Source: a candidate division FCPU426 bacterium (GTDB taxonomy: Bacteria; Oederibacteriota; Muellerivitia; Muellerivitales; Muellerivitaceae). Taken from it: DNA of 64,000 nucleotides. Made by a program: the position numbers and the translations under genes. The stretch lies in the NCBI GenBank assembly GCA_963719085.1, contig CAVRAL010000004.1, forward strand, positions 992,001-1,056,000, in the 5' to 3' direction. The notes under the pieces are model-generated. The model was not told the DNA's origin and ran no database searches. It worked only from the letters and a program-made list of their open reading frames with translations. Below are positions 1 to 64,000 of the stretch, piece by piece (position 1 is the first letter of the stretch; each line of letters begins with the position of its first letter).

Positions 1-319
1 CCGCGGCGCCGGGCTTATCGCAGTCGGTGTCCTTGAGGTGATCGGCGCAAAGCCAATCGTCGCTTTCCTGATGCCAGTCATTGCCGGCGTTGGAGGCGTT
101 GGTCACCCAGTTATAGCCGGTCAGGCGGTTTCCCCCCAGCCGGCGAAGAGTGGCGTTCAAATCATCGGGATCCTGGTCGTTCAAGCCGTAAATATAAGGG
201 CTGATGGGTCCGATCACCTCGGCGGGCATGATCAGAAAATGAATGTCGGCGGCGCGCGAGAAAGCGGGGAAGAAAACGCTTAAAAATAAGAGGGTGAGTG
301 AGAGCCCGGCAAAATTCAC
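1..319 (-). CDS. Glycoside hydrolase family 44 (endoglucanase/xyloglucanase), 5' part, runs off window
   Basis: Not in the ORF track. Manual translation from GTG at 319 (AAAGGA upstream) gives MNFAGLSLTLLFLSVFFPAFSRAADIH...ISPYIYGLN...RRLGGNRLTGYNWVTNASNAGNDW, i.e. a signal peptide plus the GH44 N-terminal signature. Confidence 0.85.
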   Translation of the reverse strand, partial: MNFAGLSLTLLFLSVFFPAFSRAADIHFLIMPAEVIGPISPYIYGLNDQDPDDLNATLRRLGGNRLTGYNWVTNASNAGNDWHQESDDWLCADHLKDTDCDKPGAA

Positions 320-344
320 GCGTGGATCCTTTGGCCTAGGCGCC

Positions 345-1661
345 TCAATAATAGCTGTTGGCCCGGCGCTCGCCGACGATGTGATAATCCTTTTTTTCGA
401 TAGCTTGAACCACCCGGGGCCTGTCGTGGTAAAGCGAAAACTGAGCGTAGTTTCGGCAAGCGTAAGAAATTTGAAAGACGAAAGCCGCGGCCAGATAAAC
501 CCGGGTGAAAATTTTCCATTGGGGATTCGAGGAGAAGTGGTGATACACGTATAAAGAGTAAAGAAAAACCAGGGGGAAGTTGATGTAGTAAATATGCGAT
601 AGCGGCCATTTCACCGTGAACCAAAAGCTGATCCAAACCATCAAAAGATTGGCTAAAAGCAACCAACGCAGAATGGGCCAGTCCTTGAGCTCCGTTTTTT
701 TTCGGAACCAAAAAACTAAAAGAACAATGGCTTGAAGATAGCCCAGGATCCACAGAAAAGCCCCTGGAATCAGGGTAAAGAGAGAACCATCTAAAAATTG
801 AATCCGCAGCTGGGTATTGATGCCCAAATAGCGGGGCATCTCGTAACAAGCCAGGGTCAGGTACCTGGCCAAGATGGTGAAAAACTGGATGAAGTTTCCA
901 AAGTTAAAGGAAGAAGCGAAACCTGTGCCGCCGTGGCCCTGGGGTATGCCGAACTTTAAAAGCGTGGGAGCCATAAAGGCGAAGGCCGGAAGGGCGCCCA
1001 GCGCGGCGAAAACCACCCCAGGGATAACGGAGGAAGGTTTTTCTCGAAATTGAAGCAGCAGGGACAATCCTAAAAACCCGGTTAAATACATCCAGGACAT
1101 ATGAAATTGCATGACCCAAAAGATGGCGAAACCCATCAGCGCGTTGGCTTGCCAAGGGCGCAGAACGCCGATTTTGAAACCAGGCACGGTTTCAAAGAAG
1201 CCTATATAGAAAAGAATGCTTCCGAATAGGCACCAGGAAGGGTTGATGATGCTGGTGGACTCATGAAGGTTCCAGGGCAACACAACCAGGGAGGCGAAGA
1301 TGAACCAAGGGGAAAGATTCGGCACCTTTTTGGAGCAATACCAGGTAAAGAGGGCGATGGCGAAAAGGGATAATAGGTTTAAAAAGATATAAGGAGCTTC
1401 TGGAATGGGAAGCGCCCGTATGGGCAGGCTGATCAGAAGCCCTTCCAAGGCGCCGGGAATTTGGGTGGTGTAGCTGGTTTCGGAACCGTTCACATCGGGG
1501 CCGTAATAGGGCCAGGTATCGGTGGTATAGGTTTTCAACCCAATGAGATAGGTCTGGATTTCATCGGGGCTCCAAAAAGGCATGGTGAGTCCGAAACCCA
1601 GACGGAACAGATAGGCGGCCAGCAGAGCCAGGATGATTTTTTGGGTTTTAGAAAGCTTCAA
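345..1661 (-). CDS. Multi-pass membrane protein, probable GT-C fold glycosyltransferase (ArnT/PMT-like)
   Basis: 438 aa with about 11 hydrophobic segments and an acidic 'WSPDE' motif in the first loop after TM1, typical of GT-C enzymes. Confidence 0.55.
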   Translation of the reverse strand: MKLSKTQKIILALLAAYLFRLGFGLTMPFWSPDEIQTYLIGLKTYTTDTWPYYGPDVNGSETSYTTQIPGALEGLLISLPIRALPIPEAPYIFLNLLSLFAIALFTWYCSKKVPNLSPWFIFASLVVLPWNLHESTSIINPSWCLFGSILFYIGFFETVPGFKIGVLRPWQANALMGFAIFWVMQFHMSWMYLTGFLGLSLLLQFREKPSSVIPGVVFAALGALPAFAFMAPTLLKFGIPQGHGGTGFASSFNFGNFIQFFTILARYLTLACYEMPRYLGINTQLRIQFLDGSLFTLIPGAFLWILGYLQAIVLLVFWFRKKTELKDWPILRWLLLANLLMVWISFWFTVKWPLSHIYYINFPLVFLYSLYVYHHFSSNPQWKIFTRVYLAAAFVFQISYACRNYAQFSLYHDRPRVVQAIEKKDYHIVGERRANSYY

Positions 1662-1852
1662 ATTTTGGGGCCTTTTTTATTAATGGAAACTCATGCGACC
1701 TGACAAAAAGCGTGAGCGAGCGACCAAAAGTTTAGCAGGTCGGGCGTTCGGGCAAAAGGGCGAATTTTCGGCCCCGGACCGGGCTCGGATGGGGCCTGAA
1801 GTGGTATAGTAAAGGCGTTTTCCCTTTCCCACGCCTCCGGAAGGAGCCGGAC

Positions 1853-4800
1853 TTGACCGTCTTCTTATTTTCCGAAATTGACCATCCCGCCCTTTTTGAA
1901 GAAAGGGAAGCCCCCGAGACCGAGAATCTTCTCGCGGCCCAATATTTTCTTTTAGAGGAAATTTTCCACTCCCACGGAGCCACTTGGCTCAAACGCACGC
2001 CCACGGGGGTCTTCGCTTCCTATACGGAAGGCAAGCCTGTGGACGCCGCGCTGGCGGCCCTCGGGGAGTTTCAAAAACGCCAATGGGGAAGCTGGGGACA
2101 GACCCCTTTAAAGATCGCCTTGCACGCGGGAAACGCCGATCAATGGGATCAGGATTATCTGGGCCCGGATGTTTTACATAACCGAAAACTTTTGGACGCG
2201 GCTTGGGGAGGCCAGATTCTTTTAACGCCGGCGCTTTTAGAAGCCGCGGCCCTTCCCCCCCAAGCCTCGGCGAAGGATCTGGGTGTCCACCTGCTCAAGG
2301 ACTTGGCCCGCCCCCAGTCGGTTTATCTTTTACAGCACCCGTCCCTGTCCGCGCGGGAGTTCCCTCCGCTCAAGTCTTTGGCCGCCTATCCCAATAACCT
2401 CACGTACCAATCCACGCCTTTCTTTGGCCGCGAGGAGGAAGCCAGGCAAATTGAGGAGACCATCCTAAAAGACCCCGGCCGGTTGGTCACGCTGGCGGGC
2501 CCGGGTGGTTTTGGAAAAACCAGGCTGGCGCTCCAGAGTGCGGCGGATTTGGTGGACCACTTTCCCAACGGCGCCTTCTTCATTCCCTTGGCGCCCTTGA
2601 GCTCGGACCAGTTCATCGTGGAAAAGATCGCCAGCATCCTCCAGTTCGCCTTTAACGGCTTGGACGACCCCAAACAACAGCTCTTCCAGTTTTTGAAAGA
2701 AAAAAACCTGCTTTTGGTCATGGACAACTTCGAGCACATCCTGGAAGGCGCCAGTTTGGTCGGGGAAATTTTGAAAGCGGCGCCTTTCATCCGTGTTTTA
2801 GTGACCACCCGCGAAAAGTTGAAACTTCCCCTGGAAAAGGTTTTGGAAATCCGGGGACTCCGTTACCCCGCGGGCGCGGACGCTCATTGGCAGGCCTATA
2901 GCGCGGTTCAATTGTTCCTTAAGAGTGTCCGCAAGCAGGACGAGAATTTTAAACTCAATCCCGGGGACAGCGCGGCCATCGTGCGCATCTGCCAGATTTT
3001 GGAAGGGATGCCCTTGGGGATCGAGCTGGCCTCCACCTGGATTAAGACGCTGCCCTTGTCCGAGATTTCTGAAAAAATACAAAGCAACCGGGAAACGGTG
3101 GCCTTGGTTATGCCGCACCTTCCCAGCCGCCACCAAAGCCTGCGGGCCGTATTCGAGTATTCCTGGGTTTTATTAAGCGAGGATCAACGGCGGGTGCTGC
3201 GGACCGCTTCCGTGTTTCGCGGCGGGTTTTCTTTGGACGCGGCCCGTCAAATCGCCGGGGCCAGTCCCGCCAGTTTGAAGCAGCTGGAAGACAAGTTTTT
3301 GGTCCGGCACAAACCCCATGATCGCTTTGAGCTCCACGAGCTTTTGAAGTATTACGCCAAAGAAAAGCTTTTTGACACCCCTTCGGAAAAGGAAAAGGTC
3401 CAGGCGGCCCATTGCGCTTATTTCGCCAAACTGCTCCGTCGTAAAGAAAAAAAACTGATGGGGTCGTCCCAGCGCAAGACCCTGGAGGAACTGTTGGAAG
3501 AGATAGATAACATCCGGGAAAGCTGGACTTGGGCCGTGGACCGGGGCCTGGAAAAGCACCTGATGGATATGATGGACAGCCTGTTCACCATCCTTGGCAC
3601 CAAGACCTGGCTGGTCGAGGGCCGGGAACTTTTTTCCCGGGCGGTGGAGGTCCTGCGTAAACGCGCCTCCCAGCGTTCCAAGGCGGCGGGCACTTGGCTC
3701 CTTTTGGGAAAACTTTTGGCCCGCTGGGCTTCTTTCGAGCATCAATTGGGCGACCTGAAAAAGGCCAAGACACTTTATGAGGAGAGTTTGAGATCCATTA
3801 AGCGATCCAAAAACCGCAAGGCTTTGGGTTTTACCTTGAGCGGTTTAGGTTTGGAAGTCGAGGGGTTGGGCGGATACCGGCAATCCTTGGATTATTACCG
3901 CAAGGCCTTGGCCATTTATCGCGCGGAAAAAGACAAGGCGGGTTTGGCTTGGGCTTTGAATAATTTGGGCCAGCTTTCGCGCCGGATGGGCGATCATCGC
4001 GGGGCTCTGCGCCTGTGCCGGGAAGCCCTGCGCTATTACGAGTCGGTGGAGGATCCCCAAGGCCTCGGCTGGTCGCATAATTTGATCGGAGACATTTTGC
4101 ATGAGCTGGGGGATTACGAGGAAGCCCGGCAGCATTACCAACGGGGGCTTTCGGTTTATGTGGAAAGCGGCGACCGCAAGGGGGTCGCCTGGTCTTTCAC
4201 CAATCTGGGCCGGGTGATTGAGGCCACCGGTGATTTCAACGGCGCCCGTCAAATGTTCCGGGAAGGAATGGCCCTCGATAAAGAATTTGGGGAGCGGCGG
4301 GCGATGGCTTGGGCCTCGCTTTTAATGGGCCAGACTTGCTGGGCCTTGGGGGATTACGAGGAAGCCCAGCGGCATTACGAGGAGGGCGCTCGGCTTTATC
4401 AGGAAACGGGAGACCCCCGGGGTTTGGCCTGGAGCATGGATCTGCAGGGAAACCTGGCGGTGGCCCTGAGGGACTTTGAGGGGGCGGATCAGTTTTATGA
4501 CAAGAGCCAGGCTCTTTTAAAAAAAGAGGGGCCCAACGCGCTCAACCACGGGTGGCATTGCTATCACAAGGGAACGGTGGATTTTTTCAGGGGGCGTATC
4601 GGGCCCGCGCGGAAGTGGTTCGAGAAGGGTTTGGTGTTTTTTAAGAAAGTGAACGATCCGCTCGGTCAAGTGACCAGCTTGACCCATTTGGGGGAAGCGG
4701 CCCTCGAGCAGGGCCAAGTGGCGCGGGCGGAAAAATTTTTCGCCCAGGCGCTTCAGCTGGCCCTGCCCATCCGGCTGATCCCGCACGTGGTCGACTTGTT

Positions 4801-5092
4801 GGTGGCTTTGGCGAAATTGCTCAAGGCCAAAAACGACGAGCGCAGCGCCTTGGTTTTTTTAGTCGCGGCCTTGAACCAGCCCACCTGCCGCCGTCAAACC
4901 AAGGACAAGATCGTTCAGTTCGCCACCAAGCTGGAGGCTCAGTTTTCCACCGATGAGGTCCAAGACGCGGTCCAACAAGCCAAAGCCGCCCGGGTGGAGG
5001 ATTTGGCTCAGGCCTGGTTGAACCGTCCCAAGGCGGGCGCCAAACCTAAACGCAAATCGAAGGCCAAGAAAACCAAAAAGAAACGCGCTTAA
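1853..5092 (+). CDS. STAND (NB-ARC-like) ATPase with degenerate N-terminal class III cyclase domain and C-terminal TPRs
   Basis: TTG start with AAGGAG at 1841. Cyclase-like 'LKIALHAG..DYLGPDV..AAWGGQILL', Walker A GPGGFGKT, Walker B LLVMDNFE, 'LEGMPLGIELA', then multiple ~40-aa TPR-like repeats. Confidence 0.85.
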   Translation: MTVFLFSEIDHPALFEEREAPETENLLAAQYFLLEEIFHSHGATWLKRTPTGVFASYTEGKPVDAALAALGEFQKRQWGSWGQTPLKIALHAGNADQWDQDYLGPDVLHNRKLLDAAWGGQILLTPALLEAAALPPQASAKDLGVHLLKDLARPQSVYLLQHPSLSAREFPPLKSLAAYPNNLTYQSTPFFGREEEARQIEETILKDPGRLVTLAGPGGFGKTRLALQSAADLVDHFPNGAFFIPLAPLSSDQFIVEKIASILQFAFNGLDDPKQQLFQFLKEKNLLLVMDNFEHILEGASLVGEILKAAPFIRVLVTTREKLKLPLEKVLEIRGLRYPAGADAHWQAYSAVQLFLKSVRKQDENFKLNPGDSAAIVRICQILEGMPLGIELASTWIKTLPLSEISEKIQSNRETVALVMPHLPSRHQSLRAVFEYSWVLLSEDQRRVLRTASVFRGGFSLDAARQIAGASPASLKQLEDKFLVRHKPHDRFELHELLKYYAKEKLFDTPSEKEKVQAAHCAYFAKLLRRKEKKLMGSSQRKTLEELLEEIDNIRESWTWAVDRGLEKHLMDMMDSLFTILGTKTWLVEGRELFSRAVEVLRKRASQRSKAAGTWLLLGKLLARWASFEHQLGDLKKAKTLYEESLRSIKRSKNRKALGFTLSGLGLEVEGLGGYRQSLDYYRKALAIYRAEKDKAGLAWALNNLGQLSRRMGDHRGALRLCREALRYYESVEDPQGLGWSHNLIGDILHELGDYEEARQHYQRGLSVYVESGDRKGVAWSFTNLGRVIEATGDFNGARQMFREGMALDKEFGERRAMAWASLLMGQTCWALGDYEEAQRHYEEGARLYQETGDPRGLAWSMDLQGNLAVALRDFEGADQFYDKSQALLKKEGPNALNHGWHCYHKGTVDFFRGRIGPARKWFEKGLVFFKKVNDPLGQVTSLTHLGEAALEQGQVARAEKFFAQALQLALPIRLIPHVVDLLVALAKLLKAKNDERSALVFLVAALNQPTCRRQTKDKIVQFATKLEAQFSTDEVQDAVQQAKAARVEDLAQAWLNRPKAGAKPKRKSKAKKTKKKRA

Positions 5093-5108
5093 AATCCCAG
5101 CAGGCCGC

Positions 5109-5816
5109 CTACCAGTTCAGTTGCTTTCCATCGTGATAAATAAAGGTTCCCGTTTGGGCCTGGGTCAAGGCTTTGACCGACTTGACGATCGGCGTGGCGG
5201 CTTCCAAAGGTTTCAGCGGCGCGTTGGGGCCGCCCATATCGGTCTGCACCCATCCCGGATCCAGCACGAAAGACGCGATGTGGAGGCGTTTTAAATCAAA
5301 GGCCATGGTCCGGCTGAGCATATTGAGCGCGGTTTTAGAGACGCCGTAGGCGTAAAACCCGCCCTCAGCTTTTCCGGCCAAAGAGGCCAAGCCGGAGGTG
5401 AAGTGCACCACGCGGGCGTTGGATGATTTTTTGAGCAAGGGCAAAAAAGCGCGGGTGGTGCGCAAGGGGCCCAGCACATTGATCTCAAAAGCTTCCCGGC
5501 ATTTGGCCAGGTCGACTTCTTCCAGGGGCGCGTCCGCCGGCGGGGGAGAGATGCCGGCGATATTCATCAGGATGTCGATTTGCGTTACCGCCTTGGACGT
5601 TTCTTGGGCGGCCCTTTCCACCGACGCGTCGGACGAGGCGTCGTAGGGAACCAGACTCAGCTTGTCCCCATACTGATCCTTCAACTTCTTTAATTCCCCC
5701 GTATGCGCGGCGTCGCGCACGCCGGCGATGACCCGGTCCCCTTCCTTCAAAGCCACTTGAGTCACGGCCAATCCTAATCCCCGGCTGGCTCCGGTCACGA
5801 AAAAAGTAAGGGACAT
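5109..5816 (-). CDS. Short-chain dehydrogenase/reductase (C-factor/CsgA-like)
   Basis: TGASRGLG, YGVSK (YxxxK) and PGWVQTDMGG motifs. Start reassigned to ATG 5816 (GAGG upstream). Confidence 0.9.
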   Translation of the reverse strand: MSLTFFVTGASRGLGLAVTQVALKEGDRVIAGVRDAAHTGELKKLKDQYGDKLSLVPYDASSDASVERAAQETSKAVTQIDILMNIAGISPPPADAPLEEVDLAKCREAFEINVLGPLRTTRAFLPLLKKSSNARVVHFTSGLASLAGKAEGGFYAYGVSKTALNMLSRTMAFDLKRLHIASFVLDPGWVQTDMGGPNAPLKPLEAATPIVKSVKALTQAQTGTFIYHDGKQLNW

Positions 5817-6041
5817 GGTTTCCTCATTGAATTGATTTTTAAATCTTGAACCGCAAGAAGTGTAAAGCAGAGCCGGTCGGAATGGAAGCCGGCGGGTTGA
5901 AACGTGAAACCGAAAAAACTGAGCCGCTTCCGCCCCCAACCGCAAAAAGCTGGGGTAAACTGAGCTGGAGATCAGAGTTTATTCCAGCCAGTCCACGATC
6001 CTCGGCACTCCGCGGGGATTTTCTTTTTTGGGAGCCTAAGT

Positions 6042-8801
6042 TTGAAACGTTTTCTGAAAAAAATCGGAATGGTTCTGGCGCTGCTGGGCCTTCCTTGGAG
6101 CGCCTGGGCCGGCGCCAATTATGGACCGGGGAATTTTTCCTTTCCCCAAAACAAGGACAATCCTTACGGCATCCACGCCTCGGTTTATAACAACCAGGAT
6201 GTGATCGACGCCTATAACAAATGGTACGCCGATTGCGTTACCTCCACGGGCGCCGGAGGATTTCTTCGCCTGCAAAGGCCTAACGACTCCGGGCTTAATC
6301 TCAACTCCACCGTGTCGGAAGGCATTGGTTACGCCATGGTCATCGCCGTTTACATGAACGACGAAAACCTCTTCGATAACATTTGGAAATATGAGCAGCT
6401 GCATTTGGACGGCAATAAACTCATGAACTGGTACATCGACGCCAGCGGGGCGACCGATGGAACCGGCGGGGCGACGGACGCGGACGAGGATATGGCTTGG
6501 GCGCTTCTGATGGCCTCCCGCCAATGGGGCGGCAGCGGGACCCTCGGCGGCACTTACCTCAATTACGCCGTCAGCCAGATCAACAATATCTACGCCACCG
6601 AACTCAACAGCGGGATTCCGGACGGCGGAGACAGCTTCACCCCGATCAATCCCTCGTATTTCGCTCCGGCTTATTACCGTGAATTCGCCGCCGCCACGGG
6701 GCAAAGCGGCTGGTTGACGGTCGCGGCCAACTGTTACACCGTGCTCAATAATAATTTGGGGCAAGGCTACGGCAACGCCGCCAATGGCCTGGACTCCGCT
6801 TGGTGCACCAGCGCGGGCGTTTCCACCGCGACCAACGCCGCCCCCTATGACTATCAATATGATGCTTGCCGCACGCCTTTCCGCACTACGGAGGATTATC
6901 TGTGGTTTGGAACGGCCGCTTCGCAAAGCTACGCCACGCTGACCAGCAACTTTTTCTCGGGGGTAGGCGCTGTTTCCATCGTGGACGGTTATTACCTCAA
7001 CGGGACGCCGCACCCCCATTTGCCCACCCTGACGGTTTCCCAAAACCCCGGCACCCAGTCGGCGGCTTTTGTGGGTCCCGCGGGCGTGGGCGGCATGGTT
7101 TCCCACGCTTATCAGTCGTTTTTGGACAACGACTATCAGGATTTGGTGGGCTCCAAACTTTTGGTGGGGGGGACTTATTATGACGAATCCTGGACGGTCA
7201 TGTCGCTCTTGATGATGAGCGGCAATTTTCTGGACTACAATCTTTACACCACGCCCACTCCCACGCCGACCTTGACGGCTTATTCGCCGCTGACCATCCG
7301 GGTGGACGCCGGATCGGTGACCAACGTGGTCGACAGCGCGGGGGCCACTTGGTATGCCGACCAGCAGTTCGGCGGAGCCAACACCTGGGGCTATGACTCG
7401 ACCGACAAGGGAAGCACCTCGACCTACACCTCGGCCATTACCGGCGCGGCGGCGGGCCAGCAAGCGCTTTACCAAACCGAGCGCTGGGGTAATCCGCTCT
7501 ACCGGTTTACCGTGCCGAACGGCTATTACGTGGTCACGCTCAAGTTCGCCGAGAATTACGACGCCGATTCCCATGTGGGGGGGCGGGTCTTCAGCGTGGC
7601 GGCGGAAGGGACGCCCGTTATCACCAACTTGGATGTTTATAAAACGGTGGGAGAACACAAGGCTTATGACGTGCCCGTCACCGTGGTGGTCACCGATGGG
7701 GAATTGGATTTAGCTTTCAGCGCCACCGCCGATTCCTCCATCGTGGACGCTATCCAGGTATTGCGGGTGACTACGCCCCCGACCCCCACGGTGACAGCGA
7801 CCAAAACCATTACGCCCACCAATACGCCTACCATTGGCTCTCCCACCGCCACGATGACGGGAACCCCGCCCACGGCTACTCCGACCCCGACATTTACGTC
7901 GACCGCCTCACCTACGGTTTCGGCGTCGCCTACGGCCACGGCGACCCCGAGCCCGACCCTGACTTTCACCGTGACCCTCACGGCGACCATGACTAAAACC
8001 TTTACCTGGACCCCGACACTCACAGCAACTCCGTCCTCGACGAAGACGATGACCGCGACCTTGACCGCCACCAATTCTTTTACCCCCACGATCACCCGAA
8101 CCCCGACTTCTACGCCCTCGGTAACTTTGACGGCAACCGCGTCCGTAACCCCGACCATCACGATGACAAGAACTTCGACCCCAACCCCGACTTTGACACT
8201 GACGCCGACGATGTCCTTTACGTCGACCGCTTCAACGACTCCCACCCCGACGACGACGGTCTATCCCTCGGCCACCGCGACCTTGACCTTCACCCCGACC
8301 AAGACATTGTCCCCCACGCCGACCTTGACCCCTTCGCCGTCTCCCAGCGCCACGGTTTCACCGGTGCCGACCGCCAGCGCGACAAAAACCCCGACGGTCA
8401 CGCCAATGCCAAGCCCGACTTCAACTTGGACCGTTACCTTGACCGCGACTCTGGTCCCCACCGACACCCTGACGCCCACTCCGATCGCGACTTTGACTTT
8501 TACCGGCACTCCAGCCGCCCCGGTGGGAGTACCGGTGATTTATCCCAATCCCGCCAAAGGCGGTCAGGCCGTTTCGATCCAGCTTCCGGATTTTCCCGGG
8601 ACGGCCGTGATCGGGGTTAAGGTTTTCACGACGGCGTTTCGAAAAGTAAATCAGTTCAGCGCGATCAATCAAACCGGCGGAGCGAAACTATCGCTGCCTT
8701 TGAGTGACCAGGGGGGGACGCCCCTGGCGGATGGCCTTTACTATGTGATGGTGACTACGCCCAACGGACGGTCTATCGGCAAATTGTTGATTCTTCGTTG
8801 A
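6042..8801 (+). CDS. Secreted GH8 hydrolase + malectin-like CBM + Thr/Pro linker + T9SS-like CTD
   Basis: Signal peptide. GH8 motifs TVSEGIGYAM, ATDADEDMA, YDACR. Malectin 'LYQTERWG..VTLKFAE..RVFSV'. C-terminus YPNP..FTTAFRKV..LADGLYYV..GKLLILR. Confidence 0.9.
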   Translation: MKRFLKKIGMVLALLGLPWSAWAGANYGPGNFSFPQNKDNPYGIHASVYNNQDVIDAYNKWYADCVTSTGAGGFLRLQRPNDSGLNLNSTVSEGIGYAMVIAVYMNDENLFDNIWKYEQLHLDGNKLMNWYIDASGATDGTGGATDADEDMAWALLMASRQWGGSGTLGGTYLNYAVSQINNIYATELNSGIPDGGDSFTPINPSYFAPAYYREFAAATGQSGWLTVAANCYTVLNNNLGQGYGNAANGLDSAWCTSAGVSTATNAAPYDYQYDACRTPFRTTEDYLWFGTAASQSYATLTSNFFSGVGAVSIVDGYYLNGTPHPHLPTLTVSQNPGTQSAAFVGPAGVGGMVSHAYQSFLDNDYQDLVGSKLLVGGTYYDESWTVMSLLMMSGNFLDYNLYTTPTPTPTLTAYSPLTIRVDAGSVTNVVDSAGATWYADQQFGGANTWGYDSTDKGSTSTYTSAITGAAAGQQALYQTERWGNPLYRFTVPNGYYVVTLKFAENYDADSHVGGRVFSVAAEGTPVITNLDVYKTVGEHKAYDVPVTVVVTDGELDLAFSATADSSIVDAIQVLRVTTPPTPTVTATKTITPTNTPTIGSPTATMTGTPPTATPTPTFTSTASPTVSASPTATATPSPTLTFTVTLTATMTKTFTWTPTLTATPSSTKTMTATLTATNSFTPTITRTPTSTPSVTLTATASVTPTITMTRTSTPTPTLTLTPTMSFTSTASTTPTPTTTVYPSATATLTFTPTKTLSPTPTLTPSPSPSATVSPVPTASATKTPTVTPMPSPTSTWTVTLTATLVPTDTLTPTPIATLTFTGTPAAPVGVPVIYPNPAKGGQAVSIQLPDFPGTAVIGVKVFTTAFRKVNQFSAINQTGGAKLSLPLSDQGGTPLADGLYYVMVTTPNGRSIGKLLILR

Positions 8802-8975
8802 GAAGATAAACTTTATTAATTCTTTAATGGCAGTCAAAAATATCGATTTAACCGCTTCTTTTACCGATGAGAGCTGGATTGGGCTTTGCTTACCAGTGCC
8901 TGTATTTTTCAAGAGTTTTAAATTTAGGGTAAACTCTGCACTTGTCCTATTTGAGAAAAAACGTTTGCGAGACTT

Positions 8976-8992
8976 AAATCGTTTGAAGACGA
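8976..8992 (+). promoter_or_regulatory. Candidate LacI-family operator AAATCGTTTGAAGACGA
   Basis: Identical 17-mer at 36182-36198 and 15-mer at 58489-58503, each at a CAZyme start. Core AAnCGnTT has the central CG of LacI operators. Confidence 0.5.
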
Positions 8993-8997
8993 CCGGA

Positions 8998-11900
8998 ATG
9001 AATTTAACAAAAAAAAGACACTTCCTATATGTTGCCCTAATTCTGACCGCTTTAAGCGGTTCGAGGGCCTTTGCCCAAACCTACACTTGGAAAAATGTGA
9101 CGGTTCCAGCTGGAGGTTTCGTTTCCGGCATCGAATTCAGTCCGGCTCAAAGCGGGCTGGTCTACGCGCGTACCGATATTGGCGGGGTTTATCGCTGGGA
9201 CAATACGAACAGCGTTTGGATTCCTTTAACCGATATGTTTAGTAATGCCCAGTACAACAATTATGGCGGCGAAAGCTTGGCCCCTGATCCAACCAACGCG
9301 AATATCGTTTATGTGGCCGCAGGGATGTATATATTCAACGGTAATGGCGTAATCCTGCGTTCCACGGACCAAGGTAATACCTGGACCAGCAATGCTATTG
9401 CGGTGCCTATGGGCGGAAATTACGACGGTCGCAATGCGGGTGAGCGCTTGGTCGTGGATCCTAATCTTGACACCACCCTCTATTTCGCCAGTCGAAGCAA
9501 CGGACTGTGGAAAAGCACGAACTCCGCTACGAGTTGGAACCAAGTTACCGCGTTTCCGGTGACTGGAGACGCCACCTACGGATTGAGTTACGTGACGATC
9601 CTTCCCGGCGGGAATCCGGGATCGGGGGCCGAGACGATCTTTGTTGGTGTGGAAGCCATGGCTTCCGGAAACAGCAACCTCTATCGGTCTACCAACGCAG
9701 GCGCCAGCTGGACCCTGGTTCCGGGTGGGCCCACCAATATGATCACCCCACACGCGGACTTGGGCATAGACGGCAATTTGTGGATGGTCTATGACAGTGG
9801 TGGTTACGGTCCCAACGGAATTACTACAGGACAGATTTGGAAATTAAACACCAGTACTTTGGCTTGGACTCATGTTGCTTTGCCGAACCCGGCTGCGGGT
9901 AGCGGCGGTTATGGCGGCATCAGTGTGGATGCCCAAAACGCACAGCATGTGGTGGTCACCACACTGGATTGGTGGGGCGGTCCGGACCATATCTACGCGA
10001 CCACCAATGGCGGGACTAGTTGGTCCATCATTGGAAATGTCCAAAATAGTTGGGATGGTTATGCCGCTCCCTTCGCCTTTTACGACAACAACGGCGCGAT
10101 CTGGACCCGCTTTTGCTCCACCTATGACGGGGGTGTGGGCTGGCAGGGAGACATCCGCATCGATCCCTTCAACTCCGGCCACGCCATCTACACGACCGGC
10201 GGCGGGGTTTGGGACAGCTCCAACATTACGGCCGTAACCCAGCCCGCCGGCGTGACTTGGACCTTCAAAGATTATGGCCTGGAAGAAACCGCCGTCACTG
10301 ACATGATGCCTTCGGCGGCGGGTGGAGTTTTCTTCAGCGCTTTTGGGGATATCTCCGGTATGCGGCATACCAACCTGACCCAGTCGCCGGCCGGGGGGAT
10401 GTATTGTAATCCGTCTTTCACAAACACCACGGGCATTGATTACGCCGAGTCCGGCCCCGCGACCATGGTGCGGGTGGGAAACTCGGGCACGGCTTCCACT
10501 GACGGGGCCTACTCCATCAATAACGGCGCCAGCTGGACTCCTTTTGCCGCCATGCCGGTGGGCTATGGCACCGCCAACGAAATGCAGTCCGTGGCCATTT
10601 CCGCCAACGGAGCCAATATCGTTGCCGTTCCCGTGAACGGGTATGGCACGCCCAGTTATTCCACCAACTTGGGAGCCAGCTGGGCGGCCTGCGCGGGATT
10701 GCCGAATGGTTCCCAGATTGCTTCGGATCGGGTGAACTCCAATATCTTTTACGCCACCTCCGGAACGACTCTTTATGTTAGTACCAACGGCGGCGCAAGC
10801 TTCGCCTCCGCGGGTACCTTTGCCGGCGGTGGGCGCCCTCGGGCGGTTTTCGGCATTGCCGGTGAAGTTTGGGTTCCGGCGGGCAACAGCGGGCTGTACC
10901 AGTTTACGAATGTGGGTTTGGGGGTGGTGACTACTACGAAAATTGCCAATGTTTCCAGCGCGGCGGCGGTGGGTTTTGGGAAGGCCGCCAGCGGCTTCAC
11001 CCATCCGGCGGTTTATGTGGTGGGGACGGTGAGCGGAACCTATGGATTCTTCCGTTGTGATGACGGCGTGGGCACAACTTGGACAAGGATCAATGACAAT
11101 AACCACCAGTACGGCGCGGTTGGGTTCGCCTCAGGTGATGAGACGGTCTACGGCCGGATGTATGTAGGCACTAACGGACGAGGGATTCTTTATGGTGACA
11201 CCAGTGTTACAACCCCCACGCCGACCCCGACCGCCACACGGACGGCTACTGCTACACCAACGCCCACTTTAACCGTCACCAAAACCCAAACCCCGACCGC
11301 GTCACCGACTCTAACCCCCACTCTGACGATGACAAAAACCTTTACATTGACCGCTACGCCTTCTTTAACTCCGACTTCGTCTCCCACCTCGACTCGGACG
11401 GTGACCCCTACTGTATCCCCGACGGCTAGCTTGACGGCAACCACGACCCGCACTCCGACGATGACCGCGATGCCGACGATGACGTTGACGCCGTCGCAGA
11501 CCACAACGCCGGTAGCGAGCGTTACCAATACCTATACGCCGACCGTGACAGCGACTCCCTCCGTGACCTCAACTAGGACCGCCTCGCCTACGGCTACGGC
11601 GTCGCCTACGGCCACACTTTCCGCGACCTCGACGGCGACTCGAACCCAGAGCGCGACGCCTTCCACGACCAAAACGCCGACGGTGACGACGACGCCGACG
11701 GTGACCTTGACGCCCCAATTTACCTTTACGGTGACTTTGTCTTTCACGCCCACCCCATCGACCACCTGGACCCTGTCGCCCACGGCGACCGCGACCCCTA
11801 CGGCCACCTCCACCAAGACCGCGACTTCCACCGCGACCGCCACCTTTACCCCGACCCGCACCATGACGCCGCCTTTTACCGCCACTCCGACGCCTACCAG

Positions 11901-12633
11901 CACCTCGACGGCGACCGCTCTACCCACCTCGACCTTGACGCCCTTGCCCACGGTGAGCCTGCAGTTGAATACGTCGTCTTCCTCGGCGGATGCGGGGCAA
12001 AGCTATAGCTATACCTGGGAGATTACGGTGACAGGAAGTTCGCCGCAGAACGGGACGCTGACCCAAAGCCTGCCGGCGGGAGTGACGGTGACGGGATTCT
12101 CCGGGTCTTCGGGGGTGGTGAATGGAAACCAAATCACGTGGAACCTGAACAACCTGCCGGTGGGAGTGACTCAATTGCAGGTGAATGTGGAGATTGACGG
12201 TTCGGTGGCGGGAGGGACGGAGCTTTCAAGCCAAGGGACGCTGAGCTATACGGGAGGCTCGGCCTCGTCCAACAGCGCCTCGGTGAGCGTGGTGGCTTTG
12301 ACCTCAACGCCCACCTCGACGCCGACCTTGACGTTTACGCCGACGCCGGAGCCTATAGGGGGAGTGCCGGTGTTGTACCCGAACCCGGTGAGCGGCCCGG
12401 GCCCGGTGAACATCCAATTGCCGACCTATCCGGGGACGAGCAAGGTGACGGTGCAAGTGTTCACGACGGCGTTTAGGATGGTGAACGAATTCTCGGTGAC
12501 CCAGGCGGGGGGAAGCGTGGTGTCCCTGCCCTTGACGGACCGGAACAACCGGCCCTTGGCGAACGGGCTTTATTACGTGCTGGTCAACTCGCCGGCGGGT
12601 AAATCGATTCTCAAACTGCTGATCCTGCGCTGA
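8998..12633 (+). CDS. Secreted GH74 xyloglucanase + Thr/Pro linker + DUF11-like Ig domain + CTD
   Basis: [52 protein letters not shown] and BNR repeats. Start placed at ATG 8998 (or in-frame TTG 8983) ahead of the signal peptide. Confidence 0.92.
11430..12614 (+). repeat. Shared 3' tail, copy 1 (GH74)
   Basis: 1185 bp matching 14534-15718 with about 5 mismatches by eye. The part from 11649 also matches the two GH30 tails. Confidence 0.95.
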
Positions 12634-12880
12634 GGTCTGTTTAGAACTCAGCACGCCAAGGCTTGTGTCTCATCTTGAAGATTCGGCACAAGCGGCGCTG
12701 AGGCACAAGCCGAAGCGCAAGGGTTGGTCATGCCAATTCCGAATGGGAATTGGCTCATCCTGCGCTGAGGTCTGTTTAGAACTCAGCACGGCAAAGCTTA
12801 TGCCTCGGCATAGCCAGCGCTGACCGTTGTATCGGTCAGCACGGCAAGATATGTCTCCTTTTGAAAATTCGACATAGGTA
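12627..12880 (+). repeat. Array of 4 hairpin units delimited by GCGCTGA
   Basis: GCGCTGA at 12627 (includes the GH74 stop), 12695, 12762 and 12817, with inverted repeats inside each unit. Confidence 0.9.
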
Positions 12881-12897
12881 GTTTTAAGCCTGTTTGT

Positions 12898-12929
12898 AAT
12901 TGACTTTTATTCCAAAAAAGTTGACTTTT
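12898..12929. promoter_or_regulatory. Candidate AraC-type site upstream of GH5
   Basis: 12898-12914 is the reverse complement of TGGAATAAAAGTCAATT (16/17 match to 41024-41040). TTGACTTTT occurs at 12900 and 12921, 21 bp apart. Confidence 0.4.
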
Positions 12930-13076
12930 TTTATGCCGGATAAGTCTGTACGTTAAAGCGCCATATTTTAACGGTTCAAATTTCCTCTGAAAAATTAGGT
13001 GTTTTTCCCTCTATATACTGATTGTTGGTAGACTTAGCTCATCGTCATCCATATCGGCTGAAACCGAAGGGGATTT

Positions 13077-15737
13077 ATGTCGTTTTTTGCCCATAACCAA
13101 AAATCGTTTTTTGCCGCCAAACCGTTGCTGAGCGGGCTCCTTTTTTTGGCCATGATGGTTTTTGGCTTTTCAACCGCTTTCGCGCTTCCGCCCCAATTAA
13201 AAGTTCAAGGCAATGAATTGGTCACCGCCAGCGGCGGTTGTACGGTTCGCTTGACCGGCGTCAATGTGGATTCCACCGAATGGGACGCCGCGGGTGAGTA
13301 TCCGTCCGGGGGGAGCTTCATGACCCAGGTACAGGAAGCCGTCCAATATTGGAATGTCAATTTGATCCGTGTGGCCATCGACCAGGATTGGTGGGACGGA
13401 TTCGCCCAAAGCTCCCGGGGCGCCACCAGTCAGGCGAATTATCAAGCCATGATTGATTCGGTCGTCGCCTACTGTAATACCAACAATATCTATTGTGACT
13501 TGGACCTGCATTGGTCCGGGGACGGAACCACGGGATCGGCCATCCAGCAATATTCCATGCCCGATGACAACAGCGTGACCTTTTGGACCAGTATGGCCGC
13601 GCGTTACGCCAACAACCCTTCCGTTTTATTCGATCTTTTCAATGAGCCTTTCACCAATTCCTGGACCGTCTGGCTCAATGGGGGGACGACCAGCGAGGGG
13701 TTCCATACGCCGGGGTTTCAGTCTTTGCTGAATACGATACGCAATACTTCCAGCGGCGGGGGCGCCTATGCCAGCGGCACAAAGGCGGAAAATGTCTGCA
13801 TCGTCGGCGGTCAACAGTATTCTTATTACTACGTGGGCATGAGTCCGGTGGTGGATGTGGCGGGCGGCAACGGGGTGGTCTATTCGGCGCATATCTATAA
13901 CAACAAAGGCACCAACAATGCCACCGGCTGGCAGACCAACATTGATCCGGCGCTCACTTATGGTCCGGTACTCGTTGAGGAATTCGGGAACTCGAACGCC
14001 GAAACCGACAATGGAGCCTTCGTGAATACTTTGTTGCCTTGGATTAACGGCACAAACGACAAGAATTATGTTTACAGCGCCATGGCCTGGGATCTGGATC
14101 TTTCGGCGGGCCCGTCTTTGATTACCACATGGTCCTCAACCCTTTCGGCGCCGGTTTCCACGGGAACCACCGGTTGGGTATTAACCAACTTTGAAGGGCA
14201 ACAGATTTACGCTTGGTTGAAGGGGATAACTTATCCGACTTGTTCCTCGGGGCCCACCGCCACGCCGACCGTGGCCTTTACTAAAACTTTTACATCCACC
14301 ATGACCTTGACCCCAACCCAAACTCCGACGGCCACGGCTACCCGGACGCCGACTTTAACGCCCACTGCCACCCGGACCGCGACGGTCACCCCAACAGCGA
14401 CCGCCACGATTGTTTTGACGGCTACCCCAACGAAGACCGCTTCTCCCACAACCACTGCGACGCCAACCCAAACCGCCACGAAGACAGCGACTTTGACGCC
14501 AACGTTTACGATGACCCCAACACCGACCCACACCTTGACGGCAACCACGACCCGCACTCCGACGATGACCGCGACGCCGACGATGACGTTGACGCCGTCG
14601 CAGACCACAACGCCGGTAGCGAGCGTTACCAATACCTATACGCCGACCGTGACAGCGACTCCCTCCGTGACCTCAACTAGGACCGCCTCGCCTACGGCTA
14701 CGGCGTCGCCTACGGCCACACTTTCCGCGACCTCGACGGCGACTCGAACCCAGAGCGCGACGCCTTCCACGACCAAAACGCCGACGGTGACGACGACGCC
14801 GACGGTGACCTTGACGCCCCAATTTACCTTTACGGTGACTTTGTCTTTCACGCCCACCCCATCGACCACCTGGACCCTGTCGCCCACGGCGACCGCGACC
14901 CCTACGGCCACCTCCACCAAGACGGCGACTTCCACCGCGACCGCCACCTTTACCCCGACCCGCACCATGACGCCGCCTTTTACCGCCACTCCGACGCCTA
15001 CCAGCACCTCGACGGCGACCGCTCTACCCACCTCGACCTTGACGCCCTTGCCCACGGTGAGCCTGCAGTTGAATACGTCGTCTTCCTCGGCGGACGCGGG
15101 GCAAAGCTATAGCTATACCTGGGAGATTACGGTGACAGGAAGTTCGCCGCAGAACGGGACGCTGACCCAAAGCCTGCCGGCGGGAGTGACGGTGACGGGA
15201 TTCTCCGGGTCTTCGGGGGTGGTGAATGGAAACCAAATCACGTGGAACCTGAACAACCTGCCGGTGGGAGTGACTCAATTGCAGGTGAATGTGGAGATTG
15301 ACGGTTCGGTGGCGGGAGGGACGGAGCTTTCAAGCCAAGGGACGCTGAGCTATACGGGAGGCTCGGCCTCGTCCAACAGCGCCTCGGTGAGTGTGGTGGC
15401 TTTGACCTCAACGCCCACCTCGACGCCGACCTTGACGTTTACGCCGACGCCGGAGCCTATAGGGGGAGTGCCGGTGTTGTACCCGAACCCGGTGAGCGGC
15501 CCGGGCCCGGTGAACATCCAATTGCCGACCTATCCGGGGACGAGCAAGGTGACGGTGCAAGTGTTCACGACGGCGTTTAGGATGGTGAACGAATTCTCGG
15601 TGACCCAAGCGGGGGGAAGCGTGGTGTCCCTGCCCTTGACGGACCGGAACAACCGGCCCTTGGCGAACGGGCTTTATTACGTGCTGGTCAACTCGCCGGC
15701 GGGTAAATCGATTCTCAAGCTTTTAATACTTAGGTAA
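13077..15737 (+). CDS. Secreted GH5 glycoside hydrolase + Thr/Pro linker + DUF11-like domain + CTD
   Basis: Signal peptide and clan-A motifs NLIRV, LDLHW, FDLFNEP (acid/base), YSAHIY, VEEFG (nucleophile). Confidence 0.92.
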   Translation: MSFFAHNQKSFFAAKPLLSGLLFLAMMVFGFSTAFALPPQLKVQGNELVTASGGCTVRLTGVNVDSTEWDAAGEYPSGGSFMTQVQEAVQYWNVNLIRVAIDQDWWDGFAQSSRGATSQANYQAMIDSVVAYCNTNNIYCDLDLHWSGDGTTGSAIQQYSMPDDNSVTFWTSMAARYANNPSVLFDLFNEPFTNSWTVWLNGGTTSEGFHTPGFQSLLNTIRNTSSGGGAYASGTKAENVCIVGGQQYSYYYVGMSPVVDVAGGNGVVYSAHIYNNKGTNNATGWQTNIDPALTYGPVLVEEFGNSNAETDNGAFVNTLLPWINGTNDKNYVYSAMAWDLDLSAGPSLITTWSSTLSAPVSTGTTGWVLTNFEGQQIYAWLKGITYPTCSSGPTATPTVAFTKTFTSTMTLTPTQTPTATATRTPTLTPTATRTATVTPTATATIVLTATPTKTASPTTTATPTQTATKTATLTPTFTMTPTPTHTLTATTTRTPTMTATPTMTLTPSQTTTPVASVTNTYTPTVTATPSVTSTRTASPTATASPTATLSATSTATRTQSATPSTTKTPTVTTTPTVTLTPQFTFTVTLSFTPTPSTTWTLSPTATATPTATSTKTATSTATATFTPTRTMTPPFTATPTPTSTSTATALPTSTLTPLPTVSLQLNTSSSSADAGQSYSYTWEITVTGSSPQNGTLTQSLPAGVTVTGFSGSSGVVNGNQITWNLNNLPVGVTQLQVNVEIDGSVAGGTELSSQGTLSYTGGSASSNSASVSVVALTSTPTSTPTLTFTPTPEPIGGVPVLYPNPVSGPGPVNIQLPTYPGTSKVTVQVFTTAFRMVNEFSVTQAGGSVVSLPLTDRNNRPLANGLYYVLVNSPAGKSILKLLILR
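14534..15718 (+). repeat. Shared 3' tail, copy 2 (GH5)
   Basis: Near-identical to 11430-12614. Diverges only in the last ~19 nt, which still encode KLLILR*. Confidence 0.95.
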
Positions 15738-15756
15738 CGGTTGTCAGTTAATAAAT

Positions 15757-15794
15757 AAAGGCCGGCCCCATTAAGGGTCGGTCTTTTTTATTTT
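15757..15794. terminator. Probable bidirectional intrinsic terminator
   Basis: AAAGGCCGGCCC-CATTAA-GGGTCGGTCTTT stem-loop flanked by A and T tracts, between convergent genes. Confidence 0.75.
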
Positions 15795-15797
15795 GGG

Positions 15798-17255
15798 CTA
15801 ACGCATGACCGTGACGGTGCTTCGGTGTGTCGCCCCATCCACTTGGATAATGAAAACGTAAACTCCGGGAGCCACGCTATTTCCGGCGTCATCCAGCCCA
15901 TCCCACGTCAACACTTGAGAAGCCTGAAAGTCGATGGATCTTATTTTACGCCGCCTTAAATCCGTCACCACCAAGTGGCCCGGGCCGTGATAGGGGTTCA
16001 GGTTAAAGTGAGTCAAGTCATTGGGCGGATGGCCGGGGGTAAAGGGGTTGGGGCTCACAAAGGGCGTGGACAAGGGCGGCGGAATGGAACAAGCGGAAAG
16101 CGCCAGGGCGCCAAAGGTTCGGGAATCAACATTATCAAAAAAAGTCCCGTTCCAAATGAGCTCTCCCGCCCGGCACCCCGCGTCGCTTTCATAAACACCT
16201 AGGTCGAAACCCAGCGTCGTTCCAGCGGAAGGCGTCAGGCCTAAAGTGGTCCAGGGAATGGCCGCTTCCAAGGTATATCCGTTGGATAGGGTGGTGGTTG
16301 AAAAAAGGACCCCGGTGGTGCGGTTTTGACGTTCGCCTACCACGGGGTTGTTCCAACCGAAGGTGAAACCGAAATCATCCGCTTGGTTGGTTGGGCCCAA
16401 GATGTTGTCGGTATTCAGGAAAACCTCGACCGTGTCGTTGTTAAAAGCTTGTGACGCGGCGTTGGAGAGGTTGTTTTTAATGACCGTGACGCCGATGTAA
16501 AGATATTGGTTATCCCACAAGGTCTTGAATTGAGCTGAAGTGCCGGCCGTGGACCCATCGGCCGTTTGTGTGACGGGTATCCAGGGGCCCTGCCAGGCGG
16601 GTTCCGAAAAGATTCCATCCTCGGTTAAAGTCGCGGGCTGGCAGGAGATGCCGGACGCCAAGGCGGTTCGGGCGGGGGAAATGGGCGCCTCGGGCTGCCC
16701 TGAATAAAGATAGCCGATATTGATCAACTGAAAGCCGGGAGCGGTCGAGTATTTCCAGCTCAAATTCACCGCGTTGGCGCCCGTGGCCGCTGTGTAGTCC
16801 ATTTCAATCGGGACCGGAGTTGCGGCGGGGAGGGTCGCGACGGCCGTATAAGTCGCGGAAAAAGGGCCGGGCCATTGGCTGATGAGGACACTATTGTTAA
16901 TGAGCAGGCTGACACCGCCATTTTGCGGGGAGAGACTGAAGGTATAGGGGGCGCTTCCGGCGACCGGCGGCACCAGAAATCCAGTGAAGCGGGCGCTGAA
17001 ATTATCCTTGTTGATGACCCCGTCTTCCGGGGAGCAATTAAACCAGTTGAAATTCGTACTTTCTTCCGTCCGGGTATAGGCGGGGGCGCCTGTTAGTGTG
17101 GAGTTGTTGTAATAAGAAGCCAGCAAGCCGTCACCGATGGCTGGAAGGGGAGTGGAGGTGGGAGTAGGTGTTTGCGCCACCGAAGTCATTGGGATGAAAA
17201 AAACAAAGACCCATAGCATTTTGAAGAGTCTTGAATCGAGGCTGGCGCGGTTCAT
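15798..17255 (-). CDS. Secreted PA14 + CBM9/DOMON-like sugar-binding protein with divergent CTD; no catalytic domain seen
   Basis: PA14 'GLLASYYNN..NFNW..DNFSARFTGFL'. CBM9-like 'FKTLWDNQYLYIGV..DTVEVFL..GYTLEAAIPW..LGFDL'. CTD 'VSPNPFTPG..PND..WDG..G.VAPGVYVF'. ATGA overlap with the upstream regulator. Confidence 0.8.
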   Translation of the reverse strand: MNRASLDSRLFKMLWVFVFFIPMTSVAQTPTPTSTPLPAIGDGLLASYYNNSTLTGAPAYTRTEESTNFNWFNCSPEDGVINKDNFSARFTGFLVPPVAGSAPYTFSLSPQNGGVSLLINNSVLISQWPGPFSATYTAVATLPAATPVPIEMDYTAATGANAVNLSWKYSTAPGFQLINIGYLYSGQPEAPISPARTALASGISCQPATLTEDGIFSEPAWQGPWIPVTQTADGSTAGTSAQFKTLWDNQYLYIGVTVIKNNLSNAASQAFNNDTVEVFLNTDNILGPTNQADDFGFTFGWNNPVVGERQNRTTGVLFSTTTLSNGYTLEAAIPWTTLGLTPSAGTTLGFDLGVYESDAGCRAGELIWNGTFFDNVDSRTFGALALSACSIPPPLSTPFVSPNPFTPGHPPNDLTHFNLNPYHGPGHLVVTDLRRRKIRSIDFQASQVLTWDGLDDAGNSVAPGVYVFIIQVDGATHRSTVTVMR

Positions 17256-17938
17256 GGCATAATCCGATAACCAATTTGGGGAATGGTCTCGATCTTACGG
17301 CCGGCGGGACCCAGTTTTCCCCGCAAGTGCCCCAAATGCACGTCGACGACCCGGGGAACCAAATAAGTGTTGGGGCCCCAGGCGAACTTGACGATCTCTT
17401 CCCGGGTCAGGGCTTTTTCGGGATGGGATAAAAGCACCCGTAGAATGTCAAATTCCCGGGCCGTGAGTTCCACGGATTTTTCCTTATAAAGCACTTTGTG
17501 GGAATGCAGGGAAAGTTTTAGGTCGCCTAAAATGAGCGCTTGTTCCGGCGGGGCGAATTCAGGATTCTGACGCCTTAAAATGACTCGGATGCGGGCCTCG
17601 AATTCCCGCTCATTAAAAGGTTTGGTCAAGTAATCGTCGGCACCCGCTTCCAGCCCCGCCACAATGTCATCCGAGGAGGCCCGGGCGGTCAGGATGAAAA
17701 CAGGAAGATCCCGGGTCGAGTTTTCTTTTTTGAGGCGGCGGCACAGGTCCAAACCGTCCCCGTCAGGAAGATTCAGGTCCAGCACCAAAAGATCGGGTTT
17801 GGCTTTTTGGACCGCTTCCCACCCCTCTTTCGAATTCGTGGCGGTTTCCACCCGGTAGTTTTCGGCCAAAAGCAGGTCCCGGGTCAAGGTTAAAACGGAA
17901 GGGTCGTCCTCCACGATTAAAATAAAGGGGCCGCTCAT
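17252..17938 (-). CDS. OmpR/PhoB-family response regulator
   Basis: ILIVEDD, LDLNLP, GADDYLTKPF and winged helix 'RVVDVHLGHLRGKL..IETIPQIGYR'. Start 17938 inferred from ATGA overlap with the kinase stop. Confidence 0.95.
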   Translation of the reverse strand: MSGPFILIVEDDPSVLTLTRDLLLAENYRVETATNSKEGWEAVQKAKPDLLVLDLNLPDGDGLDLCRRLKKENSTRDLPVFILTARASSDDIVAGLEAGADDYLTKPFNEREFEARIRVILRRQNPEFAPPEQALILGDLKLSLHSHKVLYKEKSVELTAREFDILRVLLSHPEKALTREEIVKFAWGPNTYLVPRVVDVHLGHLRGKLGPAGRKIETIPQIGYRIMP

Positions 17939-19350
17939 GAGTGCGCTCCTGTCGGATACCATCGAGTGGGATCGGGTTGTTTGGGCAGCTTGACGGTAAA
18001 CCGGGTGCCTTGTCCCAAGGCGCTTTTCACGTCCACCCCGCCGCCTAGGGCGCCGGTCAGCCCCTTCACAATGGAAAGCCCCAATCCGCTGCCTTCCCGG
18101 GTTTGAAAATCTTTGGGTTGTTTCACCCGGAAAAATTTATCGAAGATCAGTTCGTGATATTGCGGGTCAATGCCGATGCCCGTATCGCTCACTTCCAAAA
18201 TAAAATCACCGTTGGCCTCCGTCACGATCATCTCAATGACGCCGTGATCGGTGAACTTGATGGCGTTGGAAAGAAGGTTCTGCGCGATTTGCCGGAACAT
18301 GGTGACATCCGAGATTAAAGAGATGTAGGGGGCTTTTTTGGTCAAGGTGAGGGCGAGTCCCTTCGCTTGGGCTTGGGATTGATAAAGAGCGGTCAACTCA
18401 TTTAAATGTGTCATCACGTCCACCGCTTCCAAATAAGGTTCCACCTTGGCTGCCTCGATGCGGGCCACGGTTAAAAGATTGTTGATGAATCCGATGAGGT
18501 GGGTCGTGTTGTTGGAAATCATGAGCAGGTATTCACCCTGCTTGTCGGTGAGGGTGCCGCCTTTTCCATTCTGCAAAAAATTGGCGGCGCTTCGAATCGC
18601 GTGCAAAGGGGTCCCCAGGTCATGGGTGACGCCGGACACGAAATCCCTTTTCATGGCGTCCAGTTCCTTCAGTTGAAGCACCATGCCGTTGAAGTCCCGG
18701 GCCAGGTCCCCGATCTCGTCCCCGCGGGCGACTTGGACCAGCGAGTCCAGTTTTCCCTGGCGGACCAAGCGGGTGCCTTCGCTGATTTTTTTCAAAGGTT
18801 TCACCAGGGCTTTAGCGACCAGCCAAGACACCAGCCAGCCCAAGACCAAAGTAACCCCGGCCGTGAAGGCGCCTAAGCCCATCCACCGGCGCAATTGGGT
18901 TTGAATTTCTTTTTCCAGGGCTTGGGCGGAATAGCCGATCTCCACCCAACCCGCGGGGCCGTTTCCCGCCTGCACCTTTTGATAAAGAGAGGCGACCCGG
19001 GTGCCGTTGACGAGCCGGATGGATTGGGTTGATTCGGCGGCTCGGGGAGGCAGCGTGAGGGAAGGCGGCTGGATGATCCGCGAGCCCGTCACGGGATTAA
19101 AAAAAGCCGTATAAACAATGTCGGGATTTTGCGAGGCCAGGCGCATGAAATTAAGGACCGCCACATCCTCCCGTTGAAGCGCGGCTTCCCGCGCGGCCAG
19201 CGCGAAAGAGGCCAAATATTGTTTTTGGTCGGTTTCAGCTTGGTGTTTTAAAACCCAACGGGCGCCCGCGTAAAACAAGACAAAGACCGCCGCCAGCGTG
19301 AAAAGAACCAGTCCGGCGTGGCTTAAAAGAAAACGTTCCTTTAATTTCAT
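17935..19350 (-). CDS. Membrane sensor histidine kinase (2 TM, HAMP, HisKA, HATPase)
   Basis: DEIGDLARDFNGM (HAMP), THDLGTPL (H box), NLLSNAIKF, DTGIGI, GSGLGL. Confidence 0.95.
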   Translation of the reverse strand: MKLKERFLLSHAGLVLFTLAAVFVLFYAGARWVLKHQAETDQKQYLASFALAAREAALQREDVAVLNFMRLASQNPDIVYTAFFNPVTGSRIIQPPSLTLPPRAAESTQSIRLVNGTRVASLYQKVQAGNGPAGWVEIGYSAQALEKEIQTQLRRWMGLGAFTAGVTLVLGWLVSWLVAKALVKPLKKISEGTRLVRQGKLDSLVQVARGDEIGDLARDFNGMVLQLKELDAMKRDFVSGVTHDLGTPLHAIRSAANFLQNGKGGTLTDKQGEYLLMISNNTTHLIGFINNLLTVARIEAAKVEPYLEAVDVMTHLNELTALYQSQAQAKGLALTLTKKAPYISLISDVTMFRQIAQNLLSNAIKFTDHGVIEMIVTEANGDFILEVSDTGIGIDPQYHELIFDKFFRVKQPKDFQTREGSGLGLSIVKGLTGALGGGVDVKSALGQGTRFTVKLPKQPDPTRWYPTGAHS

Positions 19351-21197
19351 GGGGTGCCCGCTCCCGCTTCCAGTTTGGCCCGGACCAAGTTGTTTTGGGC
19401 GTTCAAATTATTGGGGTCAATTTTCAAAGTCTCCTGCCAGTCCTTCACGGCTTCGGCGTTATCTCCGCTTAAATAAGCCCGCAGGCCTTTTTGATAAAGA
19501 TCCTGGGCTTGGCGGGATTGATCGGCGCTCAACTTTTCCGCGGCCCCCGGAGCGGTTTCACTTAGTTTAGCGCCGGCTTGGGCGTTGGAAGGATCCAGCG
19601 CGATCACTTTTTTCCAGTCTTCCCGGGCCAGGTCGGGGCGGCCTTTTTGAGCGTAAAGGTCGGCTTCCAATAAAAGCCGGTCGACCTGGGGATTGGCGGC
19701 GGCCGGGGCGGAGGTTTTTGAAAGCGACCGCGCCAGCTGGGCAAACCAAGGATCGTTCGGATAAAGGGTTTGGCCCTGGGTTAAAAGCTCACCGGCTGTT
19801 TTTCGGTCTCCCTGGGCCAGCGCGGCGAAGGCCCGTGAAAGCAGGTCGTGGGCTTGGGGTTCCGCCGCCGGTCCGGGCGCGGCCGGCTGGTTTTTCAAGC
19901 GAACCGCGGCCGCTTGGTATTGGGGCTGGGTGGGATCCAATTGGGCGGCCCAATCGTCATCCCGCTGGGCTTCCGTCAAGGATCCCTGGGACTCGGCGGT
20001 TTGGCCTAGGGCGAAATACTGCGCGGCTCTTTCCTGGTTGTAATGGGTCAGGGCATCCTGCTTTTCCGAAAGCACCGAAGCGTCATTGGGTTTTATTTTC
20101 AAAGCTTCCAAGTAATACCAAAGCGCGGACCGCCAATTTTTAGCCTGGGCCGCGTCCCGGGCTTTTTCCAAAAACCAACCATAGGGGCCGGCGGTTTGGG
20201 GCGCGACAGGGGGGGAGCCCTTGAAAGTGAGCTCGAGCTCGTAATTGGCCGGAAGGCCCTCGGAATCGATGGAAGGCTCGGTCCCCCAGGAAAAAAGATA
20301 GGCATAGTCCAATTGCAAAAAGGAATTGCTCCATCCGATCCCTAACGCCCCTTGGTTAGCGTCCCCGCCGGCCCGCAAGGCCAGGCCTAAGAAAGGAAGC
20401 CGCCATTCGGCCCCCCCTTGGGTTTCCAGCCCCGCTCCCAGGTCTTGCTGGGACAGGGTCAAGTTCAAGGAACCGGCATCGGCGAGGGAAAGGTCATAGG
20501 CCGCGCCCCAGCGCCAAGCGATAGGGAAGCGGTAAACCCCGATCACGCCTAAGTTGGGTTGGGTGAGATCGTCCGCGGATAAACCCAGGGTTAACGAGGG
20601 AAGGGGTTGATAAAGAATCCCCGCGCCCAGTGAAAAAGCTCCGCCGGAATAATTGGAAACGCCTAGGGAAGAATTAAGGATATAAGCCTGTTTGAGATAG
20701 GAAAATGAGAATCCTATTTGAAAATGTCCGAGTGTTTTTAGCTCGGTGAGGTCCCGCCCCCAAGCCAATTGAAATCGGTCTTGCTGAAGGTTGTTGGACC
20801 CAAAGTGGTCCCAAGCAAGCCCGGCGACGCCCAGATCTTCCAAGGGTAGGGCGGCGGTTAAACCGCTGGTGGAAAGCGAGTCTTGTTCCAAGCCGGGCTC
20901 CAGCGCTTGGTACCGGGCAGAGAGATTCAGGCGGTCGATTAAGCCCAGTCCCGCCGGGTTGAAATAAAAACTTTCAGAACCTTCCGGATCGGCGACCAAA
21001 TTTCCCCCCATGCCCGCCGCGCGGGCGGGCGGATCGAAATCCAAAAAAGCCTCTCGGGATGGAGCGGGCGCCAACAAGATCGCCCACCCGGCCATCGGTG
21101 CCAGAAAAAAGGTGAAAAAACGACGATAACGGAAAACGTTTTTGTTCAAAGCCGGCCCGATTGAAGTAATTTTTTCTTCCCGATCCACGGGTGCCAT
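19347..21197 (-). CDS. PorV/PorP(SprF)-like outer-membrane beta-barrel fused to TPRs
   Basis: 'ARAAGMGG..A..E.FYFNPAGL' N-terminus of FadL/PorV-type barrels, amphipathic strands ending 'LDYAY..YELELTF', then about 280 aa of TPRs. Exact start uncertain. Confidence 0.7.
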   Translation of the reverse strand: MAPVDREEKITSIGPALNKNVFRYRRFFTFFLAPMAGWAILLAPAPSREAFLDFDPPARAAGMGGNLVADPEGSESFYFNPAGLGLIDRLNLSARYQALEPGLEQDSLSTSGLTAALPLEDLGVAGLAWDHFGSNNLQQDRFQLAWGRDLTELKTLGHFQIGFSFSYLKQAYILNSSLGVSNYSGGAFSLGAGILYQPLPSLTLGLSADDLTQPNLGVIGVYRFPIAWRWGAAYDLSLADAGSLNLTLSQQDLGAGLETQGGAEWRLPFLGLALRAGGDANQGALGIGWSNSFLQLDYAYLFSWGTEPSIDSEGLPANYELELTFKGSPPVAPQTAGPYGWFLEKARDAAQAKNWRSALWYYLEALKIKPNDASVLSEKQDALTHYNQERAAQYFALGQTAESQGSLTEAQRDDDWAAQLDPTQPQYQAAAVRLKNQPAAPGPAAEPQAHDLLSRAFAALAQGDRKTAGELLTQGQTLYPNDPWFAQLARSLSKTSAPAAANPQVDRLLLEADLYAQKGRPDLAREDWKKVIALDPSNAQAGAKLSETAPGAAEKLSADQSRQAQDLYQKGLRAYLSGDNAEAVKDWQETLKIDPNNLNAQNNLVRAKLEAGAGTP

Positions 21198-21300
21198 TCT
21201 AAATCTTCAAGCCATTCTAAGTCTTTTTAAACTGCGGCTTTAAAAACTTCGCGGCTTAGGCCCATTTCAAAAGCCCTTTATTAACGATATCCAAGCAAAA

Positions 21301-21320
21301 AAACTTTATCGAAACTTTAT
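21301..21320. promoter_or_regulatory. 11-bp-period direct repeat AAACTTTAT, candidate OmpR-family site in divergent promoter region
   Basis: AAACTTTAT at 21301 and 21312. Similar CTTTA-N6-CTTTA at 8811, and inverted at 30796. Confidence 0.3.
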
Positions 21321-21493
21321 GGGGGAGGGGGATGCCGAGCTTAGTCTTTTAAGCCGGGTCGGTTCGATTAAAGAAGCCGTAAAGAGTGCTTTGGGTGGCT
21401 GGGCAAAAAAGTCCACGCTGTTATGATCCGCCTTAAGTGGTTGACGCCGCTTGAAATTTATTTTCTTCCATCGGGAAGCTTTGAGGAAATCTT

Positions 21494-24400
21494 ATGCGCC
21501 TGACTAAAAATGTTTTGAGCTTGGGTTTGAAGACGGCCTTTTTGACGACGGTTTTCCTGGCGGCCTTCACGAACTTATCCTACGCCAATGTTCCCGGGGG
21601 CGGCACGGGTACGGGAGCCAATGTGACCGTGACCCAAAATGGCGCGAACGTCGTGCTGTCCAACGGCATCGTCACCTTCACGATCGACACGACCAACGCC
21701 AATATCACGAACTTCACCTACAACGGAACGAACCTTCTAGCCGGAGGAAGCGGCGGGGGTCACTTTTACATTGACGGCTCGGGTGGACCTACCTTCAACA
21801 ATCCTACTTACACCCTGACGGTGAATCCCGCGGATAACGGCGGCAACCAGGCGGAAGTGTGGCTCCAACAAACGGGCAGCCCCATGGACGCCGCGGCCTA
21901 TTTCGACCTGTTGCGCGGACAACAAGGTTTTTACGACACGGTGATCCTCACCCACCAAGCCAGCTATCCCGACTACCCCGGCGCTGAACTGCGTACGAAC
22001 GTCTATGTGGGTTCCATATTCAACTGGCTGGCCGTGGACCCCTATCGGTTCCGGGAGATGGGATCACCAAGCGACTCATCCATCGCCGTGCCGGGCGCGC
22101 CCAAGGAAGTGACCCAGTGGACCAGTGGGATTTATAACGGGCTTACGGAATGTAAGTATGGTTACAGCGATCCGCTGGGCCAACTCAACGTATGGGGCTG
22201 GGCTTCCACGACCGCTCCCTACGGCATCTGGCAGACGGTTCCCAGCCACGAATACTATGACGGCGGGCCCATGCACCGGGAACTCACCGAGCACATCGGC
22301 AACACCCTGTTGAACATGTTCGGGGGCGGTCATTACGGCTTCGGCTCGGACGGGGACCAACCCGCGGGAACCTTCTCATCCAAGACTTTTGGTCCCGCCT
22401 TTGTTTACGCCAACAAATATGCCGGTTCCTCCAGCGATCCTGTTTCCCTGAAAGCCCAAGTCCTTTGGGCGGATGCCCAAGCCCAGGCGGCGGCGGAGCA
22501 GGCCGCATGGCCTTATACTTGGTTCAAACCCCAACCGATTGCCGGCATGACCGGATCCGCTTATCCCCAGGCCAGCGCCCGCGGCACAGTGAACGGAACC
22601 TTCGCCATTAACGACGCTTTCAATCCAAGCGCCTCGCCCGTGAGCATGTGGATTGGTTTGGCTCCGGTTGACGGCGGGATTGATTTCCAACAGCAGTACC
22701 TGACTTGCCAGTTCTGGGTTAAGACCGGACCCGGCGGCAGCTTCACCATCCCCAACGTTCTGCCGGGAACTTATAATTTGTGGGCCTTTGGTCCGGGCGC
22801 GGCCGGCACCTTTGAAAAGACAAACGTTACCGTGGCCGCCGGCCAGGCCTTGAGCCTTGGCACGGTGACCTGGACTCCCCCCCGCTTAGGGGCCACGGTG
22901 TGGCAGATTGGAATTCCGGACCGCAATTCGAATGAATTCAACAACGGCGAACATTTATTGACGCCTTATACCGGCGTATTGCCGGGCTATGCCGGTGGCG
23001 CGCCGTTCAATACCCCGGCGGCCTGGGGCGCGTTCATGGGTTACTCGAACCAATACCCCAATGGGGTCAGTTTCGTGGCCGGGACCAGCAACTATGCCAC
23101 TGACTGGAATTATGTCCAGCCCACGGTACCCTCCGGAAGCTCCTTTGTCGGATCGACTTCCAAGATCTTTTTTAATTTGGTCACGGCACCCACGGCGGCC
23201 CAACAGGCGAGGCTTTATATTGCTTTCGCGGCGGTCAACAGTGGGGCTTGCATCCTCACCGTCAATGGGGTGGTCCAGACCGGTACGGTTATGGGATCCA
23301 CGGATGGCATCTACGGCGCCATTGGCAATTCGGCTAATGGATTTGTCCCGCCTAACCATAGTTTCGACACTCCCTTACGCCTGGGTTCGAATGGGGCCTG
23401 GGGCGATGCCTACCTGAATTTTCCGGGAACAAGCCTGAAGGCGGGCCGGAATGAGATTGACATCACTCTTCGTCCCACCGGCGGCGCCAGTCTGGGACAA
23501 GGTTTTGAATACGATTATTTGCGCTTGGAACTGACCGGATATGTTTCAGGAACACCCACTTCCACACCGGTGGTTTCCGCTCCCACCAATACACCGACCC
23601 GGACTTTGACATCGACTCCGACTTCAACGGCCACTGCTACGAGAACGGCGACTGCGACAAGCACCGCCACGCCTACCAAGACATCCACGAATACACCGAC
23701 TCGAACCGCCACCATGACTTCAACGGTTACCGCGACGGTAACTAAAACGATTACACCCGTCCCCCCAACCGCTACTCCAACACCTGTGCCGCCCACTGTT
23801 ACCAGAACCCCTACTTTGTTGGTGTCGGCTACGGAAACCGCTACGCCCACCTGGACCTTGAGTCCGGTTCCGCCAACCGTGACCGCCTCGCCTACGGCTA
23901 CACCTTCGTTGACTTCGACATCGACGGTGACGCGCACACCGGTGCCGCCCACGGCTACATTAACGAAAACATTGACGCCGGTTCCTCCGACGGCGACTCA
24001 TACATTGGTTCCGCCGACTTCGACGCTAACTTCGACTCCCACGGTGACCAGGACACCCTTACCGCCCACATTGACGCCCACCTTGGTTCCGACCAATACG
24101 CCTACGGGCACGGGATCCTTGACGGTGTATTTGTTGTCGGGAGTCACGACGAATACCACCAACAGCCCCCATCCCCAGATTGAGGTGAAGAACACGGGGA
24201 CGGCGCCCTTGAACCTGAATAATGTGGAAGTGCGCTACTGGTTCAACTGCGACTGCACGGGCCAATCGATCCAAACCTGGGTGGACTGGGCGGGATGGAT
24301 GCCCGCGGGAAGCACGGTCACGGCGGATGTGCTGACCTCGGTGGTGGCCACGACTTTGGGAGGCCAGACCGATTACGTGAGCTATAAGTTCGCGGGGAAC

Positions 24401-24949
24401 CTGACGCTGCAGCCGGGCCAGAGCGTGCAAATCCAAAGCCGTTTCAACAAGAGCGATTGGAGCAACATGCTTCAGAATAACGACTGGAGCTACACGGCTT
24501 CGACCAGCTTCACCTTGTCGACCAAAATCACCGGATACCTGAACGGATCCCTGATTTGGGGACAGGAACCGGTTGTGACGGCTCCCGCCGCGCAGACGGA
24601 AAACCTTTTGGCTTTCCCGAACCCTTCCACGGGGACGGGAGTGAACCTGTCGGTCAACCTGGGCGGCGCGAGCGCTTCTTCCATTGGGGCCAAATCCGTG
24701 AGTACGTCGCCGGGAATCGATCCGGACGCGCTCGTTACCTTCCGGGCCTATAGCCTGGACGGCCAATTGGTTTGGGTGAAGACCGTGACGGCGGAAAGTT
24801 TGGAATCTTCCGGCACTCACAGCCTCTACTGGAACGAGCGGAACTTGGAAAACCAGTCCTTGTCCAGCGGGATGTACATCGTGGTCGTCGCGGTGAAGTC
24901 GGGGACCCAGTCCAACACCGCGACCACGAAGGTCGTGATTTTAAAATAA
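21494..24949 (+). CDS. Secreted rhamnogalacturonan lyase (PL4-like) + Thr/Pro linker + CBM3 + CTD
   Basis: PL4-type motifs HY.G, 'KTFGP..YAN', LWADA, 'QFWV..G.FTIPNV.PGTYNL', VWQIGIPDR, EYDYLRLE. CBM3 'NTG..L.L..VRYWF..KSDWS..NDWSY..LIWGQEP'. Confidence 0.88.
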   Translation: MRLTKNVLSLGLKTAFLTTVFLAAFTNLSYANVPGGGTGTGANVTVTQNGANVVLSNGIVTFTIDTTNANITNFTYNGTNLLAGGSGGGHFYIDGSGGPTFNNPTYTLTVNPADNGGNQAEVWLQQTGSPMDAAAYFDLLRGQQGFYDTVILTHQASYPDYPGAELRTNVYVGSIFNWLAVDPYRFREMGSPSDSSIAVPGAPKEVTQWTSGIYNGLTECKYGYSDPLGQLNVWGWASTTAPYGIWQTVPSHEYYDGGPMHRELTEHIGNTLLNMFGGGHYGFGSDGDQPAGTFSSKTFGPAFVYANKYAGSSSDPVSLKAQVLWADAQAQAAAEQAAWPYTWFKPQPIAGMTGSAYPQASARGTVNGTFAINDAFNPSASPVSMWIGLAPVDGGIDFQQQYLTCQFWVKTGPGGSFTIPNVLPGTYNLWAFGPGAAGTFEKTNVTVAAGQALSLGTVTWTPPRLGATVWQIGIPDRNSNEFNNGEHLLTPYTGVLPGYAGGAPFNTPAAWGAFMGYSNQYPNGVSFVAGTSNYATDWNYVQPTVPSGSSFVGSTSKIFFNLVTAPTAAQQARLYIAFAAVNSGACILTVNGVVQTGTVMGSTDGIYGAIGNSANGFVPPNHSFDTPLRLGSNGAWGDAYLNFPGTSLKAGRNEIDITLRPTGGASLGQGFEYDYLRLELTGYVSGTPTSTPVVSAPTNTPTRTLTSTPTSTATATRTATATSTATPTKTSTNTPTRTATMTSTVTATVTKTITPVPPTATPTPVPPTVTRTPTLLVSATETATPTWTLSPVPPTVTASPTATPSLTSTSTVTRTPVPPTATLTKTLTPVPPTATHTLVPPTSTLTSTPTVTRTPLPPTLTPTLVPTNTPTGTGSLTVYLLSGVTTNTTNSPHPQIEVKNTGTAPLNLNNVEVRYWFNCDCTGQSIQTWVDWAGWMPAGSTVTADVLTSVVATTLGGQTDYVSYKFAGNLTLQPGQSVQIQSRFNKSDWSNMLQNNDWSYTASTSFTLSTKITGYLNGSLIWGQEPVVTAPAAQTENLLAFPNPSTGTGVNLSVNLGGASASSIGAKSVSTSPGIDPDALVTFRAYSLDGQLVWVKTVTAESLESSGTHSLYWNERNLENQSLSSGMYIVVVAVKSGTQSNTATTKVVILK
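24107..24599 (+). repeat. Shared CBM3 block, copy 1
   Basis: 493 bp near-identical to 27055-27547. Confidence 0.92.
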
Positions 24950-25014
24950 AAATGAAATTTGGCCGGGCTTAAACGGAAGCGCGGGTTTGAAAACCGGCAA
25001 GAGGAGGCTCGAAA

Positions 25015-27891
25015 ATGAAAATTTTTAAGACCGGGTTTTTAAGCGTGGCCATTCTGCTTTTGGCGGGGAATTTTTTCGCCCTGCGAGCCCAAACCAACAT
25101 CACCGTCAACGCTTCGACGGCGGTGGGGACGGTTCCATCAGAAATTTACGGCAATAATATGGCCCCCTGGGTCGGCACCAACAACGGGTCCGATTCAACC
25201 TATAACACCGCCATGCAGGTTTCGGGAAGCCGAAATATCCGCTGGCCGGGGGGGTCTTGGGCCGATATCTTGAACTGGAACAACATCACCTGCAAAGACA
25301 GCTTTGACGTCACGACTTCCCAATATATTTCCTTCCTGCAGAAATTCGGCGGGGTCATGCATCCGATCGTGAATTTCAGCGGCAATTGGTGCGGCACCCA
25401 ATTTACCCACGCGCAGGCGGTGAGCCTGGCCGCCGCCTGGGTCAGTTGGAACATCACCAACGCCGGATCGGCCCGCGCCAAATATTGGGATGTGGGCAAT
25501 GAAAATTACGGCAGTTGGGAACAGGGGGGACAGGGATCGGCCGGAAGCACCCTGACGGGAACCGTTTACGGGAATTATTTTGTCGATTATTACAAGGCGA
25601 TGAAGGCCGCCGATCCCACCATTCTGGTCGGGGCGGTGGTTTCCCCGGGCTCCGGCGATTACAACGGCTGGACACAAAAGGTCTTGACCGCCTGTAAAAA
25701 CGGGGGGGTCACTCCCGATTATTTGATTGTCCACCAATACCCCGGCCCTTCGGGGACCGGTTCCACGGTGGACTCCCAATCCTTGGCCAATCTTTCCCTG
25801 CCCGGCAGCTCCAAGGCCAGCTTGGACAGCCTGGTCTCCCAAACCTTTGGAAGCGCGGAGGTCGGCAAGATTAAGTATTACAATGACGAATACAACATCA
25901 ACAACGGGCTCAGCATCCTGATGAACGAGTATGTCAACGCGATGTTCTGTTCCCAATGGATGCTGGAGTCGGCTAAAAACGGCTGGATCGGCTGTAACCT
26001 GTGGGCCACCAAGAATGGCGGCTCCCCCGATTTTGGTTTCATCAACACCAGCACGGACGTGCCTTTCCCGAATTACTATGTTTTCCCTATGCTGTCCGGG
26101 AAGTTCGGCCAGAATATGGTCGCCTGCAACAGCTCGGCCTCCATCGTGCGTTCTTACGCGGCCACCGACGCTTCCGGCAACTTGACCCTCTATATGGTGA
26201 ACAACAACCCGACGGCTTCCGAAAACGCGACAATCTCCATCGCGGGATTTAATCCCGCCGCTTCCGGCAACGCCTGGGTGATGTTGCCCTCGGGCACGTC
26301 TTCCACGGGGGCTCCCCAGGAAGCGCCGGGCCTGCAGATCAATGGCCACGCGAATCCGACGCCCGCCAGCCTTGCTTCTATCGCGGGTACGGTTCAAGCC
26401 ACTGGATCGAATTTCACCCTGAGCCTTCAGCCCAACGAAATGTTGCTGATGGTCATTCCGCCTTCAACGGCCCGCCCGACAGCCACCTTTACGCCGCTTC
26501 CGCCGACGGCGACTCGCACGTCAACAGCCGTACCTACAAAGACCTGGACTCCGTCCTCTACGGCCACACCTTCTGCGACGAAGACAAATACACCAGTTCC
26601 GCCAACGGCCACTTCGACGAAGACCTTGACCTCCACGCCGACGGCAACTTGGACGGCAACCGCTAGCGCGACGAAGACGATTACACCCGTTCCGCCAACG
26701 GTAACTTCGACCGCAAGTGCGACCAAAACGGCCACGGTTCCGCCTTTCACCGCCACTTCCACATCTACTGAAACCTTGGCGGTGTCCGTGACCGTGACGG
26801 ATACGCCTACCTGGACCCCAAGTCCCGTTCCGCCAACCTTAACCGCCTCGCCTACGGCTTCGGCGACGCCTTTGCCGCCAACGGCAACCTCGACCACGAC
26901 AGCGACGGTGACGCGCACACCGGTGCCGCCCACGGCTACCTTTACGGCGACCTTGACGAGGACGCCGATTCCACCGACAGCGACTTTCACGAGGACCTCA
27001 GTGCCACCGACTTCGACGCCCACTCTGGCGCCGACGAATACGGCGACTCCCGCCGGCACGGGATCCTTGACGGTGTATTTGTTGTCGGGAGTCACGGCGA
27101 ATACCACCAACAGCCCTCATCCCCAGATTGAGGTGAAGAACACGGGGACGGCGCCCTTGAACCTGAATAATGTGGAAGTGCGCTACTGGTTCAACTGCGA
27201 CTGCACGGGCCAATCGATCCAAACCTGGGTGGACTGGGCGGGATGGATGCCCGCGGGAAGCACGGTCACGGCGGATGTGCTGACCTCGGTGGTGGCCACG
27301 ACTTTGGGTGGCCAGACCGATTACGTGAGCTATAAGTTCGCGGGGAACCTGACGCTGCAGCCGGGCCAGAGCGTGCAAATCCAAAGCCGCTTCAACAAGA
27401 GCGATTGGAGCAACATGCTTCAGAATAACGACTGGAGCTACTCGGCTTCGACCAGCTTCACCTTGTCGACCAAAATCACCGGATACCTGAACGGATCCCT
27501 GATTTGGGGCCAGGAACCGGTTGTGACGGCTCCGGCCGCGCAGACGGCCAATGTGGTGGCATTCCCGAACCCTTCCACGGGGAACGGAGTGAACCTGTCG
27601 GTGAATGTGACCGGAAGCGCCTCCTCGATCGGGGCGAAAGCCGTCAGCACATCGCCGGGAATTGATCCGAGCGGGGTCCTGACCTTCCGGGCTTACAGCT
27701 TGGACGGACAATTGGTCTGGGTGAAGACCGTGGAGGAGAGCAGTTTCGAGTCCTCGGGCCACAGCCTCTACTGGAACGAGCGGAACTTGGAAAACCAGTC
27801 CTTGTCCAGCGGGATGTACATCGTGGTCGTCGCGGTGAAGTCCGGGGTTCAGTCCAGCACCTCGACCGTGAAAGTCGCGATTTTAAAATAA
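25015..27891 (+). CDS. Secreted clan GH-A hydrolase (GH51/GH44-like) + Thr/Pro linker + CBM3 + CTD
   Basis: GAGGAGG at 25001. Motifs IRWPGGSWAD, YWDVGNENYG, AMKAADPTI, VHQYP, NDEYN. Exact family not resolved. Confidence 0.75.
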   Translation: MKIFKTGFLSVAILLLAGNFFALRAQTNITVNASTAVGTVPSEIYGNNMAPWVGTNNGSDSTYNTAMQVSGSRNIRWPGGSWADILNWNNITCKDSFDVTTSQYISFLQKFGGVMHPIVNFSGNWCGTQFTHAQAVSLAAAWVSWNITNAGSARAKYWDVGNENYGSWEQGGQGSAGSTLTGTVYGNYFVDYYKAMKAADPTILVGAVVSPGSGDYNGWTQKVLTACKNGGVTPDYLIVHQYPGPSGTGSTVDSQSLANLSLPGSSKASLDSLVSQTFGSAEVGKIKYYNDEYNINNGLSILMNEYVNAMFCSQWMLESAKNGWIGCNLWATKNGGSPDFGFINTSTDVPFPNYYVFPMLSGKFGQNMVACNSSASIVRSYAATDASGNLTLYMVNNNPTASENATISIAGFNPAASGNAWVMLPSGTSSTGAPQEAPGLQINGHANPTPASLASIAGTVQATGSNFTLSLQPNEMLLMVIPPSTARPTATFTPLPPTATRTSTAVPTKTWTPSSTATPSATKTNTPVPPTATSTKTLTSTPTATWTATASATKTITPVPPTVTSTASATKTATVPPFTATSTSTETLAVSVTVTDTPTWTPSPVPPTLTASPTASATPLPPTATSTTTATVTRTPVPPTATFTATLTRTPIPPTATFTRTSVPPTSTPTLAPTNTATPAGTGSLTVYLLSGVTANTTNSPHPQIEVKNTGTAPLNLNNVEVRYWFNCDCTGQSIQTWVDWAGWMPAGSTVTADVLTSVVATTLGGQTDYVSYKFAGNLTLQPGQSVQIQSRFNKSDWSNMLQNNDWSYSASTSFTLSTKITGYLNGSLIWGQEPVVTAPAAQTANVVAFPNPSTGNGVNLSVNVTGSASSIGAKAVSTSPGIDPSGVLTFRAYSLDGQLVWVKTVEESSFESSGHSLYWNERNLENQSLSSGMYIVVVAVKSGVQSSTSTVKVAILK
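27055..27547 (+). repeat. Shared CBM3 block, copy 2
   Basis: 493 bp near-identical to 24107-24599. Confidence 0.92.
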
Positions 27892-27915
27892 CGGTAAGAA
27901 AAGATTTGGTGATAA

Positions 27916-30753
27916 GTGATGAACTGGTTTGGCCCCGCTCGAAGGATCTCGATCATCTTTTCTTGTGTTCTGTCATTGGGCGCCGGTTCCGTATGGGCCG
28001 GTTCATTACCGGCCTTTCCCGGGGCGCAAGGGTTTGGCGCCACGGCCACGGGTGGCCGCGGCGGGACGGTCTACCACGTCACCAACCTGAATGATTCGGG
28101 CGCGGGATCTTTCCGCGACGCGGTCAGCGCTGGAAACCGCGTAGTGGTCTTCGATGTCGGCGGCTACATCGTCCTCAAATCGGCGGTTTCGCTGAGCAGT
28201 AACCTCACGATTGAGGGCCAGACGGCCCCGGGCGGGGGCATCGGCCTCATGGCGGGCGAAGCGTCGCTGAGCGGAAAAACCAATATCATCATCCGCAATG
28301 TTCGTTTTCGCCAAGGCAACGAGGATCCCGATGCCGGCAAAAGCGCCTTCAATATGGGGAATGGGAGCGATATTATCCTGGATCATTGCTCGTTTGAATA
28401 CGGGCAGTGGGACAGTGTGGACGCCGTCGGCACGGTCAATTTCACCGTGCAAAATTGCATCATCGCCGATCCCATCGGCCAGCAATTCGGCGCGCATGTG
28501 GAAGTCGGCCCCGGCACCTTCTACCGAAATCTCTGGGTCAACGCCCATAACCGACAACCCTTAGCCAAATCCGACACTCAGTACATCAATAACGTCATCT
28601 ACGATTACCAGGCGGCATATACCACGGCCAACACAGGCGGGGCCTTTTCCCACGACATTGTGGGCAACTATTTCATTACCGGACCCAGAACCACCAGCAC
28701 GGGTGACACCTACTACCAGGTCGACGCCAACCAAAGCGCCTACGCCGCCGGCAATTACCTGGACAGCAACCGGGACGGCGTTCTCAATGGGTCGCCCTAC
28801 AACACCGTGGGCAGCGCCGCCGTCCTTAGCGCGCCTTGGGCGCCCACCACCTCGTCCATTCCCACGCTGAGCGCGGTCCCCGCGTCTGATTGCCAGACGG
28901 GCGTCTATGCCAGCGTGACCGAATCCTGCGGCGCTTTTCCGCGCGACGCGGTTGACAATTTTGTGCTCGGTGACGTGGGCTCTCTGGGACTCACGGGAAC
29001 GATTTACACGAATCAGGCCAGCACCGGCTTGGCGAACAACGGCTACGGAACCTTGGCCGGCGGAACACCATTCGCGGACACCAGCGGAGACGGCATTGCC
29101 GATTACTGGGCCCAGGCCAACGGAATCAGCGCCACTAATTCGGCGGCTGGTGCCGCCATTTATGGGACGAGCGGTTACACCAATCTGGAGGTCTACGCGA
29201 ACAGCTTGGTATTGCCTGCGCCTTGGGTCGGGGGGGATCTTCCGGGCACGCCGATCCAGGGCGCGAGTTCCTACAATTCATTCACCAACCAGTGGCTGTT
29301 GACGGGAAGCGGCACCGCTTCCTCATCGGCTATCACGCAGGGACAGTTCGCGTCCCAACCCTGGACGGCGGACGGCATCCTGGGAGCGGAACTGTTGAGC
29401 CTCGCGGGTTCCGCCGCCGAGGGCGGGCTTTTGTTGAGGAGCGGGACAGGCCCCGGAACCGCTTACGTTGCCTTGGCCCAAAGCGGATCGGGTACTTTGT
29501 TCTTCATTTGGCAGAGCGCGGGTGGAAGTCCGCAAAGCGTTCAAGTAAGCCATGCCCTGTCGACGATCTATTTGGAAATCATCGCCGCTGCTGGATCTTA
29601 CGCGGGTTACTACAGTACCAATGGGACGACTTACACCTTGTTGGGAAAAGCGAATGTCAGTTTAGGCTCCGGAACCCAGGCGGGCCTGGTGTTGGCCTCG
29701 GGAAACGCGACGGCGCTTGGGACAGCTTCTTTTACCAATCTGGGCATTAGTTTTTCAGGCTGTGCCACACCGACTCCCGTCAGCGCGGGCCCGACTCCGT
29801 CGCCGACCGCGACGCCCACCCGCACAAGTACGTTCACAGCGACGCCTACGAAGACCCTCACCCGCACCGCCACGGCGACGCTGACGCCAACCCATACCGT
29901 CAGCGCGACGCCGACAAAGACCTCAACCCCGACCGCCACCAGAACGCCAACGGCAACCGCGACCAAGACAATGTCTCCAACAGCGACTTTGACCGTTTCT
30001 TTAACCCCGACTATGACGACGACTAAAAGCCCAACGAAGACTCCAACTGTTACTTTGACGGCAAGTCCGACCGTGACGCTTACCTTAACGCCCAGCCTAA
30101 CCACGTCCTCTACGCCGACGAAAACCGCGACTAGGACGGTGACTTCGACGGCATCCCCCACGGGGACGGTGACAAAAACACAAACGCCGGTTTCTTCGGC
30201 GACGGTGGCCGACAGTTTTACTTCAACTCCTTCCGCCACCGCTTCGCCCACTCGGACTTCCTCTTCAACTCCGACTCCAACCGCGACATTGACCAGCACG
30301 ACGACCGCGAGCTTTACTCTGACGCAAACCCCGGTCTTTACCCAGACGTCTACTCCGACCTTTACACAGACCCTAACCCCGACCGCCAGCCCGACGGAAA
30401 CCTTGTCCCTGACGCCAACGCCAACTGTGATCTTACCCGCCACCGCCACGCCGACCTTGGGGCAGGGTCCTCCTATCACGACGCCCATTCCTTTCCCCAA
30501 CCCGGCGCCGGGTTCGACGGTGACGATTTCTTTCACGCTGCGGGATAACTCGCCTTGGCTCCACATCGAAATTTTCACCACGGCCTTCCGCAAGGTGAAT
30601 CAGGTCGATCTGTCAAACCTGTCGGCGGGCGCCCAGCTTGTTTCCATTCCATTGACCGATGGCCATGGAGCGCCCCTGGCTAACGGTGTTTATTACATCG
30701 TCGTCGTGAACCAACAAAGTAGGGCCATTGGGAAACTCTTAATTATCAAATAA
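27916..30753 (+). CDS. Secreted pectate lyase (PL1) + beta-sandwich domain + Thr/Pro linker + CTD
   Basis: AFPGAQGFGA.ATGGRGG.VYHVTNLNDSG.GSFRDA, GQTAPGGG, ILDHCS, HNRQP, GYTNLEVYANSL. Confidence 0.88.
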   Translation: MMNWFGPARRISIIFSCVLSLGAGSVWAGSLPAFPGAQGFGATATGGRGGTVYHVTNLNDSGAGSFRDAVSAGNRVVVFDVGGYIVLKSAVSLSSNLTIEGQTAPGGGIGLMAGEASLSGKTNIIIRNVRFRQGNEDPDAGKSAFNMGNGSDIILDHCSFEYGQWDSVDAVGTVNFTVQNCIIADPIGQQFGAHVEVGPGTFYRNLWVNAHNRQPLAKSDTQYINNVIYDYQAAYTTANTGGAFSHDIVGNYFITGPRTTSTGDTYYQVDANQSAYAAGNYLDSNRDGVLNGSPYNTVGSAAVLSAPWAPTTSSIPTLSAVPASDCQTGVYASVTESCGAFPRDAVDNFVLGDVGSLGLTGTIYTNQASTGLANNGYGTLAGGTPFADTSGDGIADYWAQANGISATNSAAGAAIYGTSGYTNLEVYANSLVLPAPWVGGDLPGTPIQGASSYNSFTNQWLLTGSGTASSSAITQGQFASQPWTADGILGAELLSLAGSAAEGGLLLRSGTGPGTAYVALAQSGSGTLFFIWQSAGGSPQSVQVSHALSTIYLEIIAAAGSYAGYYSTNGTTYTLLGKANVSLGSGTQAGLVLASGNATALGTASFTNLGISFSGCATPTPVSAGPTPSPTATPTRTSTFTATPTKTLTRTATATLTPTHTVSATPTKTSTPTATRTPTATATKTMSPTATLTVSLTPTMTTTKSPTKTPTVTLTASPTVTLTLTPSLTTSSTPTKTATRTVTSTASPTGTVTKTQTPVSSATVADSFTSTPSATASPTRTSSSTPTPTATLTSTTTASFTLTQTPVFTQTSTPTFTQTLTPTASPTETLSLTPTPTVILPATATPTLGQGPPITTPIPFPNPAPGSTVTISFTLRDNSPWLHIEIFTTAFRKVNQVDLSNLSAGAQLVSIPLTDGHGAPLANGVYYIVVVNQQSRAIGKLLIIK
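30466..30753 (+). repeat. CTD block homologous to 33818-34105 (older duplication, many synonymous differences)
   Basis: Both blocks are 288 bp and encode GPPITTPIPFPNPAPGSTVT..LRDNSPW.HIEIFTTAFRKVNQVDLSN..GKLLI.K. Confidence 0.85.
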
Positions 30754-30901
30754 AACCGGTTCAATGAGATTCGGTTATTGGTCATCGCCTTCTTATAAAG
30801 AAACCTTAAAGAAGCTCAAGATGAGCTTTTTAAGCTTTTTTTAAGGCTATCATTCTTTCAACGACTGAAATCGTTTTTGAATTCTAGATAGCTTCGGGCC
30901 C

Positions 30902-33900
30902 TTGAAGAGGATCTCGTTGAGACTAAAAAACAACAAATTTATTCACGGTTTAACGCTGGCGGGCCGGCTTTTGACTTTCTTCTTTATCGGGATTGTCTCA
31001 GCTCACGCCAACGTGCCCGGCGGCGGCACCGGCACCGGCGCCAATGTGACCGTCACCGACAACGGCGGGACCGTGGTTCTCGCGAACGGCATTGTTTCCT
31101 TCACGATCAATAAGACCAGCGGTAATATTTCCAACTTCACTTATAACGGCACCAACCTTCTGGCTGGCGGCAACGGCGGAGGGTCCTTTTATTTCGACGG
31201 TTCCGGCGGGCCCGGTCTGACGAACACCGTCTATACGTTGACTGTGAATCCCGCCAACAACGGCGGCAACCAAGCGGAAGTGTGGCTTCAATCAACGGCC
31301 AGTCCCATGGACATGGCCGTCTATTACGATTTGCTTCGCGGACAACAGGGCATCTACGATACGGTGATCTTTACCCACCAGACCGGTTATCCGGACTACC
31401 CCGGCGCCGAACTGCGTTCCAATATGTATGTGGGCTCCATCTTCGATTGGTTGTGCGTGGATCCTTACCGTTTCCGACAAATGGCTCCTCCCAATACCGC
31501 GGTGACCACGGTGGCCGGAGCACCGCCGGAAGTGATGCAATACACCGCCGGGCCCTATAACGGACTGACGAATTGCAAATATTCCTACAGCTCTCCCCTG
31601 GGCCGGCTCGATACCTGGGGTTGGGCCTCCTCGACCTCGAAATACGGCGTTTGGCAAACCGTTCCCAGCCACGAATACTATGACGGCGGCCCCATGCATC
31701 GGGAACTCACCGAACATATCGGAAACACGCTCTTGAATATGTTTGGAGGCGGCCATTATGGATTCGGTTCGGACGGGGATGAGCCCGCCGGCAGTTTCGT
31801 CTCCAAGACCATCGGTCCCGCTTTCATTTACGCCAACCAGTACACGGGTCCGGCCAGTGATCCCGTTTCTCTCAAGGCCCGGGTCCTTTGGGCCGACGCG
31901 CAGGCGCAGGCCCAAGCGGAACAATCGGCCTGGCCCTACACTTGGTTCAATCCCCAGCCGGTGACCGGAGCGACCGGTACGGTTTATCCCCAGGCCGCCG
32001 CCCGCGGGACGGTGAGTGGAACTCTGGCGATTAACGATCCTTACAATCCCGGAACTTCGCCGGTGAGTCTATGGATTGGTTTGGCCCCGGTCGATGGCGG
32101 GGTCGATTTCCAGAATCAGTACCTGACCTCCCAGTTTTGGGTCAGGACCGGCGCCGGCGGCAGTTTCACCATCCCGAACATTTTGCCCGGCACTTATAAT
32201 TTGTGGGCCTTTGGACCCGGCGTGGTGGGAACTTTTGAAAAAGCCAATGTCACCGTGGTGGCGGGATCTTCCTCGCTGGGGACCTTGACTTGGTCGCCTT
32301 TGCGTTTGGGACCCACGGTTTGGGAAATCGGGACACCCGATCGAGACTCCAACGAATTCAACAATGGGGAACACCAATCGACGCCTTATAGCGGTGTCTT
32401 GCCGGCCTACGCAGGCGGTCCGCCTTATGATGTTCCGGCGGCCTGGGGCGCGTTCATGGGCTATCCGACCCAATATCCCAACGGGGTCAGCTTCGTGGTG
32501 GGGACGAGCGACCCCGGCACCGACTGGAACTATTGCCAGCCAACCATCCCTTCCGGGACCACTTACGCCGGGACGACATCCAAGATCTTTTTCAATTTGG
32601 CGACCGCGCCCACGGCGGTCCAAAATGCCCGGCTTTATATCGCTTTCGCCTCCGCCTTCAGCTCCGCCTGTATCCTCACGATCAACGGGACCGTCCAAAC
32701 CGCCTCCCTCATGGGTTCCACGGACGGCAACTATGCCACGATTACCAACGCGACCACCGGCTTCTACCCGCCGAATGTTAGTTTTGACTCCATCCTGCGC
32801 TTGGGTTCGCAGGGAGCTTGGGGTGACGCTTACCTGAACTTCGCCGGAAATAAACTCAAGGCGGGTATGAACGAGATCGACATCGGCCTCAGGCCGACCG
32901 GCGGGGCAAGCCTGGGCGAAGGCTTTGAGTACGATTATCTGCGTCTAGAATTGACCGGTTATTCCGCCACCGTGACGCCCACACCGACGGCCGCCGCCGC
33001 GACGCAAACGCCGACAAAGACCGCAACTCCGACCGCCACCGCCACCGGAACGCAAACGGTAACCGCGACCAAGACAATGTCTCCGACGGCGACCTTGACC
33101 GCGTCTTCAACTCAGACGGCGACTAAAACCCTAACGAAGACGCCAACCGTTACTTTGACGGCAAGTCCGACCGTGACGCCAACCTTAACCAAGACGACGA
33201 CTTTAACTGCGACTCAGACCTTGACCGCGACGAAGACATCCACCGTCATGCCTACCCTAACCGCCTCGGCGTCCTCTACGCCGACGAAAACCGCGACCGT
33301 AACGTCAACGGTAACCGCGACTAAGACCGCGACTTCGCTTCCGACCTTGACGCCGACTGCCTCGCCTACGGCTTCGGCATCGCCTACGGCGGCGATTACC
33401 GACACGCCCACCCAAACCGCTTCGCCGGTCGCCACCGCGTCTTCGACCGCGACCAAGACGGCAACCTTAACCCAGACCATTACTTCGACGACAACTTCAA
33501 CTTTAACCATCACCCCGGCTTTCACGGCGACCGCGACATCGACAGTAACCCGGACTCAAACGCCGGTTCCTTCGGCGACAGTGACCGATACTTTTACCCC
33601 TACGCCTTCCGCCACCGCGTCGCCGACTCGTACCTACTCTTCAACTCCGTCCTTAACTCCAACTGTGACCCTCACTCGTACGATGACCGAAACCTTGACC
33701 CCGACGCCTAGCGCGACGGATACTTTTACCCAGACCCCTACTCCAACGGAAAGTTTCTCCCCAACCCCAACCCCAACCGTGATTTTGTCCGCCACTGCCA
33801 CGCCGACATTCAGTCAAGGTCCTCCGATCACCACGCCGATTCCTTTCCCGAATCCGGCACCGGGTAGCACGGTTACCCTTTCCTTCGCCCTTCGAGATAA

Positions 33901-34105
33901 CTCGCCTTGGGTGCATATTGAGATTTTCACCACGGCTTTCCGCAAGGTGAATCAGGTCGATCTATCCAACGTGTCGGCGGGACCGCAGCTTGTTTCTATT
34001 CCCTTGACCGACAGCCATGGATCGCCTTTGGCCAACGGCGTTTATTACATCGTTGTCGTGAACCAGCAGGGAAGGGCCATCGGTAAACTTCTGATATTGA
34101 AATAA
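30902..34105 (+). CDS. Secreted rhamnogalacturonan lyase (PL4-like), paralogue of 21494 gene; Thr/Pro linker + CTD, no CBM3
   Basis: Catalytic region closely similar to the 21494 product, e.g. identical PSHEYYDGGPMHRELTEHIGNTLLNMFGGGHYGFGSDGD. TTG start. Confidence 0.88.
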   Translation: MKRISLRLKNNKFIHGLTLAGRLLTFFFIGIVSAHANVPGGGTGTGANVTVTDNGGTVVLANGIVSFTINKTSGNISNFTYNGTNLLAGGNGGGSFYFDGSGGPGLTNTVYTLTVNPANNGGNQAEVWLQSTASPMDMAVYYDLLRGQQGIYDTVIFTHQTGYPDYPGAELRSNMYVGSIFDWLCVDPYRFRQMAPPNTAVTTVAGAPPEVMQYTAGPYNGLTNCKYSYSSPLGRLDTWGWASSTSKYGVWQTVPSHEYYDGGPMHRELTEHIGNTLLNMFGGGHYGFGSDGDEPAGSFVSKTIGPAFIYANQYTGPASDPVSLKARVLWADAQAQAQAEQSAWPYTWFNPQPVTGATGTVYPQAAARGTVSGTLAINDPYNPGTSPVSLWIGLAPVDGGVDFQNQYLTSQFWVRTGAGGSFTIPNILPGTYNLWAFGPGVVGTFEKANVTVVAGSSSLGTLTWSPLRLGPTVWEIGTPDRDSNEFNNGEHQSTPYSGVLPAYAGGPPYDVPAAWGAFMGYPTQYPNGVSFVVGTSDPGTDWNYCQPTIPSGTTYAGTTSKIFFNLATAPTAVQNARLYIAFASAFSSACILTINGTVQTASLMGSTDGNYATITNATTGFYPPNVSFDSILRLGSQGAWGDAYLNFAGNKLKAGMNEIDIGLRPTGGASLGEGFEYDYLRLELTGYSATVTPTPTAAAATQTPTKTATPTATATGTQTVTATKTMSPTATLTASSTQTATKTLTKTPTVTLTASPTVTPTLTKTTTLTATQTLTATKTSTVMPTLTASASSTPTKTATVTSTVTATKTATSLPTLTPTASPTASASPTAAITDTPTQTASPVATASSTATKTATLTQTITSTTTSTLTITPAFTATATSTVTRTQTPVPSATVTDTFTPTPSATASPTRTYSSTPSLTPTVTLTRTMTETLTPTPSATDTFTQTPTPTESFSPTPTPTVILSATATPTFSQGPPITTPIPFPNPAPGSTVTLSFALRDNSPWVHIEIFTTAFRKVNQVDLSNVSAGPQLVSIPLTDSHGSPLANGVYYIVVVNQQGRAIGKLLILK

Positions 34106-34172
34106 GGCTAAGCGGTTTTGGGACGGCTTAATTCCGATTCATTCCGGCCCTCGCCCGTGTTAATTTGAAACC

Positions 34173-36002
34173 ATGAAGAACCCCGCTCCCCCCTCAAATG
34201 ATCCGCTCGAGCCCCTTCACGCGCTGCGGGCTTTTGACAGTTTTAAGCCTTTTCATTCCGTCATTCATTACTACGTCGACCTGAGTTGTTTTCTTATCCC
34301 TTCGGCGGACGCGCATGGTTGGTGGGCGTTGAACCGCCGCAAAAGACCGGTGAGCTTCGCTGAAGTTGAGACTCAGTATGGCGACGCCCGGAAACGTTAC
34401 CGGTTCATCCAGGATTGTTTTAAAAAAGTCCAATCGACGGGGCAAACGGTTTTGGGCGAGAAGTTCGGCCTGGGCGATTTTTTTGTGCCGATTTTAAAAA
34501 AGAAAAAGCTGTTGGGTTACCTTCAGGCGGGAACCTTCGCCCCCGCTGAATTGACCGAGACTTCCTTGCGGGGCTGTTGGAAAGAATTAACGGGACGGGA
34601 AGCGTCCCCGGATCTTTTCGAGTTTCGGGATTTTGTCCGGGCTATGTTGGAAATGCCGGTTTTAGACGGACCGCTTCTATCGGCTTACCGGCAATGCCTG
34701 GAAATTTTCGCCGGGATTCTGACCGGGGAACAGGAGAGTGCCCCGGCCCAGAAAAAACTTTTGGGTCTTTTGAATGAGGTTATTTCCAAAGGATTGTCCC
34801 ATAGTTATTGGATGGACTGGGCGCTGGGCCGTCCCGCCGCCGAGCCGGTTCCTTACTGGAGCCGCCGGGTGGAAGAATGGGAATGGACCCGAAATGAAAT
34901 CGGCATTTCCCGAATCCCCACAACAGTTTTCGCCCTGATGCCGCAAAGGCCGGCGGGCCGGGCCACCGATTGGACCGAGGATGTGCTTCAAATTTACCGT
35001 TTGCAGCGGCAGGCCTTTCGATTCGCCCAAACGCTGCCCCAGACCGTCGGGGGGAGGCTGGAAAATTACGGGGCGGTTTTCGTCACGTCGGCGGACCCGG
35101 ATCAGCCGAGCCTCAAGCGCCGCCGCCATATTGAGGCGGTGATTCAACGGGTCAAGCGATTCGCCGAAAATGAGCTGGGCGGTCCGGTGCGGATCGGCGT
35201 GGGGGAAACGGTGGCCCCCGGGGAATTATTGGCCGAATCCTACCGGCAAGCCGTGTTGGCGCTTCATTTGGGCCGGGGCTCACGGGAAGATGTTTTGGTT
35301 TTCGCGGATCACAAGGCTCCCGCGGCCGCGGGCGATTTTTCCCAATTCCGCCGAACCCAGAGGCAGTTAGGCGAGGCCTTTGTTTCGGCCTCGCCCGCGG
35401 AAGTGGAGGCTTTGGAAGGCCGGTTTCTCCAGGAAGCGCTTCAACTCTCTTTCCAAAATCCGTTTGAGCTGCGGCGGCATTTTCAATACGCCCTGGATCG
35501 TATGGTGGACCGGCTGGATCAGAGAATCGGGCTGGCGGAAAAAGAGGCCGCGCAACTTCGCAAAAAATGGGTGGAAGGCTTGGAAAAGACCGTGACGCTT
35601 CAGGAAATGGTGAGCCTGTTCCGGGACGCGGTGGTGGATTTTCGAAACTCCATGGATCGTCCGTCCTTATTCCGGGAATCCAAAAGTCTTGAAAAGGCCA
35701 AGGCCCATATCGACCGAAAATTCCGAGAACCCTTGCGCGCCGATCAATTGGCCGAATTGGCGGGAGTTTCTCTGTCGACTTTCAGCCGCCGTTTCAAGCG
35801 GGCCACGGGCCTGGGCATGGAGATGTATGTCCAAAACCTCCGGGTGGCGGAGGCGAAGAAACTGCTTCGTTCCACTCGCCATTCGGTGGAGCGTGTGGGG
35901 CGGGCCTGCGGATTTAAATCCTCGTCCTATTTCATCCATCTGTTCAAAAAAAAGACCGGCCTTTCCCCCGAAAGGTACCGCAACAAACCAAGCCCTATTT
36001 AA
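34173..36002 (+). CDS. AraC-family regulator with PocR-like sensor and CdaR/GGDEF-like middle domain
   Basis: 'GLGDFFVPI..LLGYLQAG' (PocR-like), 'IGVGE..LAESYRQAVLAL', and C-terminal AraC HTH 'LAELAGVS..FSRRFK..CGFKSSSYFIHLFKKKTGLSP'. Confidence 0.88.
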   Translation: MKNPAPPSNDPLEPLHALRAFDSFKPFHSVIHYYVDLSCFLIPSADAHGWWALNRRKRPVSFAEVETQYGDARKRYRFIQDCFKKVQSTGQTVLGEKFGLGDFFVPILKKKKLLGYLQAGTFAPAELTETSLRGCWKELTGREASPDLFEFRDFVRAMLEMPVLDGPLLSAYRQCLEIFAGILTGEQESAPAQKKLLGLLNEVISKGLSHSYWMDWALGRPAAEPVPYWSRRVEEWEWTRNEIGISRIPTTVFALMPQRPAGRATDWTEDVLQIYRLQRQAFRFAQTLPQTVGGRLENYGAVFVTSADPDQPSLKRRRHIEAVIQRVKRFAENELGGPVRIGVGETVAPGELLAESYRQAVLALHLGRGSREDVLVFADHKAPAAAGDFSQFRRTQRQLGEAFVSASPAEVEALEGRFLQEALQLSFQNPFELRRHFQYALDRMVDRLDQRIGLAEKEAAQLRKKWVEGLEKTVTLQEMVSLFRDAVVDFRNSMDRPSLFRESKSLEKAKAHIDRKFREPLRADQLAELAGVSLSTFSRRFKRATGLGMEMYVQNLRVAEAKKLLRSTRHSVERVGRACGFKSSSYFIHLFKKKTGLSPERYRNKPSPI

Positions 36003-36042
36003 ACGAGAAAGCACCTTGTTGGACCGGTTGTTTTTAATCACG

Positions 36043-36059
36043 TGAAATAAAAAACAATT
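36043..36059 (+). promoter_or_regulatory. Candidate AraC-type site TGAAATAAAAAACAATT
   Basis: 15/17 match to 41024-41040, at the equivalent position after the paralogous AraC gene. Confidence 0.45.
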
Positions 36060-36181
36060 TTTTTGACGTTTTAGAGATATTCCGGGGAAGCGGGTTCCGG
36101 TTCCCTGGTTGGAACTGTGGGATACTTTCAAGGCGAAGAACTTTCGATTCTTTCGAAAGGGAACACTTTGCCTAACAACTG

Positions 36182-36198
36182 AAATCGTTTGAAGACGA
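36182..36198 (+). promoter_or_regulatory. Candidate LacI-family operator AAATCGTTTGAAGACGA
   Basis: Identical to 8976-8992 and 4 nt before the GH30 ATG. Confidence 0.5.
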
Positions 36199-36202
36199 GA
36201 CC

Positions 36203-38965
36203 ATGAAGACGACGAAAACCACAATTTATTTCCTCTTATATACCGCTCTGCTGGGCGCCTCCGGGGCATGGGCCAGTACGGTCACGGTCACCGCCGGGAC
36301 GACTTACCAGACCATCTCGGGTTTCGGCGCGGCCAGCGCGCTGAACGCTTATCAGGTCTTCAATAACATCGCCACAATCCAGAATACTCTTTGGGCGGAC
36401 GACTCCAGCCTACCCCCGGCGTCCCAGGTCAACGGTAATGTGGGCCTTTCCATTCTTCGGATCGCCATCGATGATTCGGGCACCACGGGTAATTGGGACG
36501 GGGGTAAGGAGGTTTCCGTGGCCGTTGACGCTTTGAAGGTCAACCCCAACCTGAGGATTTTCGCCAGCGAATGGAGCCCTCCGGCCGCCTGGAAAAACAA
36601 TAACAATAAGAACGGCAACAACACCGGCAATGACAACGCCAACCCGGGCACCAACACCAACCAGATCAACCACGCGGACTGGTCCAATTACGCCACCTAT
36701 CAAACCAATTTCGTGAAGGCCTGCCAAACCACCTACGGCTTCACCCCCTACGCCGTCTCAGTTCAAAATGAGCCGGATTACGATACCAGCTACGATTCCT
36801 GCCTTTGGTCGCCGTCGGATTTCGACACCTATATTAAGACCTACTTGGGGCCCGATCTCACTGCCGCGGGGTTCAACACCATCGTCATGATGCCGGAGTC
36901 TTTCGCGGACAACTTGAATCTGGCCGCTACCACCATGGGAGACACGGGCGCGGCGAGTTTCGTGAAGGTTATCGGCGCGCACCTTTACGGCGGAGGGCCC
37001 AATACGGTTCCGGCTTCCTACTCGACCACCGCCGGCCACGCGGTGGAGAGCTGGGAAACGGAGATATCCGATTTCGCGGCCAATGATTCCAGCATCACCA
37101 GCGGTTTGAAATACGCCAACCAGATACACAGTTGCATCGTGGACCATAATTTTAACGCCTATAACTATTGGTGGATCCTGAACATCAATACTGATAACGA
37201 AGGGCTTTACGGCGCCAGCAACTCCACCACCCCCACCAAGCGCCTTTACGCGCTCGGCAATTTCAGCAAGTTCATCCGCCCGGGTTTCACCCGTATCGCC
37301 GCCACGGAAGCCCCTTCGGCCGGGGTTTCGGTTTCCGCCTACTATAGCTCTACCGCGGGCAAAGTCGTGGTGGTGGCGATCAACAATAATAATTCGGCGC
37401 AGAGCGTCACCTTCAATCTCAGCGGTTTGAACGTCTCGACCATCTATCCCTGGATCACGGACAGCACTCGAAACTTAGTCCAGCAGGCATCCGTGGCCGT
37501 GTCCGCGAACAACTTTGTCTATTCCTTGCCAGTGTCCAGCGTGTCCAGTTTTGTAGGGGCGGTGACCAGCGGTAGCCCCACGGCGACCTCCTCGCCTACG
37601 GCTTCGGCGACTTCAACTCCGACCAAAACGGCGACGCCCACCGCCTCGGCGACGAAGACGCCGACGGTTACCCCGACTTTAACCCCTACGCCCACAATGA
37701 CCGCGACCTTGACGCTTACCCCGACTAAAACAACCACCGCGACGTTGACCCCAACTTCGACGAAGACGGCGACCTTAACGGCGACCCCGACCGCCACCCA
37801 GACCTTCCAATTCACGCCCACGATTACGTCGACCCCGACCGTGACCTCGACTCAAACTGAAACCTTGACTCCTTCGATCACCTCGACCTCAACCGCCACC
37901 CATACGCCGGTCTTCACCGCAACACCGTCTTTTACCAAAACACCTACCTTGACCCCAACACAAACCTCAACGCCCACCGTGAGCGCGACGCCTTCCACGA
38001 CCAAAACGCCGACGGTGACGACGACGCCGACGGTGACCTTGACGCCCCAATTTACCTTTACGGTGACTTTGTCTTTCACGCCCACCCCATCGACCACCTG
38101 GACCCTGTCGCCCACGGCGACCGCGACCCCTACGGCCACCTCCACCAAGACGGCGACTTCCACCGCGACCGCCACCTTTACTCCGACCCGCACCGTGACG
38201 CCGCCTTTTACCGCTACCGCGACGCCTACCAGCACCTCGACGGCGACCGCTCTACCCACCTCGACCTTGACGCCCTTGCCCACGGTGAGCCTGCAGTTGA
38301 ATACGTCGTCTTCCTCGGCGGATGCGGGGCAAAGCTATAGCTATACCTGGGAGATTACGGTGACAGGAAGTTCGCCGCAGAACGGGACCCTGACCCAAAG
38401 CCTGCCGGCGGGAGTGACGGTGACGGGATTCTCCGGGTCTTCGGGGGTGGTGAATGGAAACCAAATCACGTGGAACCTGAACAACCTGCCGGTGGGAGTG
38501 ACTCAATTGCAGGTGAATGTGGAGATTGACGGTTCGGTGGCGGGAGGGACGGAGCTTTCAAGCCAAGGGACGCTGAGCTATACGGGAGGCTCGGCCTCGT
38601 CCAACAGCGCCTCGGTGAGTGTGGTGGCTTTGACCTCAACGCCCACCTCGACGCCGACCTTGACGTTTACGCCGACGCCGGAGCCTATAGGGGGAGTGCC
38701 GGTGTTGTACCCGAACCCGGTGAGCGGCCCGGGCCCGGTGAACATCCAATTGCCGACCTATCCGGGGACGAGCAAGGTGACGGTGCAAGTGTTCACGACG
38801 GCGTTTAGGATGGTGAACGAATTCTCGGTGACCCAAGCGGGGGGAAGCGTGGTGTCCCTGCCCTTGACGGACCGGAACAACCGGCCCTTGGCGAACGGGC
38901 TTTATTACGTGCTGGTCAACTCGCCGGCGGGTAAATCGATTCTCAAGCTGCTGATCCTGCGCTGA
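36203..38965 (+). CDS. Secreted GH30 (xylanase-like) + Thr/Pro linker + DUF11-like domain + CTD
   Basis: YQTISGFG, WSPPAAWK, SVQNEPDY, AHLYGG, WETE, GNFSKFIRPG. Confidence 0.92.
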   Translation: MKTTKTTIYFLLYTALLGASGAWASTVTVTAGTTYQTISGFGAASALNAYQVFNNIATIQNTLWADDSSLPPASQVNGNVGLSILRIAIDDSGTTGNWDGGKEVSVAVDALKVNPNLRIFASEWSPPAAWKNNNNKNGNNTGNDNANPGTNTNQINHADWSNYATYQTNFVKACQTTYGFTPYAVSVQNEPDYDTSYDSCLWSPSDFDTYIKTYLGPDLTAAGFNTIVMMPESFADNLNLAATTMGDTGAASFVKVIGAHLYGGGPNTVPASYSTTAGHAVESWETEISDFAANDSSITSGLKYANQIHSCIVDHNFNAYNYWWILNINTDNEGLYGASNSTTPTKRLYALGNFSKFIRPGFTRIAATEAPSAGVSVSAYYSSTAGKVVVVAINNNNSAQSVTFNLSGLNVSTIYPWITDSTRNLVQQASVAVSANNFVYSLPVSSVSSFVGAVTSGSPTATSSPTASATSTPTKTATPTASATKTPTVTPTLTPTPTMTATLTLTPTKTTTATLTPTSTKTATLTATPTATQTFQFTPTITSTPTVTSTQTETLTPSITSTSTATHTPVFTATPSFTKTPTLTPTQTSTPTVSATPSTTKTPTVTTTPTVTLTPQFTFTVTLSFTPTPSTTWTLSPTATATPTATSTKTATSTATATFTPTRTVTPPFTATATPTSTSTATALPTSTLTPLPTVSLQLNTSSSSADAGQSYSYTWEITVTGSSPQNGTLTQSLPAGVTVTGFSGSSGVVNGNQITWNLNNLPVGVTQLQVNVEIDGSVAGGTELSSQGTLSYTGGSASSNSASVSVVALTSTPTSTPTLTFTPTPEPIGGVPVLYPNPVSGPGPVNIQLPTYPGTSKVTVQVFTTAFRMVNEFSVTQAGGSVVSLPLTDRNNRPLANGLYYVLVNSPAGKSILKLLILR
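37640..38965 (+). repeat. Shared 3' tail, copy 3 (first GH30)
   Basis: 1326 bp matching 43198-44523; one difference seen (AAG/AAA near the end). Confidence 0.95.
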
Positions 38966-39106
38966 GTTCTGTTTAGAACTCAGTAGGTCAAATCGCATGC
39001 CTCGGCTTGAGACCTCGGCATAGCCAGCGCTGACCGTTGTATCGGTCAGCACGGCAAAGCTGATGTCTCGGCTTGAGGCCTCGACATAGCCAGCATTGAT
39101 CGTTGT
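38959..39106 (+). repeat. Array of 2 hairpin units plus a degenerate third start
   Basis: GCGCTGA at 38959 (includes stop) and 39027; GCATTGATCGTTGT at 39093. Confidence 0.9.
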
Positions 39107-39166
39107 GCCACCGCCCTCCTCGTCGCCAAAAAGCGCTTGGCGATTTCCCGGATTCCTGGTTAATCT

Positions 39167-40984
39167 GTGTCAGTGAAAAAAAACGGCGTTCTCCCCCAAG
39201 CGTTTAAAAATATTTTTGAATATGAAAGTTTCCTGACCGTCCTTCGGTACTACGTCGATTTGAACTGTTTCGTGATTTCACCGAATCCTCAGGGCCCGGG
39301 CAGCAGTTGGCTGGCGGTTCATTATCACCGGCGCTCCCATTCGCTTTTTGATTTTGAGAAAAAATACGGGTTTAAATTTAATTGGGATAAGTTGACGGAC
39401 GCGGCCTTTGAGCGAGTCCACGCGGCGGATCAGCCGCTCCTGCTGAAGTCGTTGGGGTTCTTTGATGTTTTTATGCCCGTTCGGCGCGAAGGGAAAAGAC
39501 TGGGGACGATTTTGTCGGGCGCTTTCGCGCAAGGCGAACCTACGGAAGACCTGCTGCGCGCCAGTTGGAGCGAATTGACCGGGCAAGAACTTTCGACTGA
39601 AAGTTTGGAATTCCGCCAGTTCGTCCGAGTGATGCTGGAAACCCCCGTATTAGAAGGCCCGGTGCTTTTGGCTTATCGGGAAGCGCTTGAGTTATTCGCG
39701 TCCGTGATGGCCGGAGGCGCTTCCACCTCGGTTTCCCGAAGACTGCAACAATTATTGACCGAAGTCTTCTCCAAACATCTGCCCCACAGCTATTGGATGG
39801 ATTGGGCTTTGGGCCTGCCGACGACCCAAGCCACGCCGCTTTGGAACCTGGGGGTGGAGCAAATGGACTGGGTGAAGACCGATATCGGTATTCATCGAAT
39901 CCCCACCACGGTTCTCACCGCGGTCCCGCTGGGGCTAGACGGAAAACGCCGAAATTCGGTGGGGGAAATGTTCCGGATTTACCGGTTTCAGCGCCGGGCT
40001 TTTCAATTCGCCCGCGGCCTTCCCCAAACCGTGGGCGGAAAATTGGAAAACTATGGGGCGGTGTTTGTCACCTCCGCCGATCCTTCCCTGAGCCGTCCCC
40101 AACGGCGCCGACAAATATTGGAAACCGCCGAAAAAATCCACCGGTTCGCGGTGGAAGAATTAGGCGGATCGGTTTTGGTGGGCGTTGGGGAAACCGTGCC
40201 GCCGGGAGATTCGCTGGCCGAGTCTTATCGTCAAGCGGTTCTGGCCCTGCATCTTCAAAAAGGGTTTGAGACGGGCTTGGTCTTTTTCACCCCGGGCCGC
40301 AGTGAAAAAAATGAGGGCTTGTCCGAGTTGACGCGGCTGCTTTTGGATTTGAAAAAAAGATTTGAGAGCGGCTCTTTTTACAATCTGGAAGAAATCTTGG
40401 ACGGGTTTTTAAAACAGGTTCTGCTTCTTTCCTTTCAAAACCCCGACGAGATCCGCTGGCACCTGCACTATGGGCTGCTTCAGATCGGCGAGGTGGTCAA
40501 GAGCCGGGCTGATTTGAATTGGAACGAAATGCCCCGGATGATTGAGCGGCTGATCCAAACGCTGGAAGGAGCCGCCACCACGCAGGAAATGGTTCTGGCC
40601 TTTAAAGATGGTTTGGAGCAGCTGGTGAAGCTGGCCCAAGATCCGGGGAAGATCCGGGGCTTTTACGCCTTGGATAAAGTTCGGGAACACCTGGAAAAAC
40701 ATTTCCGGACCCCGGTGAAAATCGCCAAGCTGGCGAAATTGGCGGGCGTCTCCGCGGCCACGCTTAGCCGGCGGTTCAAAAAAGCCAATGGAGTCGGCTG
40801 GGAAACTTACCTTCAAACCTTAAGGTTGAATGAGGCGCGGCGGTTGTTAAAGTCCGGAAGCCTGCCCATCGCTCAAATCGCCAAAGACTGCGGATTTAAG
40901 TCCGCGTCTTATTTCATCCGGTTGTTCCGCAAAAAAAATAGGATTTCCCCCGGGTTGTTCCGAAAAAAAGTCCAGTCGGTTTAA
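39167..40984 (+). CDS. AraC-family regulator, paralogue of 34173 gene
   Basis: Shared HSYWMDWALG, RIPTTV, LPQTVGG.LENYGAVFVTSADP and AraC HTH. Confidence 0.9.
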   Translation: MSVKKNGVLPQAFKNIFEYESFLTVLRYYVDLNCFVISPNPQGPGSSWLAVHYHRRSHSLFDFEKKYGFKFNWDKLTDAAFERVHAADQPLLLKSLGFFDVFMPVRREGKRLGTILSGAFAQGEPTEDLLRASWSELTGQELSTESLEFRQFVRVMLETPVLEGPVLLAYREALELFASVMAGGASTSVSRRLQQLLTEVFSKHLPHSYWMDWALGLPTTQATPLWNLGVEQMDWVKTDIGIHRIPTTVLTAVPLGLDGKRRNSVGEMFRIYRFQRRAFQFARGLPQTVGGKLENYGAVFVTSADPSLSRPQRRRQILETAEKIHRFAVEELGGSVLVGVGETVPPGDSLAESYRQAVLALHLQKGFETGLVFFTPGRSEKNEGLSELTRLLLDLKKRFESGSFYNLEEILDGFLKQVLLLSFQNPDEIRWHLHYGLLQIGEVVKSRADLNWNEMPRMIERLIQTLEGAATTQEMVLAFKDGLEQLVKLAQDPGKIRGFYALDKVREHLEKHFRTPVKIAKLAKLAGVSAATLSRRFKKANGVGWETYLQTLRLNEARRLLKSGSLPIAQIAKDCGFKSASYFIRLFRKKNRISPGLFRKKVQSV

Positions 40985-41023
40985 ACGAACAACAATTCGA
41001 TTTTAACCGGTTTGCTTTCGATA

Positions 41024-41040
41024 TGAAATAAAAGTCAATT
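41024..41040 (+). promoter_or_regulatory. Candidate AraC-type site TGAAATAAAAGTCAATT
   Basis: Matches 36043-36059 and the reverse complement of 12898-12914. Confidence 0.45.
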
Positions 41041-41208
41041 CGCTTGTCGTTTTAAGACCTATGAGTTTTCCGCGGGTCGCCCGTCCGGTCCGAAACGAAG
41101 GTATAGTTTTGGGGCTGAGCCATTTAAGCGTCTTTTTTCGCCCGAATAAAAACGTTTTTGGATCAGTTAAAAACCGGTTGACGCCGGAATCGGACTAGGA
41201 CTGAATAA

Positions 41209-44200
41209 ATGGGTTCCTTGGAAAAAAGAATTTTGTTTTGGGGGGCTGTTTTTTTTCTCGCCGTTCCCTCGCTTTGGGCGGGAACCGCCACCATCGACGC
41301 CACCACCACGGACCAATATATCCGAGGCTTCGGGGCCTGCAGCGCCTGGCACGAAAGCACTTACCCGACCCAGCTGGCGACCTGGTATTGGGACTCCACC
41401 GGCATGACCGGCAACAATCCGAACGGCATTGGTCTTTCCATGCTGCGCTGCCATATTCCCTATACCAATACCACCACGAGCGTTTCAGACCCGGGGGAAA
41501 CCGCGGTCATGAAGCAAGCCATCGGCCTGGGGGTCACCCAGGTGTGGTGCACCGAATGGGCGCCGCCCAACAACGACCGGGTTTCCGGGTCGACCTGGGG
41601 CAGTTCCAACAATAACTTCCTCGGCGCGGCCAGCGGGGCGCCCAACGCGAATGACACTGATTACGCCAATTATCTTGTCAATTACATCAAATACGCCAAT
41701 TCCCAAATTTCCAGCACCGGGGTCCAGATCATGGCCGTCTCCCCGCAAAACGAGCCCGATTGGAATCCGACTTATGAAAGCAATGAGTGGACCGCGGGCC
41801 AGTTCGATGTTTTCGTCGGGGCCCTTCATTCGGCCCTTCAGGCCGCGGGACTTTCCACCAAGATTATGATTCCGGAAAGCTTCGCCGACAACAAGGCCCT
41901 GGCGGCCGGCGCGATGGATGACGCGACCAACGCGCCCTATGTCGGGGTCATCGGCAACCATCTTTACGGGTTGAACGGAGCCACGCCTTATTCCCTCGCC
42001 GGCGCCGGTTTCACCCACTTGACCAACCAGGAAAGTTGGGAAACCGAAATGTCGGACGTGAGCGGCGCGGCCAACGACACCTCCATTACCTCGGGCCTTC
42101 AGGTGGCGTCGTGGGTGCAACAGTGCATCGTGGACGCGGGCATGAACGCCTATCATCACTGGTGGCTGTATCCAGCCAGCGGCAGCACCAATGAGTCTCT
42201 CATCGGCTCGGACAACGCCTCCACTAAAAAACTTTGGTGCCTGGGTAACTGGAGCCGATTTGTGCGCCCCGGCTATTACCGAATGGGCGCGACGGTTTCC
42301 CCCTCGGCGGGGGTGTCCTTGTCGGCCTTTAAAAGCGATTCCAGTTCCGCCCCGGCTTCCTTCGTGATCGTGGCCATCAACAAGAATACATCGACCACCT
42401 CCACCACCTTTAATTTGAACGGGATCAGCGCCACTTCGGTGACGCCTTGGATCACCGACGCCAACAATAATCTGACCCGGCAGACCGCGGTGGCCGTCTC
42501 GGGAAATTCTTTTACCTATAGTTTGAACGCCCAAAGCGTGATTTCCTTCGTGGGCGCCGTCACGGGCGGGGGCGGACCGACTTACACGCCCACCGTGACG
42601 CCCACGGCAACCCGGACCCCGATCCCGGGCGCCTATTGCCTGGTGGATGATTTTGAGGACGACAACACGACCAACAACTGGGGGGGGACTTGGTCCACCT
42701 ACGCGGGCGCCAACAGCACGCTCACCGCCTCGGTCACGGCGGGAGGATCGCCGTCTTCCCCGAACTATTCCATCGGCATCGCGGGTACGGTTAATGATTA
42801 TGGAGGACTCAACACGTCGTTGAACTCCGGGGGAACCACGGTGGACCTCTCGGCTTATTCGGGCGTGGCTTTCATGGTCAAGGGCAATGGGAGTACCTAT
42901 TGGTTCCAAATCGCCAGTGCCCCCGTGACTTCAGGCGACAATTACGGCGTCAGTTTCACCGCGCCGGCGGCTTGGACGCCCGTGACGGTGATGTTTAACC
43001 AGGTGGCCCAACGCGGTTTTGGTGCCGGGGAACCCTTTGATCTCACCCAAATCAACGCCCTTCAATGGGGCGCCGCGGCGAACGGAGCCTTAAGTTTCCA
43101 AATTGACGACGTGAAACTCTTGGGCGCCTTTTGCCCCGGCGGGACGCCTACGATGACGGCCACCTTTACGCGGACATCTACCTTGACCGCAACTCCGACC
43201 GCCTCGGCGACGAAGACGCCGACGGTTACCCCGACTTTAACCCCTACGCCCACAATGACCGCGACCTTGACGCTTACCCCGACTAAAACAACCACCGCGA
43301 CGTTGACCCCAACTTCGACGAAGACGGCGACCTTAACGGCGACCCCGACCGCCACCCAGACCTTCCAATTCACGCCCACGATTACGTCGACCCCGACCGT
43401 GACCTCGACTCAAACTGAAACCTTGACTCCTTCGATCACCTCGACCTCAACCGCCACCCATACGCCGGTCTTCACCGCAACACCGTCTTTTACCAAAACA
43501 CCTACCTTGACCCCAACACAAACCTCAACGCCCACCGTGAGCGCGACGCCTTCCACGACCAAAACGCCGACGGTGACGACGACGCCGACGGTGACCTTGA
43601 CGCCCCAATTTACCTTTACGGTGACTTTGTCTTTCACGCCCACCCCATCGACCACCTGGACCCTGTCGCCCACGGCGACCGCGACCCCTACGGCCACCTC
43701 CACCAAGACGGCGACTTCCACCGCGACCGCCACCTTTACTCCGACCCGCACCGTGACGCCGCCTTTTACCGCTACCGCGACGCCTACCAGCACCTCGACG
43801 GCGACCGCTCTACCCACCTCGACCTTGACGCCCTTGCCCACGGTGAGCCTGCAGTTGAATACGTCGTCTTCCTCGGCGGATGCGGGGCAAAGCTATAGCT
43901 ATACCTGGGAGATTACGGTGACAGGAAGTTCGCCGCAGAACGGGACCCTGACCCAAAGCCTGCCGGCGGGAGTGACGGTGACGGGATTCTCCGGGTCTTC
44001 GGGGGTGGTGAATGGAAACCAAATCACGTGGAACCTGAACAACCTGCCGGTGGGAGTGACTCAATTGCAGGTGAATGTGGAGATTGACGGTTCGGTGGCG
44101 GGAGGGACGGAGCTTTCAAGCCAAGGGACGCTGAGCTATACGGGAGGCTCGGCCTCGTCCAACAGCGCCTCGGTGAGTGTGGTGGCTTTGACCTCAACGC

Positions 44201-44523
44201 CCACCTCGACGCCGACCTTGACGTTTACGCCGACGCCGGAGCCTATAGGGGGAGTGCCGGTGTTGTACCCGAACCCGGTGAGCGGCCCGGGCCCGGTGAA
44301 CATCCAATTGCCGACCTATCCGGGGACGAGCAAGGTGACGGTGCAAGTGTTCACGACGGCGTTTAGGATGGTGAACGAATTCTCGGTGACCCAAGCGGGG
44401 GGAAGCGTGGTGTCCCTGCCCTTGACGGACCGGAACAACCGGCCCTTGGCGAACGGGCTTTATTACGTGCTGGTCAACTCGCCGGCGGGTAAATCGATTC
44501 TCAAACTGCTGATCCTGCGCTGA
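41209..44523 (+). CDS. Secreted GH30 + CBM11/CIA30-like jelly-roll + Thr/Pro linker + DUF11-like domain + CTD
   Basis: QYIRGFG, SPQNEPDW, WETE, GNWSRFVRPG. Second module 'LVDDFED..W..DLSAYSGVAFMVKGNG..IDDVKL'. Confidence 0.9.
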   Translation: MGSLEKRILFWGAVFFLAVPSLWAGTATIDATTTDQYIRGFGACSAWHESTYPTQLATWYWDSTGMTGNNPNGIGLSMLRCHIPYTNTTTSVSDPGETAVMKQAIGLGVTQVWCTEWAPPNNDRVSGSTWGSSNNNFLGAASGAPNANDTDYANYLVNYIKYANSQISSTGVQIMAVSPQNEPDWNPTYESNEWTAGQFDVFVGALHSALQAAGLSTKIMIPESFADNKALAAGAMDDATNAPYVGVIGNHLYGLNGATPYSLAGAGFTHLTNQESWETEMSDVSGAANDTSITSGLQVASWVQQCIVDAGMNAYHHWWLYPASGSTNESLIGSDNASTKKLWCLGNWSRFVRPGYYRMGATVSPSAGVSLSAFKSDSSSAPASFVIVAINKNTSTTSTTFNLNGISATSVTPWITDANNNLTRQTAVAVSGNSFTYSLNAQSVISFVGAVTGGGGPTYTPTVTPTATRTPIPGAYCLVDDFEDDNTTNNWGGTWSTYAGANSTLTASVTAGGSPSSPNYSIGIAGTVNDYGGLNTSLNSGGTTVDLSAYSGVAFMVKGNGSTYWFQIASAPVTSGDNYGVSFTAPAAWTPVTVMFNQVAQRGFGAGEPFDLTQINALQWGAAANGALSFQIDDVKLLGAFCPGGTPTMTATFTRTSTLTATPTASATKTPTVTPTLTPTPTMTATLTLTPTKTTTATLTPTSTKTATLTATPTATQTFQFTPTITSTPTVTSTQTETLTPSITSTSTATHTPVFTATPSFTKTPTLTPTQTSTPTVSATPSTTKTPTVTTTPTVTLTPQFTFTVTLSFTPTPSTTWTLSPTATATPTATSTKTATSTATATFTPTRTVTPPFTATATPTSTSTATALPTSTLTPLPTVSLQLNTSSSSADAGQSYSYTWEITVTGSSPQNGTLTQSLPAGVTVTGFSGSSGVVNGNQITWNLNNLPVGVTQLQVNVEIDGSVAGGTELSSQGTLSYTGGSASSNSASVSVVALTSTPTSTPTLTFTPTPEPIGGVPVLYPNPVSGPGPVNIQLPTYPGTSKVTVQVFTTAFRMVNEFSVTQAGGSVVSLPLTDRNNRPLANGLYYVLVNSPAGKSILKLLILR
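43198..44523 (+). repeat. Shared 3' tail, copy 4 (second GH30)
   Basis: 1326 bp matching 37640-38965. Confidence 0.95.
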
Positions 44524-44712
44524 GGCCACAAGCCGAAGCGCAAGGGTTGGTCATGCCAATTCCGAATGGGAATTGGCTCATCCTGCGCTGAGGTCTGTTT
44601 AGAACTCAGTACGTCAAATCGCATGCCTCGGCATAGCCAGCGCTGACCGTTGTATCGGTCAGCACGGCAAAGCTGATGCCTCGGCTTGAGGCCTCGACAT
44701 AGCCAGCGTTAA
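44517..44712 (+). repeat. Array of 3 hairpin units
   Basis: GCGCTGA at 44517 (includes stop), 44585 and 44640; closed by GCGTTAA at 44706. Confidence 0.9.
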
Positions 44713-44784
44713 GGCCGCAATCCGAGTTTTATTTTTTTGAAGTTGCTGAGGGGGACCCTTGAAGGGGTCAGGAAGTTAAATCGG

Positions 44785-46887
44785 ATGAAAAATTTGGGAT
44801 TAAAAAATTTCTTCTTCATTCGGGCCCTGGGGTTCGTTTGTTTTGGTTTGGGTTTAGGGATGGCTTCAGCAGCTGGGGCCGCGGACAAGACCTATTGCGT
44901 GCAGGTGAATTATTCCGCCGTTCCGACCTTGGTGAACTACCGCAAAATCACCCTCTTAGTCAATGTGGGCACCTGCGCTTCCGTCGCGGTTACGGCGGAC
45001 GGGGCGGCGGTCTCCGCCACCTATAATTCCACCACGGGTATGGCGCTCTTCACGACCACCGGCTCTTCCATCCTGGTCATGGCGGTTAATTGGACAGCCG
45101 GTGGAACCGGCGCGGCCACCAAGGCGACACTCTATAACAATTATCATTGGGCCTATTCACTCACCTTTGATGACAATCGCCTATCCCAATACGACTATGG
45201 CAAGCCAGTTTTGGACTCCTTCGGCTGGAGGGCGGCGGAAGCGGTGGTAGGTTCCTGGGCCAATGGGGGCGGGGCATCGGGAAGCGGAAGCTATTTCATG
45301 AACTGGACCTGTCTGCAGGCCTTGAGGGCGGCGGGATGGGATATGTTGGACCATTCCTACGACCATCCCAACCCCCTGACCTGCAACGGCACGGCCACCG
45401 ATATCGTGCCTGAGTTGACTGAGAACCAGCCGCTTTTGCTCAAATATTTTCCCGGATACAACGTGACTCAAATGGTTTTCCCTTATGAGTCTTCCGGAGC
45501 CAATACCTGCGCGGGTTATCCCACGGCTTACCTTCTCTCGGCGGAGTGCGGGGGAGGATCCTATAATTTCGTGGATACGGCCCTGCCGTTCCAAGTCCAA
45601 CGGGGAGGCCTTTTCGGGACCGATGACACGGCTTGGAAATCGCTGGCGGCGGCGGCGGCCGGTAACAGCCGGCCCACTTGGCTCGTGGAATATACCCACA
45701 GTGTCTCGCAGGGCAGCGGGGCGGCAGCTGATCAGTACAGCACCAACCAGGCGACCCTGACGGATTTGCTGACCTATCTCAATAACAATTTCGGGACGCC
45801 CGGCAACAAGAGCATGTGGTTCGCGCCGGCGGGAGAAGTTCGGGATTACATCTTTACCCGGGACAACGCGGTCGTCACGACCTGCACCGCGGCGCCGACC
45901 CCCACCGCCACTTTGACTTTGTCTCCCACCCGGACCTTTAGTCCGACGCCGACCAAGACCGCCACGCCTACGGCGACTCGAACCGCGTCTCCCACCGCGA
46001 CCTCTTCGGCGACTTCGACGGCCACCAAGACGGTGAGCTTTACCCCCTCGGCCACGTCTACTCTCACGGTGACCAAAACAGCAACGGGTACTTCTACACC
46101 CACCGCCTCGCCTACGATTTTGGCGACGAAGACACCGACATCAACTCCCGCCCCGTCGTTGACTTCGACCCTGACTTCCATGCCTACGGCAACTTCGACG
46201 GAAACGAAAACCTTTACTCTAACCGCCACTTGCTCCTCGACGGCCAGCCCGACTCCTTCGGTCACGCCGACGGCGACCGCTTCGACGTCTTTCACGGCTA
46301 CCACGACTGCTACCCCTCCATTTACCTCAACCGTTTCTTCCACGCCGACCTTCACCCCGACGAAGACTCTGACAGTCACCTGGACTCCGACGCCTACGGC
46401 TTCCCCCACATTTACTTCCACCCATACGGCCTTGCCCACGGTAACTTTTAGCCCCACCTTTACCGTGACGCTTACTCCAACACCTGTGCCGCCCACCTTA
46501 ACTTTCACCCCAACACCGACCATGACGGAAACCGCCTCCGCAACTGCCTCGGCGTCACCCACAAAAACACTGACGGCTTCCCCGACGAGAACGCCGACAC
46601 CGATTCCGGTCCGAAATCCAGTCCTCTATCCCAATCCTACCAATGGCCTCCAACCGGTTCAGATCCGATTGCCCAATTACCCGGGGGTTGGAACCGTCAC
46701 GGTTGAGGTTTTCACGCCGGCTTTCCGGAAAGTGAACGCCGAAGGTTTTCCGAACCAGCCAGGTGGAAGCGATGTTCCCTTGCCGCTCACGGATCGAAAC
46801 GGAGTGTCCCTCGCCAACGGAATTTACTATGTGCTGGTCCAAAGCCCCGCGGGCCGGTCCGTTCTTAAATTGTTGATCCTGCGCTGA
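44785..46887 (+). CDS. Secreted NodB/CE4-like polysaccharide deacetylase + Thr/Pro linker + CTD
   Basis: SLTFDD, DHSYDH, VFPY and EYTH motifs. About 90 aa of unrecognised beta-rich sequence precedes the domain. Start placed at ATG 44785 (ORF track gives 44737). Confidence 0.8.
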   Translation: MKNLGLKNFFFIRALGFVCFGLGLGMASAAGAADKTYCVQVNYSAVPTLVNYRKITLLVNVGTCASVAVTADGAAVSATYNSTTGMALFTTTGSSILVMAVNWTAGGTGAATKATLYNNYHWAYSLTFDDNRLSQYDYGKPVLDSFGWRAAEAVVGSWANGGGASGSGSYFMNWTCLQALRAAGWDMLDHSYDHPNPLTCNGTATDIVPELTENQPLLLKYFPGYNVTQMVFPYESSGANTCAGYPTAYLLSAECGGGSYNFVDTALPFQVQRGGLFGTDDTAWKSLAAAAAGNSRPTWLVEYTHSVSQGSGAAADQYSTNQATLTDLLTYLNNNFGTPGNKSMWFAPAGEVRDYIFTRDNAVVTTCTAAPTPTATLTLSPTRTFSPTPTKTATPTATRTASPTATSSATSTATKTVSFTPSATSTLTVTKTATGTSTPTASPTILATKTPTSTPAPSLTSTLTSMPTATSTETKTFTLTATCSSTASPTPSVTPTATASTSFTATTTATPPFTSTVSSTPTFTPTKTLTVTWTPTPTASPTFTSTHTALPTVTFSPTFTVTLTPTPVPPTLTFTPTPTMTETASATASASPTKTLTASPTRTPTPIPVRNPVLYPNPTNGLQPVQIRLPNYPGVGTVTVEVFTPAFRKVNAEGFPNQPGGSDVPLPLTDRNGVSLANGIYYVLVQSPAGRSVLKLLILR

Positions 46888-47018
46888 CCGTTGTATCGGT
46901 CAGCACGGCAAAGCTTATGCCTCGGCTTGAGGCCTCAACATAGCCAGCGCTGAGCGTTGTATCGGTCAGCACGGCAAAGCCGTGGCTCAGCTTGAAACCT
47001 CGACACAGGCAGCGCTAA
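46881..47018 (+). repeat. Array of 2 hairpin units
   Basis: GCGCTGA at 46881 (includes stop) and 46947; closed by GCGCTAA at 47012. Confidence 0.9.
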
Positions 47019-47157
47019 TTTTTTGCCGGAATCGGCTGATCTTGGCACGTTTTCCTTCATTCAGTGAAGTCTTCTTTTGGCTTTGGCCCTTCCAGTCCTA
47101 TAATTCCCTCGGTTTTAAATTTCCTGGAATATTTCGGCCCGAAAGAGGACTAAGTCA

Positions 47158-47739
47158 TTGGGAGATCCTTTGGACGAGCGGCAATTGGTTCGTCGGGTTT
47201 TAGAGGGGGACGAACGGGCCCGCATGGAGTTTTACCGGGCCTATGAACAAAAGCTTTATAGCTTTTGCGTCTATACCCTGGGACACAACGATCCTGAAAT
47301 TGAGGACATCCTTCAGGAAGTCTTCCTGGTGGCTTTTGAAAAGCTGCGGGGGTTTGAATTTAGGTCCAGCCTGGATACCTGGCTGACCCAGATTTGCATC
47401 CACAAATGCTACCGCTATTTCCGCAAGAGATCGCGCTTGGTCAGCCAAGCGGACGAGGATTTGGAAAAACTTTTACACTCCCGGGCCTTGGAAAAGGCCG
47501 ATCAGGCCGAGCGGAGCCGGGAACAAGAAGCGCGGTTGAAAATATTCCGCCAAGCCATGGACCGGATGGGGGAGCCCTGCCGGAAGATTTTGGAACTGAG
47601 AACGAGAACCGGCGCCAGCTATATCGAAATCGGGCGTCAAATGAAGATTCCCATTGGGACGGTGATGTCCCGCTTGGCGCGCTGTACGCAGACCTTGAAG
47701 GGCGAAGTGGAACGGTTGTTAAAAGAGGGGCTAAAATGA
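47158..47739 (+). CDS. ECF RNA polymerase sigma factor
   Basis: Region 2 'EDILQEVFL..F..RSSLDTWLTQI' and region 4 'SYIEIG..IPIGTVMSRLAR'. Confidence 0.93.
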   Translation: MGDPLDERQLVRRVLEGDERARMEFYRAYEQKLYSFCVYTLGHNDPEIEDILQEVFLVAFEKLRGFEFRSSLDTWLTQICIHKCYRYFRKRSRLVSQADEDLEKLLHSRALEKADQAERSREQEARLKIFRQAMDRMGEPCRKILELRTRTGASYIEIGRQMKIPIGTVMSRLARCTQTLKGEVERLLKEGLK

Positions 47740-48389
47740 CCAATTTGGTCGATGAGTTTTTTAAGCGCAACTTAAGCGAAGCCGAGTCGCAAGACTTGGA
47801 CCAATTACTGGAACAATCCCCCCAAGAGGCCGGTCGGTTCGCTGAACGGATGAAACAGGAATATTTTTCCTTGGGGTTGCCCGCGCCTCAGTTGCCCAAG
47901 CATTTGGCGCACTCGGGTTCCGCGGCGGGACTTTCACCTTTAGTGTCCACTTTGGTGGCGGGCGGCTTCCTTTCGGCGGCGGCCTTGACCTGGTGGTTTT
48001 GGCCCGAACCCAAGGCCGCGATTTTGGCGCCTTCCGCGCCGGCGCCTTTGACCGCGGCCGCCGCTCCCGCGCCTCAACCCCGAATCCTTCCGGCCCCGCC
48101 GCCTCCGGCCATTCCCCAAGCCGTGACGGGCTCCACGGAAGCGGGGAACCGCTTAAACGTGGTAGTGGACTTGGACACCCAGGCTCCGGTCAAGGTTTGC
48201 GTCTTGGACCCGAAGGATCAAACGGTGCGGGTGCTATATGAAGGAACCCTTCCCGCGGGTAAATGGTCCTTGCGCTGGGACGGAAAACTAACCGATGGGT
48301 CCCGGGCCCCGGCGGGGGATTACCGGATCGAGGTTGAGTCCGGCGCCCATCGGATGACCCGTACGGTGAGCATCGCTCCGGCCCATTAG
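47736..48389 (+). CDS. Probable single-pass anti-sigma factor with C-terminal FlgD-Ig/CTD-like domain
   Basis: ATGA overlap with the sigma stop. Short helical cytoplasmic N-terminus, TM 'LVSTLVAGGFLSAAALTWWFW', Pro/Ala stalk, then 'VRVLYEGTLPAGKWSLRWDG..DG.RAPAGDYRI'. Confidence 0.72.
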   Translation: MTNLVDEFFKRNLSEAESQDLDQLLEQSPQEAGRFAERMKQEYFSLGLPAPQLPKHLAHSGSAAGLSPLVSTLVAGGFLSAAALTWWFWPEPKAAILAPSAPAPLTAAAAPAPQPRILPAPPPPAIPQAVTGSTEAGNRLNVVVDLDTQAPVKVCVLDPKDQTVRVLYEGTLPAGKWSLRWDGKLTDGSRAPAGDYRIEVESGAHRMTRTVSIAPAH

Positions 48390-48446
48390 AACTTGTCCCG
48401 CGTGCAACCGGCTTTCCTGAGTGATATGATTTTCAGGGAGGCTTGC

Positions 48447-50327
48447 GTGCGCCCACACCTGATTTTTTATCCTAAAAAAACTTTCCCGTTCGGGGCCGTC
48501 TTATTCCTGGTTTTATTTTTGCTCGCCTCGGCCCCGTCCCGCGCGGCGGCGCCGGGTTGCATCGGCTTCGCGGCCGTGGACGGCGACGATTCTCTGGGCA
48601 TGTCGATCGCGGGGGGAACCACGGGCGGCGCCGGCGGGACCGGGGTCACGGTTTCCACTCAAACCCAGCTGGAAAACGCCCTGGACCAGTCGGGCCCGAT
48701 GACCATTTTCGTTCAAGGCCTCATCTCGTTGATCCCTTACGGCACAACCGAAAAGGTTCCCTCTAACAGGACGATTCTGGGGGTGGGATGCGGTTCGGGT
48801 ATTGTGAACGGCCCGGTGGTAATGGATGACGTTTCCAACGTCATTTTACAAAATTTGGTGCTGGGCCAAATTTATGTGCCCGGAGATCCGGCGGGAAAAT
48901 GCTGCAACTGGGATGCCATCACCATTTGGCATTCATCCCACCATGTCTGGGTGGACCATTGCGATCTTTCCCACGCGGAGGACGGTCTTTGTGACATCAC
49001 GGACAAAGCCAGCTACATTACTGTTTCCTGGTGTCATTTTCACGACCACAACAAGGCCTCGCTGGTGGGCCGCAGCGACACGGCCACTTCGGACGCCAGC
49101 TATTTAAAAGTCACCTTCCATCACAATTGGTTTGATCACTTATGGATCAACACGCCCCGGCTTCGGTTTGGGATGGTCCACCTGTTCAATAATTATTTCA
49201 CCCATGTGGCCCAATATTGCGCTTGGGACACCATGGCGGGTCAGATGGTGGTGGAATCGAATAATTTCGGCGTCAGCGCCATCAATCCTTTCGTCATCGG
49301 CACCCCAACCCCCACCTACCAACCCCAGATCGCGGCGACGCCTGGGAACAATTTGTTTGATCCCACCGCCCTGGGCTCCCAAGATACTTTTGGAGCGGCT
49401 TTTAATCCGGCGACTTTTTATTCCTATGTTCCCGACAGCGCCTCGGCGGTGCCGACCCTGGTGCCGCCGGACGTCGGCCCCTGCCTGCCTACGCCGATTC
49501 CGACGCCCGTGCCCACGGTGGGGGCGGTTTGGCGGGTGGTGGCGGGCGGGCCCGCTTTCACCGACAGTCTGGGAAACTTTTGGTCGGCGGATGTCCAGTA
49601 CAGCGGCGGCTACGCTTTCGCCGTGACAACGGCGGCGTCCATCTCCGCCACTTCGGACCCGGGGCTTTATCAAACCGAGCGTTACGGCGATCTCTTCAAC
49701 ACGAACGACTTCACCTACAATTTTCCCGTGCCGCCGGGAAATTACCAAGTGACGCTGAAGTTCGCCGAAACCGACTTTACGGGTCCCGATCAGCGGATCT
49801 TTAATGTCGCGCTCAACGGCGTCCCGGTCTTGTCGAACTTTGACTTGGCGGCGGACGCCGGGGCGCCCAATAAAGCCGACGATAAAGTTTTTAATAATGT
49901 GGCCCCGGTGGGAGGCCTGATCACGGTTCAATTCACCGCGGGAAATCTGGACAGCCCCAAAGTGAACGCGCTTCAAATTGTTCCCCAGCCGCCCACGCCG
50001 ACCCCCACGCCTTATTTAACGCCCACCCCTACCCCGACGCCCCCGGCGCCCAATGGGAAGCCTTATGTTTATTCCAACCCCTCCAGCGGGCCCACGGTCC
50101 GGTTTGTCTACACGATGCAAGAAAACGGCACCGCCCACATAAGGGTTTGGAACGCCTCGGGCCAATTTGTGGCCGGGTTGGCCGACGCCCAGACCGTTGG
50201 TGTCCAGCAAAGCACGCTGGACATCCAAGCCTTCGCGCCGGGGCATTATTTTTATCAGGTCGATTTAAAATATGACTCGGGCCGGGAACAGCGCTTTGAT
50301 CCTGAGGTTTTGGCGGTTAAAAAATAA
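48447..50327 (+). CDS. Secreted PL1-fold protein (catalytic Arg apparently absent) + malectin + divergent CTD
   Basis: GTG start after GGAGG. Motifs TTGGAGG, WDAI, VWVDHC, DGLCDI, TFHHNWF, and NTPRLR in place of RxPxxR. Malectin 'LYQTERYG..VTLKFAE..RIFNV'. Confidence 0.85.
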   Translation: MRPHLIFYPKKTFPFGAVLFLVLFLLASAPSRAAAPGCIGFAAVDGDDSLGMSIAGGTTGGAGGTGVTVSTQTQLENALDQSGPMTIFVQGLISLIPYGTTEKVPSNRTILGVGCGSGIVNGPVVMDDVSNVILQNLVLGQIYVPGDPAGKCCNWDAITIWHSSHHVWVDHCDLSHAEDGLCDITDKASYITVSWCHFHDHNKASLVGRSDTATSDASYLKVTFHHNWFDHLWINTPRLRFGMVHLFNNYFTHVAQYCAWDTMAGQMVVESNNFGVSAINPFVIGTPTPTYQPQIAATPGNNLFDPTALGSQDTFGAAFNPATFYSYVPDSASAVPTLVPPDVGPCLPTPIPTPVPTVGAVWRVVAGGPAFTDSLGNFWSADVQYSGGYAFAVTTAASISATSDPGLYQTERYGDLFNTNDFTYNFPVPPGNYQVTLKFAETDFTGPDQRIFNVALNGVPVLSNFDLAADAGAPNKADDKVFNNVAPVGGLITVQFTAGNLDSPKVNALQIVPQPPTPTPTPYLTPTPTPTPPAPNGKPYVYSNPSSGPTVRFVYTMQENGTAHIRVWNASGQFVAGLADAQTVGVQQSTLDIQAFAPGHYFYQVDLKYDSGREQRFDPEVLAVKK

Positions 50328-50329
50328 AA

Positions 50330-51670
50330 ATGCGAGACGATCCTTTTTTCCCGCCGTTTCGCGCCAAGTTTTTTTGGGCGCCGTTTTTTAGACATGGGTT
50401 GATCGGTTTGTTGTGGCTCGCCGGTTTTTTAATCGGGCCTGGAGGCACGGGCGCGCAAACGGTGACCTCGGCGGCTGGGCTGGCGGACCCCTTGGAAAAT
50501 CTTCAGGGATCGGCCCGCGACCTTTCCTTGGGTTCGGCCTTTGTGGGCGTGGCCGATGACAGCTCGGCGCTTTTTTTTAATAGCGCGGGGCTTTCGGATT
50601 TAAGCCGGCCCGAGGTGGCGCTTCACCACAACAGTTACTTGGCGGGATCCTTTCAAGAAACCTTGACCGCCGGTTTCCCCGCGGGCGACCTGGGCGGCTT
50701 GGCCTTCGCCCTGGATTACGTCAATTGGGGAACCATCGATCTTCGGGATAATTTCGGCGCCTCCCAGGGCGACTTTAACGACAGCGATGTGGGTTTCACG
50801 GCGGGATGGGGAAGGGAATGGATGCCGGGATTTTCGGCCGGAATCGCCTTGCGGGCGTTGCAGCAAAAAGTGGTGAACGATCTTTACACCAGCCTGGCGG
50901 CGGATTTGGGATTGTTGTGGACGGTGGACCCGGGTTGGAAGCTCGGGCTTTCTTACCTGAATCTGGGAACGCCCGTGGGCGGAAGCGCCCTGACCCAAGA
51001 GATCAGATTGGGCGGTTCTTTTTTCACGGCGATAAACCCGCGCTTTACCTTACTCACCGCGATTTCGGGTTCCTATGTTCCCAATGGGCCGGGTGGGATG
51101 CAGGCGGGTTTGGAAGGGGTTTTAGACCATCAATGGGCTTTGCGGGTGGGATATCAAATTCCTTTTTACGACAATCAAGTCAGCGGGTTCTCCAATTTTA
51201 CCGCCGGGGCCGGCGTCAAGTTTTCCTCGTTGTCCTTGGATTACGCTTATTTGCCTTTCGGGAACTTGGGGATCTCCAACCGCGTCAGTCTTTCTTATCA
51301 GTTCGATTTACCCAAACAAATGGTTCAAGTGCCCGTCACGGTGATCGTGCAAGCGCCCCAACCGGCGGAGGCTTCGAAAGAGGTTGACCTGGAATTCAAA
51401 ATTCAAACCCCGCCGTCCGATCCGGTGACCGAAGGCCTGGCCTTGGAAAAGCAGGGTCAAGATACCCAAGCGGCGCAAACTTACGTGAAGGCCCTCCAGA
51501 CGGACCCGGACAATGACCGGCTTTGGAACGCTTTGGGCCGCCTTTATTACCGATTGGGGCAAAAAACCTACGCGATTCAATGCTTTGAGAAGGTTCTCCA
51601 GCTGGAGCCGAATAATCAAGCCCTTCAAAAATGGCTGGATCAATATAAAGCCCCGCCTTCGACCCCTTAA
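50330..51670 (+). CDS. PorV-family outer-membrane beta-barrel with C-terminal TPR
   Basis: 'SARDLSLGSAFVGVADDSSALFFNSAGL', 'AADLGLL', 'LDYAYLPFGNLGISNRVSLSYQF', followed by TPR 'LWNALGRLYYRLGQ..AIQCFEKVLQLEP'. Confidence 0.82.
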   Translation: MRDDPFFPPFRAKFFWAPFFRHGLIGLLWLAGFLIGPGGTGAQTVTSAAGLADPLENLQGSARDLSLGSAFVGVADDSSALFFNSAGLSDLSRPEVALHHNSYLAGSFQETLTAGFPAGDLGGLAFALDYVNWGTIDLRDNFGASQGDFNDSDVGFTAGWGREWMPGFSAGIALRALQQKVVNDLYTSLAADLGLLWTVDPGWKLGLSYLNLGTPVGGSALTQEIRLGGSFFTAINPRFTLLTAISGSYVPNGPGGMQAGLEGVLDHQWALRVGYQIPFYDNQVSGFSNFTAGAGVKFSSLSLDYAYLPFGNLGISNRVSLSYQFDLPKQMVQVPVTVIVQAPQPAEASKEVDLEFKIQTPPSDPVTEGLALEKQGQDTQAAQTYVKALQTDPDNDRLWNALGRLYYRLGQKTYAIQCFEKVLQLEPNNQALQKWLDQYKAPPSTP

Positions 51671-51807
51671 AACAATCGGTTAAACGGTTCTCCTTAGACT
51701 TCCCTCTAAAAAACTTAAAATGGAATAAAGCCGCCTCCCGGTGAATCTAAGCCTTTGGGACAACTTGTCCTGAACCGCTTTGAAGAGCGGGATCCCCGAG
51801 GTGGAAA

Positions 51808-54207
51808 ATGCCGGAATCGATCATCTTTTTGTTTTTACGGTTTAAATCGTTTTTAAAAAGCTTCCGCCACATTTCCTTGCCTTTAGCCGGACTTTTTTTT
51901 CTCCCCGCCGCGACCGTCTTCGGCCAAACCCTGATCATTACCGCCGCTCCTTATAACGCCACCACGGGCAGCGCCGACAACGCCGCCGCGATCCAAGCCG
52001 CCATCAACGCCGTGGGCAGCGGCGGCACGGTTGAGGTTCCCGCGGGTAATTTTTTAAGCGGTCCCGTGACCCTTAAAAGCAACATGACCTTTCAGCTTTC
52101 GGCCGGAGCCACCCTTCAAATGACGGCCATGGGGACCTTTCCTGTAAATATGGATTTCATTTACGGTTCCAAACTCTCCAATATTACGATCAACGGCTCC
52201 GGCGTCATGGATGGGCAGGGATTGGCCTGGTGGAATTATTTCAACGGCGGTGGAACGGATAACCGCCCGCCCGCCATGATTGAGCTCACCGGTTGCACGG
52301 GCGTGACGGTTTCCGGCATTTCGGTCATCAATTCGCCCAAATTTCATGTTCAGTTTCTGGGCAACGGCGCCAACATCCTGGCCTCGGGCCTGACCATCAC
52401 CGCTCCCTGGCCCTCGCCCAATACGGACGGCATCGACCTGCGGGGAACCAATGTCACGATTCAAAACTGCTACATCAGCGACGGGGACGATGTGATTCAA
52501 ATCGGCGGCTCCAACGCCTGCATGGGAATTACGGTGCAAGGCTGCACCTTCGGAACCGGACACGGTCTTTCCATCGGCAGCATCACCTCAGGCGGCGTAA
52601 GCAACGTGCTCGTCAACAATTGCGTTTTTAACGGCACCCAATATGGCCTCCGGCTGAAATCCAACAATACCGAAGGCGGAATTACCTCCAACGTCACTTA
52701 TTCCAACATCACCATGACCAATATTTTGGTGAACCCTATCTTGATGTACAGCTATTACCCGGATGTTCCCGCCAATCCCACCACGGATACGGGTTCGGCC
52801 GCCAACAGCACCACGCCTTATTGGCAAAATATTAAATTTGAAAATGTGTCGGCGGCCCAAACCGCCACCGGGTCGGCCAACGTGGGCATCCTTTGGGGAT
52901 TGCCCCAAGCGCCGGTTTCCAATGTGCTTTTTGACGCCTGCACCATCACGGGTTCCAAAATTATGGATGTGTTCAACACCCGGGGCGTGACGTTTGATTG
53001 CAACTGCCTGATCAATGGCAAGGCTCCCTCAAACTCCGCGGCCGTTACGACTTATAACGCGGCCATGGCGGGGGCTGACAACGTGCTTTTTGCCGCTTGC
53101 GGCCCCACGCCGACCTTTACAGCGACTTCGGTCCTAGCCACCCCGACCCGCACCGCCACGCCCTTACCGACCGCTTCCGCGACGCGCACGGCGACGCCAA
53201 CCGCGACCCGGACAGCCTCTCCGACCGCTTCCCCTACGAGGACGATGACCGCTACCGCGACTGCCTCGGCGACAGCGACGCGTACCGCGACGGCCCCCGC
53301 CACTCCAACCCTTACGGCCACGGTTCTTTCGACGGTTTCCGCTACGCCGACCCGCACCGCGACGGCAACCTCTTCCGCGACCGCTACAGCGAGCATGACC
53401 CGGACGGCGACCTTGGTTTTTACAAGAACTTCGACACCGACCCTGGCCATGACTTCTACACCGACCATGACCCGAACCTCGACGCCGTCTCTTACAGCGA
53501 CTCCACTCTCGACTCAAACCCCCACGGGCACTAGTACGCCATCCTTCACCGCGACCAAGACGGCCACCCCGGCGTTCACTTCGACGTCAACGTCCACCGC
53601 TTCGAACACGTCCACGCCGACCGCGACCCCTACGTCAACACCAACCTCGGTATTCACCCCAACCGCGACTCCCTCCAGGACGGCGACCTTGATCCCGACC
53701 GCCTCGGCGTCGGCCACGGCTTCGTCAACGGCCACGCCTTCCGCGACTTTAACCCCCATCCCAACCGCTTCTTTTACGGACACACCGACGAACTCTTTTA
53801 CACCCACACTCACCTTGACGGTAACGCCGGTGCCGCCCACTCCCACCCCGAGCGACACGGTCACCTTGACCCCGGTGATTGTGCCCACATCAACCGACAC
53901 CCCGACCTTCGGGCCGGGAGCGCCGCCTATTTCCAAACCGGTGCCTTTCCCCAACCCGACCCAGGGGGGGACGGTTCAAATTTATTTTGTCTTGGCCGCC
54001 GCGTCCTCGGATGTGAGGATCCATGTTTTCACCACGGCCTTTAGAAAAGTAATCACGGCCGACTTAGGCCCGCTTCCCGCCGGCGCCAGCACACCCACCC
54101 TTTCCCTGACGGACGCACAAGGCCGGCCTTTGGCCAATGGTCTTTACTATGTCGAAGTCTCTGATTCTCAAGGGCATTCCATCGGCAAGCTGATGGTTTT
54201 GCGCTGA
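51808..54207 (+). CDS. Secreted GH28 polygalacturonase + Thr/Pro linker + CTD
   Basis: All four GH28 motifs are present: NTDG, GDD, GHG, RLK. Confidence 0.93.
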   Translation: MPESIIFLFLRFKSFLKSFRHISLPLAGLFFLPAATVFGQTLIITAAPYNATTGSADNAAAIQAAINAVGSGGTVEVPAGNFLSGPVTLKSNMTFQLSAGATLQMTAMGTFPVNMDFIYGSKLSNITINGSGVMDGQGLAWWNYFNGGGTDNRPPAMIELTGCTGVTVSGISVINSPKFHVQFLGNGANILASGLTITAPWPSPNTDGIDLRGTNVTIQNCYISDGDDVIQIGGSNACMGITVQGCTFGTGHGLSIGSITSGGVSNVLVNNCVFNGTQYGLRLKSNNTEGGITSNVTYSNITMTNILVNPILMYSYYPDVPANPTTDTGSAANSTTPYWQNIKFENVSAAQTATGSANVGILWGLPQAPVSNVLFDACTITGSKIMDVFNTRGVTFDCNCLINGKAPSNSAAVTTYNAAMAGADNVLFAACGPTPTFTATSVLATPTRTATPLPTASATRTATPTATRTASPTASPTRTMTATATASATATRTATAPATPTLTATVLSTVSATPTRTATATSSATATASMTRTATLVFTRTSTPTLAMTSTPTMTRTSTPSLTATPLSTQTPTGTSTPSFTATKTATPAFTSTSTSTASNTSTPTATPTSTPTSVFTPTATPSRTATLIPTASASATASSTATPSATLTPIPTASFTDTPTNSFTPTLTLTVTPVPPTPTPSDTVTLTPVIVPTSTDTPTFGPGAPPISKPVPFPNPTQGGTVQIYFVLAAASSDVRIHVFTTAFRKVITADLGPLPAGASTPTLSLTDAQGRPLANGLYYVEVSDSQGHSIGKLMVLR

Positions 54208-54273
54208 GGCGGATATGCCTCCGCGCGCTCAAAGCTTGCGCCTCAACTTAGCGTCTTGGCCTAGAAGCGCTGA
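54201..54273 (+). repeat. Single divergent 66-bp hairpin unit bounded by GCGCTGA
   Basis: GCGCTGA at 54201 (includes stop) and 54267. Hairpin GCGCTGAGGC-GGATAT-GCCTCCGCGC followed by AAAGCTT..GCCTC as in the other units. Confidence 0.6.
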
Positions 54274-54291
54274 TTTTCCGGGAGGGAAGCC

Positions 54292-57171
54292 GTGAAGATT
54301 CTCCCGTTAAATTTATTCTCCCCGCGAGTGGGGGGTGTCATTCTTTTTTGGGCGATGACGCCCCTGGCCGCTTGGGCCTGGGTCAATCCCAGTTTTGAAA
54401 CGGGAAGCTTGACCGGCTGGACCACCAATACGGCCAGCGGAGGCGGGCTTGCCTGTGGAAACCCCACGGCTTCCATTGTGAATGTGGGGGGCGGCTCCGC
54501 GCCAGATTCAGTGGGCCCTTTAACTCCCGCGGGGCTTCCTTTGGTGGGGGCCGGCAACGGCAACTACGCGGTCCAGGTTTTTTCGTCCCGGGGAGATCCC
54601 AACTTTGGCGATTGGGCCCAGGTTTGGCAAACCGATACCGTGCCCTCCGGCGGAACCTCCTGCTGTCTTTCCTTTTATATTGCCGCCATTCTGGAAGACT
54701 ATCATTACACCCAGGAACAAGACACTTTCGGGGACGCTTATATAGAAGCTGATGTGGTTGTCGGCGGCGGCACGGCGGGCGCCGGCGGCGTGACGGTGGC
54801 CAGTCTGCGTTATGGCTGGGGTTACGACGTAGGTACCGGCCTTTTGCAGGCCACCGGACAAAATGGTCCAGGGACCTATTCAACTTGTACCGTTTCCCAA
54901 ACGCCTTCCCCGAATTGGGGGTTCATTCCCTGGACTCAGCAAACAGTCAATCTTTGCGCTTACGCCGGCCAAAAGGTCACCTTGTTGGTGACGGCGTTTG
55001 ACTGCGACGGGGACGGCCATTACAGCTTGGGTTATTTGGACAACGTAAGTTGGAACACTTGCGTGCCGCCCCAGTTTAATTTGGTGAAATCCGTCAGTCC
55101 TTCGGGAGACGCCAATCCGGGGGATACCTTGACCTATACCCTCGCCTACTCCAACCCGAGCGCGGTGCCCATCGACGGGGTTCAAATCTGCGACACGATT
55201 CCGACCGACGTGAAGCTTTTGACCGACACGATCGCGGCCAATCCGCCCGAGGGAGCGGTGACCTGGACAGGCACCGGCGCGGGCGACATCTTGTGTTGGG
55301 ATTTGGGATATATCGGCCCCCATGTCAATGGCACGCTTTCTTTCGCGGTGAGCGTCCAAAAACCCTGCAACACCATTATCAATCAAGCGGAGGAGACGGA
55401 CGCCGAGACCGCCGGCCTTCAGTCCAACGCCGTTACCAATGACGTGGCCAGTTGCACGCCTACCAAGACCCCTAAAACGACGCCCACCTTTACCCCTACC
55501 CTGAGCCCCACGCTTTCGCCGACCTTAACGAAAACTTTTACTTGGACCCCCACCCGAACCTTTACCCCCACTTTCACCCCGACCAATACCCCAACGCCCA
55601 GTCCTACGACGACAGTTACCCTGACTCCGACCAAGACTCCGACGCCGACGAATAGTTGGACGGCGACACCCACTAAGACCCCAACGCCGACCCTCAGTCC
55701 GACCCCGTCTCCGACGGTCACCTTGACTGACACACCGAGTCCGACCGCGACTTTGTCTTCCACCTGGACCCCGACCCGAACGCCGACGAATACTCCGACC
55801 GTTTCGGCGTCGGCTACGCCTTCCGCCACTTCGACGGCAACCCATACGCCAACCGTCACCCCGACGGTGACCCCTACCATGACCGGAACGCCGCCTATTA
55901 CTCCTACGGCAACGCCATCCCCGACACTGACTTGGACGCCTACTCCCACGTTTACATTGACCGCGACCCCAACGCCTTCGCCTACGGCGACCCCGACCGC
56001 TAGTGCGACGCCAACCCCGTCGCCGACTTGGACACCCACCGACACTCCGACCATCACGCCGGTGTTCACGCTGACGCCCATGCCGACCCCGACCGTGACA
56101 CTGACGGCCTCGCCCACCCCTACCTTTTCGCCGACCTTAACCTGGACTCCCACCTTCACAGCCACTTTTTCCCCGACGAGGACATGGACCATGACGCCAA
56201 CTCAGACACCGACCTGTACTTTTACGCCCACCCCCACAGTGACGCTTTCGCCGACCGCCACGCTTACCCCCGCGCCCTCGGGAAGTTTCACTGTGACGGT
56301 CGGGATCTATAACGAGGCCGGGGAACTGATAAAGCAAGTCCAGGTGGGGAACGCTTTTTCGGCGGTTCAGGTTTTGCTTCTGTCCACCCAAGTGATCGAC
56401 AGCCTCAGCCAGCCTCTCACGATTAATTATGGAGGCGGATCCGCCGCCAGTTGGGACGGGACCGGGCAAAATGGCGACCCGGTTTCCAATGGACAATATT
56501 ATGTCAAGGTCGACAGCGCGGACCCGAGCGGCAATGTCACCAGCGTGACCCAGCCGATCTTGGTCAACCGGTCCCTGGCCCAGTTCACCTTGAACATTTA
56601 CAACGAGTCCGGCGAAGTCGTGCGGCATATCCTGGCCATTGTCCAAGACGCGGGGGAGAGTGTGGCCCATTCGCTGTCGCTGTCTTCCAATGTGTTGAGC
56701 CCGGCTTCCGGCGGGAACTCGGCGGCGGTGACTATCCTGGCCGATGGCCAAGTAATCGCCACTTGGAACGGCTCGTCCGATAACGGCACTTTGGTTTCCA
56801 GCGGCACTTACTTTATTTCAGCGCATGAACTGGACGGAAAAGGGAACGAGGCCAATATTACAAATACGATCGTCGTGTTAGGTTCCGGGTCTTTGCCCAA
56901 TATTCAGGCGCGGGCGGTTCCCAACTTGATTCGGGGAGCCGGCGGCACCGTCTTTGAGGCGGCGTCGACCCAAGCCCTTACCTTAAAAGCAACGCTTTAT
57001 GATTTGGCGGGGGAAAAGGTGGCTTTTCGGCAAGGGCCGCCGGGCGCGGACCAGGTGGGCTGGGACGCTTCCCAAGCGTCCAGCGGAATTTATTTGGCGG
57101 TGGTGGAAATTTGGACGGCGGACGGCCAATTGGCCCGCCGCCAAACGCTTCGGATCGCGGTGGTGCATTAG
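54292..57171 (+). CDS. Secreted protein: unknown Cys-rich N-domain + DUF11 + Thr/Pro linker + two FlgD-Ig-like domains + CTD
   Basis: GTG start after GGAGG. DUF11 'LVKSVS..PGDTLTYTL.YSN..DTIP', two copies of 'IYNE.GE..W.G..NG..VS.G.Y', final 'LYDLAGEKV..WD..SSGIYL'. Confidence 0.75.
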   Translation: MKILPLNLFSPRVGGVILFWAMTPLAAWAWVNPSFETGSLTGWTTNTASGGGLACGNPTASIVNVGGGSAPDSVGPLTPAGLPLVGAGNGNYAVQVFSSRGDPNFGDWAQVWQTDTVPSGGTSCCLSFYIAAILEDYHYTQEQDTFGDAYIEADVVVGGGTAGAGGVTVASLRYGWGYDVGTGLLQATGQNGPGTYSTCTVSQTPSPNWGFIPWTQQTVNLCAYAGQKVTLLVTAFDCDGDGHYSLGYLDNVSWNTCVPPQFNLVKSVSPSGDANPGDTLTYTLAYSNPSAVPIDGVQICDTIPTDVKLLTDTIAANPPEGAVTWTGTGAGDILCWDLGYIGPHVNGTLSFAVSVQKPCNTIINQAEETDAETAGLQSNAVTNDVASCTPTKTPKTTPTFTPTLSPTLSPTLTKTFTWTPTRTFTPTFTPTNTPTPSPTTTVTLTPTKTPTPTNSWTATPTKTPTPTLSPTPSPTVTLTDTPSPTATLSSTWTPTRTPTNTPTVSASATPSATSTATHTPTVTPTVTPTMTGTPPITPTATPSPTLTWTPTPTFTLTATPTPSPTATPTASATPTPSPTWTPTDTPTITPVFTLTPMPTPTVTLTASPTPTFSPTLTWTPTFTATFSPTRTWTMTPTQTPTCTFTPTPTVTLSPTATLTPAPSGSFTVTVGIYNEAGELIKQVQVGNAFSAVQVLLLSTQVIDSLSQPLTINYGGGSAASWDGTGQNGDPVSNGQYYVKVDSADPSGNVTSVTQPILVNRSLAQFTLNIYNESGEVVRHILAIVQDAGESVAHSLSLSSNVLSPASGGNSAAVTILADGQVIATWNGSSDNGTLVSSGTYFISAHELDGKGNEANITNTIVVLGSGSLPNIQARAVPNLIRGAGGTVFEAASTQALTLKATLYDLAGEKVAFRQGPPGADQVGWDASQASSGIYLAVVEIWTADGQLARRQTLRIAVVH

Positions 57172-57257
57172 CCGTTTTTTATGACGGTAGAAGCCGCGGC
57201 GTCTTAAAAGACCCGCTTGTGGGCCTTTCGTTGAAGCGGTATAGTAAGAACCTGCCC

Positions 57258-58286
57258 ATGAAAAACGTAACTATCCAAGATATTGCCGAGCGCGCCGGGG
57301 TGACCAAAGCCACGGTTTCCATGGTGATCAACCAGGACCATCGGATCACGGAAAAAACCCGCGACAAGGTCTTGAAGATCATCAAGGAGATGAACTATTA
57401 CCCCAATCAGTCCGCGCGGAAACTCGCCCGGGGGAAAAGCGACGTTATCGCTTTCGTGTCGGCCCGTTTTGCCGCGCCTTTTATCGCCTCGGTCATGGAC
57501 GCCTTTGAGCAGCGGGCTTTTCAAATGGGGCGGTATGTCCACGGCATCCATCCTTATTCCACCCAGCATAAAACCGAGGCCAAGGAAGAGCTGCTCCAGC
57601 AAATCCTTTATGGCCGCACCGCCGACGCGGTCGTGGTGGTGACGATCCGCCCCAGTCAAAAAGTCGTCGACGAATACGCCGCCCGGAAAATCCCGTTGAT
57701 CCTTTTAGAAAACACTTTGCCGGGAAGCCACAGCATCCGGGTGGACAATGTGAAAGGCGGCTTAATCGCCACCGAGTACCTGATTCAAAAGGGGCGTAAA
57801 AGAATTGGATTGATTAACGGCGAAACCCAGCCGCCACCGGGCGTGGATGTGGTTCCCTCGGCGGTGGAGCGGTTGGAAGGCTACCGGCAGGCTTTGAAAA
57901 ACAAAGGTCTTGATTACACCGAAAACCGCGTGGTCGCTTACGGCAATTATTTATTTGAGGAAGGGCGGATGGGATTGAAGACCCTTCTGGAAAAAGACCC
58001 CAAACTGGACGCCATCTTTTGCGCGGCGGGGGACATTATGGCCATGGGCGTCATGGCGGAAGCCCAGGCCCGCGGCATCCGAATTCCGGAAGACCTCGCG
58101 CTGGTGGGCTATGACGACATGCCGGCTTCCAGCCTTTTAAAGCCGGCCCTGACCACCGTTCATCAACCGCTCGCCCAGATGGGAGTACAGGCTTTTGAGA
58201 CCGCCATTGACGCCATTGACGGTAAATTACCCCAAGACCGCAATATCCTGATGCAACCCGAACTCATTGTTCGGGAGTCAGCCTAG
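57258..58286 (+). CDS. LacI-family transcriptional regulator
   Basis: MKNVTIQDIAERAGVTKATVSMVIN HTH, and IPEDLALVGYDD..PALTTVHQP. Start reassigned to ATG 57258. Confidence 0.95.
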   Translation: MKNVTIQDIAERAGVTKATVSMVINQDHRITEKTRDKVLKIIKEMNYYPNQSARKLARGKSDVIAFVSARFAAPFIASVMDAFEQRAFQMGRYVHGIHPYSTQHKTEAKEELLQQILYGRTADAVVVVTIRPSQKVVDEYAARKIPLILLENTLPGSHSIRVDNVKGGLIATEYLIQKGRKRIGLINGETQPPPGVDVVPSAVERLEGYRQALKNKGLDYTENRVVAYGNYLFEEGRMGLKTLLEKDPKLDAIFCAAGDIMAMGVMAEAQARGIRIPEDLALVGYDDMPASSLLKPALTTVHQPLAQMGVQAFETAIDAIDGKLPQDRNILMQPELIVRESA

Positions 58287-58488
58287 GCCGGTTTTTTTTC
58301 CATAAAAAAGTCGATTTTTTTAAAAAAGGGTTAAACAGCCTTATTTTCAAAGAAATTGGGGCCAAATATTAGAGGCCCGCACTGGCAGAAATAAAAGGCT
58401 GGGGTATACTTAGAAAGTTCGTTATTTACAAGACGCGACCCGAACGGTTAGTCTGTTGCGCTCGCAATCAAAATTTTTGACTTGGATA

Positions 58489-58503
58489 AAATCGTTTGAA
58501 GAC
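58489..58503 (+). promoter_or_regulatory. Candidate LacI-family operator overlapping the GH8 start
   Basis: AAATCGTTTGAAGAC, as at 8976 and 36182; lies directly downstream of the lacI-family gene. Confidence 0.5.
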
Positions 58504-61500
58504 TTTTAAATCCAACCTATTTCGGCTCCCGGCCTCTTTCGCTCTCGCCTGCCTTCTATTCCATTTCGCCGGCGTAGCCACGGTTCAAGCCCAGAGCATT
58601 AACTCGGGGGCTGGAACCTTTACTTTCCCTCACAACGCGACTTACCCCCATGGTTTCATGGCCACCGGATTGCCCAGCACAGCCGCGAGCAACGGTGTTT
58701 CTACCACTTATCTCAATTGGTATTCCCATGCCGTCATCAATTCGGGTGTGACCCGTAGCGGCTTTCCCACCTGTACTTCCTGCTTAAGGGTTTTTCGCAA
58801 TACCAACAGTAATGATACCGTATCCGAAGGCATCGGCTATGGCATGTTGATCGCCGTGATGATGGATGATAAAACTTTGTTTGATGGCCTCTATAAGTAC
58901 GCCTACCAATGGATGCCGGATTCCAGCAACAACATGGTGATGGACTGGAATCTCAATTCAGGCGGCGGAATTATCGGCGCCAATGGCGCCACGGACGCCG
59001 ATGAGGACATGGCCATGGCCTTTTTGATCGCCAGCAAGATATGGCCGAGCGCGGCCGCGGTTGCCCTGACCAACAGCCAGCAGACGGCCGTGAGCAAAAC
59101 CTACCAACAAACCTACGAGGACATGGTCACCGCTATTTGGACCCAGGAAACCAAGGGGGGCGCGGGAGTCTATTCAGGGGACGCTTTCCAATATCCCTTC
59201 TACTCCAGCTATATGACGCCGGCTTGGTACAATTGCTGGAATTCCAGCGATACCTTCGGCCGTAGTTGGTCATCCTTAACGACCTGGGTCTACAGCACTT
59301 ATTTCAAGACGCTTTTCACCACCGACAACAAAGGCTTCATGCCGGATACGGCCACCGGACCGACCATCGGCAACAATGTGTCGACCATGAGTTTTGACGC
59401 TTCCCGTTATCCTTTGCGCATCGGCATCGACTATCTTTGGAACGGCTCCGCGGGCGCGGTCAGCTACGCGGGAACTTTCGCCACCAACGTGATGAACGCG
59501 GTGAACTCCAGCGGATTCGCCACGCAGGTCGGGGACAACTGGTCAGTGCCCGGCGGGACTCCCGGCGGTTCTTTCTGCGACTCGCTCCAAATCGGGCCCC
59601 TCGCGGTAGCCGCCATGATGACCAACCAAGCCAACGCCACCTCCGCCTATAACGAATTGACCGCCCGTTACGGTTCGCCCGGTTGTAACGGCGGGTCTGA
59701 AAACTTCCAGTATTTCCAAGACACGCTTTGCATGTTGAGCGAGTTGGTTTGTACCGGAAATTTCCCCAACATCGTTTGCGGCACTCCGCCCTGCGGAAGC
59801 CAGACTTGCACGCCCACGCCTTCGCCCACGCCCTTGGCCTGTTACATGGTTTCGGATGACGTTGACGGCACCGAAGAAAATCATACCAACGGTTATTGGT
59901 TCTCCTATAGCTATGCCAGCGTCAGCAATACGCCGGTCAAAACCCCCGTACTGGTGGGAGTTTCCAACACCAATTACATCTTGCAGGCCAATGGACCTAA
60001 CGGCATGCCTTACGCCGACAGTGTGACGGGCTACTGCGCCATCAATGGGGGAACGACGGTCGCTTCTTACGGCTCCGTGACCAATTCGCCCTCGGTGGTT
60101 TACGCCGGCTACGCGCTCGGAACCGAACTTTTGGCCGGTTACCAGAATCTCAATTCGATGACTAACATTAGTTTCTGGGTGGAAGCGACCAAAGCCCCTG
60201 TGACTCTTCAGATTTCTTTTTACAACGCCAATATTGACGTTCCAGCTGGTGGAAACGCCAACCAGTACAAGAACACGGCGCCGATCATCATCTCGACCGC
60301 CAATACTTGGCAGTATGTCTCCATTCCCTCGGGCATCGCCAATATCGCGCCCAGCTCTTACGCGCCGGCGCTGGGCGCGGGTCCGACGACTTATACCTAT
60401 GCCATGGCCATGAGCCAAGTGACGTCCCTGCAGTGGCAGGAAGTAGCGCCTTCCACCGGCGTGACTTACGGATTCTCCGTGGGCCAGGTTTGCATCGCCG
60501 GCACCAGCTGGGTCACGCCGACGCCTTTAGCCACCGCTACTCCTGTTGTCACCATTTTGCCGACCAATACGCCGACCTTATCTCCGACCGTGACCCAAAC
60601 GGCCACGAAGACCATCACGCCGACCTCGACCCCGACCCAAACGCCGACCGCCACCGCGACTCGAACCGCGACCACCACGATGACGCAAACGCCGACCGCT
60701 ACCCCCACCCTGACGCCCACATTGGCTTTCAGCCCGACTTTTACGGGTACGCCCACGGCTACCCGTACCTTGACGATGACCGCGACCGTTACCTCGACCA
60801 ATACGGCGACTGTAACCCCAAGCGCCACCTTCACTCGGACTGTGAGCCCGACCCCGACCCAAACCTCAAGCCCCACCATTACGATGACGCCGCCCGCGAC
60901 CTCCACGCCCACCCTAACGGGAACGATGACTTGGACGCCGACCGTGACGTCGACGCCTACGATCACCTTGACTCCGACGGTTTCCAATACGCCTACCATT
61001 ACGCAGACCCCGACGATCACCAATACGCCCTTGCCGACAAGCACGCCCACTCAAACGCCGACCATCACGGCGACGCCGCTTTTCTCGAGCACGCCGACGT
61101 TTAGCTTCACCCCGACGCCCACCACCACCTTCACGGCGACTTTGACGGGCACTTGGACCGCGACGCGGACCTGGACGCCCTTATTTACCAGCACGATCAC
61201 GCCCACCGGCACCAACACGCCGGTCTTTACCAGCACCACTACGTCGACGCCGACCTCCACCCCGACGCCGACCTTTACCCTGACTTTGGTTCCCACGGGG
61301 ACCTTCACGCCGACCTGGACGCCGACTCCCATTCCGGGCGTTAGCTTTGGGGCGCCTCAATTCACGGGGACCTCGCAAGCGGGCGATCCCTTCGTATATT
61401 CGATTCCTATCACCATTTCGGGCAGCACGGCTACGAACGTCAGCTTCGCGGATAATCTGCCTTCGGGCCTCAACTTCACCAGTTTCGGCACCATTCCGGC

Positions 61501-62023
61501 CGGTGGAACGCCGAGCGGCTCGACCATTACTTGGCCCACCCTGCCGGCGGGAATTTATAATATCGTCGTGAACGGAACTATTAGTAATACGGCCACGGGA
61601 ACCTTGACCAATAGCGCCACGCTGAGCTTTACGGGCGGCGGACCTTTGACTTCGTCACCGGCCAATGTTGTCGTTGTTGTCTTAACCGCGACCCCGACCG
61701 GGACCCCCAGCCCAACGGCGACCGCGGTCATCTTGGTGCCGGTTACCACGCCGGTTCCTTATCCCAACCCCTCAACCACCACCGGGCCCATTACGGTAGC
61801 CGTGTCCTTTGGCCAGCCGACGGGACCCGTGCATCTTGAAATCTTCACGACCGCGTTCCGAAAGATCCGGGATATAAACGAGGGTCCTGTGCCCGCGGGG
61901 ACGCAAAACTGGACCTTATACCTGGTGGATAACGACGGCATTTCCCTGGCCAATGGCCTTTATTACGTGGTGATCAGCACCCCCAACGGACGCTCGATCG
62001 GGAAAATATTGGTCCTGCGCTAA
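58496..62023 (+). CDS. Secreted GH8 + CBM11/CIA30-like module + Thr/Pro linker + DUF11-like domain + CTD
   Basis: TVSEGIGYGML, ATDADEDMA, FDASRYP; C-terminus [28 protein letters not shown]. Confidence 0.88.
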   Translation: MKTFKSNLFRLPASFALACLLFHFAGVATVQAQSINSGAGTFTFPHNATYPHGFMATGLPSTAASNGVSTTYLNWYSHAVINSGVTRSGFPTCTSCLRVFRNTNSNDTVSEGIGYGMLIAVMMDDKTLFDGLYKYAYQWMPDSSNNMVMDWNLNSGGGIIGANGATDADEDMAMAFLIASKIWPSAAAVALTNSQQTAVSKTYQQTYEDMVTAIWTQETKGGAGVYSGDAFQYPFYSSYMTPAWYNCWNSSDTFGRSWSSLTTWVYSTYFKTLFTTDNKGFMPDTATGPTIGNNVSTMSFDASRYPLRIGIDYLWNGSAGAVSYAGTFATNVMNAVNSSGFATQVGDNWSVPGGTPGGSFCDSLQIGPLAVAAMMTNQANATSAYNELTARYGSPGCNGGSENFQYFQDTLCMLSELVCTGNFPNIVCGTPPCGSQTCTPTPSPTPLACYMVSDDVDGTEENHTNGYWFSYSYASVSNTPVKTPVLVGVSNTNYILQANGPNGMPYADSVTGYCAINGGTTVASYGSVTNSPSVVYAGYALGTELLAGYQNLNSMTNISFWVEATKAPVTLQISFYNANIDVPAGGNANQYKNTAPIIISTANTWQYVSIPSGIANIAPSSYAPALGAGPTTYTYAMAMSQVTSLQWQEVAPSTGVTYGFSVGQVCIAGTSWVTPTPLATATPVVTILPTNTPTLSPTVTQTATKTITPTSTPTQTPTATATRTATTTMTQTPTATPTLTPTLAFSPTFTGTPTATRTLTMTATVTSTNTATVTPSATFTRTVSPTPTQTSSPTITMTPPATSTPTLTGTMTWTPTVTSTPTITLTPTVSNTPTITQTPTITNTPLPTSTPTQTPTITATPLFSSTPTFSFTPTPTTTFTATLTGTWTATRTWTPLFTSTITPTGTNTPVFTSTTTSTPTSTPTPTFTLTLVPTGTFTPTWTPTPIPGVSFGAPQFTGTSQAGDPFVYSIPITISGSTATNVSFADNLPSGLNFTSFGTIPAGGTPSGSTITWPTLPAGIYNIVVNGTISNTATGTLTNSATLSFTGGGPLTSSPANVVVVVLTATPTGTPSPTATAVILVPVTTPVPYPNPSTTTGPITVAVSFGQPTGPVHLEIFTTAFRKIRDINEGPVPAGTQNWTLYLVDNDGISLANGLYYVVISTPNGRSIGKILVLR

Positions 62024-62040
62024 GTCAAATGAAGCCGCTA

Positions 62041-62074
62041 AAACCCAAGGCCCTCCGGGGTCTTGGGTTTTTTT
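62041..62074 (+). terminator. Intrinsic terminator closing the CAZyme cluster
   Basis: AAACCCAAGGCCC-TCCG-GGGTCTTGGGTTT followed by a T tract. Confidence 0.85.
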
Positions 62075-62237
62075 ATTGCTTGTAACGAAAACTCTCGGAC
62101 AAAAACCCCGGCAAGTTTGCGGCGGGTGAAAGGCCATTTTTCGAGGCCTAAGCCTTGGTTTTAAAAGGCCTTTCAGGCAAAGTAGTGCCTTCGCCGGGAG
62201 CCTGCTTTTTGATCTCATCTTTTTAAGGAGAGTAAGG

Positions 62238-62984
62238 ATGAACTGGAAAAACCCCCTGGTCGTCTTCTTCTTGGCCGGATTTCTCATGGCGGCGGGCTGC
62301 GGCAAAAAAAGTCCGGCTTCCCAATTGCCTCCGCCCACGGGCGTGATGGGCACGGGCGTGGTGACGGGCCAGGTGAGCTTAAAAGGAAAAATCCCTACGC
62401 CGTCCAAAATCAGCATGGATGCCGATCCGGCCTGCCAGGCCCAGCATCCGAATCCTGTTTATGATGAAACCGTGGTGGCCGACGCCAAGGGTGATTTGGC
62501 GAATGTGTTGGTTTATGTCCAAACCGGAGCCGCGGTTTACGCGCCGCCGAGCGCGCCGGTGACCTTGATCCAAAAGGGCTGTCTTTACACGCCCCATGTT
62601 TTCGGCGTGCAGGTGAACCAAGCCTTGGATATCTTCAACGGCGACCCCACCCTGCATAATGTCCACGCGGTGGCGGTGAGCAACGAGGGATTTAACGTGG
62701 GCCAAAATCAAAATGATAAGACGGAGCAATTTTTCAGCCAGCCCGAGATGCCGGTGAAATTTAAGTGCGATGTGCACAGCTGGATGACCTGCTACGGCGG
62801 GGTCTTTACCCATCCTTTTTTCAGCGTGACCGGCGCCGATGGCGCCTTTAAGATCACGGGTCTTCCGGCCGGGGATTACACCTTAGTGGCCTGGCAGGAA
62901 AAGTACGGTTTTTCCCAACCGCAAAAGATTTCGCTGAAAGACGGTCAAACCCAGAAACTTGATTTCATTTTTACGGCGCCCTGA
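62238..62984 (+). CDS. Lipoprotein with cupredoxin-like and carboxypeptidase-regulatory-like domains
   Basis: Lipobox MAAGC; GCLYTPH, LHNVH and KCDVHSWM copper-type motif; next to heme A synthase. Confidence 0.75.
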   Translation: MNWKNPLVVFFLAGFLMAAGCGKKSPASQLPPPTGVMGTGVVTGQVSLKGKIPTPSKISMDADPACQAQHPNPVYDETVVADAKGDLANVLVYVQTGAAVYAPPSAPVTLIQKGCLYTPHVFGVQVNQALDIFNGDPTLHNVHAVAVSNEGFNVGQNQNDKTEQFFSQPEMPVKFKCDVHSWMTCYGGVFTHPFFSVTGADGAFKITGLPAGDYTLVAWQEKYGFSQPQKISLKDGQTQKLDFIFTAP

Positions 62985-63023
62985 TTTAATGGATCGCCCG
63001 TTCATTTCCATTTTGAGGTCCAA

Positions 63024-63947
63024 ATGAATCCTGAAAAAAAGGCCGTTTATTTTCAGCCCAAGCTTCACCGCTTTGCCTGGGTGGTCATGGGCTGCACCTT
63101 TTTGCTGCTTTTGGCCGGGGCTTTGGTTACCAGTACGGGTTCCAGTTTGTCGGTTCCCGATTGGCCGCTTTCCTACGGGACGCTTTTCCCCAAAATGACC
63201 GGCGGCGTGCTTTTTGAGCATGGGCACCGGCTGATCGCCGGAACCGTCTCGCTGCTGATGCTGGCGCTGGCCGTGACCATCCAAAAAAAGGAAACCCGCG
63301 GCTGGGTGAAGGTCATCGCTTGGTCGGCCATGGGCGCGGTTCTTTTGCAGGCGCTTTTGGGCGGGCTGACGGTTTTATACCATCTGCCCACGCCCGTTTC
63401 GGTTTGCCACGCTGGACTGGCCCAGATTTTCTTCTGCCTGGTCACGACCCTCGCGCTGGTGACGTCGAAAAATTGGATCGAGGAAACACCGGGACGCCTG
63501 GGGGCCTTGGCGCCCGGCTTGCCGATTTTCGCCGCGATCACGGTGGTTGTGATTTATATCCAGGTTCTTCTGGGCGCCTTGACCCGTCATAGCGGGGCGG
63601 GACTGGCGATGCCGGATTTTCCCCCCACCTTTTTACCTCCCGAATGGTCGCCCTTAGTCGTCATTCATTTTTGCCATCGGGTGGGGGCTTTGATCGTCAC
63701 GCTTCTGGTTTTAATTCTGGTTTACCGGGTCAATACGGTCGGGGCCGGGGAGCCGGGACTTACCCGTCCGGCCATCGCGGCGGGGCTTTTGCTTTGGCTT
63801 CAGCTATTTCTAGGCATGATGATCATCGTGACCGCCAAGGCGGTGGTCCCCACCAGCGTGCATGTCATTACGGGGGCCGCGCTCCTAGCGTCCACCCTGG
63901 TGGTGGCGCTTAAATGTTTCCAGCTTTTTAAACGGCCCGCGCGGTGA
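63024..63947 (+). CDS. ctaA: Heme A synthase (COX15/CtaA family)
   Basis: About 8 TM segments; 'GALVTS..SVPDWP', FEHGHR and further conserved His (CHA, CHR, VHV). Confidence 0.88.
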   Translation: MNPEKKAVYFQPKLHRFAWVVMGCTFLLLLAGALVTSTGSSLSVPDWPLSYGTLFPKMTGGVLFEHGHRLIAGTVSLLMLALAVTIQKKETRGWVKVIAWSAMGAVLLQALLGGLTVLYHLPTPVSVCHAGLAQIFFCLVTTLALVTSKNWIEETPGRLGALAPGLPIFAAITVVVIYIQVLLGALTRHSGAGLAMPDFPPTFLPPEWSPLVVIHFCHRVGALIVTLLVLILVYRVNTVGAGEPGLTRPAIAAGLLLWLQLFLGMMIIVTAKAVVPTSVHVITGAALLASTLVVALKCFQLFKRPAR

Positions 63948-64000
63948 AAAAAAACTGGTTCCAAGATTTTTTAGTTCTCATCAAACTGCGCTTGAATTTG
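63944..64000 (+). CDS. Probable heme O synthase (CtaB/CyoE), first 19 codons only
   Basis: GTGA overlap with the ctaA stop. MKKNWFQDFLVLIKLRLNL resembles the 'DY..LTKPR' start of CtaB; the call rests mostly on context. Confidence 0.45.
   Translation, partial: MKKNWFQDFLVLIKLRLNL

Follow-up and report, generated by a model that had tools for sequence, protein, structure and literature searches.

In the T9SS, PorV acts as a substrate carrier, and PorQ and PorV hold PorZ and PorU. In Porphyromonas gingivalis the L-β3-β4 motif and the C-terminal motif of the cargo C-terminal domain (CTD) are each needed for secretion, and L-β3-β4 varies between species whose CTDs cannot be swapped (PMC11285876). 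Type-B CTD proteins bind a PorP-like barrel of their own (PMC9143113). PorA contacts the kinase PorY through its CTD, which drives PorXY-SigP, and PorA tethered to the inner membrane is still able to signal (PMC12152298). Multimodular cellulases that are linked to the T9SS and belong to neither a PUL nor a cellulosome have already been described in Bacteroidota (PMC5831590), so the concept is not new. For Poribacteria, orphan TIGR04183 domains in the absence of Por genes were already on record in 2014 (PMC3909097).

The stretch of DNA analysed here (the window, 64 kb) contains a 56-kb block of plant-cell-wall-degrading enzymes at positions 6042-62023. Within this block an Ig-like CTD ends 15 proteins that carry an N-terminal hydrophobic signal-like segment, called by our own hydrophobicity heuristic, and the count given in the earlier note stands on that basis. 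We consider it somewhat more probable than an even chance that the region encodes a secretome island for breaking down polysaccharides, in an uncultured bacterium outside Bacteroidota that is diderm and probably flagellated, with the CTD as an outer-membrane crossing or retention signal that PorV-like barrels would read. The cargo modules over the 15 proteins are GH5, GH8, GH28, GH30, GH74-like, PL1, PL4, CE4 and CBM3, CBM9, CBM11 and malectin, and in the usual build a catalytic module is followed by a long Pro/Thr linker, with a seven-strand Ig-like domain of 90 aa closing the protein at its C-terminus. The genes are:

6042-8801, plus strand: GH8 (Pfam 1.2e-45) and malectin (6e-24), 269-aa Pro/Thr linker, FTTAFRK CTD (motif at 8625; TIGR04183 21.9 bits, below the cut-off of 23)
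8827-12633, plus: Sortilin/Vps10 (BNR, GH74-like), Pro/Thr linkers, FTTAFRM CTD (family and motif matches)
13077-15737, plus: GH5 cellulase (Pfam Cellulase 2e-25), Pro/Thr linkers, FTTAFRM CTD (motif at 15564)
15798-17255, minus: PA14 (1.4e-16) and CBM9 (CBM9_1 4e-31) without a catalytic domain, distinct FlgD_ig-like CTD (2e-4)
17252-17962, minus: OmpR-type response regulator (Response_reg 4.7e-32, Trans_reg_C 3e-19)
17935-19350, minus: sensor histidine kinase, HAMP-HisKA-HATPase (Pfam)
19347-21197, minus: second PorV-family barrel with C-terminal TPR, 616 aa (NF033709 44 bits; hhalign; TPR_2 4.7e-15)
21494-24949, plus: PL4 rhamnogalacturonan lyase and CBM3, CTD variant ending KVVILK (Pfam and CTD alignment)
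25015-27891, plus: GH39-like (weak; Glyco_hydro_39 2.5e-4, below cut-off) and CBM3 (CBM_3 4e-12), CTD variant as in the preceding gene
27916-30753, plus: PelZ-like pectate lyase β-helix (NF041900 2.5e-22, below cut-off), FTTAFRK CTD (motif at 30574)
30902-34105, plus: PL4 lyase, FTTAFRK CTD (Pfam and motif)
34173-36002, plus: AraC-type regulator with PocR/GGDEF_2-like sensor part (Pfam)
36203-38965, plus: GH30 XynC-like xylanase (NF052681 6.4e-60, below cut-off), PKD-like domain, FTTAFRM CTD
39167-40984, plus: second AraC-type regulator (Pfam)
41209-44523, plus: GH30 and CBM11, FTTAFRM CTD (Pfam, NCBIfam, motif)
44737-46887, plus: CE4 polysaccharide deacetylase, FTPAFRK CTD (Pfam and motif)
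47158-47739, plus: ECF sigma factor (Sigma70_r2 5e-12, r4 2.6e-6)
47736-48389, plus: single-pass anti-sigma-like protein, 217 aa, periplasmic CTD-like FlgD_ig domain (45.7 bits, above the cut-off of 27)
48393-50327, plus: PL1 pectate lyase (Pectate_lyase_4 3e-36) and malectin (1.7e-25), 'cassette' CTD (TIGR04183 28 versus 23)
50330-51670, plus: PorV/PorQ-family 14-strand barrel with periplasmic TPR, 446 aa (NF033709 118.7 versus 90; AF2; Foldseek; PDB PorV 1.6e-15)
51808-54207, plus: GH28 polygalacturonase (Glyco_hydro_28 8e-55), FTTAFRK CTD (motif at 54028)
54292-57171, plus: 295-aa Pro/Thr linker, several FlgD_ig-like Ig domains (1.1e-11), fourth CTD variant (TIGR04183 22.9 bits versus 23)
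57111-58286, plus: LacI-family regulator (Pfam), true start probably downstream
58496-62023, plus: GH8 (Glyco_hydro_8 1.7e-24), 292-aa Pro/Thr linker, FTTAFRK CTD (motif at 61844)

The gene at 8827-12633 probably starts near 8998, because its signal-like segment begins at about residue 58; its homologues are named xyloglucan-specific exo-glucanase by a database source. Pfam found no SusC/D, ABC transporter, cohesin, dockerin or SLH among the 29 ORFs of the window, and the block, as previously claimed, has the parts of neither a PUL nor a cellulosome.

The exact motif FT[TP]AFR[KM] occurs ten times in the six-frame translation of the window, always on the plus strand and always 57-59 residues ahead of the stop, with a chance expectation estimated to be far below one. 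The remaining five CTDs fall into four variants, in agreement with the earlier description: one pair (PL4+CBM3 with GH39-like+CBM3) and the singletons PA14+CBM9, PL1+malectin and the multi-Ig protein at 54292. A sixteenth CTD-like domain lies on the anti-sigma factor (47736-48389). The PNP, G.Y and basic/hydrophobic end described before are all present in the window, with G and Y the only invariant columns over the 13 distinct CTDs. The relatives are all uncultured MAGs (49 loci from 14 MAGs), and 742 kb of related loci carrying CTD genes were examined. Across 78 FTTAFRK-type CTDs, R40 never varies (78/78), and conservation reaches 90% or more at P8, N9, P10, F35, T36, A38, F39, G71, Y73, Y74 and K87; the last-strand lysine (KLLILR) is retained in the ten motif CTDs. 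Both positions known to matter in T9SS recognition, R40 and K87, are among those conserved here. The motif spans the end of β3 (residues 27-35), the loop 36-40 and the start of β4 (41-51), and so occupies the same β3-β4 loop that in the Porphyromonas T9SS is essential and species-specific (PMC11285876).

Searching PDB sequences with the 78-CTD profile gave as best matches the CTDs of PorU (1.9e-5) and of NucA in a T9SS complex (8.5e-4), and PorZ (3.2e-3), with FlgD scoring on a par with PorZ. The predicted CTD structure (pLDDT 95.1, seven strands) is closest among PDB folds to PorU 6za2, the mirolase CTD 8qb1 and PorZ 5m11 (TM about 0.7), then to the NucA CTD 8glk_D, at Foldseek E values of only about 1e-4 and with α2-macroglobulin, MalQ and Nir2 domains interleaved with the T9SS matches; such an Ig sandwich is a generic fold. 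Profile and modelled fold together support the proposal that the CTD is related to the T9SS type-A sorting domain, though diverged from it. With the CTD HMM, 85 of 97 domain matches in the window and related loci stop exactly at the protein C-terminus; with TIGR04183 or PF18962, none of the ten FTTAFRK CTDs passes (best TIGR04183 score 21.9 versus 23), and one of the 15 CTDs, that of PL1+malectin, clears TIGR04183 (28 bits versus 23). By our own reading of the table of the best 150 of 1.84 billion representatives, all 140 single-stretch matches end within three residues of the C-terminus, and ten representatives carry related Ig domains as 8-14 internal tandem copies. The CTD profile matches 446 database proteins, which carry GH43, GH30, GH9, GH8, GH44, GH74, PL4, GH53, GH5, GH18 and CE4.

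The two barrel-TPR genes embedded in the block, as first reported, encode homologous PorV/PorQ-family barrels. The 446-aa barrel (50330-51670) scores 118.7 bits with the PorV/PorQ family model NF033709 (cut-off 90); the 616-aa barrel (19347-21197) reaches 44 bits, under that cut-off, and is joined to the 446-aa family by hhalign (98%, E 1.3e-13, residues 50-302). The AF2 model of the 446-aa barrel, of moderate confidence (pLDDT 67.6, 8 sequences), has 14 strands and five helices. Foldseek matched it to 8gl6_F (1e-13) and 6h3i_F (7.5e-11), versus about 1e-7 for FadL, and PorV was the only non-TPR match in a PDB sequence-profile search (1.6e-15). Curated model, sequence profile and predicted fold thus support the 446-aa barrel as PorV-like; the other half of the 'PorV/PorP-like' label was dropped, as no PorP/SprF appears among the NCBIfam or Pfam matches listed for either barrel. 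The TPR should face the periplasm, since a barrel with an even number of strands has both of its ends on that side. PorV-family/UPF0164 barrels are common in Spirochaetota, which are not known to carry a T9SS. Barrel-TPR look-alikes are commonest in Elusimicrobiota, and their clusters also take in Zixibacteria, Eisenbacteria and Calditrichota.

Each 14-strand barrel is fused to its C-terminal TPR and lies in an operon with a signalling pair and one protein of a different CTD subtype. The pair is an ECF sigma/anti-sigma for the 446-aa barrel and a histidine kinase/response regulator for the 616-aa barrel. Start and stop codons overlap within both operons: the anti-sigma-like gene start (47736) overlaps the ECF sigma stop, and the PA14+CBM9 gene, last of the barrel-kinase-regulator operon, shares 4 nt with the response regulator gene. 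Orthologues of the 446-aa barrel occur at 7 of the 49 CTD-selected loci, from six MAGs, in a conserved cassette of ECF sigma, anti-sigma with periplasmic CTD-like domain, a protein conserved in its CTD only, and barrel-TPR. Anti-sigma-like orthologues lie upstream at six of these seven loci, and at five the barrel adjoins a protein alike only in the CTD (72% to 26% identity, about 89 aa), the passengers being different. No counterpart of the 616-aa barrel cassette was found in the 49 loci.

A T9SS-related export route had been proposed. The search turned up no gene for a translocon, motor or sortase, neither the SprA, PorK/L/M/N, PorU and PorZ named in advance nor GldK/L/M/N, PorP/SprF or PorW, among the 29 window ORFs (Pfam, NCBIfam) or in the 742 kb of related loci, for which all 286 non-CTD proteins of at least 180 aa were covered. 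These loci were picked because they carry CTD genes, each being a part of a genome, and many of their proteins match no family. NCBIfam at E≤1e-8 was used for 71 of the 286, and the 23 of these that it left without a match were also put through Pfam at 1e-3; Pfam was used for 98 others at 1e-6 and for 110 at 1e-5, and seven are the barrels themselves.

This absence fits a reading that we regard as possible but unlikely, namely that the CTD is an ordinary FlgD_ig-type Ig module for surface retention or for enzyme-enzyme or polysaccharide contact, that the enzymes exit by T2SS, vesicles or lysis, and that the barrels have nothing to do with secretion, being FadL-like channels or scaffolds. No T2SS gene was found either, however, in the window or the scanned loci. 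The generic fold with comparable FlgD matches, the scores of all CTDs but one under curated cut-offs and the tandem internal Ig copies would suit such a module, whereas the domain is strictly C-terminal on dozens of unrelated passengers, keeps the two T9SS recognition positions and has T9SS CTDs, not CBMs, as its nearest solved relatives. Similarly, the PorV-family barrels of Spirochaetota and the Poribacteria TIGR04183 domains that lack Por genes (PMC3909097) would suit this reading, but the PorV-like barrel keeps adjoining a CTD-only-conserved protein.

We find it improbable that the barrel cassettes are chiefly regulatory, as putative trans-envelope sensors in which a carbohydrate-binding CTD protein at the cell surface, borne by the barrel, signals via the periplasmic TPR to the anti-sigma or kinase, with the ten FTTAFRK enzymes exported by machinery encoded elsewhere. 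Operon partnership with signalling pairs is consistent with this, although adjacency is by itself weak evidence and the 616-aa barrel cassette is matched at none of the 49 loci. The binding modules of the cassette CTD proteins (non-catalytic PA14+CBM9, and PL1+malectin), the CTD-like periplasmic part of the anti-sigma kept at six of seven loci and the signalling precedent of PorA (PMC12152298) point the same way. Such a role is compatible with a CTD signal read by PorV-like barrels, and does not exclude it.

Relatives and labels support the view that the organism does not look like Bacteroidota, taxonomy here being drawn from related MAGs and their database labels. Nine of the 14 motif-carrying MAGs are labelled 'bacterium' and four 'proteobacterium', none bearing the name of Bacteroidota or another FCB phylum. 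There is a lone 'Candidatus Firestonebacteria' label. DnaE of one related MAG belongs to a private clade (54-93% identity, every member labelled '[bacterium]') and beyond it shares at most 48% identity with Nitrospirae, Omnitrophica, Nitrospinota, KSB1, KSB3 and Actinomycetota, with no Bacteroidota name among the 120 matches listed for this query. Flagellar hook genes are present in four related loci. The strong Shine-Dalgarno sites quoted earlier, GAGGAGG at 25001 and AAGGAG at 1841, are present, and GGAG, GAGG or AGGA lies at -22 to -4 of 14 of 29 gene starts versus 11.6% at random positions. The earlier guess of FCPU426 is not supported; its only hints are the single Firestonebacteria label and the published enzyme and flagellar content of Goldbacteria/FCPU426, which resembles that seen here (PMC7031533). 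It is very unlikely that the organism belongs to Bacteroidota or another FCB phylum with a canonical T9SS and that the block is plain T9SS cargo whose CTD has diverged locally: the known multimodular cellulases (PMC5831590), KSB1 among the distant DnaE matches and the Zixibacteria, Eisenbacteria and Calditrichota look-alikes would allow it, but the labels, DnaE relatives, flagellar genes, Shine-Dalgarno enrichment and the predominance of Elusimicrobiota among barrel-TPR look-alikes speak against it.

For the island cargo we infer a T9SS-like mechanism. By analogy, the CTD would act after Sec export as the signal that takes the cargo across the outer membrane or keeps it there, and putative PorV-like carrier or anchor barrels would recognise it as in the T9SS. 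Passage through the membrane would be by an SprA-type translocon with a PorKLMN-type motor or by some other machine. The private FT[TP]AFR[KM] loop may be a lineage-specific recognition determinant, and the two barrel cassettes may link gene expression to CTD traffic or to sensing at the surface. The finding suggests that a T9SS export route, whole or in part, operates beyond the phyla known to have it.

The stretch from 6042 to 62023 is a nearly continuous series of genes for secreted carbohydrate-active proteins, as judged from Pfam and NCBIfam annotation of the 29 ORFs in the window. Its glycoside hydrolases comprise two GH8 enzymes (one with malectin), a Sortilin/BNR protein of GH74-like type, a GH5, two GH30 (one with CBM11) and a GH28, and these are accompanied by two PL4 lyases (one with CBM3), a PelZ-like β-helix protein, a PL1 lyase with malectin and a CE4 esterase. 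Other cargo includes a weakly matched GH39-like protein with CBM3, a PA14 and CBM9 protein that has no catalytic domain, and a multi-Ig protein. Scattered among the cargo genes are regulators, namely two of AraC type, one LacI, one histidine kinase/response regulator pair and one ECF sigma/anti-sigma pair, and the island also contains two barrel-TPR genes. The earlier note had proposed that this cluster is neither a PUL nor a cellulosome, and the annotation bears this out. Across the 29 ORFs no Pfam or NCBIfam family match was found for SusC/D, an ABC transporter, cohesin, dockerin or SLH; in the Pfam annotation of the window both the TonB-dependent receptor and SusD families that would mark a PUL and the cohesin and dockerin modules that would mark a cellulosome were absent. 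At the island edge, 345-1661 (minus strand) encodes a 438-aa multi-pass membrane protein with no Pfam, NCBIfam or PDB relative, and immediately upstream of the island 1853-5092 (plus strand) encodes an NB-ARC ATPase of STAND type, 1079 aa long and rich in TPR repeats (Pfam).

Fifteen proteins carry an N-terminal hydrophobic, signal-like segment, called with our own hydrophobicity heuristic, and all 15 end in the ~90-aa Ig-like C-terminal domain (CTD) that had been reported for them; a sixteenth copy of the fold forms the periplasmic part of the anti-sigma factor. The motif FT[TP]AFR[KM], said to be shared by ten of the CTDs, occurs exactly ten times in the six-frame translation of the window, 57-59 residues ahead of the stop, and an alignment of the window tails places the remaining five in four variants, again as described. 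Only one of the 15 CTDs passes TIGR04183 (cut-off 23), that of the PL1 and malectin protein at 48393-50327 (28.0 bits). The FTTAFRK-type tails score 21.9, 17.9, 17.2 and 15.9 bits or, in six cases, have no match, so that none of the ten passes, and PF18962 (cut-off 27) is passed by none of the 15 (top score 22.6). Standard annotation overlooks 14 of the 15 tags, so surveys based on TIGR04183 under-count such cargo. A scan of a genome collection for the motif yielded 49 related loci (742 kb, from 14 MAGs), and in these and the window 85 of 97 CTD-HMM matches end exactly at the protein C-terminus. Among the best 150 matches from 1.84 billion representatives, all 140 that match the CTD profile in a single stretch are C-terminal by our reading. 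The other ten (P0361, P0362, P0363 and P0368 among them) are large proteins with 8-14 internal tandem Ig copies, which match only profile positions ~10-80 and lack the terminal blocks.

Pro/Thr-rich linkers of ~50 to 295 aa separate the catalytic modules from the CTD in 13 of the 15 cargo proteins, a long example being residues 668-959 of the 58496-62023 product. Judged from sequence, O-glycosylation of these linkers is a possibility. One related locus encodes a PMT-like glycosyltransferase (L012:6950-8593) beside GT2 genes. Four enzymes of differing catalytic family also have in common a 3' block of 990-1320 nt that is 98.2-99.9% identical.

Copies of the shared 3' block and the enzymes that carry them
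11434-12633, GH74-like enzyme
14538-15737, GH5 enzyme
37646-38965, GH30 enzyme
43204-44523, GH30 enzyme with CBM11

The block codes for two linkers, the first of Pro/Thr type, with a PKD-like domain between them, and for the CTD after them. It has the look of an entire tail that was recently shuffled as a module or gene-converted.

Alignment of 78 distinct tails from the 49 loci and the window revealed that R40 is invariant and that P8, N9, P10, F35, T36, A38, F39, G71, Y73, Y74 and K87 are at least 90% conserved. The AlphaFold2 model of the CTD is a seven-strand sandwich (pLDDT 95.1). In a profile search of the PDB the best matches were PorU (1.9e-5), NucA in the T9SS complex (8.5e-4), FlgD (1.3e-3) and PorZ (3.2e-3), and Foldseek returned PorU, the mirolase CTD and PorZ at a TM of ~0.7, with unrelated Ig domains interspersed at similar E-values. 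The profile matches, the predicted fold and the terminal position together assign the CTD, in diverged form, to the T9SS type-A CTD/FlgD_ig fold group, in line with the proposal that these tails are akin to T9SS cargo tags. Like the solved type-A CTDs (RgpB, PorU, PorZ, mirolase and NucA), it is ~90 aa long and forms the C-terminal end of multidomain proteins that are exported by Sec, with a seven-strand Ig-like sandwich, the last-strand lysine, and N-terminal PNP and G.YY blocks. It differs in the loop, where FT[TP]AFR[KM] replaces the common D..G-R type, with no glycine opening β4, in the failure of the FTTAFRK tails to reach curated cut-offs, and in a host outside the known T9SS phyla.

In the model F35 ends β3, residues T36-R40 form the loop and K41 starts β4, which is the position of the 'L-β3-β4' motif; the earlier note was therefore right to align FTTAFRK with the usual 'IYD..GR' strand. 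Excerpts of one study report that in P. gingivalis the L-β3-β4 motif and a lysine-bearing C-terminal strand motif are both needed for secretion, and that L-β3-β4 differs in Tannerella, whose CTD is non-functional in Porphyromonas (PMC11285876). In our tails the last-strand lysine is retained (K87 in GKLLILR, at least 90% of the 78), and the β3-β4 loop, FTTAFR[KM], is of another sequence and highly conserved. The simplest reading of the model and this precedent is that the private loop may be a lineage-specific recognition determinant.

The island was also said to hold two barrels of PorV or PorP type, each with TPR repeats.

The two barrel-TPR genes
19347-21197, minus strand, 616-aa barrel-TPR protein
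50330-51670, plus strand, 446-aa barrel-TPR protein

The PorV part of this claim stood. The 446-aa barrel passes the PorV/PorQ family model NF033709 (118.7 bits against a cut-off of 90) and fails the PorV/PorQ equivalogs NF033710 and NF033711 (43.8 against 250 and 80.3 against 220 bits). A profile of its family, built from eight sequences, matched just one PDB chain apart from TPR proteins, that of F. johnsoniae PorV (6H3I chain F, 1.6e-15). The model, of moderate confidence (pLDDT 67.6), consists of 14 strands and then five TPR helices, and in the fold comparison, which covers this protein only, Foldseek placed PorV chains from two T9SS translocon structures on top (8gl6_F, 1e-13; 6h3i_F, 7.5e-11) with FadL/TodX behind (~1e-7). 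The 616-aa barrel scores 44 bits with NF033709, under the cut-off, and is homologous to the 446-aa family by hhalign (98%, E 1.3e-13). The PorP part fell away, as neither barrel had a PorP/SprF model among its matches at E<=0.1 (NCBIfam) or E<=0.01 (Pfam). Since both ends of a 14-strand barrel lie in the periplasm, we infer that the TPR should be on the periplasmic side. The likeness to PorV/PorQ of the T9SS thus extends to the 14-strand FadL-like barrel, the family model, the top PDB match by sequence and fold, and a gene beside those of CTD proteins. In contrast to solved PorV the window barrel has a C-terminal TPR extension, and both barrels share an operon with sigma/anti-sigma or histidine kinase/response regulator genes.

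Each barrel belongs to a cassette, an operon that joins it to a signalling pair and one CTD protein. The minus-strand cassette encodes the barrel-TPR, the histidine kinase, the response regulator and the PA14, CBM9 and CTD protein, with overlapping start and stop codons, and the plus-strand cassette runs from ECF sigma through the anti-sigma, with its periplasmic CTD-like domain, and the PL1, malectin and CTD protein to the barrel-TPR. The true start of the anti-sigma gene is ATG 47736, overlapping the sigma stop. A start at 47394 (ORF 47394-48389), which would overlap the sigma gene by 346 nt, was ruled out because the N-terminus of the orthologues is conserved from the later start, which has an SD-like site.

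Full-length orthologues of the 446-aa barrel were found in seven of the 49 loci, from six MAGs. In six of the seven an Ig-ended anti-sigma-like gene lies upstream of the barrel, and the ECF sigma was confirmed in three (L019, L020 and L041). The barrel neighbour in five of the seven matches the window PL1 protein over the last ~89 residues only (72%, 48% and 26-28%), with differing passengers. This sequence comparison makes a CTD subtype, and not an enzyme, the conserved element adjoining the barrel, as would be predicted were the barrel's partner the CTD itself. The 616-aa barrel cassette has no counterpart among the 49 loci. In two loci an FlgE gene (L041:6733-8619 and L037:11806-13677) lies directly upstream of the sigma/anti-sigma/CTD/barrel cassette. 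The closest tail in the genome collection, at 70% identity, is in L001, a locus syntenic with window 5109-62984 on both flanks (SDR, GH8, GH74-like, GH5 ... GH8, CarboxypepD_reg lipoprotein; 57-77% protein identity). L001 spans ~17 kb against ~57 kb in the window and is missing ~40 kb, including both cassettes, so the window island is an expansion that took in both barrel cassettes.

The host was taken to lie outside the Bacteroidota, and the evidence supports this and points to a deep lineage. The motif-bearing MAGs, 14 in all, have the labels 'bacterium' (nine), 'proteobacterium' (four) and 'Candidatus Firestonebacteria' (one). DnaE of a related MAG falls in a private clade (54-93% identity, all '[bacterium]'), followed at no more than 48% by Nitrospirae, Omnitrophica, Nitrospinota, KSB1, KSB3 and Actinomycetota, and no Bacteroidota or Goldbacteria name occurs among the 120 DnaE matches listed. 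Clusters resembling the barrel-TPR are commonest in Elusimicrobiota, where the NCBI label 'PorV/PorQ family protein' is already present, and barrel and CTD homologues are labelled only '[bacterium]' or '[Elusimicrobiota bacterium]'. Genes for FlgE (L023, 2980-4872; L037; L041; L045, 7837-9711), for LptC/LptD-type proteins and for SecDF and Ffh in the related loci point to a flagellated diderm. The Shine-Dalgarno sites quoted in the earlier note are located where it placed them, and SD-like cores precede 14 of the 29 gene starts against 11.6% at random positions. Rfam and tRNA scans and ORF annotation found no rRNA, tRNA or ribosomal protein genes in the window. Excerpts of the Goldbacteria/FCPU426 paper describe a rare and uncultured lineage that abounds in GH5, GH8 and CBM3/9/11 and possesses flagellar genes, its sister groups being Firestonebacteria and Elusimicrobia; the secretion route of the enzymes is not discussed in them (PMC7031533). 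The similarity of enzyme repertoire and flagella to that lineage is a resemblance only.

A T9SS core was sought in the window and the related loci. SprA/Sov, PorK/L/M/N (GldK/L/M/N), PorU, PorZ, PorP and PorW were absent among the 29 window ORFs (Pfam, NCBIfam), and no core family was found among all 286 non-CTD proteins of at least 180 aa in the 742 kb of related loci. Of these proteins 71 were searched with NCBIfam at E<=1e-8 (23 of them, without a match, also with Pfam at 1e-3), 98 with Pfam at 1e-6 and 110 with Pfam at 1e-5, and seven are barrels. A complete T9SS was thus not found in the window or related loci, a result that applies to these sequences and not to whole genomes; the loci were chosen for their CTD genes and make up ~1% of the MAGs by a rough estimate, from which absence across the organism does not follow. 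One locus encodes a 2268-aa Thr/Ser-rich protein (L031:13108-19914, downstream of a FecR-type gene) with about nine ~230-aa tandem repeats and conserved cysteines. We rejected it as an SprA analogue, given its surface-type, Thr/Ser-rich tandem repeats and the lack of a Pfam or NCBIfam match.

On balance we favour, with some reserve, a joint mechanism in which the CTD would take the enzymes through the outer membrane or onto it, the PorV-like barrels would act as their carriers or anchors, the FTTAFRK loop would confer lineage specificity, and the cassettes would couple CTD traffic or surface sensing to transcription. The proposal draws on the Sec signals (by heuristic), the kinship of the CTD and of the barrels, the position of the motif and the conserved cassette, and it fits three precedents. 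In the work behind PDB 8GL6/8GLK, substrates are reportedly bound by PorV inside the translocon. According to excerpts of PMC9143113, a type-B CTD protein binds a PorP-like barrel of its own; there too cargo and cognate barrel are encoded as a gene pair and the barrel is thought to anchor the cargo, whereas the window barrels are of the PorV/PorQ family and the window CTD is type-A-like. In P. gingivalis the PorA CTD binds the kinase PorY in the periplasm and so activates PorXY-SigP (PMC12152298, excerpted text). In that system too, CTD traffic is tied to a CTD protein, to a histidine kinase with its response regulator and to an ECF sigma, with the CTD as periplasmic ligand; unlike it, the window encodes these parts with a PorV-like barrel-TPR and places a CTD-like domain on the anti-sigma itself.

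The main rival account, in which the domain is a generic Ig tail, export follows some other route and the barrels are unrelated to secretion, seems to us unlikely; it keeps some weight, given that no core machine was seen in the window and loci, that the CTD fold is generic, that internal tandem copies of a related Ig domain exist (10 of the best 150 matches) and that Spirochaetota have PorV-family barrels. Beside these points stands the conserved CTD subtype next to the barrel. A further reading, speculative and rather improbable, is that a non-FCB lineage has a reduced or re-invented CTD pathway, in which the barrel-TPRs would carry or anchor the tagged enzymes and would also form the outer-membrane end of a signalling circuit that spans the envelope. 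A dedicated 'sentinel' carbohydrate-binding CTD protein would then sit on each barrel, and the anti-sigma or histidine kinase would sense periplasmic CTD occupancy through its own CTD-like domain, much as in the PorA CTD/PorY pair. On this reading, if SprA and PorKLMN are absent from these genomes, PorV-type CTD recognition would be older than, or independent of, the Bacteroidota T9SS.

Among T9SS-linked cellulases of Bacteroidota, whose hosts have an identified T9SS, Cytophaga hutchinsonii is one multimodular case; the window belongs to another phylum, and the core was not found in it or in the related loci. T9SS-linked CAZyme clusters that form neither a PUL nor a cellulosome are already known, as in the clustered GH5 and other CTD-bearing CAZymes of the Bacteroidota member Ca. 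Paraporphyromonas polyenzymogenes (PMC5831590, in part). So are orphan sorting domains outside the FCB group: TIGR04183 look-alikes in the candidate phylum Poribacteria, with no Por structural genes found (PMC3909097, in excerpt), which differ from the window in that the latter has PorV-family barrels genetically linked to CTD proteins and a coherent CAZyme set. A literature search on Goldbacteria, Firestonebacteria or Elusimicrobia together with the T9SS gave nothing relevant in the main texts; a Goldbacteria/Firestonebacteria paper names type IX secretion solely in the title of a reference, and a paper covering both Elusimicrobia and the T9SS makes no link between the two. The invariant alternative β3-β4 motif, its presence on the whole plant-polymer secretome of a non-Bacteroidota lineage and the conserved cassette of sigma, anti-sigma (CTD-like), barrel-TPR and CTD protein appear undescribed.

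The T9SS is described in excerpts of PMC11285876 as limited to Bacteroidota and perhaps other FCB phyla, and as 'absent from other bacterial phyla'. In the block described here, CTD-tagged enzymes against plant polymers are numerous, form a coherent set and are linked to PorV-family barrels, in a lineage that looks unlike the T9SS phyla. The block's different, invariant β3-β4 motif is a natural experiment on the CTD recognition loop, and the conserved sigma/anti-sigma/barrel-TPR/CTD cassette offers a testable model for the sensing of CTD traffic. Should the pathway prove real, it would widen the range and evolutionary history of T9SS-type systems and account for the export of very large enzymes by little-known polymer degraders of soil and sediment.

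Follow-up and report, generated by a model that had tools for sequence, protein, structure and literature searches.

What are the rows of short hairpin units that trail five secreted-enzyme genes of this bacterium, and how did they come to lie at the gene ends? In the window, i.e., the whole stretch of 64,000 nt analysed here, we read all five sites and cut out the units. Directly 3' of five CTD glycosidase genes (g1 to g5) we obtained 12 units of 55–68 nt, each with an initial GCGCTGA, in full agreement with the original prediction. The first unit of every array overlaps the stop of its gene (12633, 38965, 44523, 46887, and 54207), and the units reach into the reading frames by the last 8 nt at most. 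From g1 to g5, successive GCGCTGA words are spaced by 68/67/55, 68, 68/55, 66, and 66 nt. Same-strand pairs of GCGCTGA at 55–68 nt occur nine times genome-wide, eight of them inside the window.

All five genes are encoded on the plus strand. The gene g1 (8827..12633) codes for a 1268-aa secreted protein with the CTD tail ...LKLLILR*, the last 8 nt of which (TGCGCTGA) lie inside the first unit. The same tail is found in g2 (36203..38965), a 920-aa GH30-like enzyme, and g3 (41209..44523), a 1104-aa GH30/CBM11 enzyme. The CTD of g4 (44737..46887), a 716-aa polysaccharide deacetylase, is diverged, with a match to g1–g3 limited to the last 14 nt, and g5 (51808..54207), a 799-aa GH28 enzyme, has a CTD of its own. 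As a control, the GH5 gene (13077..15737, plus strand) has a 1.2-kb tail in common with g1–g3. The final 16 nt of the gene have been recoded (CTT TTA ATA CTT AGG TAA), and its stop is followed by a hairpin and a T-run and by no unit. The GH8 gene (stop at 62023) ends GCGCTAA and has no array either; both genes are as originally described. Among the 42 CTD-like tails found by pattern in the 3.04-Mb genome, all five that end GCGCTGA carry an array and none of the 37 others does.

Our data support the view that every array unit is a copy of one dispersed element, E, which is small, carries no genes, and has a fixed size. It spans about 62–66 nt and consists of yCT, a hairpin X, the linker AAGnTTTGG, and a hairpin V. 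In the conserved hairpin X, a closing stem of 5 bp is followed by a tandem G.A, an inner stem of 3 bp, and a loop of the form CWCMA. Hairpin V is variable and closed by GTGC...GC. Alignments put all unit types on this one architecture and show, at the level of sequence, that unit C is E in forward orientation and that units A, A', B, and D are its reverse complement. Model R1 matches 10 of the 12 window units at an E-value of ≤0.01 and 11 at ≤0.02, two forward and nine reverse, and orients the arrays of g1 and g3 as − + − − and + − −, respectively. The notion of one polarised series of units does not survive this result. At the CTD genes, E provides ...CTG CGC TGA, that is, the last codons and the stop.

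Of the cells in hairpin X, 96% are paired, compensatory changes occur in 7 of 8 pairs, and none of 500 shuffles attains the value observed; these pair statistics are biased, as the copies were picked by the model itself. The tandem GA/GA is present in 59 of 67 copies, with G.T over A.C pairs at 21 to 4, and the bases preceding the hairpin are C in 65 and T in 62 of the 67. Across 17 genera the unpaired bases are fixed while the stems covary, and this strong conservation suggests recognition by some factor. The length is 61–70 nt in 49 of 57 copies (mode 62). The ends, TGCGCC... and ...CACCGG, are unrelated to each other, and there are no terminal inverted repeats. The covariance models of Rfam 15 gave no match in the window at the gathering score and none at an E-value of ≤1 in six E-containing loci.

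The array of g1 starts with unit A' (12627..12694, minus strand, 68 nt; R1 12650-12693(−), E-value 1.8e-8), a reverse E whose V hairpin contains the stop codon. It continues with unit C (12695..12761, plus strand, 67 nt; R1 12691-12734(+), 6.1e-9), a forward E whose terminal TCATCC copies the TGATCC of the gene. Unit A follows (12762..12816, minus strand, 55 nt; R1 12785-12815(−), 3.5e-4), a reverse E which, like the other 55-nt unit, lacks a 13-nt stretch, the core of X, between CCTCGGC direct repeats. The last unit, B' (12817..12876, minus strand), is a reverse E with a degenerate X half and no R1 match, its first 31 nt being identical to B. Behind g2 we find two reverse copies, the full-length unit A (38959..39026, minus strand, 68 nt; R1 38982-39025(−), 3.9e-9) and unit B (39027..39092, minus strand, 66 nt; R1 39048-39091(−), 1.5e-11). 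The array of g3 opens with a forward E, unit C (44517..44584, plus strand, 68 nt; R1 44513-44557(+), 9.1e-13), whose X, GCGCUGAGGCCACAAGCCGAAGCGC, contains the stop and which is flanked by TGATCC and TCATCC. Two reverse copies complete it, unit A (44585..44639, minus strand, 55 nt; R1 44608-44638(−), 0.018) and unit B (44640..44705, minus strand, 66 nt; R1 44661-44704(−), 3.2e-11). Behind g4 there is a reverse unit B (46881..46946, minus strand, 66 nt; R1 46902-46945(−), 3.2e-11) with 95–97% identity to B of g2 and g3, next to a reverse unit B'' (46947..47011, minus strand, 65 nt; R1 46968-47010(−), 6.1e-9). Finally, g5 carries the diverged unit D, again reverse (54201..54266, minus strand, 66 nt; R1 54222-54266(−), 7.3e-7). 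The order behind the sister tails, [A][B] at g2, [C][A][B] at g3, and [A'][C][A][B'] at g1, is as first reported.

Behind the last unit of each array lies a degenerate copy of the boundary on the plus strand, which we read as the probable relic of that gene's own old end: GGTAG for g1 (12877..12881), GCATTGA for g2 (39093..39099), GCGTTAA with a T-run behind for g3 (44706..44712), GCGCTAA with TTTTTT behind for g4 (47012..47018), and a second GCGCTGA with TTTT for g5 (54267..54273). In case of g1, this reading comes from an alignment in which the orthologue of genome G001 ends CGC TAG AGTTTTATT and the window reads GGTAG-TTTTAAG. GCGCTGA is kept at every internal boundary, though X provides it in unit C whereas V does so in units A, B, and D.

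E occurs in 30 of 31 genomes of the bacterial family, with up to at least 62 copies per genome; these counts are lower bounds, since 150 candidates were scored per genome. In the other families of the phylum (68 genomes, 22 families) no copy was found. When 185,579 species genomes were scanned for exact matches to the strict X word, six loci came up, all from uncultured MAGs of this family. In the genome under study, R1 gives 15 matches at an E-value of ≤5 (about 15 copies), while blastn-short with the 12 units retrieved the window matches and one 17-nt match only. Some copies stand alone and others in tandem; both orientations occur, and the sites include gene ends as well as in-frame positions within genes. 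Tandem arrays elsewhere in the family have periods of 66, 67, 69, 72, and 99 nt, some of them inside ORFs. With context ORFs taken as simple stop-to-stop frames, not annotations, an ORF stop lies within 20 nt of E at 9 of 29 loci, as opposed to 2.1 expected. These dispersed, gene-less copies of fixed size bear out the idea of a small element. Its proposed target fares differently: GCGCTRA is not a general target. Most family copies start CCTGTGCCGAG and have no stop codon. Of 12 matches in this genome, 10 are window units, and the two others, at C1:430154 and at the secA end, lack a GCGCTRA boundary. Copies without this boundary are what the original prediction itself had named as its refutation.

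Orthologous genes differ in the presence of E. The g1 site is filled in this genome and empty in G001, and conversely an array-carrying gene of G001 has an empty orthologue here; filled and empty states thus differ within one genus and in both directions, as expected from the original prediction. A helicase gene of relatives, with UvrD_C and PDDEXK domains, is filled in G045 and G021 and empty in G002, G010, and this genome. The insertion comprises 69 nt (23 codons) with a 6–7-nt direct repeat and is the sole filled/empty pair with unambiguous junctions; same-genus genomes yielded no further pairs. Both arms of V lie inside the inserted DNA, which rules out that the V arms are copied from the target. 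Other copies of E have flank repeats of 7–16 nt or 40–49 nt. The overall range, from 6–7 to about 49 nt, is unlike that of a site-specific recombinase or a classical transposase. At gene ends, a repeat of the respective gene terminus stands on either side of each insertion, so that the stop is regenerated. In this respect the postulated regeneration of the target holds.

On balance we favour, as the probable explanation, that the arrays consist of stacked copies of a REP/BIME-like repeat specific to this bacterial family and that E is a new family of that known type. E would be copied into places like its own end (TGCGCYGA), likely by way of recombination or template switching where hairpins stall the fork, or else through some enzyme, and a variable stretch of the target would be duplicated during copying. 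CTD genes that end Leu-Arg-stop resemble the end of E and would therefore collect copies. Gene conversion and unequal exchange between near-identical tails could then spread and reorder the units, with the shared GCGCTGA(GG) as a possible junction for exchange. Four genes (g1, g2, g3, and GH5) share the C-terminal module of 1–1.3 kb with an identity of 99% or more, which argues that gene conversion also spreads and reshuffles arrays. Unit B is common to g4 and g2/g3, with the CTDs of g4 and g2/g3 only 59% alike. The constant GCGCTGA boundaries, X- or V-derived, are explained under the copying model only by junction homology or by descent. Site-specific polar integration is not shown by the arrays: the nested order would arise equally from gene-proximal gain, from repeat-mediated loss (repeats of 14–34 nt are available for recombination), or from gene conversion between the near-identical tails.

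A search for a mobilising enzyme returned no cognate for E. The 28 ORFs scanned in the window contain no recombinase, as had been stated before, and genes for Y1/RAYT, IS110, TnpB, or reverse transcriptase are absent from this genome, whose completeness is 99%. The genome encodes five tyrosine recombinases (PF00589), the nearest about 494 kb from the window. PF01797 has no match here and matches in 22 of the 31 family genomes; G019, also 99% complete, holds 52 copies of E and no Y1 gene. Two RAYT-like genes of the family that we inspected have inverted repeats of their own (29 nt and 42 nt), unlike E. Copies of E lie within 3.5 kb of RAYT-like genes in 5 of 20 cases in G042 and 4 of 16 in G012, none of them flanking. 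On the absence of PF01797 in this genome, the separate inverted repeats of the two inspected genes, and the lack of flanking copies in G042 and G012, we reject RAYT as the mobiliser of E.

An element that integrates site-specifically, regenerates its target, and grows with polarity was the original proposal, and we now regard it as unlikely. Spelled out, integration would fall between CCT and GCGCTGA and growth at the gene-proximal side, driven by an unlinked recombinase or guided by pairing of a TCAGCRC arm with the target. The strict link of GCGCTGA tails with arrays, 5 of 5 versus 0 of 37, fits true targeting of that word as well. The boundary word recurs in 12 units and five distal relics, G005 shows a like layout (GCGCTAA...66 nt...GCGCTGA), and by reading, the likeness of the g3 boundaries to the live gene end drops with distance from 13/14 to 9/14 and 7/14; the filled and empty orthologues also agree with it. 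On the other hand, the boundary is missing from most family copies and from at least two in this genome, the V form that embeds the stop is confined to 3 of the 31 genomes, the length of the flank repeats ranges between 6 and 49 nt, and the GH8 orthologue of G001 ends TTG CGC TGA and is nevertheless empty. GCGCTGA may come with the element and not with the target, as E-less orthologues end CGC TAG or CGG TAA, and the enzyme inventory given above offers no Y1/RAYT, IS110, TnpB, or reverse transcriptase as driver and no tyrosine recombinase nearer than about 494 kb. A further reading would have E homing to itself, into sites that mimic its terminus (TGCGCYGA), without a site-specific recombinase of its own. 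CTG CGC TGA ends of CTD genes would serve as landing pads, each landing would rebuild the last codons with the stop and push older units outward, and the invariant unpaired bases of X would be the recognition mark of a family-restricted factor. We give this reading a low probability; if true, the arrays would be a time-ordered record. The layout alone, a row of hairpins whose boundary is constant and whose extra units are proximal, would also suit integron-like attC rows without cassettes (CALIN), fed at the gene-proximal end by an integron integrase. This reading is very improbable and close to refuted, as the window has no integrase, the nearest tyrosine recombinase being that at about 494 kb, the boundaries by reading are ..CCA|GCGCTGA with no GTTRRRY core, units stand in both orientations, and the same element is found singly within genes.

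It is also conceivable, though rather doubtful, that the units are retained for a function, with RNA or DNA hairpins at the stop that end or stabilise the transcript or slow translation termination of the secreted CTD enzymes, in the way that E. coli REPs within 15 nt of a stop do; this would be compatible with the copying reading. Covarying stems and fixed unpaired bases across 17 genera, the good folding of units A, A', B, and C (z-scores between −2.7 and −4.5), the T-runs that by reading follow the arrays of g3, g4, and g5, and the enrichment at ORF ends (9 of 29 loci) are in agreement with it. Passages in PMC12306157 report that ribosomes stall at REPs near stops. However, in 10 of the 12 units the strand that folds better, with its G.T pairs and tandem G.A, runs antisense to the mRNA, E also lies inside ORFs in both orientations, including degenerate copies, and 37 of 42 CTD genes do without it. 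A terminator scan of 38800-47300 called nine sites, none in the arrays, and unit D folds no better than shuffled sequence.

The preferred reading, a REP/BIME-like repeat, agrees with much of what passages of PMC3733652 and PMC2817692 describe for Enterobacteria, Pseudomonas, and Stenotrophomonas, where REP/BIME and REPIN-RAYT systems comprise short structured palindromes, mostly at gene 3' ends, in mixed-orientation clusters, with tandem reiteration that takes in parts of the adjoining DNA, termini from which a neighbouring ORF obtains its stop codon, and some copies inside ORFs; the points on stop codons, ORFs, and reiteration are from PMC3733652. E likewise is a dispersed palindrome kept by compensatory change and forms clusters with both orientations (g1 and g3). 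It differs in having two different hairpins over 62–66 nt instead of one 20–40-nt palindrome, a conserved yCT in place of the GTAG/CGTC head, a low copy number (about 15 here, at least 62 at maximum, versus more than 100 REPs per genome), and no cognate RAYT flanked by two inverted copies. Rickettsia palindromic elements (RPEs), mentioned in PMC3733652, resemble E as palindromic repeats tolerated in frame within genuine genes. In relatives, the in-frame hosts of E are a UvrD/PD-(D/E)XK helicase-nuclease and a ParB-domain protein, and the tandem periods of 66 and 72 nt are multiples of 3. RPEs belong to an unrelated lineage and are longer, about 100–150 nt. In BOX of pneumococcus and NIME/dRS3 of Neisseria, small modules of different kinds follow one another in rows, with a short boundary that stays constant and frequently behind genes for surface proteins; the E arrays are comparable to these module rows in layout. 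A phage with an IS110-type enzyme uses dRS3 for integration, whereas this genome has no IS110 gene. A MITE would have terminal inverted repeats and a duplication of fixed length, unlike E with its 6–7, 7–16, and 40–49 nt, and integron attC sites are set apart by the GTTRRRY core and the IntI integrase, both missing from the window arrays and the window, respectively. PATEs derived from IS200/IS605 share with E a strand-biased hairpin, a short conserved word on the 5' side, and the lack of terminal inverted repeats. According to a passage of PMC2817692, the IS200/IS605 family makes no target duplication, whereas copies of E come with 6–49-nt repeats and Y1 and TnpB are absent from this genome.

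E adds a well-defined repeat family with covarying structure for an uncultured soil lineage. What makes it notable is mainly that the genes receive their last codons and their stop from the repeat, an unusually clear case of this for genes of secreted enzymes. The locus further shows a 1–1.3-kb C-terminal module being homogenised, together with its trailing repeats, among different glycosidase genes, which bears on how secretion tails get shuffled among genes. As E has no cognate RAYT, its copying mechanism, if found, would inform how orphan REP-like repeats spread. Annotation is affected, too, as the arrays are the places where gene ends, false "terminators", and assembly breaks fall. Four soil-metagenome runs of one study, compared with 38500-47300, gave short contigs that break at the arrays, with no joints and no indels. 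Five "other letters" at 44610-44622 equal the sequence of g1's paralogous A unit and are therefore due to cross-mapping. As a side observation, the family genomes G012 and G022 have in common a single block of 100% identity, E copies included, and are otherwise 70–85% alike.

Reading of the five window sites confirmed the layout of the original prediction, with 12 units started by GCGCTGA. In every array, the first unit overlaps a stop codon; the genes that end there encode large secreted proteins of glycosidase type, each with a C-terminal domain (CTD) that is T9SS/FlgD-Ig-like. These five genes, here g1 to g5, stop at 12633, 38965, 44523, 46887 and 54207, and within their arrays successive GCGCTGA words are spaced 68/67/55, 68, 68/55, 66 and 66 nt, respectively. 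Eight of the nine same-strand GCGCTGA pairs at 55-68 nt in the 3.04-Mb genome lie inside the window. A genome-wide search by sequence pattern collected 42 CTD-like tails; an array follows all five that end in GCGCTGA and is absent from the 37 with other endings, two of them GCGCTAA. GH5, which shares the tail, and GH8, which ends in GCGCTAA, are array-free as described earlier. Behind every array, the boundary recurs in degenerate form and includes a stop word of its own.

Read forward, unit C (present in g1 and g3) consists of a hairpin X, a linker AAGGGTTGG and a second hairpin V. Its X is GCGCU-GA-GGC-CACAA-GCC-GA-AGCGC, with tandem G.A present, and in the window it is flanked by TGATCC and TCATCC. 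The units B, A, A' and D follow the same plan when reverse-complemented: an X core GAGGCCTCAAGCCGA, a linker (C)AGCTTTG and then GTGC-arm-loop-arm-GCGC. Since they share the plan of C only as reverse complements, the arrays comprise both orientations of one element, which we call E. The polarised series proposed originally is thus replaced by reverse copies (B, A, A', D) and forward copies (C) of E. The search model R1, built on X plus linker, matches 10 of the window's 12 units at an E-value ≤0.01 and 11 at ≤0.02, two forward and nine reverse; unit B' of g1 has no R1 match. The common GCGCTGA word arises from two distinct sources: in unit C it is the 5' arm of X, and in A, B and D it is V's 3' arm read in reverse.

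Among 22 copies of hairpin X, 96% of the cells are paired, and seven of the eight pairs show changes on both sides, which none of 500 shuffles equalled. Other genomes supplied 67 distinct copies, in which the stem pairs comprise 500 Watson-Crick, 21 G.T, 4 A.C and 11 other combinations. GA/GA is retained in 59 of the 67, and the unpaired positions are near-invariant, namely the CT ahead of X, the CWCMA loop and G..TTG..TGCC in the linker. Since R1 itself selected these copies, all of these figures are biased towards it. The forward strand gives the better fold in four of five unit types. Units A, A', B and C have folding z-scores of -2.7 to -4.5; unit D folds no more strongly than shuffled sequence. 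Rfam gave no match, either in the window at gathering score or in six E-bearing loci at an E-value ≤1.

Within the family Muellerivitaceae, the R1 search found E in 30 of 31 genomes, all but G018, with 1 to at least 62 copies per genome (lower bounds, as 150 candidates were scored in each); 68 genomes that represent 22 other families of this phylum yielded none. When 185,579 species genomes were scanned for exact matches to the strict X word, six loci were returned, all in metagenome-assembled genomes of this family. Counted from the T that precedes X through to the last base of V, 49 of 57 copies are 61-70 nt long (mode 62). Same-orientation tandem arrays of near-identical copies occur with periods of 66, 67, 69, 72 and 99 nt, and several are housed in long ORFs, one of which encodes a ParB-domain protein. 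An ORF stop (ORF of at least 200 aa, counted as stop-to-stop frames irrespective of annotation) lies within 20 nt of E at 9 of 29 loci, an enrichment over the 2.1 expected. GCGCTRA as a general boundary of the element did not hold up. The commonest start, in most copies, is CCTGTGCC-GAG, which contains no stop codon, and the V form that embeds a stop is limited to 3 of the 31 genomes. The genome under study has at least two further copies, at C1:430154 and behind secA, and neither has a GCGCTRA boundary.

A helicase-nuclease gene (UvrD/PD-(D/E)XK) carries a 69-nt (23-codon) reverse copy of E in genomes G045 and G021, bracketed by two copies of GACCGC(A), and is uninterrupted at this site in G002, G010 and our own genome. 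It is the one clean filled/empty comparison. A second copy, forward and in frame, occupies the UvrD_C / PD-(D/E)XK linker in G002, G010 and G045 (L016/L056 ~1500-1570; L068 1501-1955). G021 has a forward match at equal spacing, so that in G045 and G021 an opposite-orientation pair lies ~410 nt apart within one gene.

Other flank repeats are longer. Behind secA of G001, a genome of the same genus, three copies repeat every 99 nt, each trailed by the final 40-49 nt of secA (L101 1380-1900), and the inner repeats show compensatory substitutions in the small hairpin after the stop. The secA 3' end of our own genome (C1 ~1170026-1170070) has one degenerate E, bracketed by a duplicate of the last codons plus stop. 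At C1:430154 the flank repeat is ~45 nt and includes the first codons of a 404-aa gene, at whose 5' end E is located (C1:430060-430300); genes resembling the C-terminal sequence of this gene have E on both sides in G042 (L083). At CTD genes of G041, G011 and G005, the gene end recurs behind E as a decayed duplicate that reads CTTCGCTAA, CTGCGGTAA and GCGCTGA, respectively. The g1 orthologue in G001 is array-free and ends CGC TAG AGTTTTATT, comparable with GGTAG-TTTTAAG behind the g1 array here, which is read as a relic of the former end of g1; conversely, an array-bearing gene of G001 has an orthologue here that ends CTG CGG TAA without E. The presence of arrays thus differs between same-genus orthologues in both directions. 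Within this genus, the ends of CTD genes gain and lose arrays, and E itself may bring the GCGCTGA ending instead of targeting it. In public sequencing data, four soil-metagenome runs from one study cover 38500-47300 as short contigs broken at the arrays, and yielded no usable sign of polymorphism.

Neither a site-specific recombinase nor a classical transposase fits flank repeats this variable in length. As first reported, the window holds no recombinase, with none among 28 ORFs scanned. The genome, 99% complete, has no Y1/RAYT, IS110, TnpB or reverse transcriptase gene, and none of its five tyrosine recombinases is closer to the window than 494 kb. Of the 31 family genomes, 22 have RAYT-like genes of 318 aa (NF047646, PF01797), but none is tightly flanked by E, and two inspected ones have perfect inverted repeats of their own, of 29 nt and 42 nt, unlike E (L050 3500-4544; L052 2125-3152). 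G019, which lacks a Y1 gene, has 52 copies of E. The RAYT-like genes are tyrosine transposases with a DnaA-type HTH tail, and in several genomes they are multi-copy (up to 20 matches), unlike the usual single-copy RAYT.

Exchange between gene tails has also to be considered. A C-terminal module of 1-1.3 kb is ≥99% identical among g1, GH5, g2 and g3 (11440-12633, 14545-15737, 37650-38965 and 43205-44523); g2 and g3 differ once across the last 1318 nt, and g1 differs from both at ~10 positions in 974 nt. GH5 matches g1 over 1192 nt except for the last 16 nt, where the last five codons are synonymously recoded, and is followed by a hairpin and T-run only, without a unit. From this near-identity, the shared linker/CBM plus CTD module is best explained by recent gene conversion. 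Across 380 nt, g4 is only 59% identical to g1-g3, yet it agrees with them at each of the last 14 nt, and its B unit matches those of g2 and g3 at 95-97%; hence units travel independently of the CTD. Identical tails and junction repeats of 14-34 nt would permit gene conversion, unequal exchange and deletion. The nested unit order results alike from proximal gain, from conversion or from shortening of a longer array, and by itself carries no polarity.

In behaviour, E resembles REP/BIME and RPE elements. Passages in PMC3733652 and PMC2817692 already record REP termini that provide stop codons, REPs in ORFs and mixed-orientation clusters, and one in PMC12306157 reports REPs ≤15 nt from the stop as ribosome-stalling. 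In contrast to REP/BIME, the unit of E has two hairpins, a GTAG or CGTC head is absent, the copy number is low and there is no cognate RAYT. On these four differences, E falls outside the RAYT-REP family proper, and we file it as a newly recognised repeat akin to REP/BIME.

Several further observations were made. A 1.14-kb insertion in G012 (contig C14; L086 4170-5310), whose site is empty in G022 although G022 has it elsewhere in three identical copies, resembles an active insertion sequence. Between G012 and G022, which are listed as different species, more than 10 kb is 100% identical, whereas other regions reach only 70-85% (L086 versus G022:C55; L105/L106 versus G012); this could be a recent island transfer or cross-assembly. 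In the window, a 1079-aa NB-ARC/TPR (STAND-type) protein (1853-5092) is found where the polysaccharide-degradation cluster has its edge. Just upstream of g2 and g3 are two paralogous regulators of AraC type (34173-36002 and 39167-40984), both with PocR/GGDEF-like sensor parts, and each presumably controls the adjoining glycosidase gene.

Follow-up and report, generated by a model that had tools for sequence, protein, structure and literature searches.

A candidate cell-surface signalling cassette of an ECF sigma/anti-sigma pair, a tail-tagged pectate lyase-malectin protein and a PorV-family barrel with a TPR tail in an uncultured bacterium

Introduction

The closest described system to the locus reported here is the PorA-PorV-PorXY-SigP circuit of Porphyromonas gingivalis (PMC7712824; PMC12152298). 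PorA is a small protein with a lectin-like domain and a type-A sorting tail through which it binds PorV, and an inner-membrane sensor and the autoregulated ECF sigma factor SigP lie downstream of it in the pathway. The genes of the circuit are dispersed. Its PorV is the general one, has no TPR tail and is not needed for signalling; a sensor kinase reaches SigP by way of PorX, and what the regulon comprises is the T9SS itself. PorA with its tail continues to signal when porV is mutated, which argues against a barrel-mediated relay in the only case studied (PMC12152298).

A similar logic, leading from an outer-membrane protein through a single-pass anti-sigma factor and an ECF sigma factor to cognate uptake or degradation genes, operates in FecA-FecR-FecI and in the SusC-like transducer/anti-sigma/ECF pairs of the polysaccharide utilisation loci of Bacteroides, where the outer-membrane component is a TonB-dependent transducer of 22 strands that bears a signalling domain at its N-terminus. 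In the RsgI/SigI systems of cellulolytic clostridia, which have a Gram-positive envelope, the carbohydrate-binding module (CBM) sits on the anti-sigma factor itself, and each genome holds several paralogous sigma/anti-sigma pairs tied to a CBM and cognate glycoside hydrolase genes. Barrels with cognate tail-bearing proteins are also part of the T9SS; PorP is reportedly one, paired with a type B CTD protein. The carrier and anchor barrels of SprA-PorV (PDB 6h3i, 8gl6) and PorQ-PorZ are of the PorV family, like the barrel described here.

Here we describe a four-gene cluster of an uncultured soil or peat bacterium, located in a 64-kb window (the whole stretch of DNA analysed). It has in common with the P. 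gingivalis circuit a tail-tagged protein, a PorV-type barrel, an inner-membrane transducer and an ECF sigma factor. In contrast to that circuit, the genes form one compact cluster. The barrel-TPR is a dedicated paralogue, the transducer is putatively a direct anti-sigma factor (or, in a sibling module, a histidine kinase and response regulator), the glycan-binding or enzymatic domains can be exchanged, and the apparent targets are CAZyme genes. Unlike FecA and the SusC-like transducers, the barrel is of the 14-strand PorV/FadL type, a TPR tail at its C-terminus is the predicted periplasmic element, a FlgD-type Ig domain is carried by the anti-sigma factor, and ligand binding falls to another, secreted protein. 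The four proteins matched no TonB-dependent receptor, STN or FecR family. The locus resembles RsgI/SigI in having multiple sigma/anti-sigma pairs per genome, each with a carbohydrate-binding module and cognate hydrolase genes, and differs in that FlgD_ig is the sole outer domain of the anti-sigma factor; malectin, PA14 and CBM9 are placed on a separate tail-tagged protein beyond the outer membrane, with a barrel between. The analogy to these two systems drawn in the original prediction holds for the logic of the proposed relay and does not extend to membership in either. Neither a periplasmic TPR tail nor an adjacent sigma/anti-sigma pair is known to accompany SprA-PorV, PorQ-PorZ or PorP, unlike the barrel described here.

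The open literature, to which the search was confined (subscription-only papers lay outside its scope), yielded no published account of a PorV barrel, anti-sigma and TPR layout, and no publication linking type IX secretion to ECF cell-surface signalling or a PorV-like protein to polysaccharide and sigma. Of the publications that mention PorV together with an anti-sigma factor, the PorA paper alone was relevant. The papers listed for PorV paralogs with glycoside hydrolases in candidate phyla included none on this layout, judged by title and abstract. The original remark that no description was known has to be qualified by the published PorA precedent, in which a tail-tagged, lectin-like protein feeds into an inner-membrane sensor and an ECF sigma factor (PMC7712824; PMC12152298).

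Results

An ECF sigma factor gene overlaps the gene of a putative anti-sigma factor

The first gene (47171..47739, plus strand; ORF listed from 47158) was assigned to an ECF sigma factor by family profiles and orthologue alignment. Alignment of the orthologue upstream regions indicated the TTG at 47171, preceded by GGGAG, as the likely start. The product of about 190 aa contains regions 2 and 4 alone and no region 3 (Sigma70_r2, 45.9 bits; r4, 27.3 bits; TIGR02937, 89.5 bits vs a cut-off of 42.9), which is the composition of an ECF (group 4) sigma-70 factor.

The second gene (47736..48389, plus strand) lies directly downstream, its ATG overlapping the sigma stop (ATGA). Its product consists of a cytoplasmic N-terminus of ~55 aa, a single hydrophobic helix that the sequence places at about residues 66-88, a Pro/Ala linker of ~45 residues and a C-terminal FlgD-type Ig domain (FlgD_ig at 134-202). 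This arrangement is kept across 21 aligned homologues, and conservation extends to the first 50 residues. Family matches were confined to FlgD_ig and to DUF2271 below its threshold, and no Pfam or NCBIfam anti-sigma family of the zf-HC2, RskA or FecR type was matched at E ≤ 0.01. The protein is therefore named a putative anti-sigma factor of the adjoining sigma from its position, overlap and topology, a sigma-coupled downstream gene with a single TM helix being the pattern of ECF anti-sigma factors.

The Ig domain was modelled at pLDDT 80, and its top solved matches were FlgD hook-cap Ig domains. Foldseek placed the FlgD Ig domains first (E 2e-4), followed by the tails of PorZ, RgpB and NucA (E 5e-3 to 2e-2). 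The idea that the domain is a copied sorting tail was rejected for this anti-sigma family: comparison with the tail of the downstream cargo gave an hhalign probability of 13% over 31 columns, and BLASTP against the tail of the neighbouring GH28 protein gave only E 0.05.

A tail-tagged pectate lyase-malectin protein is followed by a dedicated PorV-family barrel

Profiles and alignment identified the product of the third gene (48426..50327, plus strand; ORF listed from 48393, likely start ATG 48426) as a secreted PL1 pectate lyase with malectin and a module-specific type-A sorting tail, hereafter the cargo. The domains scored 125.4 bits (Pectate_lyase_4, PF00544) and 90 bits (Malectin); the tail scored 28.0 bits with TIGR04183 (cut-off 23), as expected of T9SS type A, and 22.6 bits with Pfam Por_Secre_tail (PF18962), under the cut-off of 27. 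The PL1 domain, residues 71-270, aligned to Thermotoga PelA (3zsc) at 149 bits with NWDAITI, VWVDHCD, EDGLCDIT, HNKASLVG and TPRLRFG all retained, and its Asp, Lys and Arg motifs (D174; D197/D201; K221; R256/R258) are identical to those of PelA. These residues are presumably the ones that form the calcium site and carry out catalysis in PL1 enzymes. The domain thus looks catalytically intact. The original prediction had taken the cargo for a probable pseudo-lyase that binds glycan without cleaving it, as would fit the equivalents in other modules, which have binding-type domains only (PA14-CBM9, LamG/DUF11, NHL); since none of the motifs for catalysis or calcium binding in a characterised PL1 has been lost, the claim is unsupported and very probably wrong.

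The fourth gene (50330..51670, plus strand) begins 2 bp past the cargo stop and encodes, by profiles and structure model, a PorV-family outer-membrane barrel with a TPR tail. It scored 118.7 bits with NF033709 (cut-off 90), which places it in the PorV/PorQ family. The score with the PorV equivalog NF033710 was 43.8 bits against a cut-off of 250, indicating that the protein is a paralogue and not the PorV shuttle itself; a plain PorV (322 aa, PF19572) is encoded elsewhere in the same genome. The model shows 14 long strands, a disordered linker of ~35 aa (330-361) and a 5-helix TPR tail at 365-440, and the closest solved structures were the PorV chains 8gl6_F and 6h3i_F (E 5e-13; TM 0.61-0.62 on target). 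The module lies directly upstream of a gene for a GH28 polygalacturonase (51808..54207, plus strand; profiles) with a Thr/Pro-rich linker and a FlgD_ig-type C-terminal tail, the proposed regulon target. The original prediction had correctly read the overlap of the first two genes, the PL1-malectin protein with a CTD variant of its own, the PorV-like barrel with TPR 2 bp further on and the position upstream of GH28.

Promoter-like motifs precede the sigma gene and the GH28 gene

An ECF-type promoter-like motif, GGAATA-N18-CTAA, was found before the sigma gene (47126..47153, plus strand), and a second, GGAATA-N19-CTAA, between the barrel gene and GH28 (51722..51750, plus strand). These are the only 2 matches of the strict motif in the 64-kb window, where 0.34 were expected; 6 of 100 window shuffles gave 2 or more. 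The pattern GGAATA-N17-19-CTMA (CT[AC]A) precedes 22 of the 33 sigma genes in related modules, and 37 matches were counted in 42 loci vs 1-10 in five shuffles. Assigned by hand on the gene maps, 21 matches precede sigma genes, 7 follow the barrel/cargo pair immediately and stand in front of the next enzyme gene, 2 lie further downstream and 7 elsewhere. The orthologous locus L039 and 6 further modules have an equivalent of the pre-GH28 motif. The loci in which the pattern was counted are also those that supplied it, which, like the shuffles with at least 2 matches, weighs against the cassette reading; the support comes from the positions of the matches.

The genome-wide scan gave 25 matches, mostly inside ORFs and about the number expected by chance. 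Two other intergenic ones were treated as chance: C4:288968 has no same-strand downstream gene, and C4:1167853 abuts a FAD-oxidoreductase ORF of the other strand. A sigma-70-like promoter-like site, TTGGCT-16-TATAAT (47077..47104, plus strand; 10/12 matches), is weak since such sites occur in the region at chance number, only its position before the sigma gene being suggestive. No convincing intrinsic terminator was found between the four genes, the counts being at shuffle level.

A proposed signalling route

From the observed gene content, folds, conserved synteny, exchangeable sensor domains matching downstream enzymes and shared promoter-like motifs, we propose that the four genes form a cell-surface signalling cassette that governs the cognate genes for glycan breakdown. 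We regard this reading as probable, though only just; which proteins touch, which way the signal runs and what induces it are inferred. The sigma, anti-sigma, cargo and barrel genes would be read together, as predicted co-transcription. The anti-sigma factor would hold its FlgD-type Ig domain into the periplasm on the Pro/Ala linker, while the tail-tagged protein, which may bind and cleave pectin, would be exported via a SprA-type translocon and retained at the surface through its tail by the dedicated barrel, as PorV holds CTD cargo. The C-terminal TPR domain of the barrel would hang in the periplasm. Engagement of pectin by the surface protein would alter the state of the barrel or its TPR tail, and the TPR tail, or the tagged protein itself, would act on the Ig domain of the anti-sigma factor and free the sigma factor. 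Free sigma could then transcribe its own operon from the 47126-47153 site and the GH28 polygalacturonase gene from the 51722-51750 site.

The cassette is conserved across the family with exchangeable sensor domains

A scan of the genome contigs with one protein gave only one relative, and a wider genome search with metagenome loci was used instead. Homologues of the anti-sigma factor were found in all 30 other genomes of the family. In 44 anti-sigma modules, from the own genome and 40 fetched regions, a PorV-barrel+TPR gene lies within the cluster in 37; contig ends cut 3, and the 4 modules without a barrel match count against the cassette reading. In 31 of the 37 barrel-bearing modules an immediate neighbour of the barrel bears the module-type tail, as counted with a tail profile built from 25 of those same tails. 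These counts, obtained by a synteny search of the kind suggested in the original prediction, agree with it, and on the evidence of sequence comparison the cassette layout is not a chance arrangement.

Tail identity is 52-73% among PL1-malectin, PA14-CBM9 and LamG/DUF11 proteins whose domains are otherwise unrelated. The full PL1-malectin-tail protein is present in only 2 of 31 genomes, and its tail alone matches other cargo types, indicating that the sensor part is swapped on a constant tail. NHL propellers also occur as cargo domains, and tail-only proteins of 119-146 aa adjoin the barrel in L059, L065 and L070; these are difficult to account for except through signalling. The enzymes downstream vary with the cargo. 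GH30 follows PA14-CBM9 cargo in 10 of 12 such loci (GH30/GH62 type), the exceptions being L055, with GH44, and L050, with a malectin-CBM3 protein that has no catalytic family match; PL4 follows LamG/DUF11 cargo in 5/6 loci and GH28 follows PL1-malectin cargo in 2/2.

These observations bear on another explanation, in which the anti-sigma Ig domain (or a kinase sensor) has as its ligand the sorting tail, still in the periplasm, and the barrel is a sink that removes it, so that export flux or barrel occupancy is reported and not external glycan directly. In P. gingivalis, PorXY-SigP is activated by the PorA CTD, which binds PorY within the periplasm (PMC12152298; PMC7712824), and inner-membrane-tethered PorA still works with PorV dispensable (PMC12152298). 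The tail-only proteins and the strong conservation of the tail whatever the cargo type agree with such a mechanism. It leaves unexplained, however, both the variable cargo domains that match the downstream enzyme families and a barrel TPR tail sized by transducer type, and the anti-sigma Ig is no copy of the cargo tail, solved T9SS tails ranking under FlgD. We consider it unlikely.

The proposed cassette also has counterparts with other transducers. The mirrored layout with a different signalling core that had been predicted within the window was confirmed on the minus strand, where profiles identified a PA14-CBM9 protein with a C-terminal Ig-like tail (15798..17255), an OmpR-type response regulator (17252..17962) and a PorV-family barrel of 616 aa with a long TPR tail (19347..21197); between the latter two lies a histidine kinase with two TM helices, a periplasmic domain of ~130 aa, HAMP, HisKA and HATPase (17935..19350). 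Its sensor domain was found in 17 of the 30 other family genomes, and a barrel-TPR gene is adjacent in 12 of the 14 fetched kinase loci. In one case, L008, a Cache-HAMP-SpoIIE protein takes the place of the transducer beside a barrel and a tagged protein. Most sigma modules encode TPR barrels of 422-525 aa vs 585-657 aa in kinase modules. In the metagenome loci, where kin are not independent, a sigma/anti-sigma pair or a kinase is the neighbour of 11 of the 14 uncut barrels with a TPR tail, and of 2-3 of about 18 TPR-less barrels.

This distribution weighs on the simplest explanation, that there is no relay and the barrel and tagged protein are a mere export and anchoring pair of the sigma regulon, the anti-sigma Ig domain sensing soluble sugar, envelope stress or the like. 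Own target genes frequently sit inside ECF operons, regulator-free cargo-barrel pairs are common (e.g. a sedolisin-tail protein and a PorV-like barrel in L004), and many pairs of a large protein and a barrel occur in the metagenome loci. An apparently active PL1 domain likewise counts against the cassette reading, since the "sensor" here may be no more than an enzyme that brings its own helper for export. Nevertheless, barrel-TPR accompanies sigma/anti-sigma in those 37 modules regardless of cargo, tail-only proteins included, the barrel and tagged protein recur together with kinases and a SpoIIE-type protein, and TPR tails are mostly limited to barrels beside transducers. An export pair without signalling is therefore improbable.

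The general design foreseen in the original prediction is thus seen in the recurrence of a dedicated barrel, a tagged protein with a ligand-binding domain and an inner-membrane transducer; its non-catalytic cargo is not, given the PL1 domain here. Glycan-binding cargo is represented by PA14-CBM9, LamG/DUF11 and malectin proteins, and does not cover the NHL propellers and tail-only proteins.

The genome encodes a SprA-type translocon

A 1948-aa protein scoring 231.8 bits with TIGR04189 (cut-off 200) identified a SprA/Sov translocon. In the 99%-complete genome, the PorU model NF033707 matched tail regions only, and the models for GldK, GldL and GldM (PorK/L/M; TIGR03517, TIGR03513 and TIGR03525) gave no match; the control searches with the GldL and GldM models matched nowhere, so that absence means not found with these models. 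The failure to detect PorU and GldK, GldL and GldM with NCBIfam models sets the genome apart from the T9SS systems named above and counts against the export and anchoring proposed for the cargo in the cassette.

Discussion

Taken beyond this locus, the cassette reading suggests that TPR-tailed PorV-family barrels may be a general outer-membrane signalling adaptor and a third trans-envelope signalling class, a generalization that as a whole is possible but that we hold with more doubt than belief. Each barrel would hold a tail-tagged surface protein whose ligand part can be swapped (lectin, lyase, propeller or nothing), and its partner would be the neighbouring inner-membrane anti-sigma factor, histidine kinase or SpoIIE-type phosphatase. 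The class would stand beside TonB-dependent transducers and Rcs/Cpx-type lipoprotein sensors, would have spread among uncultured phyla, Elusimicrobiota-like ones included, and would depend on a SprA translocon lacking the known PorKLMN motor and PorU.

If the relay is true, it would be a new answer to the problem of sensing insoluble plant polymers outside the outer membrane without SusC/SusD-type or TonB-dependent sensors. The proposed sensor set would be plug-and-play, with a specificity readable from sequence, as xylan-, rhamnogalacturonan- and homogalacturonan-type modules adjoin matching enzymes. It would extend the PorA-PorY finding from one dispersed circuit to a large and genetically compact family, in which it becomes testable which part is the signal: sorting tail, barrel or surface domain. 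The sigma/anti-sigma/promoter triplets could become orthogonal glycan-responsive switches, and they would permit regulon prediction in uncultured peat and soil degraders.

Organization of the cassette

The ECF sigma factor, anti-sigma factor, PL1-malectin protein and PorV-family barrel with a TPR tail (barrel-TPR) of the original prediction were all identified by ORF and family-model matches at window positions 47158-51670. The sigma ORF (47158-47739) contains only sigma-70 regions 2 and 4 and passed the ECF superfamily model; its likely start is 47171, since a GGAG-type ribosome site and a TTG start were common to the aligned upstream regions of 33 related sigma genes. The anti-sigma gene starts within the sigma stop codon (ATGA), as predicted, and encodes a product in which a conserved N-terminus of ~50 residues is followed by a single hydrophobic helix, a linker rich in Pro and Ala and, C-terminally, a FlgD_ig domain. 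The tail-tagged protein (cargo), read from the ATG at 48426, carries a signal peptide followed by PL1 pectate-lyase and malectin domains and, at the C-terminus, a sorting domain scoring over the NCBIfam TIGR04183 cut-off and slightly below the Pfam threshold. It had been proposed to be a pseudo-lyase, a reading contradicted by the alignment of its PL1 domain with Thermotoga PelA (3zsc; 149 bits), in which every classic Asp/Lys/Arg motif is kept; these residues presumably have the roles assigned to them in the PL1 literature. The barrel gene starts 2 bases past the cargo stop, and its 446-aa product, which has TPR repeats at its end, passed the PorV/PorQ family model. A gap of 137 bases separates it from the polygalacturonase gene GH28.

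Downstream of GH28, a 959-aa protein (54292-57171) contains several stretches resembling FlgD_ig/CHU_C, along with a sorting tail that is weak; it was also matched by the module tail profile, and no catalytic family was found in domain-family searches. A hairpin-containing repeat of ~66 nt (core ...GTTGTATCGGTCAGCACGGCAAAGC) occurs at 39036, 44649, 46890 and 46956. These four intergenic copies are the only ones in the entire genome and lie ahead of an AraC-type gene (39167), ahead of a CE4 gene (44737) and, as a tandem pair, just 5' of the sigma promoter; the repeat could be a local terminator, an operator or a REP-like element.

Genomic context and related modules

The window forms an island of genes for secreted enzymes that degrade glycans (GH8, GH5, PL4, GH30, CE4, GH28 and CBM3 proteins). 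Two ~605-aa proteins with a C-terminal AraC-type HTH (34173-36002 and 39167-40984), whose long N-termini matched no family, are encoded among the PL4 and GH30 genes, and the window also encodes a LacI-type repressor (57111-58286), so several regulatory systems appear to act on the island.

The genome (3.04 Mb, 5 contigs, 99% complete) gave 22 PorV-family and 17 sigma-70 region 2 matches and encodes many tail-bearing proteins. An SprA/Sov translocon scored over the NCBIfam cut-off (L011:5518-11364, minus strand), and the respective models found no PorU, GldK, GldL or GldM in this 99%-complete genome; export may be SprA-based without the known motor and sortase. Two more cassettes of the same kind are present, one ordered sigma, anti-sigma, PA14-CBM9 protein and barrel-TPR, followed by GH62 and GH30 enzymes (L002), the other ordered 405-aa tail protein, barrel-TPR, sigma and anti-sigma (L001). 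Regulator-free barrels elsewhere include plain ones (312-335 aa) and barrel-FlgD_ig-OmpA fusions, the latter with an OmpA peptidoglycan-binding domain (L005:8663-10438, L006:17530-19887 and L007:8078-10117). The L007 fusion also has TPR, and its neighbours are a GAF sigma-54 activator and a protein with a CHU_C tail. At L004:8672-12429 (minus strand), the gene of a sedolisin-type peptidase bearing a sorting tail shares 4 bp with that of a 430-aa PorV-like barrel in which TPR was not matched, and a histidine-kinase-like gene is convergent to the two; here cargo and barrel are paired in the absence of the sigma switch.

The mirror module described at 15798-21197 (minus strand) proved real. Its mutually overlapping genes encode a 616-aa barrel-TPR, a two-component pair of histidine kinase and response regulator, and a protein in which PA14-CBM9 is followed by a C-terminal Ig-like tail. 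Homologues of the kinase's periplasmic sensor domain were detected in 17 of the 30 other family genomes. A long-TPR barrel (585-657 aa) lay directly 5' of the kinase in 12 of 14 fetched loci and a tail protein directly 5' of the barrel in 10; a ~230-aa ORF comes next. Among the 14, L073 and L075 are ambiguous. At L008:6789-15379 (minus strand; G000:C5:217789-226379), the same outer-membrane pair is accompanied by a transducer of a third kind: genes for a 1426-aa protein whose tail is FlgD_ig, a 543-aa barrel-TPR and an 891-aa HATPase_c_2/sCache/HAMP/SpoIIE/HTH protein stand in a row.

Conservation of the layout

Full-length anti-sigma homologues were detected in each of the other 30 family genomes; beyond the family it was mostly the Ig part alone that matched, and 73 of 99 phylum genomes were matched, the present one included. 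Regions around 40 anti-sigma matches (20 best and 20 weaker) were mapped with first-batch profiles, giving 44 modules with the three of this genome. The synteny search showed the layout to be conserved, with a barrel-TPR gene in the cluster in 37 of the 44. Contig ends truncate three modules (L053, L058 and L066), and profile mapping gave no barrel match in four (L051, L052, L057 and L060), three of which encode a TPR protein close by. In 31 of the 37, the barrel directly adjoins a protein with the module-type tail; because 25 of the same tails went into the tail profile, only the matches in L001, L053-L055, L057, L062, L063, L068 and L072 are independent. Three gene orders occur (sigma/anti-sigma/cargo/barrel, sigma/anti-sigma/barrel/cargo and cargo/barrel/sigma/anti-sigma), and a second family in the phylum contributed one module (L072). 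In another genome (G055), the anti-sigma gene of an otherwise intact cassette is broken by one in-frame TGA (L038:9653-10363), either a pseudogene or a sequencing error.

In a metagenome sample of 40 loci, each at least 7 kb, TPR-tailed barrels adjoined sigma/anti-sigma or kinase genes in 11 of the 14 cases that were not cut, including two at only 25% identity (L163 and L164), and TPR-less barrels in 2-3 of ~18; the sequences are kin and the figures descriptive only. As a lead only, barrel-TPR look-alike clusters in the ESM Atlas were commonest in Elusimicrobiota, Zixibacteria and Eisenbacteria.

Cargo variation and the adjacent enzymes

The last ~90 residues of the cargo share 52-73% identity among PL1-malectin, PA14-CBM9 and LamG/DUF11 proteins, 31-42% with NHL and tail-only proteins, and just 18% with the kinase-module PA14-CBM9 protein. 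The entire PL1-malectin-tail protein was present in only 2 of 31 genomes (the second, G070, at 72% identity), its tail alone matched ~480-aa cargo proteins of many genomes (51-71%), and the anti-sigma (47-56%) and barrel (58-64%) are nearest the LamG/DUF11 type. For these reasons the PL1-malectin part looks, from sequence comparison, as if it had recently been swapped in while the tail, barrel and switch stayed constant.

GH30 follows the PA14-CBM9 modules in 10 of 12 loci (with GH62 also in L002), the exceptions being GH44 (L055) and a malectin-CBM3 protein without a catalytic family match (L050). PL4 rhamnogalacturonan-lyase domains follow LamG/DUF11 modules in 5 of 6, and GH28 is next in both PL1-malectin modules. 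A general role for non-catalytic glycan-binding cargo had been predicted; the PA14-CBM9 and LamG/DUF11 modules agree with it, but the PL1 motifs here are intact and other modules carry NHL propellers (L064, L067 and L071) or tail-only proteins of 119-146 aa (L059, L065 and L070), which indicates that the design is not confined to glycans.

Promoter-like motif and candidate regulon

A motif, GGAATA, 17-19 bases, CT[AC]A, was conspicuous upstream of the 33 sigma genes, a hand-made list omitting most of those preceded by a barrel gene. Its strict form was present in 22, nearly always 14-15 bases 5' of the start codon. The 64-kb window holds two matches, against 0.34 expected (two or more in 6 of 100 shuffles): one 5' of the sigma gene (47126-47153) and one within the gap ahead of GH28 (51722-51750). 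The orthologous locus L039 carries the motif at both equivalent positions. In any given locus, the -10 part of the second site is similar to that of the sigma promoter there.

Across 42 loci (728,615 bases) there were 37 matches; five mononucleotide shuffles gave 3, 10, 8, 8 and 1. Manual comparison with the gene maps placed 21 ahead of sigma genes, seven directly past the barrel/cargo pair and ahead of the next enzyme gene (L039, L043, L044, L048, L049, L055 and L062), two further downstream on the same strand and seven, about the shuffle level, elsewhere. A one-base variant precedes GH62 in L002. This placement is the main evidence that the adjacent enzyme genes belong to the regulon. A motif resembling the L002 sigma promoter (GGAATAAAGG...GGCTAA) at G000:C5:114719-114747 (minus strand) sits 76 nt ahead of a GH94 cellobiose/cellodextrin phosphorylase gene (L167:700-3144, minus strand), which may belong, at a distance, to the regulon of the xylan/cellulose-type cassette.

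Protein models and a possible signal relay

The AlphaFold model of the barrel (22-sequence alignment; mean pLDDT 73) has an N-terminal helical segment, 14 long strands at 95-324, a disordered linker (330-361) and five very confident helices (365-440). The even strand number would, by the modelled topology, place the TPR tail in the periplasm. The top two solved Foldseek matches were PorV chains of the SprA-PorV complex (8gl6_F, E 5e-13; 6h3i_F, 1e-11), with FadL-type channels ranking after them. The anti-sigma C-terminal domain was modelled as a six-strand sandwich (pLDDT 80) and was nearest the FlgD hook-cap Ig domain in structure comparison, solved T9SS tails ranking lower. Profile, sequence and structure comparisons did not bear out, for this family, the idea of an anti-sigma that bears the tail of the cargo itself.

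The data support the four parts forming a signalling device. The main rival for its working is a mechanism like that of Porphyromonas gingivalis PorA, by analogy with which the barrel would be a ligand sink; the reports on PorA describe its tail as binding the kinase PorY in the periplasm without a need for PorV (PMC12152298; PMC7712824). Possibly, too, barrel and cargo are merely regulon members. We favour a putative relay in which a surface signal would reach the anti-sigma through the barrel and its TPR tail, because the variable cargo domains match the putatively regulated enzymes, TPR tails accompany transducers and shift in size with transducer type, and export of an enzyme hardly accounts for modules that carry only a tail.

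Relation to known systems

The analogy drawn with FecARI-type and RsgI/SigI systems held for the manner of working only: in its logic the cassette parallels RsgI/SigI and cell-surface signalling of the FecARI and PUL types, yet it lacks the defining features of each. The nearest precedent is PorA-PorV-PorXY-SigP, from which it differs in gene organization, barrel type, transducer and regulon. Full-text literature searches found no description of the layout. There is good genomic evidence that the cassette governs cognate plant-polymer enzymes, and the cassette is real and conserved and, apparently, an undescribed variant of trans-envelope sigma-factor control.
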